Below, piece after piece: positions 1 through 64,000 of a DNA stretch of 64,000 nucleotides. The notes beneath the pieces were generated by a model. The model searched no databases. It was given only the letters and a program-made list of their open reading frames with translations, and was not told the DNA's origin. The DNA comes from Lepidodermella squamata (Eukaryota > Animalia > Gastrotricha): NCBI GenBank assembly GCA_047495785.1, contig JBLDXI010000046.1, positions 1,240,001 through 1,304,000 on the forward strand, given 5' to 3'. Both the position numbers and the translations under genes were made by a program. How positions within the stretch are numbered: position 1 is the first letter of the stretch; each line of letters starts with the position of its first letter.

Positions 1-13290: not shown

Positions 13291-13713
13291 CAAGTCAAGA
13301 TGAGGCTCAACGATCTTTCTGGAAAACTCCGGGTGGCGGTTCAGGCCATGTTCACAAGCCGGAAAATCATCGAAAATTTCGGAGCGAAGGAGATCAAGCC
13401 TGAACTCGTAAACCGCCAGTGCGTCGTATATCGTTTTTCATGTGGCCAGTGTGACGCTGGCTATGTCGGGATGACCACGCGGCACCTACATCAACGAGTC
13501 GAGGAACACAAGCTCGCTTCGAGTTCAATTGGCAAACATCTGGCCACACACAAACTGCCTGATAGCTTTGACATCAATGCTCACTTCAAAGTATTACGCA
13601 AGTGTCGCAACAGGTGGGACTGCTTGGTCCACGAAAGTCTACTCATCAAGCAGACAAAGATTGCTGTGAGCCTGAACGTGCAGTCCGACTCAATAAAATT
13701 AAAGCTATTTTGA
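13291..13713 (+). pseudogene. PLE GIY-YIG endonuclease fragment, tandem copy 1
   Basis: Same peptide as the inverted copy. Confidence 0.85.
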
Positions 13714-13802
13714 CAGTTTCTAGTTTCTATTTTCATCCTGATACCTTGTTGTGCTTTTGTCTTTTACTGTAATAATTTCTTGTTGTGTTTTCTTTTGTTG
13801 TA

Positions 13803-13838
13803 GCCTGATGATGGTCCACGCAAGGACCGAAACGTCGC
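13803..13838 (+). ncRNA. Minimal type I hammerhead ribozyme in PLE pseudo-LTR
   Basis: CTGATGA at 13805-13811, stem II ggtcc/ggacc, GAAA at 13829-13832, palindromic acgt stem III, GUC cleavage triplet at 13834-13836. Confidence 0.82.
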
Positions 13839-14595
13839 ACGTTATAAATAAAGTTGTAATCAGAAGCAACTTGGTGTCGCTCTCTTTTTTGGTTAATCTG
13901 TACCCGACTCGGGTTTTCATTTCCTCACTAATATTTAAGGCCTTGAATTCCAACGATCAATGTTCGATTCATTCACAATAAAGTATAGAGTAGTCCCTGG
14001 CCAAGTCTTGATGTTTCCTTGGCAGTTTTATTTTTGCTCCCAAACATGTTACAGGTTTTTAGGTATCTATCATATAGATACTATGTAGTTACACTATATG
14101 GCCATAAAGAAACGCACACCAGTCGAAAAGGGCGTAAATTGCTATTTTCAACTTTATTTTCAGGCGGATGTCATTAGATGTTTCCGAATCGTGTTCTTAA
14201 ATTAGTACCTGAGGTGTAAACCCATTTTCAACACTTCATGAACCCCTTAGACGTGACTAGTAGCCTCAATTTGAGTCAATTTAGGGTCACAAAATGGGCC
14301 ATTTTTGACGATTTTCACGACTTCTGAGCATGCTAGAGAGCAGCTCAAGCTTTTAAAAGCACCAGAAACAGCTCCAAACTAGTGAAAATACTACCAGTTC
14401 TCATTTTTGGGACCGATATCCGAAAATTTCGGGCTCTGCTCCGCGCTGAATGGGCAGAATCTCATCAGAACTGCGTGAAGCCACAGTGGCTGTCATCAGG
14501 GTGATGTAGGCATTTCTCGTTAGAAGATCAAATTCTGATGCTCTGATGTTTTAAAGTTGGTATTACACTTTCTACTCCTTTAGTGGAGAGCACTT

Positions 14596-15063
14596 TTGCA
14601 CTTTTGCACTTTTCCCTACAAAGACGGGAAAAGTGCTCGACAAGTCAAGATGAGGCTCAACGATCTTTCTGGAAAACTCCGGGTGGCGGTTCAGGCCATG
14701 TTCACAAGCCGGAAAATCATCGAAAATTTCGGAGCGAAGGAGATCAAGCCTGAACTCGTAAACCGCCAGTGCGTCGTATATCGTTTTTCATGTGGCCAGT
14801 GTGACGCTGGCTATGTCGGGATGACCACGCGGCACCTACATCAACGAGTCGAGGAACACAAGCTCGCTTCGAGTTCAATTGGCAAACATCTGGCCACACA
14901 CAAACTGCCTGATAGCTTTGACATCAATGCTCACTTCAAAGTATTACGCAAGTGTCGCAACAGGTGGGACTGCTTGGTCCACGAAAGTCTACTCATCAAG
15001 CAGACAAAGATTGCTGTGAGCCTGAACGTGCAGTCCGACTCAATAAAATTAAAGCTATTTTGA
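14596..15063 (+). pseudogene. PLE GIY-YIG endonuclease fragment, tandem copy 2
   Basis: Same peptide, offset +1350. Confidence 0.85.
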
Positions 15064-15152
15064 CAGTTTCTAGTTTCTATTTTCATCCTGATACCTTGTT
15101 GTGCTTTTGTCTTTTACTGTAATAATTTCTTGTTGTGTTTTCTTTTGTTGTA

Positions 15153-15188
15153 GCCTGATGATGGTCCACGCAAGGACCGAAACGTCGC
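15153..15188 (+). ncRNA. Minimal hammerhead ribozyme (tandem copy 2)
   Basis: Identical to 13803-13838. Confidence 0.82.
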
Positions 15189-15945
15189 ACGTTATAAATA
15201 AAGTTGCAATCAGAAGCAACTTGGTGTCGCTCTCTTTTTTGGTTAATCTGTACCCGACTCGGGTTTTCATTTCCTCACTAATATTTAAGGCCTTGAATTC
15301 CAACGATCAATGTTCGATTCATTCACAATAAAGTATAGAGTAGTCCCTGGCCAAGTCTTGATGTTTCCTTGGCAGTTTTATTTTTGCTCCCAAACATGTT
15401 ACAGGTTTTTAGGTATCTATCATATAGATACTATGTAGTTACACTATATGGCCATAAAGAAACGCACACCAGTCGAAAAGGGCGTAAATTGCTATTTTCA
15501 ACTTTATTTTCAGGCGGATGTCATTAGATGTTTCCGAATCGTGTTCTTAAATTAGTACCTGAGGTGTAAACCCATTTTCAACACTTCATGAACCCCTTAG
15601 ACGTGACTAGTAGCCTCAATTTGAGTCAATTTAGGGTCACAAAATGGGCCATTTTTGACGATTTTCACGACTTCTGAGCATGCTAGAGAGCAGCTCAAGC
15701 TTTTAAAAGCACCAGAAACAGCTCCAAACTAGTGAAAATACTACCAGTTCTCATTTTTGGGACCGATATCCGAAAATTTCGGGCTCTGCTCCGCGCTGAA
15801 TGGGCAGAATCTCATCAGAACTGCGTGAAGCCACAGTGGCTGTCATCAGGGTGATGTAGGCATTTCTCGTTAGAAGATCAAATTCTGATGCTCTGATGTT
15901 TTAAAGTTGGTATTACACTTTCTACTCCTTTAGTGGAGAGCACTT

Positions 15946-16413
15946 TTGCACTTTTGCACTTTTCCCTACAAAGACGGGAAAAGTGCTCGACAAGTCAAGA
16001 TGAGGCTCAACGATCTTTCTGGAAAACTCCGGGTGGCGGTTCAGGCCATGTTCACAAGCCGGAAAATCATCGAAAATTTCGGAGCGAAGGAGATCAAGCC
16101 TGAACTCGTAAACCGCCAGTGCGTCGTATATCGTTTTTCATGTGGCCAGTGTGACGCTGGCTATGTCGGGATGACCACGCGGCACCTACATCAACGAGTC
16201 GAGGAACACAAGCTCGCTTCGAGTTCAATTGGCAAACATCTGGCCACACACAAACTGCCTGATAGCTTTGACATCAATGCTCACTTCAAAGTATTACGCA
16301 AGTGTCGCAACAGGTGGGACTGCTTGGTCCACGAAAGTCTACTCATCAAGCAGACAAAGATTGCTGTGAGCCTGAACGTGCAGTCCGACTCAATAAAATT
16401 AAAGCTATTTTGA
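15946..16413 (+). pseudogene. PLE GIY-YIG endonuclease fragment, tandem copy 3
   Basis: Same peptide, offset +2700. Confidence 0.85.
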
Positions 16414-16502
16414 CAGTTTCTAGTTTCTATTTTCATCCTGATACCTTGTTGTGCTTTTGTCTTTTACTGTAATAATTTCTTGTTGTGTTTTCTTTTGTTG
16501 TA

Positions 16503-16538
16503 GCCTGATGATGGTCCACGCAAGGACCGAAACGTCGC
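16503..16538 (+). ncRNA. Minimal hammerhead ribozyme (tandem copy 3)
   Basis: Identical to 13803-13838. Confidence 0.82.
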
Positions 16539-16719
16539 ACGTTATAAATAAAGTTGCAATCAGAAGCAACTTGGTGTCGCTCTCTTTTTTGCTTAAATAT
16601 TAGCGATACAAATCTAAGTCGAACACGCGATCACTTCCTAATTAGCTATCACATAAGAATCACAATATTGTTCTTAGTCATTGCGTAGATGCCAGCCGCC
16701 AACCGGCACATCGTTACAA

Positions 16720-16720
<1 letters not shown>

Positions 16721-16764
<44 letters not shown>
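16721..16764. repeat. (AACT)11 microsatellite
   Basis: Perfect tetranucleotide run. Confidence 0.95.
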
Positions 16765-17107
16765 TTGTAGGCTTCGCTGAGTGAGTGAAAAAGCCACATG
16801 GGCAGTGAAGCCTGGGCCCTGGAGAAACAGTCAGCAATAACTGGAGTACCAGGGGTAGGGATTTCATTAAGTAGTTAGTAAACCAGTTCAAACTTCCCAG
16901 AGCGTAAACTCGCGATTTTCTCACAATCTCCGCCTTATGGCGAAAGCTTGACTCCGTCAGGGCGAGGATAAATCGTAATTCCTGATCTTGATCCTGATCC
17001 GAATTTAACCTATCTGAAGGGCCGGTTCCATTTTAAATTTTGCAAATTAGATTACATTTTGAAGAACTATTACATTGAGGAACTATTACATTTTGAAGAA
17101 CAGACTA

Positions 17108-18042
17108 CCGTCATTTGGGGTAATCTGGGTCATTGGGGCTATTCGGACGAATGTTCATGCAAACAGGAGAATGAGCATGGCTCAAAAACTACCCGGCCGT
17201 TAGCCATAAAATTTTGCAAGGAGTTGGGTGAAAAGACGACTCACATATCGTAAAAATTTCATGACCTGAGAGTAAGTGGTTAGGAAGATACTTTTTCACC
17301 TTTCAGGTCGAAGTGTAACTCAGTTTAACCACTGTTCTGCGTTCAATTACCTGGACCCGAAAATAATTTTGCTGGACCTGCGCCAAATTTGTCCTGAATC
17401 TACAGACGCTAGGGCACCCATGAAAATTGAAAACGCCCCGATCCGACTCGTACTTATGTCTAATTAATTGCGTCCGAATAGCCCCATCAAAAAGCGAATT
17501 TGAGGAGCTATTCGGTCCATCATGTGAATATGCTAATTAACATCATTGTGCAAAAGTTCCTCGCTGCTTAAAGCGGACTTTAACTTGTTTAGCTAACTAA
17601 TTCTTTGAATATGCTGGTAAGGTTACGAAAGACTAATATACCGATGCCATACGAAATGCCAATTAATTAATTACGGCTATAATTGAAAAATAATTCAACT
17701 GAAAATCCGTTCTTTATATTGCATAAATCGTTGTGCATAAAAATAATTCTAATTGGGGAAAAAAATTGCTCCGCGGCGTGGGCTCGAACCCTCCTTTCGT
17801 AGTTAGCTATGCTTTCTAAAAGCACATCCAAAGCCACTCGACCACTGAACACAACATATCAGTAATAATTGAATTGAATATTTATGTATCATTAATAGCC
17901 CCACACCAGTCCGAATAGCTCCATCCGTAGGGCTATTCGGAATCCTGGTGCCATCGGAATCAGGACCTTCTGAAACGTGTTAAAATGCAAAAAAAATCAG
18001 GGGGTAATTTTTTTTCGCCGTCCGGATAGCCCCAACTGACGG
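17108..18042. mobile_element. Non-autonomous DNA transposon (TA target, Tc1/mariner-pogo-like ends)
   Basis: ta|ccgtcatttgggg ... ccccaactgacgg|ta; internal gggctattcgg/ccgaatagccc motifs. A second copy starts at 22961, and a related right end lies at ~36970-37074. Confidence 0.8.
17768..17852 (-). pseudogene. tRNA-derived sequence (pseudo-tRNA/SINE head) inside the DNA transposon
   Basis: Reverse strand has A-box-like agtggtcgagtgg and B-box ggttcgagccc, but the acceptor stem pairs poorly. Confidence 0.5.
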
Positions 18043-18104
18043 TAGCAAAAATAAAATAGCAAAAAAATAGCAAAATCACATTGCCGGTGGCTGTGTCTTT
18101 TTTC

Positions 18105-19325
18105 ATACAACCCATATATTTTCCGTACAACCAAAAAATCTCCCGGACATACAACCAGTTTAATTTAATTTGTCAAATCTTCCAATCGTACAACTTTTAT
18201 TTAATGTTTTATTGATTCAATGTCACATCAAAAGTCTCTCATTCGTACAACCACCCAGCTAAGCTGCCATTTCCCTGCTACGACCCCGCCGCTTTTTTTC
18301 GGATGCTACGGCCGCGATTATCACGGTTGTGACTATGCCAGCCTTGCGACCGTGTTTCTTAGGATGGATGACGACTGACTAAAGGCTAGTAAATGACTAG
18401 TCGTATCAGGCATTGTCTGATGAAACTTCTAACAAGCCAGCCCATAATACCAGTCATTATTCAAGTAAAATGGTATTCGGATTTTCTCAAAACCCGTAAG
18501 GGTATAAGAGCGGAAAAGAGACATAAAACATTCGTTTTTTATATTCAAGAGATCGATAAGCGAAAGCGAGTGGATCCGTCTTATACTTAATAACGAGCGC
18601 CAGAGGTGGCACGTAAGCCACCTCTTTTCGCGCGGAGCGCCACCAGTTGTACGAGTAAAAGACATCTTTTCACTAAAAGTTGTTCGTGTTGAAGATGTTC
18701 ACGCGCGGGTTCCAAAGCTAACACCGGGCGGACATGAGACCCATTTTGCTGCCATTTGATCCTTCGAACGCACTTCGGTAAGACCCATAGACAATAATAC
18801 GCTTCTATGGTAAGACCTATGTGGGCTTCTTGTAGAGCGGGGTACAAAAACTTTGACTTCTTCCGCCTTGATTTTGGTGCTATTTTAGATCTACTAAGCG
18901 GCGCCGGTCTATATAGGTTGGTATCGTTAGGTTGGTTCGCGTTTTTTTCGAAAATTGTAAAATACTGGTAGGTACACAGGGCTTGATCATCCATTAGGCA
19001 AGTTAGGCAATTGCCTAGGGGCCCGATGAAAATATTGGCAACTCAGATGAAAAACTACAGGGGACCCTAACACCAAATAGGCCCGTAAGGGCCCGATGGG
19101 AAAGATGGCAAAATTTCCGCCTTGGGATCCATGGTCAATTTTAGCAGTCATGATCGGGCACTGGTTGTACACATGGGAGATATTACGTTGGACGAATAAA
19201 GACAAATTGTATGATTATAATTAAAAGTTGTACGGTCGAAAGATATTACACTAATAAATATTAGGTTGTACAAACCGTAGATTTTTAGTTGTACGACATG
19301 AAGATTTTGGTTGTACAGTTAGAGA
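18105..19325. mobile_element. Degenerate TIR element with subterminal (c)gtacaac / gttgtac(g) repeats
   Basis: Clustered tacaac motifs at 18105-18252 mirrored by gttgta motifs at 19160-19320. Confidence 0.55.
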
Positions 19326-19493
19326 TTTCCTCTTGCCGGTTGCATATATATGCCTACGTCGTGTTTACTCTCATTGTTACAGGCTGTCGAATCTTCGTAT
19401 ATTTATTATTCTTTATCTGTTGCAAAATAAAATCACAGTATTCTGTGCGATATTTATTTTTATAACATAAATTCACCCATGGACTGCATTATA

Positions 19494-20086
19494 CTTCCGT
19501 TTTGCAGGTCGAAGGCCACACGTGCCCACGTGATCAAAGCGTGTGATCCAAATACTAAACTTTAAAGTTTTTGGTAGTGTTGTAGTTTCGTCACTTCGTC
19601 ATTTCGTCATTTCGTCACTTAGAAAAACTTCCTAAAGGCTGAAAAAAGTGAGGACAAGTAATAAAAGTTATGTGAGCTGGAGTCGAAATATCAACCTCTG
19701 GTTCCGAGTACTAGTGCTGGGACCACTAAGCAAGTAAGTTCTTGAGACTAATACTCTAATAGTGTATTTGTCTCAAGAGCAAGTTGTCTTGAAATCGTGT
19801 GCGTCTATTTTGTTGAAGTATATGCTTTAAGCGTGACTTATATCAATTGATTCTAACACGGGTTCCATGTGTCTCCTGTGTGGTTTAGTGGTTCAAGCTA
19901 CTGCTCAGGATACCAGAGGATAATAGTTCGACTCCAGCTCACAACATTTTTTTAATATTTTTCTTCAAAGTAACGAAATGACGAAATGACGAAACTACCA
20001 CACTAGCAATAACTTAACATTTTAGTGTTTTGATCACACGCTTTGATCACGTGTGCACGTGTGACCTTCGACCTGCAAAACGGAAG
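19494..20086. mobile_element. MITE with TA target duplication and tRNA-like internal inverted arms
   Basis: ta|cttccgttttgcaggtcgaagg ... ccttcgacctgcaaaacggaag|ta; inner arms at 19671-19730 and 19878-19942. Confidence 0.85.
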
Positions 20087-20091
20087 TAAGC

Positions 20092-20136
20092 CAAGTAGTA
20101 AAAATGTCAATAGCCTATTGACATTTTTACTACTTG
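20092..20136. repeat. Perfect 22-bp-arm hairpin just 3' of deaminase gene B
   Basis: caagtagtaaaaatgtcaatag-c-ctattgacatttttactacttg. Confidence 0.9.
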
Positions 20137-20163
20137 CTTTTACTAAAGAAAATCAGCCATCAA

Positions 20164-21297
20164 TCAAGCTCGACGGGACCGTTTTAAGCTTTTCTTCTTA
20201 GGGCAATCGATGTACTTGTGCTCGTAAGAGCTGCAGTTATGGCAGCGTTGGTCCCCTTTTAAATTTAAATAATCTCGAACGCGTTTAATAAAGTCAGTAT
20301 TCAAGTAACTTGCAACTTCATACCGATGGCGTTTAGCCGACATGGAATGCCGGGAAGCCCAGTCATTAATATATTCCAACGCATTTTCGGATTCTGCACG
20401 TGCGTGAGAAGGTTCAGTGAAGCCTTGAAGTACAACGATTTTCTTAATCCCAGCTTGAATTATATTTTTGCCGCAGGAGTACTTGATTTTTGTCGTCTCT
20501 TCAGCGATGAGCTCTGCCTTCTTCTGTCGACTTCTTTCCGACTTCTCAATTTTAGCGATTTTTGCATAACTTGCGGCGTCGCATGGCATTCTTGTCACGT
20601 AGAGTGAGCAGTCCTCCAAATTAAGTGTTTTCCTAAATAGCAGAGCATTTATTTCGGCGTGGCAGTTCCGTGTCTTCGGCATCGGGTTAGTATTTATTCC
20701 AGCAGCATTGCCATTCCAACCGATGGAGACTATTCGGCAAGCGTCATCGGCAATTACGCATCCAACTTGATCCCACTCATAATTGCTGTGTTTGGCAGCG
20801 AGCAGAGCAACCATCATGAAGAATTCATCCCATGATATCCGCTTTCGAATATCGTTATTGAAATAAGACTTCTGGAATGCATCAGCCAAATTTGACATAA
20901 GTTTAAAGCTGGAACATTCTTCTTTGGGGTTTTCAAAACTAATATTACCGATTTGATGATCTATTTTCACTGATCTTGTATACATCGAAACCTTAGGCTT
21001 GTAAGTTTTTTTATCTATCGTAAGTTGAATGCCGAAAATGGTAGCTTGCTCCGGGAGGATCGCCACTGTTCTAAAATGAAATGCATTCATTTCGGCGTCG
21101 ACTGTCTTGTTACTTTTCATTGTCGGTACAGTGTTAGTTGTATCACCCGTGTAGCCGATTCCAATTATCGGGTCCCTCAGTTTGACGACCAAACAAGCTC
21201 CTTCTTTGCGATCGCCTTTGCAGCGCATTGCAGCAGCAAGAGCGACAGAGTAATAATATTCACGCCATTCTTCATCCTGATGTGAGTGCCCAGACAT
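20164..21297 (-). CDS. Deaminase gene B, copy 1: tandem dCMP/cytidine deaminase domains (N-terminal degenerate, C-terminal HAE...PC-x35-C) + CCHC zinc knuckle; CDADC1-like architecture
   Basis: 377 aa, intronless. Domain 1: WREYYYSVALAAAMR, GACLV, IIGIGY, DAEMNA. Domain 2: SWDEFFM, QVGCVI, IVSIGWNG, CHAEINALLFR, LYVTRMPC, CGKNIIQAGIKKI. Knuckle CHNCSSYEHKYIDC followed by a basic tail. Confidence 0.9.
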   Translation of the reverse strand: MSGHSHQDEEWREYYYSVALAAAMRCKGDRKEGACLVVKLRDPIIGIGYTGDTTNTVPTMKSNKTVDAEMNAFHFRTVAILPEQATIFGIQLTIDKKTYKPKVSMYTRSVKIDHQIGNISFENPKEECSSFKLMSNLADAFQKSYFNNDIRKRISWDEFFMMVALLAAKHSNYEWDQVGCVIADDACRIVSIGWNGNAAGINTNPMPKTRNCHAEINALLFRKTLNLEDCSLYVTRMPCDAASYAKIAKIEKSERSRQKKAELIAEETTKIKYSCGKNIIQAGIKKIVVLQGFTEPSHARAESENALEYINDWASRHSMSAKRHRYEVASYLNTDFIKRVRDYLNLKGDQRCHNCSSYEHKYIDCPKKKSLKRSRRA

Positions 21298-23191
21298 GAT
21301 TTTATACTAAAATATGCTACCTTAATTACAGAAAACTTGAAAATTGGTTTTATTGATGGAATTGATGACATTATGAGTTAGTAAAGTACTTTATAGATTC
21401 TGGGGTCACATACTAGCAAATAATAATAGCACGGCCTAATGCGAAGAGAGCAGGTCTAAAACTGTGTTGAAGAATTGTGTTTCACGTTGTATGTTGCGCA
21501 AGAGTCACATGCTGATTGGTAGTTAGCCGAAACCAAAACTCAGCCGAAGGTAGGGCACTTCCGCACAGGTTGTTCTGCACAGTAATTAATAAATCATATC
21601 ATTAGTGTGTAATTTATTGTTTAATTGCGCACTAAGCGAGACTGGAAATAAGTTCCGCACAAGACTATTCCGCACACAAAAACTTCCGCTCATAGAGATT
21701 AGCCCGAAGTGAATCGACGTCCAGGCACTTGAGACAAAAATAGGGATAAACTGAATAAATGAATTGATGCTAAACGTGGCTAACAATCCAGATAGACCGC
21801 CCGCGGGAAATCAGATCCGCACAATTGAAGTTGTTGAAATCGTAACCAGAATAGCAGTCTATCTTATTCTAGTCATCTATTTAACCATGTCGCGCTCATT
21901 GAGATCCAACAAACAGATTAAATATTTTGACGCTCTACCCCCAAGAACACGTCGAGCAAAACAGAAGGCTGATGTGGCAGTGCTAGCAGTCGCAGATGTA
22001 CCACCACCACCGTTTGAGTTCGCGGACTTACCACCGCCTGTGCTCGTTGATTTGAACGTCGTGTGCTGGACATTCCGGGCATTGCCAAAGAAGAACTGTT
22101 CCCACTCCACCTGCCCCCGCGGCAGTTGCAGTCGAAGCTCCTGGTATTGTTGCAGAGAATAATGCTGTCTTGATTCAGCTCGAAAATCAGTCGCCGATGG
22201 CCGAGGGTGACGACGAGCGTCTCTCGCATCGCCTCCACCATGGCCACCACAAAACCGAAAGAAGAGCCTAAACCTTTTCTGCCCCAACCGCCGCCGCTGG
22301 AGCCGCAGGAACAACCTCAGCAGCCAGTGATACCTCAGCCGCCAGCCCAACAATGGCTACCTCCAGTTCAACCACAGGTGAAACTTCAAGAACAACAGCC
22401 TCAACAGCACGCGCTTATGATGATGATGATGATGCAGTTTTTTGCACAGGTGAAATTTAAAATTAAATTAAAAAATTCTGCTAACTTTATACGAACGACG
22501 AATCCACCTCAAATTTTCATTATTTTTTGAATATTTTTCGAATATTTACCGACAATGTTGACAAACGCACATCCTTAATTTGAGACTAAAACGGTAGATT
22601 TCCCCAAACTCTCTTTTGTTTCGCCCAAAATATTTGAAACAAAAGAAAAAAATTCGTTATTTGAAACAAATTATTAAAAAGAATTCGAAAAATTGAAATG
22701 GAAGCAAAATTTTCTCTGAATGATGACGTCGAAGAGCAATAAAAATATAATTAAAAAAATAATAAAATGAAATGTTTAATAATAAAAATAATTTAATTTA
22801 ATTTGAAAAGGCATTTCCTCAGCAGCAACTGCAGATGGCGCCTCAGGAACCGCTTCAACCTCAACTTCAACCACAGGCTCCTCAACCGCAGGCACCCATC
22901 CCGCCGCCGGAACCCATCCCATCGCCGGAACCCGAAGGAGAAAAGGGTTCTTTGCCACCACCGTCATTTGGGGTAATCTGGGTCATTGGGGCTATTCGGA
23001 CGAATGTTCATGCAAACAGGAGAATGAGCATGGCTCAAAAACAATCCGGCCGTTAGCAATAAAATTTTGCACGGAGTTGGGTGGAAAGACGACCCACATA
23101 CCGAAAAAATTTCATGACCTGAGAGTAAGTGGTTAGGAAGATACGGGTTCACCTTTCAGGTGTAAGTTTAACTCAGTTTAACTACTGTTCT

Positions 23192-24031
23192 TACTTGATA
23201 TAAACACCCATGTAGGGTATAATTTGAAGAGAAAGCGCATTGGCAGAGAACTCTTTTTCACTTTATTTGAACGTGACGTTTCGGCTCCCTCGCGAGCCAT
23301 CATCAGACTAGAAAGCAAAACAAGATAAAGAACCAGGTAAAGGGTTCTCGATCGAATAGTCGCGTCCGGCATTCAGACAGACAGGTCGAAGTCCGAGCCA
23401 GTGCGATTCATCGTACCCTTCAAGGACGAGAAGTGCGCTCGCCAACTCAAGTCCAGATTGAAAGAGCTCGCCGGGAAGCTGCTTGTACCAATCCAGGCTG
23501 TTTTCACCAGCCGGAAGATCGCGGAAAATTTTGGGGCCAAAGAACCGAAGCCAGACCTGGTCAACCGCCAGTGCGTCGTCTACCAGTTCAAATGTGGCCA
23601 GTGTGACGCTGGCTATATCGGAATGACGGAGAAGCACCTTCACCAGCGCGTTGAACAACATTGGCTACAGTCCAGCTCGATAGGGAAACATTTGCGCTCG
23701 CATGAATTGCCTGATGGCTTCAACCTGCACGCGTGTTTCACGGTGTTACGCAAATGCAGAAGCAGATGGGACTGCTTATTGCACGAAAGCTTGTTGATAA
23801 AGAAGATCAAACTAGCAATGAGCCTAAACGTGCAATCAGATTCTATCAAATTGAAGCTATTTTAGTGCTATTCATAATTTTTTGTTGTGGACTTTCTTTG
23901 TTGTGATTTCCCCCTTTACCTGGTTCTTTATCTTGTTTTGCTTTCTAGTCTGATGATGGCTCGCGAGGGAGCCGAAACGTCACGTTCAAATAAAGTGAAA
24001 AAGAGTTCTCTGCCAATGCGCTTTCTCTTCA
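23192..24031 (+). mobile_element. Second-family Penelope-like element: inverted pseudo-LTR, GIY-YIG fragment (23401-23865), pseudo-LTR
   Basis: CVVYQFKCGQCDAGYIG motif; 12-bp target duplication aactactgttct at 23180-23191 and 24032-24043; inverted pseudo-LTRs. Confidence 0.9.
23948..23983 (+). ncRNA. Minimal hammerhead ribozyme (inverted copy at ~23274-23309, minus strand)
   Basis: gtCTGATGAtggctcgcgagggagccGAAAcGTCac; stem II ggctc/gagcc covaries with the family-1 ggtcc/ggacc. Confidence 0.82.
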
Positions 24032-24408
24032 AACTACTGTTCTGCGTTGAATTACCTGGACCCGAAGATAATTTTGCTGGACCTGCGCCCAATTTTTCCT
24101 GAATCTACAGACGCTAGGGCACTCATGAAAATTGAAAACGCCCCGATCCGACTAATACTTTTGTCTAATTAATTGCGTCCGAATAGCCCCATCAAAAAGC
24201 GAATTTGAGGGGCTATTCGGTCTATCCTTGGAATATGCTAATTAAAAGCGTTGTGCAAAAGTTCCTTGCTGCTTAAAGCGCACTTGAACTTCATTAGCTA
24301 ACTAATTCTTTGAATATGCTGGTAAGGTTACAAAAGACTAATATAACGAGCCATACGACAATTATAATTAATTACGGCTGTAATTGAAAAAATATAATAC
24401 GGCTATAA

Positions 24409-24790
24409 TTGAAAGATTCAGATTTAGCTAAAGAAGCGGCTAATTTGCTGAATGACTTCGCCACGATGTCTAAAAGTCTCTACGCGATTCGAAACGAGTT
24501 TGAACAGGGCAACCCGAAGACAATTGGGGAGAATTGTGACCAGATTGCGGTGGTTGATGTCGATGACAAAGAGGACCTAGTAAGAAAATACGTCGTTTCG
24601 AACATTGGAAAACGGTTTCTGCGATCGATGATGATGCTTTCATTTGGGTTTTTTCTTGTTTTCGCAACCGATTCTGATCTTTTCCGACTAGCGGAGTCAG
24701 ATCGGTGGTTCCTAGACGGCACTTTTAAGGTGGTTCCTAAGAAACTCGGGTTTTATTAATTATTTACGATTCACGTCGGCATTGGGCGCC
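24409..24790 (+). pseudogene. MULE transposase remnant
   Basis: VFATDSDLFRLAESDRWFLDGTFKVVP ... FY*LFTIH is the MULE first-catalytic-Asp motif, with an in-frame stop. Confidence 0.8.
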
Positions 24791-25567
24791 TATCAGAACT
24801 CCTCATTCGTGAGGAGCAAATCACCCGAGCGAACCTAAATAAACCGTCGAAAGTCCGTCGCCGCCTAGCTTACATTCGTGTTCACGACCGCCTTAACAGC
24901 TTATTCGATCAACTAGTAGATTCAGGCGAATTAGCCTTCATGGCCTTTCTCGATTCTGCGAGCTACAGCATGGCCGACATCAAGGAGGTCCTACCCGACT
25001 CGGACGAAGATTGGGACATCGCCGCTGCTCGGACGCAGGCTGCGATGGCCGATGATGGCTGGGTTGAGGCGATCGAAGAAGTCGAAGCCGCTTTTGCTGC
25101 TAATTAACCATATTTTACATATTATTTGACTAATTAGTAATTAATCACTGATACATTTTAAGGCAATGAAAATGTGCGGAAATAAACTTGTGCGGAACTT
25201 GACCTGTGCGGAAGGTTCCATTGTAAGGAAGTACCTGTGCTTTTTAAAGGTTGTTTACCTACTCGTTAGTTAATGGATACACACTTCATAAAGAGAAGAA
25301 AAGCGAATAGGTTCGCACGATTTATGTAGCAAGGCGGTGTCTTGAGTATTGATTACGGTCAACTGGCCAATCAGCATGCAGATTTCAACTAAATAACTCA
25401 CACAATTGAGCTTCTAATTGAGGGAGCGCTTCTAAAAGGTTCTATAAGAGTGCCTATACAGCCAGAATGTACAATATCACGCTAGGTTCAATCGCTTCAA
25501 GCGAATAATCCTCCTGGGTAATCGAATTAGCTTTTCGTAATATTTCGGATCCTTCACCCGAGATTAT

Positions 25568-26638
25568 TTAAGCATTTAAATAATCTATAAGACGTTTCAG
25601 TGCCCCACATATGGTAATTACTTTAACTGCCGACTCCCTGGGCTCCTTTTGCCAAACTGGAGTTGGTGTCGGATATTCTTTGCCAATACTCTCATGTTCT
25701 ACCGTCGCTCCTGGATTTCCGAGAATCGCGATCCTCGAAATGCCACTCTGAATCATTGAGGGCAGGCATTGACAGGGAATATTCGGACAGGATGTCATAT
25801 AAACAGTGCAGCCTCGCGCATCGCCGCTTCGTAACATGAGGGATCTGAGAACCGCATTGCAACAGTCTTTACACCGACGGATAAACTTTCCTGAACTGTC
25901 TTTCTCGAATTTATCGTCTTTCATATTCCATCCAATGCCGATAATTTGGCCACGTGGATTAACAACAACAGCTCCAACTGCTTTGTCTTGACTATCTTTA
26001 TAACCAAGGTTATCAGACCGCGTAGATGCCAGCAGTGCCACAGATATGAAAAATTGCTGCCAGTCGAAGCAACACTCCTTTTCAATTTCGACTTGGTATT
26101 CAGGCTTTGTTTTATCTTTAAGATAGCCTTCCTCCTCGGCAATGAAACGTTGCAACTTTGAAATATATACACTGCCTAGCGTGGTTTCGGTTTTTAACTT
26201 GCAATAATCTTGAATTTGCTTCCACTCAGATTTCAGCTCAGGTTCCAGCTTAGTCTTCGAATATTGATACGGCGATATAATCGCTGCCGGAGACAACTGA
26301 CTCAAAATGTAAAGAGCCGGTGCATCTGGGAAATGAGTGAGATACAATATGCATCCGGTCAAGTCATCGATATTCTTAAATAAAACTGCGTTCATCTCTG
26401 ATTCGATGAATGCTTGCGATTTAACCTGATAAGGCCCGTCGATCGGTCCATCGTACCCGAAGCCGGCAAAATATCCGTTTGTGTTGACAATACAAACACC
26501 TCCTTTTTCCTTTTCGTTTTTATGCCTGGCGACTTTCGATCGCAAAGTAGCAAGGTGAGCAATGCCCATAAATAAATCGTGATTCCATCGGGGTTGAAAA
26601 GTCTCAGCTTGACTGTAAATAAATAGTTTATCAGTCAT
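25568..26638 (-). CDS. Deaminase gene A, copy 1: tandem pseudo-deaminase (both domains lack the canonical zinc/catalytic motifs)
   Basis: 356 aa, intronless. Domain 1: WNHDLFMGIAHLATLRS, GVCIVN, GFGYDG, IESEMNA, LTGCILYLTHFPD. Domain 2: WQQFFI, VGAVVVN, IIGIGWN, CCNAV, GCTVYMTSCP..CQC, SMIQSGI. Confidence 0.88.
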   Translation of the reverse strand: MTDKLFIYSQAETFQPRWNHDLFMGIAHLATLRSKVARHKNEKEKGGVCIVNTNGYFAGFGYDGPIDGPYQVKSQAFIESEMNAVLFKNIDDLTGCILYLTHFPDAPALYILSQLSPAAIISPYQYSKTKLEPELKSEWKQIQDYCKLKTETTLGSVYISKLQRFIAEEEGYLKDKTKPEYQVEIEKECCFDWQQFFISVALLASTRSDNLGYKDSQDKAVGAVVVNPRGQIIGIGWNMKDDKFEKDSSGKFIRRCKDCCNAVLRSLMLRSGDARGCTVYMTSCPNIPCQCLPSMIQSGISRIAILGNPGATVEHESIGKEYPTPTPVWQKEPRESAVKVITICGALKRLIDYLNA

Positions 26639-26799
26639 TCCTCACGTGTCAAAATGTCTAAAATTAAACTGATTTAATTTTCCTTCAACTTTAAAACGCA
26701 GCAATTTTCCTGCAAAGGTTAGATCAAAATGAAGCCCTGAATTTGGGATTTTAGTTGCAGGTGGAATTTCTTAAAACGATAAAGGCATTGCTCATAATC

Positions 26800-27193
26800 G
26801 GTTCAATGACTAAAGAGCACGCGATCTAAGAGCAACGATTAAAGAGCAATGCATTAAGATCAACCGATAAGAGAGCAACCGATTTAAGAGCAATTGGTCA
26901 TAAGAGCAATTGGTCATAAGAGCAATTATTAATGATAAATCAGGGCAAAAAAGTGGCAAGCGACTTCATTTTTTTCTGTAGGCGATCAAGTGAATACGGG
27001 AGCCGATTAAACAGCAATTCAGGCATCTTAGGTCGAGATTCACTTGATTAGGAAAAGCAAAAAAATCAAGTCGCGTGCCACTTTTTCATCATTAATAATT
27101 GCTCTCATGATCAATTGCTCTTAAATCGGTTGCTCCAAATGTATTGCTCTTTAATCGTTGCTCTTAGATCGCGTGCTCTTTAGTCATTGAACC
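26800..27193. mobile_element. MITE with 8-bp target duplication
   Basis: tcataatc|ggttcaatgactaaagagcac ... gtgctctttagtcattgaacc|tcataatc; aagagcaa subterminal repeats. Confidence 0.9.
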
Positions 27194-28407
27194 TCATAAT
27201 CGTATAGCGCGTAAATTGCGATTTTTTCAGCAGAGCTGCTATTGGAACAAGAGGCAATGAAATATATCTAAAAAGACTGGAAGGTATTTAGAAATAGGTA
27301 CGTGCGAGAAAAATCAAGGCGCAAAGGCTAAAAGGTGCGGCTTGGAGACTCCAAATATCTGAATGTAAGGACTAACAGGTTCGCTTGGTGCTTTCATTCC
27401 TTAGATAATAGCTACAATAACAACTTTGAAAACATTCCTAATATGCTGTAAGTTCAGAATTTATCAAGTTCGGCCAGTGCTTGCTACATTTTGACGCTAC
27501 TGGTCAGTGCCGAGGTGAAAAAGCCCACGGCAGCCACCCACGATCACCGATATGAAAAGCTAGTCTTTTTGGATAATTAATCACTCGAGTCAAGATAAAT
27601 GGGTTCGCGATTATTATCAGCTGGCTAATAACAGTCCAAATAATTGCCTAATGGGCCTGTTTGTTAATTTCCAGGAAAAAGCATCACGGCCTCATAGAGA
27701 ATTTCATCAAGGCGTGTGCAGCACCGAAAGGCGAAAATGTATCTCAAGTCGTTCGCTCCAAAAACCTAAGTGGGCGATAAAAAAACATCACGATGTTCGA
27801 GCTAGCCAACTTATGATACATGATGCCGGTTGTTCCAGCCCATTGCTTTGTTACGCGATAAATAAAAGAGCCAGCAATTTCACGCATACCGTTTATTTCT
27901 TGTCAGCTAAATTTTTCTATCACTTTCAAGACGACATGTTTCGCAATATATCATAGCAGATTTATACGATTTATGCTGCTTCACAAAATACCCGAAATAG
28001 CCCTAAACCAATTCAGGGCATTGTTATAATACGACAAGCCCGGAATAGCAAGTAAATAGAAAGCATAATACATAGCCCAAGAAAAGCCGACATCAAAAAA
28101 TCAAGTAAACTACAAACAAAATTGCTACGATTCTTCCAAACTGCACAAATTGTCACTGATTGCCGAGCGCACGAAAATAAGTAACAGACAATATATATAT
28201 ATATATATTTGTATAATCAATATATCAAGTAAAAATTGCATCGAATCGCGACGAAAAACAGTCAATTACTCTACGGTTATGTTACTAAGAAAATCGAGAA
28301 TGACGGTGTGTTTTCAAAGAAGAGGTGGCTGAAAGCAATTTCTCACAAAATTCGTAAAAAAAACAGGCAGTAAACGATGTTAACAAAAACCGACCAAAAT
28401 GTTAACT

Positions 28408-29296
28408 TCATAGAACTTCAAGGTCAACATGTCGCACTTCAGGGTATTTCTTCTTCAAATTCTTCTCAACCCGATCGATTTCCGCACCAATCAGGTCGAC
28501 AATACCCTCACCGTGCCGCAACATGAATGCCTCAAGGTCGTCCGTGTTCTTCGACGCTTTTTGCAGTTCCATCAGCAGAATGTCCAGGTCAATTCGGTCG
28601 AGGTAGACCCGCGTCAATTCGCGCCCGTCGATATCGACTTCGGCCTTAAAACGCACCCGCCTACCACCCATTTCGGTCGCTTTTATATCGTGAACAGCTC
28701 GAATGACTCGATCAGCCTCCAGTTCTTGACGCATCATTTCCCGCCGCGTTTCTGGGATCGACTGGCCGACGAGTATTACGGCATTTGTGTAAATGATTGA
28801 GGAGGCGACATCGCCGAGAAGCGTGCCGATGATGAGTGAACCGACCGCGTCGGGAATGTGCGAAGCGTAGACGTGGGACAGCGCGAGGCACGTGGCGGCT
28901 ACGCCGACGCCGAGAACTGCGACAAAGTCCTCGGCTAGCACAACCATTGTGTTTCAAGTAGTAAGTAGCACTTTGAACCGCGCGCTGATTGGTCAATTTA
29001 TTGTTGCTATGACTCCGGGATGAAACAATTTAGTCGTGCAATCCACTAATAAATTATTTTCTATTTATGCAAAAAATGACCTTGCCACACCCTCTGCACG
29101 GTTTCCATTGACCACGAGCGTAAACCCCATAATAATCGTAGCAATTTACTGCGGCAAAAAACACCTGTTGCAAAAAATTCAATGGATCGCCCAACCTACA
29201 TGTTTCATCCGGGAGTCATAGCAACGATCGATTGACCAATCAGCGCGCGCCCAGAAATGCTACTATTTACCTCAAGCACAATGACATTGACTGAAC
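28408..29296 (-). pseudogene. SLC30A9: Partial SLC30A9 duplicate (last exon only, 5' end interrupted by a MITE)
   Basis: Peptide near-identical to the 41049-41622 exon (ends VRHVDLEVL); homology resumes briefly after the MITE (acattgactgaa) and then stops. Confidence 0.85.
28945..29283. mobile_element. MITE with 2-bp (ac) target duplication inside the SLC30A9 fragment
   Basis: cattgtg...cacaatg ends and long imperfect arms. The empty site cacaacattgactgaa is visible in the paralogs at ~33451 and ~41580. Confidence 0.85.
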
Positions 29297-29420
29297 AAGA
29301 CTTTTTATTTTCACTGTAAAAGGACACTAAATATCTGACAAAGCTAAAATGCCGCCGGCAAACGGCAAGCATTAGTCAGTTTCGCTGTTAATGCTTGTCA
29401 AATCTCTGTATCAATGCTTC

Positions 29421-30566
29421 TCATGATATTGAGAGCCTGTTAATTATGATTACGATAATTATTATTATAATGTATCGCAATTTAGCCCAAAATGCTATTT
29501 CGGGACATGTTGCTTTTTTATGGTACAGTGAGCCGCAACGATAGCAGATAGTATCTCGCTTAATTTCCAATACCATGCGGACAGATTTGATAAAATCAGT
29601 TGTTAGATGGGTGGCTACATCCTCTTGGGTTCGTTTCTCAGGCATCCCATGTCTCGCAGACCAGTTGTTTAGTTGTAAAAGAGCATCATCATCGAGCCTT
29701 TGCATGGTATTGGGGTCGAGCCGCGGAAGAACATGAAGTTTTTTTATTCCGGATTGAATTATGTTTTTCCCGCATGAATAATCCATTGTTTCCTTCTTCT
29801 TTCTCTGCATCCTCTCCTTCTTCCTGTCATCACTCTCAACTGAATATTCGGCGTCACATGGCATCCGAGTAACGTATAGCGTGCAACTCTCCAAATTTAG
29901 GCGATGCCGAAAGAGAAGAGCGTTTATTTCGGCATGACAATTATCGTCGCCGGATTTGACATTTTTCACACCGACAGGACTTCCACTCCAACCGATTGAG
30001 ACCACCCTGCCGATGTCGTCAGCGATAACGCATCCGACCTTGAATCGTTTTTCCGAATGCTTGGCAGCATACATCGCTAAAACCATGTGAAATTCCTCCC
30101 ATGAGATGCGCTTCAGATTTGAGGCGAAGAATTTGGCTGCAACAGGCTTACAAAGAGGATCGAAGATGTGTCGTCGATCGCTGTCATCTTTTTCTGTGTC
30201 GAATTTTATTGTTTTGTATCTATGGCTGACAGTGACTAACTTGAAGTAGTAGTCGCGTCGCTCCCTCGTTACCGTCACACAAAAAAGGATTACTATGTCT
30301 GGCAACATCGCCTGAGTCCTGAAATGGAAAGCGTTCATTTCAGCCTCGATCTCAATCTGCGCAGCAGGCCCATCGACTACATTTGTAGGATTACCACGAT
30401 AGCCGATGCCGATAATCTCGTCTTTAAATTTTCTGACTAGACAAGCTCCGTGCTTAGTATCTCCAACTTTGCATCTCAAGGCGGCAGCCAGCGCTACGCA
30501 GTAGTAGTATCGCGACCATCTAGCATTCTCTTTTATTTCTTTTATAATCTGCTTCGACCTTTCCAT
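29421..30566 (-). CDS. Deaminase gene B, copy 2 (dead domain + HAE domain with PC-x27-C + CCHC knuckle)
   Basis: 381 aa, intronless; EAEMNA in domain 1, CHAEINALLFR and YVTRMPC...YSCGKNIIQSGI in domain 2, knuckle CYRCGSLYHKKATC. Confidence 0.9.
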   Translation of the reverse strand: MERSKQIIKEIKENARWSRYYYCVALAAALRCKVGDTKHGACLVRKFKDEIIGIGYRGNPTNVVDGPAAQIEIEAEMNAFHFRTQAMLPDIVILFCVTVTRERRDYYFKLVTVSHRYKTIKFDTEKDDSDRRHIFDPLCKPVAAKFFASNLKRISWEEFHMVLAMYAAKHSEKRFKVGCVIADDIGRVVSIGWSGSPVGVKNVKSGDDNCHAEINALLFRHRLNLESCTLYVTRMPCDAEYSVESDDRKKERMQRKKKETMDYSCGKNIIQSGIKKLHVLPRLDPNTMQRLDDDALLQLNNWSARHGMPEKRTQEDVATHLTTDFIKSVRMVLEIKRDTICYRCGSLYHKKATCPEIAFWAKLRYIIIIIIVIIINRLSIS

Positions 30567-30667
30567 ATTAACTTTTAATATAACTTGATCTAAAAATAGT
30601 AAATATTTATAACTTCGATGAACATTTTTTATTTTCCAAGTCCGCAGCTAATTCGATGGATTCTGAA

Positions 30668-31693
30668 TCATATTTCTGCCTCGAAGAGTAGACATAATTC
30701 GCTCATAGCGGATTCATTTCTGTCGATGACCCTGCATGCACATAATTTAGGTTCTTTGTGCCAGACTGGACCGAGTTGCGGGTAAACCTCCAACAAGGCA
30801 TTCAATTTTTGTTGGGAGTGTTTCGGATCATCAAAAACAGCTATTCTTGATATACCGCTTTGAATCATCGAAGCAATGCATGGACACTTGTCGGGTGGCC
30901 ATGAAGTCAAGAAAATTGTGCAGCCACGCGAATCATCGGTGCGGAACATGAGTGCAGCAAGAACTGCTTTACAGCAAGCAGGATACTCAATGCAGGATTC
31001 TTCGTCGGATTCTTCGTCAGAATTCCAACCGATGCCGATAATTTGGCCTCGTGTATTGACAATCACTGCACCGAATTTGCTGTCTTGGTTTTGCTGCGAA
31101 GCCAGAATTGCAGTTGACATGAAAAATTCCTCCCATTTCAGATATCGTTTTCCTTCTCCCAGGCAATTCCCTTCAACAAAGTTTTTCAAAGCGGCGAATT
31201 TATAGCGTGCGTCGATGTTTATTTTTTTTTCTTTCAATGGCTCAGTTCTTTCGGGAAAACAATATTTCGCCACTAAGTCCATATTAAAAGCCGTTGTCGA
31301 CACGATGGCTTTTGGTTTCAACTGCCGTAGCAGATAGAGAGCCTTCGTTTCAGGAGAATGAGTGAGATAGAGTGTGCAATTCGTTAAATCATTGACACTT
31401 TTGAACAGGACAGCGTTCATCTCCGATTCAATGTAGGCGTCAGTCATATTTTGATGAGGTCCATCTATTGGTCCATCGTAGCCGACGCCTGCTAAATACC
31501 CGTTCTCGGTAACTAAACAAACTCCAGCTTTCTCAGTGTTATTGCAGTGCCTAGCAGTTCTCGATCTCAAAATAGCCAAGTAGGCGATCCCCATGTATAG
31601 AGTATGCTCCCAGTCAGGCTCGTCTTTTTCTTCTCTAAGATACAGGTACAAGCCAGCTTCATCCCTTGAACTTAGATCAACCGAAGTCCCCAT
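30668..31693 (-). CDS. Deaminase gene A, copy 2 (double pseudo-deaminase)
   Basis: 341 aa, intronless; IESEMNA and THSPE in domain 1; CCKAV and WPPDKCPC in domain 2. Confidence 0.88.
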   Translation of the reverse strand: MGTSVDLSSRDEAGLYLYLREEKDEPDWEHTLYMGIAYLAILRSRTARHCNNTEKAGVCLVTENGYLAGVGYDGPIDGPHQNMTDAYIESEMNAVLFKSVNDLTNCTLYLTHSPETKALYLLRQLKPKAIVSTTAFNMDLVAKYCFPERTEPLKEKKINIDARYKFAALKNFVEGNCLGEGKRYLKWEEFFMSTAILASQQNQDSKFGAVIVNTRGQIIGIGWNSDEESDEESCIEYPACCKAVLAALMFRTDDSRGCTIFLTSWPPDKCPCIASMIQSGISRIAVFDDPKHSQQKLNALLEVYPQLGPVWHKEPKLCACRVIDRNESAMSELCLLFEAEI

Positions 31694-32919
31694 AGTGGTG
31701 TTTGATCCGCCACGGCCACTATGCTAGTAAGCAATTGAATTATTATTTAGATAAAACTAATTTAGGCCGAAGATGCTAGAAGCCAACATATGGTTGTATA
31801 GCCGATAAAATAATAAGTAGGGTTGCCAATAACTAATATTAAAGTATTACTAGCTTGTGAGGTGCAGAATAGCACGCGCAATTGTCTGAACGGTAATTTC
31901 AGGCTACTTATAAACTTGAGCTTCCCGGTAGTATCGAGATAATGAAACGTAAGGTATTATGAATTATAATTCATGGTATTCACTTGATAAAAAAATTTCG
32001 ACGACAGGCTCTCATTATTGTAGTCAATTATTACCGCTTGGTTGTCCTTTAAATAAATAGCACAAGGCCACCGAAGTAATACCAGCATGAAGTATTGTAT
32101 GAAGCAGTTATCTTTATCTTTGGAGCCATCCGACCTCAGCTTGGAGCGTAGGAGTTTCGCCGTCAAGATAGTGGCACTAGCTGACATGTGCCTCGCAAAA
32201 AAACCGATTAATTCTTCAGTCGCCAACCCGAAATATCATATAGGTATCATTCCACCACTCCATGGTTAATTTTTCCGGTGCATTTTCAGTACTTGAATTT
32301 AGCCACTCCTTCAGCAACTCTACCGCAATTACTGCCGCATCCTTGAGACTTTATTTGTGGCAAATCCCACCACAGGATAAGTAAAAAAGCCAGATTTCAC
32401 GCAAATCGTTTATTTCCTGTCAGCTATATCTTTCTATCACTTTCGAGACGACATGTTTCGCAATATATCATATCAGATTATACGATTTATGGTGCTTCAC
32501 AAAATAGCCGAGAAATAGCCCAATACCAATTCAGGGCATTGTTACAATACGACAAGCCTGGAATAGCAAGTATAGAGAAAGCATAATACATAGCCCAAGA
32601 AAAGCCGACATCAAAAAATCAAGTAAACTACAAACAAAATTGCTAAGATTCTTCCAAACTGCACAAATTGTCACTGATTGCCGAGCGCACGAAAATAAGT
32701 AACAGACAAAATATATATATTTGTATAATCAATATATCAAGTAAAAATTGCATCGAATCGCGACGAAAAACAGTCAATTACTCTATGGTTATGTTACTAA
32801 GAAAAATCGAGAATGACAGTGTGTTTTCAAAGAAGAGGTGGCTGAAAGCAATTTCTCACAAAATTTGTAAAAAACAGGCAGTAAACGATGTTAACAAAAA
32901 ACGGACCAAAATGTTAACT

Positions 32920-34455
32920 TCATAGAACTTCAAGGTCAACATGTCGCACTTCAGGGTATTTCTTCTTCAAATTCTTCTCAACCCGATCGATTTCCGCACC
33001 AATCAGGTCGACAATACCCTCCCCGTGCCGCAACATGAACGCCTCAAGGTCGTCCGTGTGCTTCGACGCTTTTTGCAGTTCCATCAGCAGAATATCCAGG
33101 TCAATTCGGTCGAGGTAGACCCGCGTCAATTCGCGCCCGTCGATATCGACTTCGGCCTTGAAACGCACCCGCCTGCCGCCCATTTCGGTCGCTTTTATAT
33201 CGTGAACAGCTCGAATGACTCGATCAGCATCCAGTTCTTGCCGCATCATTTCACGCCGCGTTTCTGGGATCGACTGGCCGACGAGTATTACGGCATTTGT
33301 ATAAATGATTGAGGAGGCGACACCGCCGAGTAGCGTGCCGATGATGAGAGAACCGACCGCGTCGGGAATGTGCGAAGCGTAGACGTGCGACAGCGCGAGG
33401 CAGGTGGCGGCTACGCCGACGCCGAGAACTGCGACACAGTCCTCGGCTAGCACAACATTGACTGAAGGATCATAACCACGACGAACGTATTCTCTATAGA
33501 AAAAATAGGAATTCAACAAATTTGATCGCGAAGTAGATTCGAATTTCGCTTAAAATTTAATCAATTTTTTTTTGAAGGATTTGTGGATTTTCGGTCACAT
33601 CTTTATGCTCATCTTTTAAATTCAGGGGATCGAGAATTTTAACCATTTTTTCTATTTTTTAATGGGTCTTACTTCAAGCGGAACCAAATTTTTGAATTTT
33701 CCATGAGCCTAAAACCAATTTTCGAAAACTTTCCAGAATGACGCGATTATAAATCATCATCGAAACTCAGCGTAAATTCTGTATAAGACGCATTTTTCAC
33801 TATAGAGTTAATACATTGCCTTAATTTTCTAGAAATATTCGAAAAGCGACTTTTTGCTTATCTAAGGTTCCGCAACATGCAGGTTTGGTTCCATCAGAAT
33901 ACATTCTGATATTAATTTCCAGTGCCAAATCCAAATTTTAGGCAAAAAATTTGAATAACATCAATTTTTGAATTTTTAAGATAGATTTCTCGAATTAGGG
34001 CCTCATCACGACTTCTCAAAAACTGAAGATAAATTCCTGAATACGGCGGGAAAAAAATTAAAAAAAAATAGTTAAAATTCAATATTCACTAAAACTTCAT
34101 TTTCAACTTTTTAAGGTGGATTTTTTAGAAAACATACATAAAAGGTAGTTTAGCCTCGGCCGCGGCGCGTCGAATTTGGCGAGCTCCGACGAGCAGACTG
34201 CCGCTTTCGGTTATGAAAGACCCGCCTAGAATAACTAGAGCCCAAGATAGAGATTCGAGCTGTTCCGGGTGAAGAAGGGCTTGAATGCCGTGGAACCACG
34301 ACAGGCCAGCGCCGACGAAGAAAATACCAACGCCAGAAATCAGCGAGCTGATGTAGGTCAAATTATACCAGCCATATCTAAATAATCAAATTAAATATGA
34401 AAAATAATCATGGAAAAAAATTACGGATGAATTTGGTCTGGTCTTCTTTTCGACT
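32920..34455 (-). pseudogene. SLC30A9: 5'-truncated SLC30A9 duplicate (last two exons and part of the preceding exon)
   Basis: Exons ~32920-33493, ~34138-34377 and 34425-34455 match the gene at 41049-42583. Homology ends abruptly at ~34455. Confidence 0.85.
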
Positions 34456-35319
34456 TCGTCTTCTTACGACCGAAAATTGGCCGCGCGCTCACACACCACG
34501 CTCCTATGGCTCCTACTTGGGGTCAATGCAATTTTTTCCATTTTACCTAAATTCTCCATCTTTTTGCTTAATGAGGCGCAACTTCTGATGAGGATAAAAA
34601 GACGTGTCCTAAAAAGAACTGAAGTTCAACGCTCGCAGTTCACCAGCTTCGTTATATGTGTATGGTATAACATGAGTAAAGAGTTCATTTCTGAACGGAG
34701 TCGACCGAGATTTACGAATCGAAACGAGCCGGAGGCGAGTTGAGATGAGTAAATCGAGTACGGCGAGTTCAGATATAAACGATTTACGAATGTTATACCG
34801 TAAAATATCGAATTGTCAAAGCTACTCGACCTATATTTTTGACGACAATTCTATATTTGTGCGCTGCGCACCACCACTTTTACAAATTACAAAGTAATCC
34901 CACCTTCCTGACCACCGTTCGAAGTCTATATGCTCTGTCCGGGCCTTAATCCTCTCCAACCTAAATATTGTCGTTAGTTGTAGTTATGTCACATGCGAAG
35001 CAAGGACGGAATGAAAAGCATTTTGGTTGTTCGACCGCGCGCCCGGAGGGTGTAACCGGTGAAAAATCGGGAATCATGTACCGCCGCGACTGTGAAAACT
35101 TACTCACTCCTTATTACGCAATCATACATTCATACTTACAATCAAGTCACGGGGTTGCGTACTTGTATAGCGTATTACCTATGTCAGATTTTCCAATAAA
35201 TAGCATTCGAGCGCAGTGAAAGAAATCGCGCTGAAATGGAATCTTTACAAAAAAGCGAAGAAATTTCCAAACCACGCGCTATTTACAGCCTGATATGAGT
35301 GTACCTATATAGTACGGTG

Positions 35320-35590
35320 GATGTTACTGTAAACTGCAAGTACAGTGATCGAGGCTGTACTTCGTGTACAGTCATCAAGGCTGTACTTCGAGTACAGTCA
35401 TCAATGCTGTACTTCGTGTACAGTAATCAAGGCTGTACAGCGGTCTACAGTCTCCCATACAGCTGTACTTCCGTGTACAGCCTGATGAGCTGTACTTCCG
35501 GTACAGCCACCAAAAGACTGTACAATAAAAGTACAGCTCAGGACTGTACCGGAGAGTACAGCCGGGTGTTATACTGTACTAGCCAGTACA
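35320..35590. repeat. Degenerate ~26-bp tandem repeat (gctgtacttcgtgtacagtcatcaag-like)
   Basis: Repeated ctgtac/gtacag half-palindromes. Confidence 0.7.
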
Positions 35591-35798
35591 GACACTTTTT
35601 TGCCTGAAGTGCGGGTTCTTCCGCGCCACGAACGTATTTGTCATAAGAACGAAACCGCCATGGACTGCAAACTTGTTGCTGTCAACTAATGACAGCAAGG
35701 TTACAAGCTGGTAAAATATCGCCGGGGATAACATAGAGAACCAGGCTGTCACCTTGTAAGGACAAAATTCGGTATCTTTGTTGCCAATTCCTCTAGAT

Positions 35799-36269
35799 TC
35801 AAGCCAGCCTGCTCAGCGAAACCATCGCGTTTTTCAGCTCAGACCGGTAAATTTCGGGGATGCCGACCCAGTTTTCCGATCTCACGCGAGCCCTCATCTT
35901 GGCAAGAGCTATATCGGACTCGACTGAGTAGTAAAAATTGCTGATGCTGTTGCCACTGTTGCCGCAGTCGTAGAACTGGCCGGCAGGTAACGGAGGGGCG
36001 GACGGTGCCACAGGAAGCTGGCTAGATATAGCCACGCTTGCTATTGCGGGTAACGATGAATCAGGCGCATTGAATGAATTGCTAGGCGTTGAAGAATTTC
36101 GTGGAACTAAGTGGGCGATAGTTGAGTTGTTGTAGGTAACACTTGCCGCAGATGAAACAGTTTTAGTGTCGACAGCGTCCAACTCAGTCTGGCCTGTGTG
36201 AACTCTACCAGCGTGAATCTTAAGGCCGCGTTCATTTTTAAAAGTTTTATTGCAAACTTTGCAAAGCAT
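35799..36269 (-). pseudogene. C2H2 zinc-finger ORF remnant, probably the N-terminus of a transposable-element protein
   Basis: CKVCNKTFKNERGLKIHAGRVH followed by an S/P-rich linker; embedded in repeat-rich DNA. Confidence 0.5.
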
Positions 36270-37410
36270 CTTGTTGCGAATAAAACACCAAGTGAAGAAT
36301 GAGTAGCTACATTAATTCATTTCACGCATCAATCGTATCGCGCGTTAACGTGTTGTTGTTATGAATCGATCACCAATTTTTACTTTTATTATCCCTTGTT
36401 ACGAAAAGATCACCATTTTCGAAATATTAATCGGGAATTACTTAATTTTTGTTACGAAAAGTTCACCACCTTCGATACGAATATGAATTGATACGAATTT
36501 ACTCTATCTGAAAATATCACGTTACGAATGAATCACGGTACGAATTTGCTGGTACGAACTTACTATGAATCTTTTATTGAAAACTGATCGATTTTTAAAA
36601 AGATAGAAGGGGGGTCCCAAAACGGCACCCAAAGTCTATCTGCTTGCAACTTTTTCTGAAATCCGATTTCAGCTCCAATCGTCTTGATTTTTATGTCAAA
36701 CGAAAGCTGAAGAGACGGAGAATTTTATGCAAAAAACCCATGATTTAAACATCGAAAGTGTCCACAATCACCACACGTTACGGTAGCCTAGGCTTTTTAG
36801 CTAGCTTTGGCTAAATGGAACAAGCTGATTAGCTTCACATTTCTCCTAGTGTTATCTTATTCGCGATGATTTCAGGCAAAAAATTGGTGTAGTCCTGCGT
36901 CCGTCAACATCTCCGTCACGATTCGATGGGGTTTTTATTTGACGTTGGATACCCCATCCATGTGGCTACTCGGAATCCGGGTGCCATTCGAATCAGGGCC
37001 CTTGGAAACGTGTAAAAAAGCAAAGAGACCAGGGGGTCATATTTTGACGCCAACCGAGTAACCTCAAATACGGTACAATCACAGTTCATATTCAATGCCG
37101 TTTCGTCGCATTTTTCATTCTATAGAATAAAAATGGAAAATGGTATTATAGCGTTACGAATATCTGCATATTATGAGTATAATGCCTGGCTCGTTCTAAT
37201 CATTGCTGAATGAAAAAGTGCTCCAATGAACCGAGTTTAACACCGAGTTTAATAACACCACGGCAAATCGAATCTAATTTTTATTTAAATTCCAAGATAA
37301 GCTGGGTATGATTAAGCATTAAAGAGTCAGAAATATCTGGCAAAGCTAGAAGCTGTCGCCGGCAACTGGCAAGCATTTATTTAATGCAAATCAGGGTAAG
37401 CAAACGCGGG

Positions 37411-38559
37411 TCAAATTTCGGTATCAATGTTTCTCAATATTTCAGCCCAAAATGAAATGAAACTTGATAAGTGTTTTTTTAAGAGCGCAGTGTCTGATTC
37501 GACGCTTTCGGGGCAGTTTTTCATTTTATGATACAAGGAGCCACAAAGATGACAGATCGTGTCTTGCTTAATTTTCAAAACCATGCGAACAGAGTTGATG
37601 AAATCAGTCGTTAGATGGGTGGCTACTTTCTCGTGTGTTCGTTTCTCAGGCAACCAGTGTCTCGCAGACCAGTCATTCAACTGTAGAAGAGCATCATCGT
37701 CGAGATGTTGCTTGGTATTGGGGTCGAGCCGCGGGAGGACATAAATTTTTTTTATTCCTGATTGAATCATGCTCATCCCACACGAATATCGCATTTCTTT
37801 CTTGTCTTCTTCCGGCTTAACTGAATTTTCGGCGTCACACGGCATCCGAGTAACATATAGCGTGCATTTCTCCAAATTTATGCGATGCCGAAAGAGAAGA
37901 GCGTTAATTTCAGCGTGACAATTATCGTCATTGGGCGCCACTTTCTCCACCCCGGTAGGGCTTCCACACCAACCGATTGAAACCACTCTGCTGATGTCAT
38001 CAACGATAACGCATCCGACTTTGTAGTCTAGTTTCGAACGCTTGGCAGCAAACATCGCCAAAATCATGTGAAATTCCTCCCATGAGATGCGATCCAAATT
38101 TGATTTGAAGAATGTGTCTGCAACAGGCTGACAAATGAGATTGAAACAATTGCGTCGTTTCTTAACGTTCTCGTTTTGTTCCACGACGGGCGCTGTCGTT
38201 TTATATTTATGGTTGACCTTTACTAATTTGTAATAGTACTGGCATTGTTTGTCGACTATTTTGACACCGAAAAGGATTACGATGCCCGGTAACATCGCCT
38301 GAGTCCTGAAATGGAAAGCGTTCATTTCAGCATCGATGACCATCCGAGCAGCCTGTCCATGGACTAAATTTCTTGGATGACCCCGATAGCCAATGCCAAT
38401 AATCTCGTCTTTGTACTTCTTCACCAGGCAAGCTCCATGCTTGTGTTGCATATCTTGGCATCTTAAGGCGGCAGCTAGCGCTACTGAGTAGTAGTATCGT
38501 GACCAGCGAACATCATATGGATTGTTTATTTCATCCTCGATATTTTGCCATTCAGACAT
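37411..38559 (-). CDS. Deaminase gene B, copy 3 (dead domain + HAE domain with PC-x18-C + CCHC knuckle); likely start MSEWQ at 38559
   Basis: DAEMNA, CHAEINALLFR, YVTRMPC...YSCGMSMIQSGI, knuckle CHLCGSLYHKMKNC. Start chosen from alignment with the other copies and the upstream acceptor. Confidence 0.9.
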   Translation of the reverse strand: MSEWQNIEDEINNPYDVRWSRYYYSVALAAALRCQDMQHKHGACLVKKYKDEIIGIGYRGHPRNLVHGQAARMVIDAEMNAFHFRTQAMLPGIVILFGVKIVDKQCQYYYKLVKVNHKYKTTAPVVEQNENVKKRRNCFNLICQPVADTFFKSNLDRISWEEFHMILAMFAAKRSKLDYKVGCVIVDDISRVVSIGWCGSPTGVEKVAPNDDNCHAEINALLFRHRINLEKCTLYVTRMPCDAENSVKPEEDKKEMRYSCGMSMIQSGIKKIYVLPRLDPNTKQHLDDDALLQLNDWSARHWLPEKRTHEKVATHLTTDFINSVRMVLKIKQDTICHLCGSLYHKMKNCPESVESDTALLKKHLSSFISFWAEILRNIDTEI

Positions 38560-38653
38560 TATATAAAACTTTAAACTAGAAATGTATAAAATTTTCAATT
38601 GTTCGTCGTTGTGAAAAATAAAATGCACGCTATCACTTAGGTAGTTTATTAAC

Positions 38654-39841
38654 TCAACTGATCTGCAAAGGTGATTCATCACTTGTGATCACAAGGTCCT
38701 GGCCTGGAAAAAGGTTGCATATTGCCCCCATCGCGATTCCACTCTTACTGGCAATCCTACAGGCAACTAATTTGGGTTCTTTGTGCCAAACTGGACCGGG
38801 TTGAGGGTACACATTTAGCAATTTACTTAACTTTTTTTGGTCGTCACCATCGCTTGGGTTACCCAAAATAGCGATCCTTGATATGCCACATTGAATCATT
38901 GAAGGAATGCACCGACATTTATCGCGATCGGCATCTTCCAACCCTAATGGCCATGAGGTCATAAAAATAGTGCAGCCTCGTGAATCATCGGTGCGGAACA
39001 TGAGTGCAGCAAGAACTGCTTTACAGCAAGCAAGGTACTCAACATTTGATTCTTCGTCAGAATTCGATTCTGTGCCAATTGCTTCTGCACATTGTTGGTC
39101 GGACTTGTCTTCGGAATTCGATTCTGTGCCAATTGCTTCTGGATATCCTTTGCCAGAATTCCAACCTATGCCGATAATTTGGCCCCGAGTATTAACAATC
39201 ACTGCACCGAATTTACTGTTCAGGTTCTGTTGCGACGCCAAGATAGCAGTTGACATAAAAAATTCCTCCCATTCCAAGAAACGTGTTTTTTCTCCCTGGT
39301 GGTTGTTCTTGACAAATTCTATCAGAGCTGGCAGCTTCAGGCCTGCATTAAGCTCCACCCGAGTCGCTGACAAAATCCAATGAATTTTTTTAGGAAAGCA
39401 ATATTCTTTCACTAAGTCCGTCTCAGCTGCACTGTAAACTGTTGCCGACACGATTGCTTTTGGCTTCAACTGTCTAATTAGATAGAGAGCCTTCGTGTCA
39501 GGAAAATGAGTAAGATAGATAGTGCAATTCGTTAAATCAACGACACTTTTAAATAGAACAGCGTTCATCTCCGATTCAATATAGGCTTCAGTCATATCTT
39601 GATGAGCTCCATCTATTGGTCCATCGTAACCGACGCCTGCTATATACCCGCTTTCGTCGACTATACAAACTCCAGCTTTCTCAGTCTTATTGCTGTGCCG
39701 CGCAGTGCTTGATCTCAAAATAGCTAAGTAAGCGATCCCCATGTATAGAGTATGCTCCCAGTCAGGCTCGTCTTTTTCTTCTCTAAGATACAGGTACAAG
39801 CCAGCTTCATCCCTTGAACTTAGATCAACCGAAGTCCCCAT
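38654..39841 (-). CDS. Deaminase gene A, copy 3 (double pseudo-deaminase)
   Basis: 395 aa, intronless; first 44 aa identical to copy 2; IESEMNA, THFPD, CCKAV, KCRC; internal EAIGTESNS duplication. Confidence 0.88.
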   Translation of the reverse strand: MGTSVDLSSRDEAGLYLYLREEKDEPDWEHTLYMGIAYLAILRSSTARHSNKTEKAGVCIVDESGYIAGVGYDGPIDGAHQDMTEAYIESEMNAVLFKSVVDLTNCTIYLTHFPDTKALYLIRQLKPKAIVSATVYSAAETDLVKEYCFPKKIHWILSATRVELNAGLKLPALIEFVKNNHQGEKTRFLEWEEFFMSTAILASQQNLNSKFGAVIVNTRGQIIGIGWNSGKGYPEAIGTESNSEDKSDQQCAEAIGTESNSDEESNVEYLACCKAVLAALMFRTDDSRGCTIFMTSWPLGLEDADRDKCRCIPSMIQCGISRIAILGNPSDGDDQKKLSKLLNVYPQPGPVWHKEPKLVACRIASKSGIAMGAICNLFPGQDLVITSDESPLQIS

Positions 39842-41048
39842 AGTGGTGTTTGATCCGCCACGGCCACTATGCTAGTAAGCAATTGAATTATTATTTAGAT
39901 AAAACTAATTTAGGCCGAAGATGCTAGAAGCCAACATATGGTTGTATAGCCGATAAAATAATAAGTAGGGTTGCCAATAACTAATATTAAAGTATTACTA
40001 GCTTGTGAGGTGCAGAATAGCACACGCAATTGTCTGAAAGGTAATTTCAGGCTACTTATAAACTTGAGCTTCCCGGTTGTATCGAAATAATGAAACGTAA
40101 GGTATTATGAATTATAATTCGTGGTATGCTCTTGATAAAAAATTTCGACGACAGGCTCTCATTATTGTAGTAACTTATTACCGCTTGGTTGTCCTTTAAA
40201 TAGCACAAGGCCACCGAAGTAATACCAGTATGAAGTATTGTGAAGCATTTTTATCTTTGGAGCCATCCGACCCCAACTTGCAGCGTAGGAGTTTCGCCGC
40301 CAAGATAGTGGCACTAGCTGTCATGTGCCTCGCAAAAAACCCGATTAATTCTTCAGTCGCCAACCCAAAATATCATATAAAGGCATCATTCCACCACTCC
40401 ATGTTTAATTTTCCGGTGCATTTTCAGTACTTGAATTTAGCCACTCCTTCAGAAACTCTACCGCAATTACTGCCGTATCCTTAGGACTTCATTTGTGGCA
40501 AATCCCACCAACCAAGTAAAAAAGCCAGATTTCACGCAAATCGTTTATTTCCTGTCAGCTATACCTTTCTATCACTTTCGAGACGACATGCTTCGCAATA
40601 TATCATACGATTTATGCTGTTTCACAAAATACCCGACCCGAAATAGCCCAAAACCAATTCTGGCATTGTTATAATACTACAAGCCTGGAATAGCAAGTAT
40701 ATAGAGAAAGCATAATACATAGCCCAAGAAAAGCCGACATCAAAAAAGCAAGTAAACTACAAACAAAATTGCTATGATTCTTCCAAACTGCACAAATTGT
40801 CACTGATTGCCAAGCGCACGAAAATAAGTAACAGACAAAATATATATATTTGTATAATCAATATATCAAGTAAAAATTGCATCGAATCGCGACGAAAAAC
40901 AGTCAATTACTCTATGGTTATGTTACTAAGAAAAATCGAGAATGACAGTGTGTTTTCAAAGAAGAGGTGGCTGAAAGCAATTTCTCACAAAATTCGTAAA
41001 AAAACAGGCAGTAAACGATGTTAACAAAAACTGACCAAAATGTTAACT

Positions 41049-44000
41049 TCATAGAACTTCAAGGTCAACATGTCGCACTTCAGGGTATTTCTTCTTCAAA
41101 TTTTTCTCAACCCGATCGATTTCCGCGCCAATCAGGTCGACAATACCCTCACCGTGCCGCAGCATGAACGCCTCAAGGTCGTCCGTATTTTTCGACGCCT
41201 TTTGCAGTTCCATCAGCAGAATGTCCAGGTCAATTCGGTCGAGGTAGACCCGCGTCAATTCGCGCCCGTCAATATCAACCTCGGCCTTGAAACGCACCCG
41301 CCTGCCGCCCATTTCGGTCGCCTTAATGTCGTGAACAGCTCGAATGACTCGATCAGCCTCCAGTTCTTGCCGCATCATTTCACGCCGCGTTTCTGGGATC
41401 GACTGGCCGACGAGAATTACGGCGTTCGTGTAAATGATTGAGGAGGCGACACCGCCGAGTAGCGTGCCGATGATGAGAGAACCGACCGCGTCGGGAATGT
41501 GCGAGGCGTAGACGTGGGACAGCGCGAGGCAGGTAGCGGCTACGCCGACGCCGAGAACTGCGACACAGTCCTCGGCTAGCACAACATTGACTGAAGGATC
41601 ATAACCACGACGAACGTATTCTCTATTAAAAAAAATAATAAAATAGAAACTCAAAAAATGTGATTCGAATTTTATCAATTGTTTAAGATGGATTTGTGGA
41701 GTTTCATCTTTTGCTCATCTTCTCATCTTTTAAATTGAGGGGATCGACGCAATTTAAAACATTTTCAATTTTTTAACGGGTCTTGGCTCTCTGTCAGCTA
41801 TCTGCAAGGCTATCTGCACCCACCTAGTGGGTGTCATAAGGTGACTATTTACACCCAGTGGGTGCTCTAATCTTGCTATTTACACCCGAAAAGGGTGTAT
41901 TTAGCATCTTAAGAACACCCACTGGGTTTAAATAGCCACTTCCTGAACTTTTAGCGGAATCAAATTGTATAATTTTCAACGAGCCTAAAACCAATTTTCG
42001 AATAATCAAATTCAGGGTAAAATTCAGTATTCACGAATCGAATTTCTCGAATTAGGGCCTCACCACGCCGTCTCAAAAACTGAAGATTATTTCCAGAATA
42101 CGGCGGAAAATTGAAAAAAAATAGCTAATTCAAAATTTGCTAAAAATTCATTTTCAACTTTTTAAGGTGGATTTTTCTAGAACACATACATAAAAGGTAG
42201 TTTAGCCTCGGCCGCGGCGCGTCGAATTTGGCGAGCTCCGACGAGCAGACTGCCGCTTTCGGTTATGAAAGACCCGCCTAGAATAACTAGAGCCCAAGAT
42301 AGAGATTCGAGCTGTTCCGGGTGGAGAAGGGCTTGAATGCCGTGAAACCACGACAGGCCAGCACCGACGAAGAATATACCAACGCCAGAAATCAGCGAGC
42401 TGATGTACGTCAAATTATACCAGCCATATCTAAATCATAAAATGAAATATAAAAAAATCATAGAAAAAAAACAAACAAATTACGGATGAATTTGGTCTGG
42501 TCTTCTTTTCGACTGATGAATGCCGAAGGCTAGAATAGCCTGATTTAGGGTATCAGCCAGACTGTGAACGGATTCAGCAAACACTAAAAAAATTAAAGGT
42601 ATTTTTTCAATTTCACATTTTTCAAATTTTTCAACAAAACTTACTTGCTGACGAGCCAGTGTGAAGATATGCGAATAATTTCATGCCGAAATTGGCCGCA
42701 TTCACCGCAATAGCAGCCCATACAACGCGGCCGGAGCCTTTCAGGCTCTGTGACTGCGCCTTGTCCTGTTCATTGGTGAAGAACGCCTCATCGGCGCGGC
42801 CATTCGACGATTTCATCCACCGACTGCGCACATCCGCGTCTTGCGTCTGGCAACGACCGCGTTTCTTCGAATCATTCGCGTTCAATGGCTGTTGATCAAA
42901 CGCATTGCCGTTCTCGTTCGAGGCTGAGTAAGAACGAAGTGCGGTTAGAAGGGCCATCGAATTTTCGCCATGGTCCTCCAAAGCCTGACGCCTCCGCTCT
43001 TTTTCCTGCTCTAACCGAGCTAGACTACCCCAAACATCGACAGCTCTAAATTTCGGGGGAAAAACTCTTAAATTCAGATTGAATTATCAAGGTGGACGAA
43101 CCTTTTTTCGACGTCAACTCGAAGATATACAACAATATCCGGCCGGCCGTCGAAAGGACTGCGCCGTTTGGTGTTCCAAAGTCCAGCCAAATCACTAAAA
43201 TAGCATCAAATTAAAAAAATGGACATTAAAAATCAAGGCAGATGACACGTAAAAATGGGGTTTGATGCCGGATTCAAATTGAGTGACCGACCCAAATCAT
43301 TCGGTATCGCGTCAACTGTTTTGTATGAAACATGAAAGAAGCCGGAAAACCCCGATAAAATGTACCTTTTCTGTCTCTGAATCCCCCTTAAAAATCCCGC
43401 AGAACCAATGCCCGAGAATTTTCGTATCACAGATCCTGGCGTGTGAAGGGCGGTCGCGTGACCATACCACGTGACTCTTGGAAGCGTGCTCGCCACGCGC
43501 CCAGGAGCACGGGCGGGTTCTCCCATCCGCTCATCTGCCGCTTCTCAGTCGGTTCCGGCTGTGCTATTAGTTGTGTTCCTCAAGTAATAAATTCATGTAA
43601 CCTGTTATATTCCTGTTTCCTTGGGTTTTGTTAACAAGGTTTTTTTACAATACGCATCGAGATCGGCAAGAAATTAAGCTGTTTTCGGCCGCAAATAACA
43701 TGCATCCCGGCGGTGATCGACAAGCTGCGTTATGTGGACTCACAGATGTTGAGGAAATGTTCATTGCAATGGCGCATTCCCAAATCAACTATTACATTGT
43801 TCCAGGTGGCCAGTATCGATACTCGGGTCACTGCATCGCTTTCGAAAAAAACTCGGCGAAAAGTGTTCGCGAATTACCGATTGATTTATCGCAACTTCCA
43901 GCAACATGTCCATCCAGGTGATACTGTGGTTTTTTAAACATGAACTCTCACTTCTGATATTTTCTAGCCACTGTGTCAACATCGACATCATCAACGGAAG

Positions 44001-45525
44001 ACCGGCTTTTGGACGTGACCCATTCAATTTCGGCCATTTCTATTACGTTTTCGATCGCAGTCCTCCTATTTCGCGAGGTCCGCAAACTAAAATCTCATCG
44101 CAGTTCAATGGAATAACCCATTTTCACGCGGGCTAATTTGATTGGAGCCAACCCGTGCTGATTGAACGCATAAACTAAATAATATCATGCTTCACTACAT
44201 CTGATATTATCAAAAATAAACTACACACCCTTAACAGAACATAAAAATGTCAATTTCTTTGTCTCTAATTCTCTTTCTGATGCGAAAATCGGTTGAAGTG
44301 CCACAAGACGTTGACGATGAAAAGCTTTCGGCCGCTCCGGAATCCCGAGTAGCTATGGCCCAAAACTACGGTAATGACGCAGGAACTGACTTTTCAACGA
44401 TTGAAAATCTCGAACAACTGATTGAAGAAGAACGAAATAGAACTCTGATTGATATCGTTAATTGCGATAAGCAGCATGCTACGAAGAGATGGTCTTCGGT
44501 TCGACGCTTGGCATCAGCGAATGAGCCTCGCGTTAGTATGCGCAAGTTACCGAAGTAATTATTTTCGGAACCTGCCTTTTCATCAAAAATTGATTGAGAA
44601 ATTCAAGAAGGATTTCTTACATTCTAGTAAGGACGTATCCTTCATTTTTTTCTAAGGAGCAATCGTATCAATTTTCAATTATTTCTTCGAAATTTAAAGT
44701 TTGATGCCTCCATCGATTACTCTCAGGCTGGTTCTACACTATACTAGCTGCTGTGAGAATCAACGCTTGTCCACTCGGTGTGCATCTTGTCACTCATCAA
44801 TCATCAACGCAGAAAAAAACAATGCCATAGCTCATGCTCAAAACGACGAACTCATCACGTCCATTTCAACAAGAAAAGTAACTTGGTACATAGACTAGGT
44901 GGTACCATTGATTAGGCTTCAATCTCGATCGAGGACAATCCCTGGTCTATTAAATTGACTAACATAAGGAAATGCGAAATGTATGCACCTCCCCATTGAG
45001 GAACTATTTATTCGTTGAATTTTAGAATTGTGCATCAAACCCCACTTTTTGCCTCTTAATTCTGATATAAAATTTCAATTTACGTCGTAGTTAGAAGGTA
45101 TTCATTGTACGCTCGCTCGGGTGTCACAAATACATTGGCAGTGTGCCGCTCGTCCGGATCACCAGACAGTTTTTTGCGGCGACTTGTCGCTATTAAAAAT
45201 AATATTTAGGATTAATTTTTCCAAAATTCAAATTCAACCAACTTTTCGATACAGCTGATGTAGTTGTTGAAACTTTTGCCGTCTGCGTTGTTTCATGCGT
45301 TATTTTCGGGTCGATATTCGCCGCCATGGCAGTGACAACAGCTGGCGTGTTATTCGCCGCTGGAACCAGCATTTTCACCTTAGACGCGTCGACAGGCGGC
45401 ATTTTATCGCCAGAAAACGTCGACAAATTCACGGCTGCTGACGGCCGACCAGCAACCAGCTTAACAGAACTAGTCACCAGCCGCAGCGAACAACGCAAAC
45501 AAATTTTTTGCGTCAAAGAATTCAT
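41049..45525 (-). CDS. SLC30A9: SLC30A9/ZnT9 mitochondrial zinc transporter, paralog b; exons 45525-45243, 45189-45084, 43194-43102, 43045-42645, 42583-42484, 42429-42190, 41622-41049
   Basis: Phase-compatible GT-AG exons; motifs RAYNEYLL, RRSPF..VYLRVDVE, VWGS, GSGRVV, FAESVHSLADTLNQ, HPYG, VLAED, VDLEVL. N-terminus resembles a mitochondrial presequence. Confidence 0.9.
43690..43915 (+). mobile_element. Helitron/Helentron Rep-associated (DUF6570-like) remnant in the SLC30A9b intron
   Basis: LTDVEEMFIA...GGQYRYSGHCIAF...VRELP..LSQLP resembles the conserved region preceding Helitron Rep domains. Confidence 0.55.
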
Positions 45526-45676
45526 TGTAAAAAAATAATTAATACATTTCTCTAAAATTAAAATTAAAAAAAAATTAAGGTGGACTTTTTATCGAGTGCA
45601 AAAATCAAGCGCAAAAATATTTTTTGAGGTAAAACCAGTATAGATTGATTAGGAATGAAATCACAAACAAGCATAG

Positions 45677-48600
45677 TTAAAGAATTTCAAGATCGACATA
45701 TCGCACTTCGGGGAATTTCTTCTTCAGATTCACCTCGACGCGGTCAATTTCCGCGCCAATCAGGTCAACAATCGCCTCGCCGTGCTTCAACATAAACGCC
45801 TCGAGGCCGTGTTTAGTCTTCGCAGCTAGTTGCATCTCGAGCAGTAAAATGTCCAGGTCTAACCTGTCGAGGTAGACCCGCGTAACCGCCCGGCCGTCCA
45901 CGTCAACTTCAGCCTTAAAACGCACCCGATGCCCGCCCATTTCCGTCGCTTTGATGTCATGAGCCGCTCGAATTATGCGGTCCATCTCCAATTCGCGGCG
46001 AATGATATCGCGACGCTGGCTTGGAATCGACTTGCCGACTAGAATTATCGCGTTTGTATACACGATGAACGACGCAACGCCGGCTAGCATTGTGCCGATG
46101 ACTAACGACCCGATCGCGTCTGGAATGTGCGAGTTGAGGAAATGGGACAGACCTAGGCAGGTGACTGCTACCCCCACCCCGCTAACCGCTACGATATCTT
46201 CGGCTAGAATGACGTTAACAGACGGGTCGTAGCCTCGGAGTACGTACTCTTTGAAGGTCAATTTCGCCTCTAGAGCTTGGGCTTTGATCTCGCGAATGCC
46301 GCTCCTGAGACTCACGCTTTCAGACGCGAGAGAAACCGCCATAATTCCGAGGGCTAGGTCGAGCGATTCCAACGGCTCGGGGTGGGTCAGGGCTTGGAAG
46401 CCGTGCATCCACGACAAACAGGCGCCGACGAAAAAAATGCCGACTCCGCTGACTAGCGAACTGACGTAGGAGAAGTTGTACCAGCCGTACGGGTGCAACT
46501 GGTCCGCGTTGCGTTTCGACTGGTAGATGCCGAACGCTAGCATAGCTTGGTTGAGTGTGTCGGCTATTGAATGAACGACCTCGGCGAAAATTGCCGATGA
46601 ACCGGTGAAAGCGTAAGCGACTAGCTTGATTGCAACGTTGAAAATGTCGACTGTTATCGCAAGCCAAACAACCCGGCCGGAGCCTTGAAGGCGTTCGCGC
46701 TAAAATTAGAAAAAAATATGAAATCCTTTACTAAAATACTTTGCAAGCAGAATAGTTAACAATTTCAACACGAAATGTGCTCATCCGAAATCTCTCCGGC
46801 ATTCAAACGTAAGCTTTTCAACCCAATTTTTCTTACTTTTCAAATTTCGAAATGCCTCCTGCCGTTCCTTTACTCAGAATTGTTCTCAATTAGTTTATTT
46901 TCTTTATTTTCTTATTTTTCCAAGATTTTTTCAAGACATAAACGCCTGTTTCAACGAACAGCCGAAAGCCCGCCACCGCCCACACGAAGGCGTCCTGCTA
47001 CATCATGCCTTGTTAGGGAGGAAACTTGACTTCGATTTTATCATCGTCAGTTCATCTCGTGCAATGTGGACCTTGAAAATGACACATTCTTCGAATTTGA
47101 TCTCAATTCATTATCAGGAATGCGGGGGTTTGGAATTTATTAAAGAATTCCAAGGACGTACGCATCCGCTCCTCATAGGCAAGACCGGACATGTCTTGGC
47201 AGCCCAGTTGAGTATTATGACTTACTACCTCGCGTTTGTAATGCCGAATGATTTTGATCAATAAGTCTACACCGTTGTTCGCTCCCTTCCGCCATTGATC
47301 CCACAGGAAGTCTGGCGCCCGTTGAGAAGAAGGCACTCGAGCGGGGCCTTACAATTATTAATTTTTCTAAAAACGAAAAACTTGGCTCATTAAAATCTGT
47401 TTCAGACCCCCTGATTCTGGTTCCGATTCTGATCCAGATTGTCAGTTTGATGCTAACGATGATGATCACGTTTTCGATTCACCTGCTGTTGGTCGCACAT
47501 GATGAAGCCTCGACATCGAAAACCGTTCACGAAACGCCCACGCTCTAAGCTGGTCTGAAGTTGAGGTTGTACCGGAAACTCCGCCCATAACATGCCATAG
47601 CCGAAAATCTCTCTTTACCCGCACCGCCCAATTAATCATCGGCTACCGCCGAATCAACAACAGTCAATTTATCCGATGCAACGAGAAATGAGCTGACCAC
47701 CCAAGTGATCGACATCCTCAAATCCAACATTATCTATATATCAGATATTTTTGATAGCAGAACGCCCATCCGCTACACCTAAACGGCGCTGAAAGTGTTG
47801 CCATGTGCTGAATGCCCCCACCTTAACCTTTAGATCTAGTCGCGCTCGTATAAGTAATAGCACGTGTCGCCTTTCAGTGTTATGTAACTAAATTACTTCG
47901 GCGGGGATATCAATCCTTCACGGACTTTCTCGGATATTTGCGCCGACGTTTATGACATCGACAAGTTCTATTATTTGGCCGACGCCAACTTGACTGAAAT
48001 TGTTAATTTCGACACCCGATTTGATGCGACCCTCGACCACGTTCTTAACATGATGGATAAATATTCGAAACGTGGTTTCAAAGGCTTGGATAACTCTCAA
48101 AAAGGAACAGTTCTCAAATGAGTCTACACCGTTGTCTACTCATTCCGCAATTATTTGACCACAAGGAGTATGATAATTGTTTTCTTTAACAATATAGTCA
48201 TATCTTCTTTTGTAGTGCAATCATCGGATTTGCAGCAGTAGCTGCGGTGATGTTCCTCGTTTTGATTTTATTCACCTTGTTAATTAAGAAAACGTTCAAA
48301 AGGTGAGCTAATGTCCAACCTGCCGAGCTAAGTCCGAGCTATGTGGAGGAGGGCGCTGGCAGTTCGATCCAATACGTTGCCAACAACGAACAGGTCACTT
48401 TTGATCGCCCTGGAGTAAAGATGGATTGAGATTTTCGCAATGAGATGTTGCACGTTTTTGCAACATACTCTTTCTACCAAGTGCATATACATTCTTCCTA
48501 GGAATATTGCTAATTTTTTTTCCAATATAAGGTTTCTACTATAATTCCTACTTCTGCTCAAATTCTACTGAATAACTTTGTTTGATTTTAGATTGTATCT

Positions 48601-50562
48601 TTGATGTAGGAACTTTTCAATTGAAAGTTGTTGGAATGATCTGTCTTATTGAAATCTGGCTGCTGATGTTAGCTCAGGACGTTATCCCCGCCGGTAAAAC
48701 GAGTCCTCTTGAAGTTGACCAATTACGAATCATTTCTGGAAGAAAATTCAAAGAAATGCTCCTAACGAGAAAGCAACAATGTTGCAAAGAATGGATTTCT
48801 AATTCTGACGCGAAATGCAAAAGTGATGCTCAGTTTGGCTCTCGTAGGACAGATTTGTTTCAACTATGATATTTTTAGAGCTTGTTGCTTGAAGAAACCA
48901 CCTTTCTTCTGACTATTGGGCTGGTGGCGATACCCCGGATACTCTCACAGTCGTCATGTCACAATGGTTGAAGGGTAAGGAGGCGTCGGCGCTTCCAGCA
49001 GCTCCTCCCGTTGAGATCAACAGTTGCCCTGGGCGCCGCCGTCGAAAGCTGACCAAGGAATGACGAATGATAAGAATAAACCTACTGTGATTATACTGTG
49101 ATTAGTGATTACTATATTTGATTCTATACTCTCCTTCGCATGACCTCTTATACTTATATCGGTCGTTGTATATCGGTGGTCTCTTGGTCGGTGGCGCGTC
49201 TCTTATTATCTCTATCCATCGGCTTTCACTCGATTTTCTTGACGCAATATTCGACTATCGTCTGAATGACAATCTGACAATCTAACGTTGTATATTGTTC
49301 GAGAAGAAGGGTTACCAGAAGTGTAACAAGAGATGGAAATTGGTCCAAGGCGTTCCGAATGGAGAAGGCGTACTCAACAAGTCAGAATGTCAGCAGCATC
49401 ACCTCTTACAAAAAGGCAAAGTCAGCGTTGAGCTCCTAACTATCTACAATCCGGCGGCCTTAAAGGTGATCAAGAAGGAGACGGCTAGGAACTCGACTAC
49501 TATTTGCTATTTGAGCCTGAAAATCTTGACCTAAACTGTTTTGTTCTCTAAAAATGTAATCGAATTAATGACGCGTGCTAATTTACGCCGATGTAGACAA
49601 TAAATCTGATGTTTCTTTTACATATGTTGGTGATTCTAGGGCTCCATCACCACGGGATTTCAAACATAATTTTTTGAAGGTCGTCAGAATTTTTCTTAAT
49701 TTTCCTGTGGTTTCTGCCAATTTTGTTCCGGGAGATCACACTCAACAAGTCAGATCGACTTATTAGGTTTACTAGATAAAAAACGACTCATTTAAGACCC
49801 AGCTCAAAATATATTAAAATTCTGGATGCGAGCGTAAATGGTATAAAAAATGAACCGAAAATTCCACCTTAAATTTACCTGAGCTTTGTCACTGTCAGTA
49901 AGAGCGTATTCGTCGAAGGCGGTTAATCGCGCTCGACGAGGCATTTTCTTCGCGTGAGCCGCCGCTGCATCAGTCCCAGGTATCACATCCCAGGTGCCGG
50001 CAAGTTTTCGCCGCGTTTTCTCCTCCTCAATTTTCAAGAGGCTGCCCCAAATTTGAACAGCTCTAAAAACGTCCAAAAAGATATAACACGTGAAATTTGG
50101 CGAAATTTCAGGCGACGAACCTTGCCTCCACATCGGCCCGGAGATAGACGGTTATGTCAGGGCTAGCGTCGAACGGGCTGCGGCGTTTTGTTTTCCACAG
50201 GTTGGTCAAATCACTAGAAAATGCCGCAAAACAACAAATGCACTCGTTGAGGTCAGCATTCACTGATAAGATAAGAACGTGATACACACCTCGGCGCAAC
50301 TAGGTATTCTTTGAAAGCTCTGTCTGGCGTGATAAAAGCGTTCGGCATGTACCGCCTGTCTGAAGAGTAGCTCAACGCCGGTTGCTGACATTTTATGCTA
50401 AATTTTCCTGTGAAATTTTAGCGTAATTTACAAAAAATTATCAAAAATGTCCATCCTACCTTCAAGGCTAAAATGAGGCGGTGAATATGGCAACTTGTGG
50501 ATGAGCCGGCGTAGTGATGAAAGACGGCCGGTTTTGAAGAGCAAACAGCTCACAGTTGTCAT
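45677..50562 (-). CDS. SLC30A9: SLC30A9/ZnT9 paralog a; exons 50562-50460, 50407-50290, 50213-50121, 50062-49879, 46699-45677
   Basis: Phase-compatible exons; NAFITPDRAFKEYL, KRRSPF, IWGS, GSGRVV, FAEVVHSIADTLNQ, HPYG, VDLEIL; R/S/L-rich N-terminus. Confidence 0.88.
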
Positions 50563-51080
50563 TACACGAAAAACCCTAGCCGTGCAACACGCACGGCCTA
50601 AATAAAGCCAGAAAATGTGTTAGTCGCTTTTTTAGATTTATTCTCAACTTTCACTTTTTCCGTTAATTTTAATAATAAATTGATAAAAGCACATCAGCCG
50701 CATCTGATAAGATTTATATATTCTATATATATTTATCATCGATGAACAAAAAATGAAACAATATTTAGTCTGGCCGCGAAGCGTGTCAGGTGTGACGAAT
50801 AAAATTGAAATACGTGATTGTTAGTTCTGGTGTTGTGAATCGAAAAGTTGTTTCTTTCTCCAAATTATTTTTATCAAAGACACGAGAGAGAAGAAGAAGA
50901 GATAGCCACAACTGCGCCCTGGTTTGTTTGAGAATTAGCCGGCCGATTTCGAATCGTCTCTGCATAGCAAGTGTGTGAGGAAATTGATTTTTTTCTCGAC
51001 AAAAAAATCTATATAGCCATAGAAAAATAATCGCTAACAAGTCGATGGTTATACATTCATGTAACAAGTAGAGCGTGATC

Positions 51081-51943
51081 TCAACAAGAACACGACGACG
51101 ATGAGTTGGCCGAGTTGGAGCTGCCGCCGTTGTCGCGAGTCAACCGAATGCCGTTCGATTTCGGGAATGCCGACCAGCCGTCGCCGGCCGTGCCCGGTGC
51201 AGCTTCGAGCTGGATCCACCGGTCAATGCCAGCCTTGAACGCCTCCTCAACGTTCTCGGCCGTTTTTGCGCTCGTTTCGAAGTAAGGAATGCCGCCGTTG
51301 GCCGAGCACCACGCCGCTGCATCCTCGCTGGAGATAGCGCGCTCTTCAGGCGGCAGGTCGCACTTGTTGCCGAGCACGACAAATGGGAATAGGTCGGGGT
51401 TCTGGAGATCCGTGTAGGCGGCGAACTCGGCGCGCCACACCGCCAAGTTTTTGAAAGATTCGAGTTTATTGAGCGCAAATACTAAAAAACATATCTCCGT
51501 TCCGCGGTAAAACGGCGTTCTTAACGTTCGAAACCGCTCTTGACCCGCAGTATCCCTAGAAAAAATGAGATTAAAAAAAAACTAATATATCATGAAATAG
51601 AAAAATCCACCATAATTTTTCGATTTTGCCATTTTTTCAAATTTTTTATTTTTCCCTATATTTTCTCTGTAATTTGAATTATCAAGAGCAATTTTATTAA
51701 TTTTCAAATTAAAAGGTCGACAAATTCAAATTTACCAAGAAATTGCCACATTTTTCATAATTTTCCAAGATTTTTAAATCATTTTAAAATTAATTAAATT
51801 TTCTGAATTTTTCTACTTGTTGGAAATATTTTGATTTACCATATTTGCAGCGTGTAGACGTGTTTATCGCGCCTGATTTCCTTGTTCAAAAACTCGACGC
51901 CGATCGTGTGCGTTCGCTGGTCGTCGAATTCGTCGCTGATAAA
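51081..51943 (-). CDS. RAB9: Rab9-like GTPase (exons ~51943-51840 and 51555-51081); 5' part with the P-loop is missing in this sequence
   Basis: [54 protein letters not shown], C-terminal CSC. No GDGGVGKS upstream. Confidence 0.85.
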
Positions 51944-51962
51944 CCACACATCTCGTGAGAGT

Positions 51963-52535
51963 TGCCTGATGTCTTCAATTCGTCCGATGACTTCGATTCT
52001 TGGTTCAATACGAACAGTATGTTAGGTGACACGTCGCTGGTAACGCGTCTCCACGAGGTTCTCCGGCCGTTTTTGTTGCGTCGTCTCAAGAATGACGTCG
52101 AAAAGTCGTTGCCGCCGAAAAAGGAGGTCAAACTCTACGTCGGCCTGTCGAAGTTGCAACGCGAGTTGTACACGAAAATTCTGCTAAAGGACATTGACGT
52201 TATCAACGGCGCGGGTAAAACCGAGAAAATGCGTCTCATGAACATTTTGATGCAGCTGCGAAAGTGCGCGAACCACCCGTATTTGTTCGACGGCGTTGAA
52301 CCCGGTCCGCCGTACACGACTGATATGCATTTGATTGAAAATTCTGGCAAAATGGTCGTGCTAGACCGGTTGTTGCCGAAATTGCAGGCGCAGGGCTCTC
52401 GCGTGCTCATTTTCTCGCAAATGACTCGAATGTTGGACATTTTGGAGGACTACTGCCTGTGGCGTGGGTATGGCTATTGCCGCCTCGATGGTAACACTGC
52501 GCATGAAGAGCGGCAGAAGTCGATTTTGGAGTACA
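51963..52535 (+). repeat. 573-bp inverted duplicate of ISWI coding segment 53974-54546
   Basis: The translation matches the ISWI ATPase segment [10 protein letters not shown]...KSILEY exactly, in the opposite orientation. Confidence 0.95.
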
Positions 52536-55500
52536 CCAGCCGCGTGAGATTCGTCAAATTCAGCGTTTTCCTTTTCAATCAACGAAATCAACGTGTTGCA
52601 GCGACGTTGCAGCTCAGACGCGAGGCGACTTTTGATGAACCAATCGAAGCGAAATTGCGGGGCCTGGCGAATAGCGGCGCGCAGTTCGTCGTACACATCC
52701 TCTCTATCGAAGCCCAACTTGTGCAGCATAACCACAAGGAAACGATCTTCATCCTCCGTGAAATTCTTGCCCTTATTCTGGCCGTACGGAATTTTCAACT
52801 GCTGCAACGGCGTTTGGTAACGAGCCATTTTCGCCTCGAGCGCCTGCCGGACGGCGATGCGACGTTGAATTCGCTGCTCGCCCTTTTCAATCTGCGCCAT
52901 AATTCGCTCGTGGTCTTGCAGTTCGTTGTAACGCTCCCAGAAAACAGCGGCATAGGCGCGGACCTCCTCGGGCGTTTTGCCTTCAACCTCCTTACAGATC
53001 GAATCAATGTCATCGCGGCCGAATTTTTCGTGCGCTTTCACGAACTGCGAAAAATCACGACGGCTCCAGTTGGCGAAGCCTTGTTTCAGCAGTTCCTCTT
53101 TCTCGGCCGTTTCTTCATCGGTCATCGCCTCAGCCGAGTCGATTTTCGCCTGTTCGTCCTTACGTTCCTGCTCCAATTTCGCCGGGTCATCACCCTCGAC
53201 CGGTTCCGGCTTCGGCACCTTGTAGCCAATAGATTTTCGGAACCAGTAGATCTCCTTCTCGAGAAGCTCGAACAAACGAGGCGGGTAGAACTGGAAATCT
53301 TGAACGTTCGGCTGCTTCGGGGGCCGCGGGGCTCGAGGCGCTTTCGGCTCAGACCCGACCCTCAGCGCCTCCCTAAAATACGCATCGACATTGAGATTCG
53401 ACCGACGTTCACGCTTCGGCGGTTCGACGAAGAACAAATTCGGATTACGATTTTGCTTCTCTTTCCAATTTTCGCCCTCAAAATTGTAGACGGTATCGAG
53501 GCTGAAATTACGCAGCGACGATTCACCCATCGACTCGATGCGCTTCTTCATCTCAGCCGTCCTCTCCTCGGATTTCATGATAATCGCGTCGATATCTTCG
53601 TCGGAAATCGTCGAATCTTTAGCGGCGAAAATGCTCTGGGCGCCGTGGCGAATCATCGCCAACATTTCGTCCTTATGCAAGCGGTTCGCCGCATCGACTA
53701 GCCGGCCCTGTTGGATGACGACGTTGTCAAGTCGCAGCTTCAAATCAGCCCGTTCAACGATTCGCTCTTCAACAGTCTGGTCTGTGATCATTCGAATGAC
53801 GCGCACCTCCTTCTTCTGGCCGATACGATGCGCTCGGTCCATGGCCTGCAAATCGACCTGAGGGTTCCAGTCCGAGTCGTACAGAATGACGATATCTGCC
53901 GTTGCCAAGTTGATACCGAGACCGCCGGCACGGGTTGACAGCAAAAACACGAATTTACTAGAATCAGGCGCGTTGTACTCCAAAATCGACTTCTGCCGCT
54001 CTTCATGCGCAGTGTTACCATCGAGGCGGCAATAGCCATACCCACGCCACAGGCAGTAGTCCTCCAAAATGTCCAACATTCGAGTCATTTGCGAGAAAAT
54101 GAGCACGCGAGAGCCCTGCGCCTGCAATTTCGGCAACAACCGGTCTAGCACGACCATTTTGCCAGAATTTTCAATCAAATGCATATCAGTCGTGTACGGC
54201 GGACCGGGTTCAACGCCGTCGAACAAATACGGGTGGTTCGCGCACTTTCGCAGCTGCATCAAAATGTTCATGAGACGCATTTTCTCGGTTTTACCCGCGC
54301 CGTTGATAACGTCAATGTCCTTTAGCAGAATTTTCGTGTACAACTCGCGTTGCAACTTCGACAGGCCGACGTAGAGTTTGACCTCCTTTTTCGGCGGCAA
54401 CGACTTTTCGACGTCATTCTTGAGACGACGCAACAAAAACGGCCGGAGAACCTCGTGGAGACGCGTTACCAGCGACGTGTCACCTAACATACTGTTCGTA
54501 TTGAACCAAGAATCGAAGTCATCGGACGAATTGAAGACATCAGGCAGTAAAAAGTTGAGTAGGGCCCACAATTCGTGGAGATTGTTCTGCAGCGGCGTGC
54601 CGGTGATCAAAAGCCGATGGGCCGATCGGAATTCGCGGACAATTTCCGACAGCTTACTCTTCTCGTTTTTGATACGATGCGCCTCGTCGATGACCAAATA
54701 CCGCCAGTTGAATTTCTTCAGGGCTGTTTTTTCGAGGATAACCATTTCGTAGGAAGTGACGCAAACGTTCCACTCCCCGCCGAGTAGGACATCTCGGACG
54801 AAATCGGCACGTTCCTCTTTATTTGCCAGTAAAGAAATGGCTTTCATCGACGGGCACCACCTCGTGAATTCATTCATCCAGTTGGAAATTGTCGATTTTG
54901 GGGCGATGACCAAATGAGGCCCTGGTGCGTTTTTGTAGTGTTTCATATAGCCGAGTAGCGAGATGGTTTGCAGGGTTTTGCCGAGACCCATTTCGTCGGC
55001 TAGAATGCCGTTGATACCATTATGGCACAGTTGAATCATCCAGTTCAAACCGCGAATTTGGTAATCACGTAACAAACCGCCAGTAATGTCTGAAAAATCA
55101 AAAAAATTGTAAAACTCAATATCATGACTATTCATTCATTTTTTACATGGTGGAGATTCCTGGAAAACCATCGCTGTTCCGCCTTTTTTCGCTTCTTCAA
55201 TAAGTTCTTCGTCTTCCTCTTGTTCGGTTCGCACGTGACGATTGCTAAAAAAGAAAAAAAGCGGTAAAATATCAATATCAAAATTCTGAAAATTCAATAA
55301 ATCCCCCTTAATAACTCCAATAAAATTTTAAACAGAGATATACTACTGCCCGCCGGTGCGAATCATTGTTAACTGAAAACTATAAAAATCGAATTATAAA
55401 TCGAATATATAAATAAATCCATCATCCCACTAATCCTCCTTAAAATGGATAAAATAATATAATTCTCACTCCATGCGTTTGGGCAGTGTGTCTCATGATA

Positions 55501-56430
55501 TCCAAAACCGTTTTTTGAGTTAACAAATTTTGAAAATTAAACCTACGAAGAGCATTTCCACAATTTCTCTCAATAAATTCGAAATTTACCGGAGTGTAAA
55601 TGAAAAATTCGACAGCAACTGGTTTGGTAATTATCGAATTTTACCCGGCTTGGCCAATTTGTTAATACTGTTTTAAAAATGTTACATTTCATGACCATTT
55701 CGATTAAATTTGAATTTTTTCTTGCTCTTTTTGAGGGGACCTGTGACTTTATTTTGGAATTCTAATATTTTTTTATGAATATGGGACACTGTACAAGGCT
55801 CGAAAGTCTCCTCAAATTTGAAATAAATTCAACATAATTTCAAAAGAAAACTCACTCTCTGGCACCCATGAGCTTGTCGCGCTCATTGAGGTTTTTGCGA
55901 GGCTTGCCGCGTCTGCCTTTGCCGGTGGCTTCAGCCGCATCAGCCTCACCTTTGACTTCGCCAGCACTCGCGCCGGTCGCCATGAAATGCGTGAAAAGCT
56001 CGGTTTGCTTCAACAAAAACTCAAACCGCGAAGACCGGTTCTTGTCGAGATCAGCTTCGAATTCAGCTTGATCAGCAGTGATTTCCTTCGACGGCTGAAG
56101 CTTTGTCGGTGACTGCTTGCCGGTGGGCGACGTCGACTCCGCCAGGGTTTTCGCGACCAACGGCGACCGCAGGATCATTTTTGTCGGGTTAAGCTTATCC
56201 GAGTCGTCCTCGTCGTCTTCTTCCGCCTCGGACGACGAGCTTTCGTCAGTGTCCTTTTCGCCCTTGTTCGCCTTGTAATCGACGTCGTTGGTGTCGGTCT
56301 CGTTATCTTCGATGTTATCGCCCAACCGGCTATCAGAACCCTCCTCACTTTTCACACTAGCGCTCTTCGTCGCAGCACTCCCCTCGTCCTCGACTTCTTT
56401 CATCTCAACATCTTTTGAGTCATCAGACAT
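52361..56430 (-). CDS. ISWI: ISWI chromatin-remodelling ATPase (SMARCA1/5 family); exons 56430-55856, 55244-55147, 55089-~52536; native C-terminus replaced by read-through into the inverted duplicate
   Basis: [61 protein letters not shown], and HAND-SANT-SLIDE motifs ([16 protein letters not shown]). Confidence 0.95.
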
Positions 56431-56845
56431 TTTGTTTCACAGTATAAAAAACAACCTACAAAAAAATAACACATTTTTTTAAAAGATCTTCGTTTTTTTT
56501 CTCTTCAAAAGGATGCACACAAAATTTGTACAAAGTCGTGATAACCATAATAACAATAATAATTATAACAAATAATTGAAACAAGTGAATGCATAGAAAC
56601 AAAAATACCGGGTCGAGTTATTGCAATTCGAAGTTAGTCTTTGGATCAATCAGCAAGCCGAAAAACTTTACACAGAAATAATATTTAATCAAGCAGCATA
56701 AGCAGTAGAAAAGTTGTGCGAGAAAGATGAAGGAAGGTTACACAATTAAGGTGGATTTTTTAAATTAAAAACACCACCTCACTTGGTCGTTTAGCATTCA
56801 AGTTGTTAATAAAAGCACCTGTGCCTAAAATTTTGATAAAAAATT

Positions 56846-59272
56846 TCAAGATTTGGCGAATGCTTTTGGCGTCGATGGGGCACTGCGGTATCGCGCTGCC
56901 AGCGCAACATTGATAGCTTCAGTGCGTTTTTCGTCCAACCGCGTGTACTGCGTGATGCTCGAATTTGACGCGGCCGGTGTCATCAGCTGGTTAAATGGCT
57001 GCGATCCGCCGAAACCAGGCTTCCGCGCCATGTGCATGCCGGCATATGTGTTGGCTTTCGATAATGGCGCAAATGGTGAATCGAGTTGTGATGGCGGAAT
57101 GTCTGGCAGTTCTGAGTAGTCAAGTTTTGGCACAGACACTGAGAGAGTTGGCTTTTGCGATAAAATAGATGAAGGAGTAGGTGGAATCTGCCAAAACAAA
57201 GATTCATATACAAAATGAATCACAGCGCTACGATTCAAATTAAGGCAGAATTCCCTGAAACCCAGTAACAAACAACCCCTTCAAAACAGGTGCAACTCAA
57301 GAAAATAACTGAAGCGGTGCAAGGAGCGAGATGTTAAGTCGAGAACACGGAGTTAGAAACAAACCTATATATAGCGTGTACAGTGGTAGTAGTAGCAGTG
57401 GGAGGGTATCAACATTTGATCATCGAATACTTTTCTATAATTATGAAAAACGATGGAGTAATTTTGGAGGTAAGGCGTGAAAAGTTTCAGGGAGAATGCA
57501 AATATTTCACGGCATTTTGCTCAACAAACCTGGCTTCTCACAAAATCATTGCCACCCTGAGTAGGTGGTGAAAAATGGTTCACACGCGGCGGAACAGGCG
57601 GTCGCACAATTTGTTGAGGTGGAACAGAGTAATTATCATTACTGTAGCTATCCCTCGGCACTGCTGCTGCGGAAGATTCTGAAGACGATGTAGTCGAAGA
57701 TGAGTCACTCGAATTGCGATTCGATTGGTCCGGAAGCGTAAGTCGAGGTGGGACTGGCACTGGTCGTTTCAGACTAACAGACCGCTCAGTCGTTGTAATC
57801 GCATAAGTATCTTCCACCATAGCTAGGCAAACAGAATATATCAAGATGGCTTTCGAGGCATTTAGGGAATCACTTACATGCTCTAGCATCGCCAAATACT
57901 ACACCACGAGTGATCACGTGATTTTTTGGCGTAGCGCTGCTAGTCGCACCAGGGACAATATAAAGATCTTCAGGGGTTTCCTCGCGAGTCACATTGACAG
58001 GCGGTTGCTGGTATATGTCATCGTTATCTTCAGTAATAGACCTCTGATAGGGCAAAGAAACCGCTGAATTTGTTGCTTGGGTTTTCCCGACTCGGTAAGA
58101 ATCGTAATTTATTTTAACCATCCTAGAGCAAAGTGAATGTAACAATTTCGTCATTTCGAGGCAGACAACAATTTACCCTTTGGTTTCAGCAACACCAACT
58201 GGTTTAGCTTGAGACGCACTCGGCGCCGCAACATATTCGTCATCATTAAATGAACGAGAAGCGATGGGTTTTTGAACAGGAGCCGAAGATCGAGGTTGCG
58301 CAGATAGGTTATGCATAATTTGCGATCGATTATTGAAACTAGGCGGTGTATTCTGCGGGCTGCCTAAATTCACGTATTTGCCACTGCTAGCGCTGTTCGA
58401 TGAAGTCATTGTTCCCGGTGGAACTGCATACATGTCTTCGGAATTATCATCATCTGCGACGGGTGTCTGTTGCATTTGGCGGGACGGTAAGGCTGGGGGC
58501 ATTACAATGTCAGCTATTTGATCAGCAGGGCATGGCCGCTATTTAATTGGAGAAAAACTAATGTTTCTGGCAACATAAATCACGCTTTTCACTTACAACT
58601 ATTACATTGGATTGCCCGAGAGATTGCACTTGTCGCGAGAATGGCTGGTCTCTCGAATCACCGACCAAATCATTTGATGATGGTGATTGCTGATTCAGGC
58701 TAGTCAACGATTCTGAATAAGAGATGTAACAATGGCTAGAATCCAAGGGTTGATCGCTGATAAAAAAACTAACCAACAAAGCCATTTCCAGCAAAGCCGC
58801 AGTGTTTCCTAAATACTTCAATCCAGCTATTAACTTCTTCCTTCGTGTCACTCGCAAAATAATGAGTTCTCTGTCGATCACCAAGATTTTCGTTCATCGC
58901 AAAGCCGAACATGTATTCCGCACATTTTATGTCTGAAACCAGTTCGTCACAATTAGACAATTTAATCGCACCACGCTTTTTTCGTTTCGCTGGATCACAA
59001 AAATACTCCCAAACAACATGGTCTTCTGTTCCAGGGATAGCACCGCGCGGAGTGTGTAGCACGAAATAGTATCTGCCCCATTTCTGTAAACAATGCGATG
59101 GGTTAGCGGTAAACATCAAATTAGCTCATAATAAAAGACATTTAGTTCTTACCGGTTTCTTGAAGAAAGCTAACAACTTCGCAAGACGGCTTGGCCTGGG
59201 GGCTTTAAGCAGCCAACCCTCCTTGAGAACTGAATGTTTTGAGTCCAGGTCGACTGATTGATAATCAAATGA
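56846..59272 (-). CDS. Gab/DOS/SOC-1-like PH-domain docking protein (multi-exon; start not resolved)
   Basis: N-terminal PH domain (VLKEGWLLKAP, KWGRYYFVL, RTHYFASDTKEEVNSWI); many YxxP sites; PVPPR motifs; C-terminal LDYSEL and QYTRLDEKRTEAI tandem tyrosines. Confidence 0.75.
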
Positions 59273-59745
59273 CTAGAGGTAAAAACGAAGATTATAAATG
59301 ATCAAATAATTACTCATTCAACACTCTCTATCATTGAAAATTCCAAGAATACGCCTGTAAGCTGTAAGGTTATCGAGCCTCTGGCACCTTAGAGCTTGGT
59401 GATGTCTAAAATATAATGGCTCAGATGACCTCGCTATGAATTTTGAAGTCCAACGATTGGTACAAACTTTGTACAAAGAGATAACGAATGAGGGCACAAG
59501 AACTATGATTTTGCTCTGTGGTCTCCCGTCTCCCGCTGCCCGCTGGTTTTGCCCACAGCGGTGAACATTCTTGCGTTTGTTGACGCTCCTCAACTTCTCT
59601 TCTCGCTGATGATGATATTTTTCCATTTTTTGTCACCGAACTCTCTCTAAGCAGGTTTCGTGTTTTCACCCCATTTTATTAAAAATATTCATAAAGTTTT
59701 AAAAATGGTTATTAATTGTTTTTGCAATATTTGGAAAATACGAAA

Positions 59746-59762
59746 TTCAAAATTTTCGCGCC
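59746..59762 (-). promoter_or_regulatory. Candidate E2F/CHR (DREAM-type) element in the divergent promoter region
   Basis: Minus strand reads GGCGCGAAAATTTTGAA (E2F site next to TTTGAA), between the Gab-like and Bub1-like genes. Confidence 0.35.
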
Positions 59763-60034
59763 ATTTTTTTCTTGTCAACAGCTGTTTTGTCGATTCCGAG
59801 TTGCCGGTCGCATCAGGTCTTCTCGTCCATCGCATCTAAAACCCAACGTAAGGCCTTCCTATCTCGGAGGTCGAAGGCAACAATAAATCAGCACCCTTGA
59901 AAACCTCTATTCACCATGCTACCAAAATTCAATCTTAGATCTTTGTGACGAGAGGAGGCAGTAGGCGGGATATTTTGCTAATTCTGATTTGCTGAGTCAT
60001 GTAGCTGTACTTGGTACTTGGGCCCCCTCAGATT

Positions 60035-60484
60035 CGGTGATTTAAAGAAGGAGCTGAGCTCAAAAAGGAGCTGAGCTCCCTGAATACCGCGCGCGGTGAA
60101 GTCCAAGTTCATGGAACAATGTCGGTTTTAATACCAAAATATAGATCGTTCAATTCTCCATCGACTGAATATAGGTATGTCGCTCGAAAAACTAAACAGA
60201 AAAAAGTTAAGTTGGTAAATAAATTAATGCCATTTGCGCGCACTCTCAAGCGATATGCACACTTAAATACGCAATCTAGCATGGGCATAAAACTTTTTCT
60301 GATTGATTTTTTCCATCGAGAAATCTACATTCGATCGATAGAGAAGTGAACGATCTATATTTTGGTAGTAAAACCGACATTGTTCCATGAACTTGGCCTT
60401 TGACTTGACCTTGCGCGGTATTCAGGGAGCTCAGCTCCGTTAGAGCTCAGCGCCACTGAGCTCAGCTCCTTCTTTAAATCACCA
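60035..60484. mobile_element. Foldback MITE
   Basis: ggtgatttaaagaaggagctgagctca / tgagctcagctccttctttaaatcacc, plus inner mirrored blocks (ccaagttcatggaacaatgtcggtttta). Confidence 0.85.
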
Positions 60485-60610
60485 AGTACGGAGCGGCGTA
60501 CTTGGAGGCTGGGGCCTGGGGAAATCAATTGTATACTATCGGAAGCTCACACATACTAGATAACCGTTTTTACTAACTTTTTCCTGAATTTTAGTGTCAA
60601 GAGCAACAGT

Positions 60611-61971
60611 ATGGCATCGAAGATCCAGGTTAGAAGCCCTTTAATGCCGCCCGAGCCCGAGCCCAACCCAAGCGAAGAAGAAATGAATCTTAAAGCCGAC
60701 ATTCTGAATTGTAAACGCCGTTTATTAGATTCATATTACAAGTGAGTTGGCTTTATTTCCTCTCAGTTAATGTTATGTCCTTAATTTATGCACAGCTTGC
60801 TGCATTATTATGACAACTCAAAATCGGCAACAGATCGTCGGAAACAGCTGAGATCAACTGCCAAAGAGTGTTTTTATCTGCTGAAGCAGGAGAAATCGCT
60901 TTATTCAGACTGGAAATTTATGAAAGTTCTACTAAAATATGTAATTTACCAAGAAATAACTTGGATGAAACTAAAATGAAATTTTTTGTTTAGAATGAGG
61001 TTAGCGGGTCGAAGTGTGCTGGCATTGACGAAAAGGAGAACGCAGACATTTACAACTTCATGTATCTCAATAGTATCGGTACAACTCACGCCGAGTTTTA
61101 CGTGTCATGGGCAAATGCTTTGGAGGCTAACAACATGATGCCAGCTGCTGTTATTGTTTTCAACCGCGGGCTCGATACCGGTGCTTCACCTCGTGACATG
61201 CTAGAACGCGAAAAAGCGTACATTTTTTCATTTCATTGCACTGATGATTCACTGTTCTAGTAATTAGTTTACTTCAAGACCGCATCGCTCGGCGAACCAA
61301 GCTTCAAAAATTTGATGTGAAACTTCAAGGTCCGTACGAGCTGCCACCTGTTGAATCACAATGCCCTGGTATGCATATTCCCGTTTAAATTTCGTTGTAC
61401 TATGAATTATTCATTATTTATAGGTTTATGTCCTAAGCTCACAAGTTTTACATCAGAGTCATCGAAATATCAACAGCGGGAGGTTTCCAAGCCAAAGAAG
61501 GATGAAAAGCAAGATTTCATCAAATTGAAAATGTACAACGAAGGCGCGTTGGTCGACTAACGTGGAAACCAGCGGTGTTTTGAAGAGTGGCGTGCTGCCT
61601 GCATGTCCAAACCAGCGCCTGAAATTGCGAATAATGAACCTGATTTATCCCTCGATTGCACAGCTATGTCGGACAGCTACCATTTCGCCCCACCTAGTCC
61701 GACTAATGACCCGAAATGCAACCGATGCGAGCGAAAATTGAGCATCACCGATATTGTGGCAATCGACGGGCCAACTTGTGAGCGAGTCGAGAAAAATCAA
61801 GCGGTTGAATTCGACGAGGAAGATGACAATGCGACGTATTACGAACATTTGTTCAAGCAAAAATCGAAGGATGAAAAATTTGAAGTTTTCGACGAAATCG
61901 AGTCTGAAGATGAGTACAAATGTGGCACTTCAGTTCACATTGTTCCTAGTGACAAATCTGTATTTTTCTGA
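60611..61971 (+). pseudogene. Bub1/BubR1(Mad3)-like gene: TPR region and GLEBS motif, in-frame TAA at 61558-61560, no kinase domain
   Basis: LYSDWKFMKVLLKY and IYNFMYLNSIGTTHAEFYVSWANALE...VFNRGLDTGASP match the Mad3/Bub1 TPR region. CFEEWRA (GLEBS-like) follows the stop in the same frame. Confidence 0.7.
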
Positions 61972-62224
61972 CAAATTACTGCCCCTACTCCATCTCACTG
62001 CCAGTTGTGATCTTCAAGTTTTATCTTTTTTGAATTATTATAATAAAAAAGCTGCGAGAAATCACGATTCAATTGCATTTTTTATTGTCACATGCTCTCG
62101 GAATGATGAATGGTGTTTGAAACGAAGTCGAATAATTGTGCGAGTAGCAGTTGGTTTTTTGTCGAGTAAAAAGCACCGTGAAACAACAATATAATTTACA
62201 GCAGTAGTAGTAATCTAATTATTA

Positions 62225-63804
62225 TCACTGCAAGCGAGTCCAGTTGCGGCGTTCGATGCTGCGCATACAGATAGCGGCGGTGATGAACGACCAGCCGATG
62301 AGTTCGATGGCGCCGCCGATGATTGCGAATATGTTGATGAACGAGACGACGCAGTAGTCGACGCGAGATGCCATAGGGTCAGCGGCAACAGCTCGGATGA
62401 TGGCGGTTTTGTTGTTGTAGTCGGCGGTCAAATCGCTGCAATAATCGCTCGTTGTTTCCATGTACAACACCGAACCAGCGATGCATAGCACGCCTAAGAA
62501 AATTAGCAAATTTAATTATTTAAAACTGAAATTTAGAAGTCGGAAAAAACGTTGATGAGAAAGTTATAAAATTTTCAGTAGAACAGTCAAGATATGATAA
62601 ATTAAAATGCTGGCCTTATTTAGTAAATTCCGTTAAACAACGGTAAAAAGGATTTAATTTCATTTTTTTCTGGCTTGAAACTTGAAAATTAAAAAGGCAA
62701 CAACTCTCGGGAAAAACAGCCAGCCGCCTTGAATTATTTGAAGTTTTAAGAGAACAACAATCCTACTGAGAAAACAAATCAAACTTCAAAATCTAGAGGA
62801 TCCAAAACTTGAAAAGTAGGCTGAAATAACTGAAATTCGAAGATTTGACGATAGGTTGTTCCAAGTAAAAACTTAAATTTAGGGTTCCAGCACTAAATTT
62901 GAGGGTCCAACAACAGATTTTCGAGTTTCACGTCTTCCCCTGAATCGAAATTTTTTATAACCACAGCTAACAGATAGATCTCACCAATACGCGTATTTGG
63001 AGCCAAGATCGATCAGTTAAGGATTTTTACTTGAAGAGCCAATATCGATTCAAATTATCGATTTTAAAAATCACTGATGCTTGAACAATTTTTGACATCC
63101 ATTTTAATTTTAAATTTACATTTCTGGAACCAAAAATGTAAAAAAATTCTACCTAGCTGAGGGTACCGTGTATCTAAAAAACCCAGGGTTGTGCAGGCGG
63201 CAGCAGTATCAAATCTGAAAAATTAATTTTGTAGAGATCTCAGTTTTAGCGGTGAATAACTCGAGGACCAAAAAATAGTTTCCTAAATTTGATGAAAAAA
63301 TTGGAAATTTTTTTCAGGAAATTTACCTGCTGCGAGCATTCCAATTGAGAAACCGACCAGAAAAAGCATGTTCTTCTCGAGTTGGGGAGCAAACTTGTGC
63401 AGGGTCAAGCCGATAGCGATGAAAAAGCAGAGAGCCATGCCGATACTGACTAGAACCTCAGCAGCCAGTAGACTGCCGTGTCGATTCTCCAACAAATTCG
63501 GCCGAATTTCGTTGACATACTCCGCACCCTCCGTCCAAGTGTCAGGCGTGTGGAACAATTTCGCCGACGTAAAATTCGAATGATTGCCAATTTGTTGCGT
63601 GACGCCAATTTCCCACAAGCCGAATTTAGCTGTTACGGTTACATTTTGATCTGCCGGCTCGTATTGCGATGTATTAGGCGGTAAAATGATTGAAATGCTG
63701 AGCCATTCGTCGAGCGCAAAACTGATTGTTTGACACAAGAAACCGGCGATTGAAATCAGGGTGGCAATAAGTAGGAGAGTAGGCACGGATAGTTTGACGC
63801 CCAT
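62225..63804 (-). CDS. Claudin/PMP22-like tetraspan membrane protein (two exons, ~63804-63328 and ~62493-62225)
   Basis: TM1 followed by W...GLW motif; four hydrophobic helices across two exons. Confidence 0.75.
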
Positions 63805-64000
63805 AGTTTTTTCGCAACCAAAAACTTGAGTATATAAATTATACGATGAGTAAAAAAACTATTCAAATATTTGAATAAAATTATTTCGTGTTTAGCACGC
63901 GATTTTCTCGGAAAAACAAAATTTCTACGCTACTACTACTACTATTCAAGCTCGCCATATGTACTAATATAAGGCTGATGCTATATAGCAGCATGTTGTA

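Follow-up and report, generated by a model that had tools for sequence, protein, structure and literature searches.

A triplicated pair of tandem deaminase genes, probably of dCMP deaminase descent, with one predicted catalytic centre per pair

The locus described here raises the question of why genes for a deaminase with no catalytic centre should recur beside genes for a deaminase that has one, and what the two products might do together. In the 64-kb window, which is the whole stretch of DNA analysed, an ORF scan identified six continuous ORFs on the minus strand that form three pairs, A then B each time. All six were found where the earlier note had placed them. The DNA is that of an invertebrate and is not human.

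25568-26638, minus strand: A1, 356 aa, a tandem pseudo-deaminase with two DCTD-type domains, both without H-A-E.
20164-21297, minus strand: B1, 377 aa, with a truncated dead domain, a live-looking domain, a C-terminal CCHC motif, and a basic tail.
30668-31693, minus strand: A2, 341 aa.
29421-30566, minus strand: B2, 381 aa.
38654-39841, minus strand: A3, 395 aa.
37411-38559, minus strand: B3, 382 aa counted from its ATG.
21298-25567, unstranded: repeat insertions of 4.2 kb separating A1 from B1, among them dispersed repeats that are also found at 17104-17690.
23401-23865, plus strand: GIY-YIG ORF between A1 and B1.
30567-30667, minus strand: A2-B2 spacer, 101 nt, from a reading of the sequence.

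The A-B spacer is approximately 100 nt in pairs 2 and 3; in pair 1 it is the 4.2 kb of repeat and GIY-YIG ORF DNA. Within the A2-B2 spacer there is an AATAAA approximately 35 nt past the A2 stop, and a pyrimidine run and AG ahead of the B2 ATG, from which we infer only that the signals could be operon-like. The open frame of B3 extends to a GTG at 38682, overlapping the end of A3 in a different frame. The genes are flanked by RT ORFs, GIY-YIG ORFs, and dispersed repeats, in keeping with the heavy transposon surroundings previously claimed, and no further copies of A or B were found by tblastn within the window.

Each of the six proteins contains two stretches matching PF00383, with scores of 45 to 75 bits against a Pfam gathering cut-off of 25 (75.5 bits for B1), so the description of two dCMP-deaminase-type folds per protein stands. 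A domain 1 has E-S-E where H-A-E would be expected, and no cysteines. In A domain 2 the H-A-E place reads K/N-A-V, and with four invariant cysteines (CC...CxC) this domain may retain a metal. B domain 1 has D/E-A-E and no cysteines, and only half of the fold is present in the B1 model. Of the three dead domain types, A domain 1 and B domain 1 have lost the zinc ligands and kept the Glu. The motif of B domain 2 runs C-H-A-E, then P-C, an insert of 14 to 31 residues, and S-C. It had been claimed that H-A-E and two cysteines are kept only in this domain, which is correct by alignment, although the cysteine spacing is not canonical, a charged insert being found instead of the usual PCxxC. Exactly one predicted catalytic centre per pair is complete, that of B domain 2, where C212, H213, A214, and E215 (B1 numbering) are invariant columns of the B alignment.

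20653-20661, minus strand: B1 codons H213-A214-E215, the sole complete catalytic triplet of pair 1 (coordinates from the ORF start).
20482-20574, minus strand: B1 insert between the zinc cysteines, aa 242-272.
20203-20244, minus strand: B1 CX2CX4HX4C motif, aa 352-365.

The insert is 31 residues in B1, 23 in B2, and 14 in B3, and in B1 it is modelled as a helical hairpin (H239-252 and H257-270, pLDDT 81-91) beside the active site. The CX2CX4HX4C motif is C-terminal in all three B proteins, at aligned positions (aa 352 in B1, 341 in B2, and 336 in B3), and dN/dS around it is 0.13; the B1 tail is basic. The Pfam zinc-knuckle profiles did not score significantly, the only matches being zf-CCHC_4 (E 0.057) and a Lin-28-type profile (E 6.9), both in B3 and neither in B1 or B2, which counts against the nucleic-acid reading preferred below. 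A zinc knuckle on a deoxycytidylate deaminase was not found in the literature searched.

The G(Y/W)N(A/G) allosteric motif of DCTD (PMC12088426) is recognisable in all 12 domains, with the Asn left only in A domain 2 and B1 domain 2. Its forms are GWNG (B1), GWSG (B2), GWCG (B3), and GWN(S/M) (A) in domain 2, and GYDG (A) and GY(T/R)G (B) in domain 1. Between 17 and 25 of 40 near-invariant DCTD residues are kept across the domains; in the live domain 23 to 25 are kept and 15 to 17 changed. The helix 1 R/H-S motif is partly kept. The B loop before H-A-E is approximately 12 residues shorter than that of DCTD, and its conserved W, K, and Y are gone.

A and B are collinear paralogues with approximately 25% identity. 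On sequence and on predicted structure, both probably derive from dCMP deaminase (DCTD). Searches by sequence and by fold both rank human DCTD (2w4l) first, with E 2.7e-21 in the PDB sequence search. It is the top fold match of the AlphaFold2 model of B1 (pLDDT 82.4, pTM 0.84). The A2 model (pLDDT 80.5, pTM 0.83) has a full deaminase fold in both domains and matches DCTD and, alone of the two, CDADC1, over both domains (approximately 390 columns, TM 0.43-0.45).

Membership of several known families was considered and rejected. CDADC1 (9hfq) is absent at E <=0.01 from the PDB sequence searches, where DCTD is top. The DCTD/ComEB equivalog TIGR02571 gives 25 to 52 bits against a curated cut-off of 219, and the anti-phage dCTP deaminase (NF041025; PADLOC dCTPase) gives 16 to 41 bits against 400, with the deaminase core alone aligning. 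TadA-type profiles, covering ADAT2/ADAT3 and TadA, give 18 to 22 bits against 150. For AID/APOBEC, no APOBEC, NAD, or SNAD profile matches any of the six proteins at E <=0.1. The single-domain protomer form of DCTD is not matched, all six proteins being tandem-domain. Among 1.84 billion protein representatives only ordinary or tandem dCMP deaminases were found, at ordinary-domain scores, and viral, prokaryotic, and metagenome DNA yielded no A/B counterpart. The pairing had not been recognised from any described system, and these very large collections likewise yielded none.

The top matches of the exhaustive search are tandem two-domain DCTD proteins, which are common in invertebrates (Leptopilina XP_043462936, Eriocheir, Palaemon, Aphis, Crassostrea, Hypsibius, and Amphimedon). 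They share with A and B the two DCTD domains per chain, but mostly have canonical HAE and PCxxC, score as ordinary DCTD domains, and lack the knuckle. Their N and C domains are often sisters in the tree, indicating independent internal duplications. In oyster and tardigrade the tandem genes have introns and no deaminase neighbour. The supposition in the earlier note of one DCTD and one CDADC1 as the normal animal set does not hold, since tandem DCTD are common in invertebrates and CDADC1 is described as vertebrate-specific (PMC12184417, PMC12088426).

The closest analogue of A/B is vertebrate CDADC1 (PDB 9HFQ-9HFT), although A and B are outside that family. This dead-plus-live tandem works as a (d)CTP deaminase (PMC12088426, PMC12184417). 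DCTD is a homohexamer, and the CDADC1 trimer is a pseudo-hexameric NCNCNC ring, to whose structure the dead domain is integral (PMC12088426). CDADC1 is further marked by a dimer-of-trimers assembly and by a lysine cluster for the triphosphate. Each CDADC1 chain has two DCTD-like domains, dead then live. B has the same order, whereas A is two dead domains. Past the shared fold, there is no detectable sequence relation between CDADC1 and A/B. The dead domain of CDADC1 keeps its zinc (H, C, C; H-A-G), whereas the first domains of A and B have lost the three ligands and kept the Glu, and CDADC1 has no separate all-dead partner gene, knuckle, or insert between the cysteines. Domain 1 of the B1 model lacks the helices that form ring contacts in CDADC1, which makes it doubtful that B could by itself close a ring like that of CDADC1. 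DCTD itself (EC 3.5.4.12) resembles B domain 2 in the H-A-E and the G-W-N-G-type motif, but is single-domain with PCxxC, whereas A/B are tandem, have three of four domain types dead, and have a split zinc motif.

The analogy with ADAT2/ADAT3, also drawn previously, is loose. The principle of a live deaminase subunit with a dead paralogue carries over; however, ADAT2/ADAT3 belong to another clade, with single-domain subunits and unlinked genes, and ADAT3 keeps its zinc ligands without the Glu, opposite to what is seen in A domain 1 and B domain 1. Double-domain APOBEC3 proteins such as A3G have a non-catalytic N-terminal and a catalytic C-terminal domain, lineage-specific tandem expansion, and nucleic-acid targeting, but the origin of A/B is DCTD-like rather than AID/APOBEC-like. 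The zinc site of ADAR/ADAT1 has a long insert between its cysteines (PC...SC), as in the ADAR2 structure, and not PCxxC. These are adenosine deaminases of another clade, their insert is longer and binds IP6, and any likeness to B is convergent. The bacterial anti-phage dCTP deaminase and AvcD are of the same zinc deaminase superfamily as A/B, with weak matches; no match to a kinase-like N-terminal domain was found.

The reading preferred here, put forward tentatively, is that A and B may combine in a mixed ring that has a single live deaminase site for each pair and is directed by the knuckle to single-stranded nucleic acid. The earlier note had proposed a heteromeric system, possibly restricting retroelements or viruses or editing RNA; what bears on this is indirect, namely the co-duplication, the constraint on the dead domains, and the precedent of CDADC1. 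By analogy with the six-domain ring of DCTD and with CDADC1, in which three dead-plus-live tandem protomers close a ring of this type, A and B would assemble as one mixed ring or as stacked rings. The three dead domains would be scaffold, perhaps with nucleotide-sensing sites, and B domain 2 would deaminate cytosine. The short loop before H-A-E, the charged insert, the CCHC motif, and the basic tail of B1 favour a cytosine in ssRNA or ssDNA over free dCMP as the substrate. Polynucleotide activity is not known for any member of the DCTD clade, which counts against a nucleic-acid substrate. The least certain step is the role, which could be defence-like or in transposon control and would fit three long-diverged, fast-evolving copies.

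It is possible, and nearly as likely, that B is instead a deaminase of free dCMP or (d)CTP that serves the nucleotide pool, with A as a regulatory or scaffold subunit carrying allosteric sites and the knuckle having only a localising role. Sequence and fold comparisons both give only dCMP deaminases as nearest relatives, the G(Y/W)N(A/G)-type and helix 1 motifs are partly kept, and CDADC1 is a precedent for a dead-plus-live tandem (d)CTP deaminase (PMC12088426, PMC12184417). Such a role fits less well with the shortened nucleotide-closing loop and its missing conserved residues, the 15 to 17 changed positions out of 40, the conservation of the CCHC motif, and scores far under the cut-offs (52 against 219 for ComEB, 41 against 400 for the anti-phage dCTP deaminase). 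In addition, with 45-68% aa identity the three copies are unusually diverged for a housekeeping enzyme.

It is clear that A and B have been inherited, duplicated, and held by selection as a pair. In the tree, the three members of each of the four domain types group together with strong support and always branch as (1,(2,3)), so the expansion previously proposed took place by duplication of whole A-B pairs. A and B are equally diverged, with 45-48% aa identity of pair 1 to the other pairs (47-48% for A1 against A2 and A3), and the age of pair 1 is such that dS has reached saturation. For A2-A3 dN/dS is 0.25 (95% bootstrap interval 0.17-0.34) and for B2-B3 it is 0.34 (0.25-0.46). The ORFs had been called intact, and their continuity in all six cases is joined by these values well below 1, a value reached in none of 300 bootstraps. 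All but one of the scorable 50-codon windows have dN/dS <0.45, the dead domains and the knuckle included; the exception, 0.78 at B columns 151-200, is where dS is low. The overall signal is of purifying selection, three copies being too few for power in a test of positive selection.

Segmental duplication by itself keeps neighbouring genes together, and pieces of SLC30A9 have been duplicated with the pairs.

28408-28947, minus strand: S1, a truncated SLC30A9 last-exon copy upstream of pair 1.
32920-33519, minus strand: S2, an SLC30A9 last-exon copy upstream of pair 2, with an extra piece at 34140-34376.
41049-41678, minus strand: S3, last exon of an SLC30A9 copy that is almost complete, upstream of pair 3.
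45677-46543, minus strand: Sr, a 288-aa ORF of a fourth, more diverged SLC30A9 copy.

Extra pieces of the S3 copy are at 42192-43196 and perhaps 45065-45181, and those of Sr, which adjoins a conserved Rab-like neighbour, are at 46250-46699 and 50005-50408. S1 has 80% aa identity to the SLC30A9 last exon of a related organism, and dN/dS of S1 against S2 and S3 is 0.02-0.10. The earlier note had SLC30A9 3' ends before each pair; a last-exon copy does lie upstream of each, but these are not simply dead ends, as their differences are nearly all synonymous. The pieces are either younger than the deaminase genes or homogenised relative to them.

Co-duplication alone is therefore no proof of a functional link between A and B. 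The two could be functionally independent, and adjacent merely through an in-place tandem duplicate followed by segmental block duplications that included the SLC30A9 pieces. The SLC30A9 exons lie inside the duplicated blocks, gene conversion tracts run across gene borders, and the oyster and tardigrade genes indicate that such proteins can work alone. This is nevertheless unlikely. Both genes are intact and constrained in three of three units despite saturated dS and the 4.2 kb of repeats splitting pair 1, A has no catalytic centre and so needs some non-enzymatic role, and in the known precedent the dead deaminase domain has a live one as its partner (PMC12088426).

Less likely again is an antagonistic pair resembling toxin-antidote or toxin-immunity systems, in which B would be harmful, as a mutator or dNTP depleter, and A would be a dead mimic restraining it through inactive mixed oligomers. 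Dead paralogues can poison oligomeric enzymes, and the tight linkage, lineage-specific origin, fast divergence, and repeat-rich setting would all suit such a pair, but no animal toxin-antidote pair of this kind is known and a cooperative complex fits the same facts equally. That the genes are decaying duplicates with no present function is very improbable, for while their GC3 of 0.41-0.48 is near background, against 0.58-0.67 in the conserved neighbour genes, and no matching protein was found in collections that include transcriptome assemblies, all six frames have stayed open with dS saturated, and dN/dS, at 0.25-0.34, reaches 1 in no bootstrap.

In CDADC1, as was shown only in 2025, the fusion of a dead and a live DCTD domain produced a new enzyme. 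A and B carry this theme further, with a separate gene for an entirely dead subunit that is co-inherited with the live one. If the partnership of A and B is true, it would be a natural case of pseudo-enzymes becoming partners. If B acts on RNA or DNA, a deaminase for editing or restriction would have arisen independently here, and base editing would gain a new and compact scaffold; with free nucleotides as its substrate, B would add to the known ways in which animal dCTP and dTTP pools are regulated. The fullest version, that an animal lineage independently made a dCMP deaminase nucleic-acid-directed, in an obligate complex to which two linked genes contribute one live and three dead domains and which acts against transposons or viruses, is rather unlikely. 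If true, it would be a third animal origin of polynucleotide cytosine/adenine deaminases, in addition to AID/APOBEC and TadA/ADAR. The ZnT9 C-terminal pieces, which are co-duplicated and constrained, could conceivably even be a third component. Regardless of function, the locus records the repeated tandem duplication of DCTD domains in invertebrates.

The six ORFs that the earlier note had placed on the minus strand were all confirmed at their positions by ORF reading. They form three pairs, each made up of an A gene (a tandem pseudo-deaminase) and a B gene (its partner, with H-A-E in the second domain and a C-terminal CCHC motif). The order A then B on the minus strand, also claimed previously, holds in all three pairs.

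25568-26638, minus strand, A1, ORF of 356 aa
20164-21297, minus strand, B1, ORF of 377 aa
30668-31693, minus strand, A2, ORF of 341 aa
29421-30566, minus strand, B2, ORF of 381 aa
38654-39841, minus strand, A3, ORF of 395 aa
37411-38559, minus strand, B3, ORF of 382 aa

No additional copies of A or B were identified in the window by tblastn with all six proteins as queries, and no conserved ORF besides A and B was found between A and the SLC30A9 (ZnT9) piece. A and B are 101 nt apart in pair 2, and the distance is 94 nt in pair 3. The spacer of pair 1 has a length of 4.2 kb and holds a GIY-YIG ORF and dispersed repeats, which are present again at 17104-17690. GIY-YIG ORFs (Penelope-like) are also found in a tandem array at 11916-16596, whose period is 1350 bp, and a 70%-identical copy is at 23416-23863, within the DNA parting A1 from B1.

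It can be ruled out that A and B are a single gene read through a frameshift. In pair 3 the B frame stays open 29 nt into the end of A3. The B frame of pair 2 is shut upstream of the B2 ATG, and AATAAA comes after the stop of A. A and B are separate cistrons. Each B start is preceded by a pyrimidine run and AG. These signals, together with the AATAAA just past the A stop and the spacing of about 100 nt in pairs 2 and 3, would be compatible with an operon and trans-splicing; the DNA is AT-rich, so this is only a lead.

The Pfam family PF00383 was matched twice in each of the six proteins, above the gathering score. At the H-A-E position, domain 1 of A has E-S-E and domain 1 of B has D/E-A-E, and the zinc cysteines are absent from both. 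The first domains of A and B have therefore retained the Glu and lost the zinc ligands, the opposite of the situation in ADAT3. Domain 2 of A has K-A-V or N-A-V at this position together with four invariant Cys (CC...CxC) and may still bind a metal. Only in domain 2 of B is C-H-A-E intact, and here the zinc motif is split, with P-C followed by a K/E/R-rich insert of 31, 23 or 14 residues and then S-C. CX2CX4HX4C is found close to the C-terminus in all three B proteins. The motifs had been described correctly in the earlier note; the refinements are the split zinc motif, the possible metal in domain 2 of A, and the first domains that keep their Glu. Conservation within B is lowest in the C-terminal tails. 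The tail of B2 is unlike those of B1, which is basic, and B3, as the 3' end of the gene (29421-29500) has an Ile/Val codon run past the knuckle that is derived from an AT-rich simple repeat.

In the predicted structure of B1 (pLDDT 82.4, pTM 0.84), the first domain is reduced to the front half of a deaminase fold, followed by a long beta hairpin, and the second is a complete fold. The insert between the cysteines is modelled as a two-helix hairpin (pLDDT 81-91), after which helices and the knuckle are modelled with moderate confidence. Two full folds are present in the predicted structure of A2 (pLDDT 80.5, pTM 0.83). Human DCTD (dCMP deaminase; 2w4l) was top-ranked for both models in a Foldseek search of the PDB, and the A2 model also matched CDADC1 (9hfs, 9hfr, 9hfq) across approximately 390 columns with TM scores of 0.43-0.45. 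Of 40 positions with a conservation of 85% or more among 66 single-domain DCTDs, 23-25 are retained in domain 2 of B and 17-21 in the dead domains. Compared with DCTD, B has about 12 residues fewer in the loop between G-W-N-G and C-H-A-E, from which the conserved W, K, and Y are missing. The corresponding loop in CDADC1 is the substrate-recognition loop and touches the alpha phosphate (PMC12088426).

A and B are paralogous, aligning collinearly across both domains with approximately 25% identity (hhalign probability 99.4%). BLAST between domain types gives 31 bits for N-with-N, too little for a clear sign of kinship, and somewhat more, 46 bits, for C-with-C. In a single-domain tree, the three members of a domain type group together with strong support for all four types, and the order (1,(2,3)) is common to the domain types wherever the branching is supported. 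The branching of the B N-terminal domains is without support, although B2 and B3 are nonetheless the closest pair. These clades and this shared order show that the pairs were duplicated as units. The stems of the domain types are very long in the DCTD tree, at 1.1-2.7 changes per column, with no supported affinity to outside groups.

By the Nei-Gojobori method, A2 and A3 have a dN of 0.17, a dS of 0.66, and a dN/dS of 0.25 (bootstrap 95% 0.17-0.34), and B2 and B3 have a dN of 0.22, a dS of 0.65, and a dN/dS of 0.34 (bootstrap 95% 0.25-0.46). None of 300 bootstraps reached a dN/dS of 1. All but one of the scorable 50-codon windows are below 0.45, including those in both dead A domains and the dead B domain, and the knuckle region of B is at 0.13. 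The exception, at 0.78, is a stretch of low dS, B columns 151-200. Between pair 1 and the other pairs 52-55% of residues differ and dS is saturated, yet both frames are still open. Since dN/dS is below 1 and the pair 1 frames have survived saturation, it is clear that the A and B ORFs are maintained by selection. The GC3 of A and B is 0.41-0.48, compared with 0.58-0.67 in neighbouring conserved genes; this is compatible with young or weakly expressed genes and proves nothing.

Copies of SLC30A9 adjoin the pairs, with S1, S2, and S3 upstream of pairs 1, 2, and 3, respectively.

About 51132-51943, minus strand, Rab-like gene, a Rab/Arf-like GTPase with two exons, upstream of SLC30A9
50408 to 45680, minus strand, Sr, a diverged SLC30A9 copy
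Down to 41052, minus strand, S3, a nearly complete SLC30A9 copy (last-exon copy 41049-41678)
32920-33519 (last-exon copy), minus strand, S2, a partial SLC30A9 copy between A3-B3 and A2-B2
28408-28947 (last-exon copy), minus strand, S1, a last-exon stub between A2-B2 and A1-B1

The minus-strand order in the window is thus ISWI, Rab-like, Sr, S3, A3-B3, S2, A2-B2, S1, A1-B1. The best named matches of the window's SLC30A9 copy are arthropods, a rotifer, and a tardigrade, at approximately 50-55% identity. The ISWI/SMARCA5-like ORF (52361-55135, minus strand, intronless, 924 aa) is equally close to its counterparts in molluscs, fish, and arthropods, with 72-75% identity. At these identities the window is not human. 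In place of the 3' end of the ISWI ORF there is an inverted copy (51963-52535), perfect over 573 bp, of its own helicase region (53974-54546), which points to a rearrangement or else to an assembly artefact.

S1 to S3 differ by a dS of 0.10-0.22 with a dN/dS of 0.02-0.10, almost all of the differences being synonymous even though two of the copies, S1 and S2, are truncated genes. Repeated conversion from a live copy, or expression of a ZnT9 C-terminal piece, could possibly account for this in S1 and S2. The S pieces are young or homogenised, and much younger than the adjoining deaminase pairs. Between A2 and A3, dS is 0.17 over the first 50 codons (the 5' end) and reaches about 1 or more in the second half, and a conversion or recent-duplication tract stops within the A gene (A2 30668-31693 compared with A3 38654-39841). 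Taken with the low dS of S1 to S3, this means that a young or converted tract spans the S exon to the first hundred codons of A, atop much older A-B pairs.

A related organism, represented by the ENA metagenome contigs L002-L005, has a two-exon SLC30A9 whose last exon shares 81% identity with the S-type pieces of the window. Its gene order is Rab-like GTPase, SLC30A9, Sushi-like genes, and the Rab/Arf-like GTPase is upstream of SLC30A9 as in the window. There is no A or B in these contigs, which are 4-9 kb and cover 2.6 kb downstream of SLC30A9, where Sushi-like genes are found instead of deaminases. This genome is very compact, with a 38-nt intron and a gene spacing of approximately 100 nt.

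The exact A and B sequences are absent from a collection of 15 billion proteins. A word-based search with B2 gave eight weak partial matches. An exhaustive HMMER search of 1.84 billion representatives with a six-sequence profile, in which matching is local and independent of protein length, gave 5287 matches, the best of just 155 bits. The top matches are two-domain DCTD proteins of wasp, crab, shrimp, aphid, beetle, ant, oyster, tardigrade, and sponge. Their domains score about as ordinary single DCTD does, HAE and PCxxC are mostly kept in both domains, and none has the CCHC motif. The oyster and tardigrade genes contain introns and have no deaminase neighbours within 10 kb. The N and C domains of the invertebrate two-domain proteins are frequently sisters in the tree, so there have been many independent internal doublings of DCTD. 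Such proteins are widespread in invertebrates among the DCTD-type proteins of other species compared (P0009-P0062), and some have a degenerate N-terminal domain (e.g. P0031, P0035, P0040). The dead-plus-live design of CDADC1, a (d)CTP deaminase, has been called vertebrate-specific (PMC12184417, PMC12088426); the design as such recurs among invertebrate two-domain DCTD proteins.

Scans with back-translated patterns identified no relatives in viral contigs, prokaryote genomes, or JGI metagenome contigs, and the sole prokaryotic match is an ordinary dCMP deaminase. The viral fold matches (BFVD) are likewise ordinary dCMP deaminases. A viral, phage, or bacterial origin finds no support in these searches. 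Membership of AID/APOBEC, TadA/ADAT, or the anti-phage dCTP deaminases is ruled out, all failing profile tests, and orthology with CDADC1 is ruled out by the lack of a sequence match and a different metal-ligand pattern. CDADC1 is the nearest known system by function-like architecture and DCTD the nearest by descent, with A and B outside both families as these are defined. Within the protein, viral, prokaryote, and metagenome collections searched, the A/B pair is an orphan lineage.

Six identical domains make up the DCTD ring, every one of them carrying a catalytic site as well as an allosteric site, G(Y/W)N(A/G), and three CDADC1 protomers make the same type of ring with dead and live domains alternating (PMC12088426). 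The dead domain of CDADC1 is integral to the structure, and binding of substrate is accompanied by the stacking of two rings (PMC12088426). By analogy, A and B may form a mixed ring-type assembly with one live site per pair, in which the dead domains would supply interfaces and possibly nucleotide-sensing sites; G(Y/W)xG is recognisable in all 12 domains. Part of the lid that closes over a mononucleotide would be missing from the predicted live site, and a charged hairpin would have been added alongside. At its C-terminus B also has the conserved CCHC motif, and B1 a basic tail. On these features, cytosine in single-stranded RNA or DNA is rated somewhat above free dCMP or dCTP as the substrate of B, the former being a tentative candidate and the latter nearly as likely. 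The window carries reverse-transcriptase and GIY-YIG ORFs of retroelements. The reverse-transcriptase ORFs (872-3208, plus strand, 778 aa, 60% GC; 10193-11374, plus strand, 393 aa, 35% GC) belong to different retroelement families, given their very different base composition. There are no tRNA or Rfam matches in the window. A role in defence or transposon control is the least certain step, an idea prompted by the number of copies, their divergence, and the parallel with APOBEC3.

The A-B pairing had not been recognised from any described system in the earlier note. In the literature searched, no paper was found that joins a zinc knuckle, or a tandem pseudoenzyme, to a deoxycytidylate deaminase. 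What is new is a fully dead tandem partner on its own gene, co-duplicating with a predicted live gene, the split zinc motif in B, and a CCHC motif on a DCTD-type enzyme. The A/B locus is a solid and unusual genomic finding, with a testable mechanism that is predicted from sequence and models.

Follow-up and report, generated by a model that had tools for sequence, protein, structure and literature searches.

Tandem DCTD-like genes with a C-terminal zinc knuckle suggest that a nucleotide enzyme has been redirected to RNA or DNA

The window, as we call the whole 64-kb stretch of DNA that was analysed, contains three minus-strand units, each composed of a truncated copy of a cation-efflux exon, a gene of a family that we designate A and a gene of a family that we designate B (Table 1). 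The A and B proteins are co-linear paralogues that share 22-27% identity over ~310 residues. In every A and B protein, the Pfam model dCMP_cyt_deam_1 (PF00383) matched two stretches, and the B proteins scored 67-75 bits (E 1e-18 to 3e-21), where the cut-off is 25. A1 lies upstream of B1 at a distance of 4.3 kb, and the sequence between the two genes is transposon-derived.

Table 1. Positions of the B and A genes and of the features within them
Feature	Position	Strand	Description
B1	20164..21297	minus	Single-exon ORF, 377 aa counting the stop; two-domain deaminase, knuckle and basic tail
B1 N-terminal degenerate deaminase fold	20860..21285	minus	Residues ~5-146; D-A-E replaces HxE; without PCxxC
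B1 C-terminal DCTD-like domain	20302..20832	minus	Residues ~156-332
B1 zinc-site residues	HAE 20653-20661; PC 20581-20586; second Cys 20473-20475	minus	
B1 K/E-rich insertion	20476..20580	minus	35 residues between the zinc-ligand cysteines; helical hairpin predicted
B1 CCHC zinc knuckle	20203..20244	minus	C352-C365
B1 basic tail	20167..20202	minus	12 residues 3' of the knuckle; B1 only
B2	29421..30566	minus	381 aa; knuckle 29505-29546; HAE 29928-29936
B2 insertion between cysteines	29775-29855	minus	27 residues
B3	37411..38559	minus	382 aa from the conserved Met; mechanical ORF reaches 38682
B3 knuckle; insertion between cysteines	37513-37554; 37783-37836	minus	Insertion of 18 residues
A1	25568..26638	minus	Two-domain paralogue of B, ~23% identical; HxE glutamate lost in both domains; without knuckle
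A2	30668..31693	minus	Stops ~100 nt upstream of the B2 start codon
A3	38654..39841	minus	Ends ~95 nt upstream of the B3 ATG

The spacers of ~100 nt that separate A2 from B2 (30567-30667) and A3 from B3 (38560-38653) contain AATAAA and a T-rich YAG that closely precedes the start codon of the B gene, and a similar YAG is located ahead of the B1 start (21298-21320). These signals hint at co-transcription, by way of an operon or of trans-splicing, but would suit a compact promoter equally well. We consider it unlikely that A and B form a fusion protein, as the upstream extension of the B3 ORF is unconserved and lies in another frame. The A2 and A3 genes are near-identical over their first ~60 codons (dS 0.14), with dS >0.5 further on, a pattern that fits a putative conversion tract continuing upstream. 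The truncated cation-efflux (zinc-transporter-like) exon copies, at 28408-28947, 32920-33519 and 41049-41678, show a mutual identity of 93-95%, and all three are 73% identical to a longer cation-efflux exon at 45677-46543. Divergence is much greater among the adjoining A and B genes than among these truncated copies, which points to gene conversion or a history of mosaic assembly. A search of the whole window against Rfam returned no match.

Whole-gene dN/dS was 0.34 for the B2-B3 pair and 0.25 for the A2-A3 pair. Between B1 and either B2 or B3, synonymous sites are saturated and pN is 0.38, and the three B ORFs, of 377-382 aa, all remain open. The dN/dS of 0.34, the saturation of synonymous sites at a pN of 0.38 and the synonymous changes in the codons of the zinc-knuckle ligands described below led us to conclude that the B genes are under selection. 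On this sequence evidence we take all three B copies to be genuine single-exon genes that are under selection.

Domain-wise alignment showed that the C-terminal domain of B reads C-H-A-E-I-N-A in B1-B3, and that both cysteines of the PCxxC motif are kept but split. In the N-terminal domain of B the corresponding sequence is D/E-A-E-M-N-A, in which the His is lost, and PCxxC is absent. The A proteins have E-S-E at the HxE position of the N-terminal domain and no Cys motif there; in their C-terminal domain, Cys replaces His and the catalytic Glu is lost, with C-x-C. The alignment thus indicates one potentially active site in B and none in A, and since the N-terminal domain of B is without any zinc ligand, its role can only be architectural.

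The AlphaFold2 models of B1 (pLDDT 82.8, pTM 0.84) and B3 (pLDDT 76.1, pTM 0.77) are alike in topology. In the modelled proteins the N-terminal domain departs from the standard fold by a long beta-hairpin, which in B1 occupies the place expected for helix 3, the linker between the domains amounts to approximately one helix, and the core of the C-terminal domain is canonical. A sequence search of the PDB matched human DCTD (2w4l) with an E-value of 7.5e-14, and Foldseek ranked the same structure first, followed by bacterial DCTD, RibD and TadA. We rejected an assignment of the B family to AID/APOBEC, as no APOBEC family was found in Pfam and no APOBEC chain occurred among the Foldseek matches listed. 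TadA was rejected because DCTD outranks it in Pfam and Foldseek, and CDADC1 because no CDADC1 chain was found at E <=0.01 in the PDB search or among the fold matches listed.

The rim of the active site is unusual in B. The cysteines of the split PCxxC motif are separated by 35 residues in B1, 27 in B2 and 18 in B3, compared with a spacing of 2 in 137 of the 139 related domains taken from the 150 best relatives. The insert was modelled as a helical hairpin in B1. An unspliced intron was considered as the origin of this K/E-rich segment and rejected, given that it is purine-rich, is in frame in all three copies and has ends that are not intron-like. The cap loop that precedes HxE is 15-16 residues long in B and without a Cys/His cluster, whereas the relatives have a median of 27 residues and a 5th percentile of 19. 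In dCMP deaminases the segment inserted after strand 2 and before helix 2 caps the pocket and restricts the substrate to a soluble base, and inserts inside CxxC are typical of the RNA deaminases Tad1/ADAR (PMC3239186). Other signatures vary between the copies. At the NxxP motif, located at the end of strand 2, B1 has the N and no P, and B2 and B3 have the P and no N; TxxxT in strand 3 is present in B2 and B3 and reads SxxxT in B1; and the allosteric-type motif G(Y/W)N(A/G) is intact only in B1 (G-W-N-G), the Asn being replaced by Ser in B2 and by Cys in B3. The isoelectric points of the B proteins (8.6-9.3) are basic and those of the A proteins (5.0-7.9) are acidic to neutral, and the two families carry opposite net charges.

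Beyond the deaminase fold, by ~20 residues, begins a CCHC zinc knuckle. In B1, the motif CHNCSSYEHKYIDC runs from 20244 down to 20203, and is followed by P and then by KKKSLKRSRRA. A six-frame scan for C-x2-C-x4-H-x4-C yielded exactly three matches in the 64 kb (20203-20244, 29505-29546 and 37513-37554), all of them on the minus strand and at the homologous C-terminal position of B1, B2 and B3. First-order Markov resamples of the window gave a mean of 0.07 matches, and shuffled B proteins contained the motif in 4-9 of 20000 trials. With 0.07 matches expected and three seen, and the motif so rare in shuffles, chance is not the explanation. Across B1-B3, six of the 14 motif positions are invariant, namely the four ligands, S6 and K10, as is the P that follows. 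The ligand codons vary synonymously between the copies (TGC/TGT and CAC/CAT), and the 39 codons that encode the knuckle and its preceding helix have a pN/pS of 0.21-0.36. The residues after the knuckle, 12 in B1 and 27 and 33 in the other B copies, are unconserved. B1 and B2 have a net basic charge over the tail region, and the basic tail of B1 may be either NLS-like or nucleic-acid binding. In the AlphaFold2 models of B1 and B3 the knuckle is coil of low confidence (pLDDT 51-74). The A proteins have the helix that precedes the knuckle and then stop just short of the knuckle itself, and the tail might therefore form a contact that discriminates between A and B. Removal of the knuckle from the protein by splicing was rejected, as there is no splice donor after it.

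The Pfam model zf-CCHC (PF00098) aligned end to end with the knuckle, at 12.0 and 13.4 bits and so under its cut-off of 20.8, and zf-CCHC_4 scored 13.8-16.1 bits on the B tails against a cut-off of 27. Glycine positions typical of the zf-CCHC profile are partly replaced in the B knuckles. When a profile of the three 39-residue tails was compared with solved structures, it matched nucleocapsid protein (6.9e-5), Lin28A (~1e-4) and ZCCHC8 (3e-3). The best ~25 PDB matches were all knuckles of nucleic-acid-binding proteins, and the further matches were essentially all knuckles. The ligand spacing of the B knuckle is identical to that of the Lin28A, ZCCHC8 and retroelement nucleocapsid knuckles, from which it differs as a single knuckle appended to an enzyme and in falling below the Pfam gathering threshold. 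We infer that the B knuckle belongs to the nucleic-acid-binding type, with predicted binding of zinc and of single strands. Some CCHC knuckles mediate protein contacts.

These results bear on an original prediction that had been made for the region. An exact C-x2-C-x4-H-x4-C near the C-terminus of all three B genes was reported there and was recovered by our scan. The ligands had been described as invariant amid changing spacers, and all four are indeed kept, although S6 and K10 are invariant as well. The basic tail attributed to the first copy corresponds to the 12 residues after the B1 knuckle, and is not common to B2 and B3. An architecture of two dCMP_cyt_deam domains plus zf-CCHC had been proposed, and all three B genes do combine two DCTD-type deaminase folds with a C-terminal CCHC knuckle; the Pfam score of zf-CCHC remained under the cut-off. 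The comparison with the nucleocapsid and Lin28 knuckles agrees with the E-values of the tail profile. The prediction that a free-nucleotide deaminase has been retargeted is thereby partly supported. For the proposed tie of the knuckle to retroelements we found no link, and the description 'retroviral-type' fits the spacing only.

The search for relatives of B with a B1-B3 profile against 1.84 billion protein cluster representatives gave no match below 1e-30. The best matches (E 2e-30 to 1e-18) were uncharacterized tandem DCTD-DCTD proteins of similar length from Leptopilina, Aphis, Crassostrea, Hypsibius and decapods, with 22-30% identity to B, and the knuckle motif was present in 0 of the 150 best matches. 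Word searches with the whole of B1 and with residues 262-357 of B2 returned no match, exact look-ups of B1 and A2 returned no record, comparison of the B alignment with viral and metagenome contigs revealed no relative, and a search of the literature for a deaminase with a knuckle found no relevant report. The window is of animal, non-human origin. An ISWI/SMARCA5-like exon in it (52361-55135, minus strand), searched as a single exon, showed 72-75% identity to its best matches, from molluscs, fish and arthropods. As nothing in the protein collection exceeds 75% identity to this exon, the source lineage is absent from that collection; because the lineage is unsampled, the lack of relatives means that there are none in the sampled world, and not that the family is unique to one species. 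The final ~8% of the ISWI-like exon is unaligned to its homologues. At the 3' end of the exon, an internal ISWI segment has a 573-bp inverted duplicate with 100% identity (51963-52535 and 53974-54546), which is either a genuine inverted duplication or an assembly artefact. The deaminase fold and the knuckle are each known, and their combination with a split zinc motif, a short cap and a dead partner was found nowhere else in the databases and literature searched.

Among known systems, DCTD (human 2w4l, S. mutans 2hvv/2hvw) is the best match to the C-terminal domain of B in both sequence and fold, and the two have the HxE-NA and IQxGI helix signatures in common, along with TxxxT, which reads SxxxT in B1. 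However, DCTD consists of one domain only, its PCxxC is contiguous, its cap insert is long and it lacks a knuckle, whereas B carries an additional dead domain and a CCHC tail, with only 15-16 residues in the cap and 18-35 residues separating PC from the second C. CDADC1 is a vertebrate (d)CTP deaminase in which the N-terminal domain is inactive and the C-terminal domain active (PMC12088426, PMC12184417). It shares with B the presence of two DCTD-like domains per chain, of which the N-terminal one is inactive or architectural and the C-terminal one active, and a basic C-terminal tail, proposed in CDADC1 to be a nuclear localization signal and found among the B copies only in B1. Unlike that of B, which lacks zinc ligands, the N-terminal domain of CDADC1 retains a PCxxC zinc site and an HAG motif; its linker exceeds 100 residues, compared with about one helix in B, and it has no knuckle. 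The original prediction had treated DCTD and CDADC1 as free-nucleotide enzymes that lack a knuckle. Neither of them has one; DCTD is the closest protein of solved structure, and CDADC1 deaminates (d)CTP (PMC12088426). We examined 14 of the invertebrate tandem DCTD-DCTD proteins: in most, both domains retain HxE and an unsplit PCxxC, and the knuckle motif is absent from all of them.

In CDAT8 of Methanopyrus, which edits tRNA, a dCMP-deaminase has become joined to an RNA-binding domain (PMC3239186). The logic of this tRNA C-to-U editor resembles that of B, in that a catalytic domain of the dCMP-deaminase clade is joined to a C-terminal nucleic-acid module; it differs from B in being archaeal and in having THUMP in place of CCHC, and the likeness is drawn at the level of the clade, by description. 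The APOBEC3G-type enzymes and ADAT2/ADAT3 likewise combine one active deaminase fold with one that is inactive (see also PMC5889660). The APOBEC3G-type double-domain deaminases resemble the A and B genes in forming tandem lineage-specific arrays with catalytically dead paralogues, which in the APOBEC case have been proposed to be nucleic-acid binders or decoys. In contrast to B, the APOBEC3G-type and ADAT2/ADAT3 proteins belong to another deaminase clade and lack a knuckle.

Our best reading of B, to which we assign a probability of about 0.4, is a DCTD-derived deaminase that acts on cytosine within single-stranded polynucleotides. The predicted knuckle would hold single-stranded RNA or DNA, and the shortened cap loop, along with the K/E-rich hairpin between the cysteines, would reshape the entrance of the active site, such that B would deaminate polynucleotide cytosine and not free dCMP or dCTP. 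The A proteins may act as non-catalytic partners in a DCTD-like ring, or as decoys. We favour such retargeting because the cap is shortened, PCxxC is split, B is basic and CDAT8 offers a precedent. Against it stand the nearest relatives by sequence and fold, which are free-nucleotide enzymes, and the retention of G-W-N-G in B1. The zf-CCHC scores under the cut-off, the low confidence of the modelled knuckle, the protein contacts made by some CCHC knuckles, the restriction of the basic tail to B1 and the symmetry of the few substitutions in the repeat copies also weigh on that side. We also speculate, while considering it unlikely, that in this locus an animal lineage evolved deamination of polynucleotide cytosine independently, starting from the dCMP-deaminase clade and not from AID/APOBEC, and in which an active, knuckle-bearing B and a dead A would have expanded in tandem and would target the single strands of retroelements or viruses, or edit RNA.

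The main rival explanation is that B still deaminates free (d)CMP or (d)CTP, and that the knuckle only localizes or activates the enzyme on single-stranded nucleic acid. The tether could be, for example, the cell's own or foreign RNA, or intermediates of replication or reverse transcription, and the pyrimidine pool would be altered locally. We regard this as possible, if somewhat doubtful. It accords with DCTD being the best match in sequence and fold, with the conservation of HxE-NA, of TxxxT (SxxxT in B1) and of G-W-N-G in B1, and with a layout of dead N-terminal and live C-terminal domains like that of the (d)CTP deaminase CDADC1 (PMC12088426); bacterial defence through deaminase-mediated dNTP depletion, as cited in the same paper, lends it a further parallel. 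It fits poorly with the shortening of the very cap by which entry is confined to a soluble base, with the split PCxxC, with the Ser and Cys that stand in B2 and B3 for the Asn of G(Y/W)N(A/G), and with the lack of any knuckle precedent on pool deaminases among the 150 best matches or in the literature searched.

The CCHC module may instead not bind nucleic acid at all, and serve as a structural zinc site or in contacts between proteins, such as binding to A or the assembly of oligomers. The sub-threshold Pfam scores, the partly replaced glycines, the opposite net charges of A and B, and an A protein that shares the preceding helix yet stops before the knuckle are all consistent with this; even so, we judge it improbable, as the best ~25 PDB matches all come from nucleic-acid-binding proteins and the tail regions of B1 and B2 carry a net basic charge. 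Lastly, the B ORFs could be non-functional, as unexpressed duplicates or decaying copies in which the motif has no function. The region is rich in repeats, segmental duplications and transposons, and no homologue is on record in the protein, viral and metagenome collections searched, in which the source lineage is unsampled. Nevertheless, three ORFs of 377-382 aa have stayed open while their synonymous sites diverged to saturation, dN/dS lies at 0.25-0.34, and the catalytic and knuckle ligands are invariant though their codons have changed synonymously, all of which makes decay very hard to credit.

Polynucleotide deaminases arose several times from nucleotide-metabolizing ancestors, and the intermediate steps are seldom visible. 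The B genes unite a DCTD-type core, the loss of a polymer-excluding cap, a zinc-motif insertion like that of RNA deaminases and an appended, putative single-strand-binding knuckle, which together suggest that an enzyme of nucleotide metabolism has been redirected to RNA or DNA. Should the genes prove to be expressed and to leave editing footprints, the B family would show that animals reached the deamination of cytosine in nucleic acids a second time, without APOBEC, and would offer a compact natural scaffold to set beside engineered base editors. Otherwise, B would be an unusual, lineage-restricted variant of the nucleotide-pool deaminases.

The repeat copies in the window showed no excess of transitions and no asymmetry of C/T versus A/G changes, in counts that are tiny. 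A Pfam scan identified reverse-transcriptase/endonuclease ORFs of non-LTR retrotransposons at 872-3208, 8066-8560 and 10193-11374. A Penelope-like GIY-YIG unit of ~1.35 kb, with an ORF of 155-163 aa, is present between 11900 and 16600 in four copies of 98-99.6% identity, one of them inverted, and another copy, ~70% identical, lies between A1 and B1 at 23401-23865.
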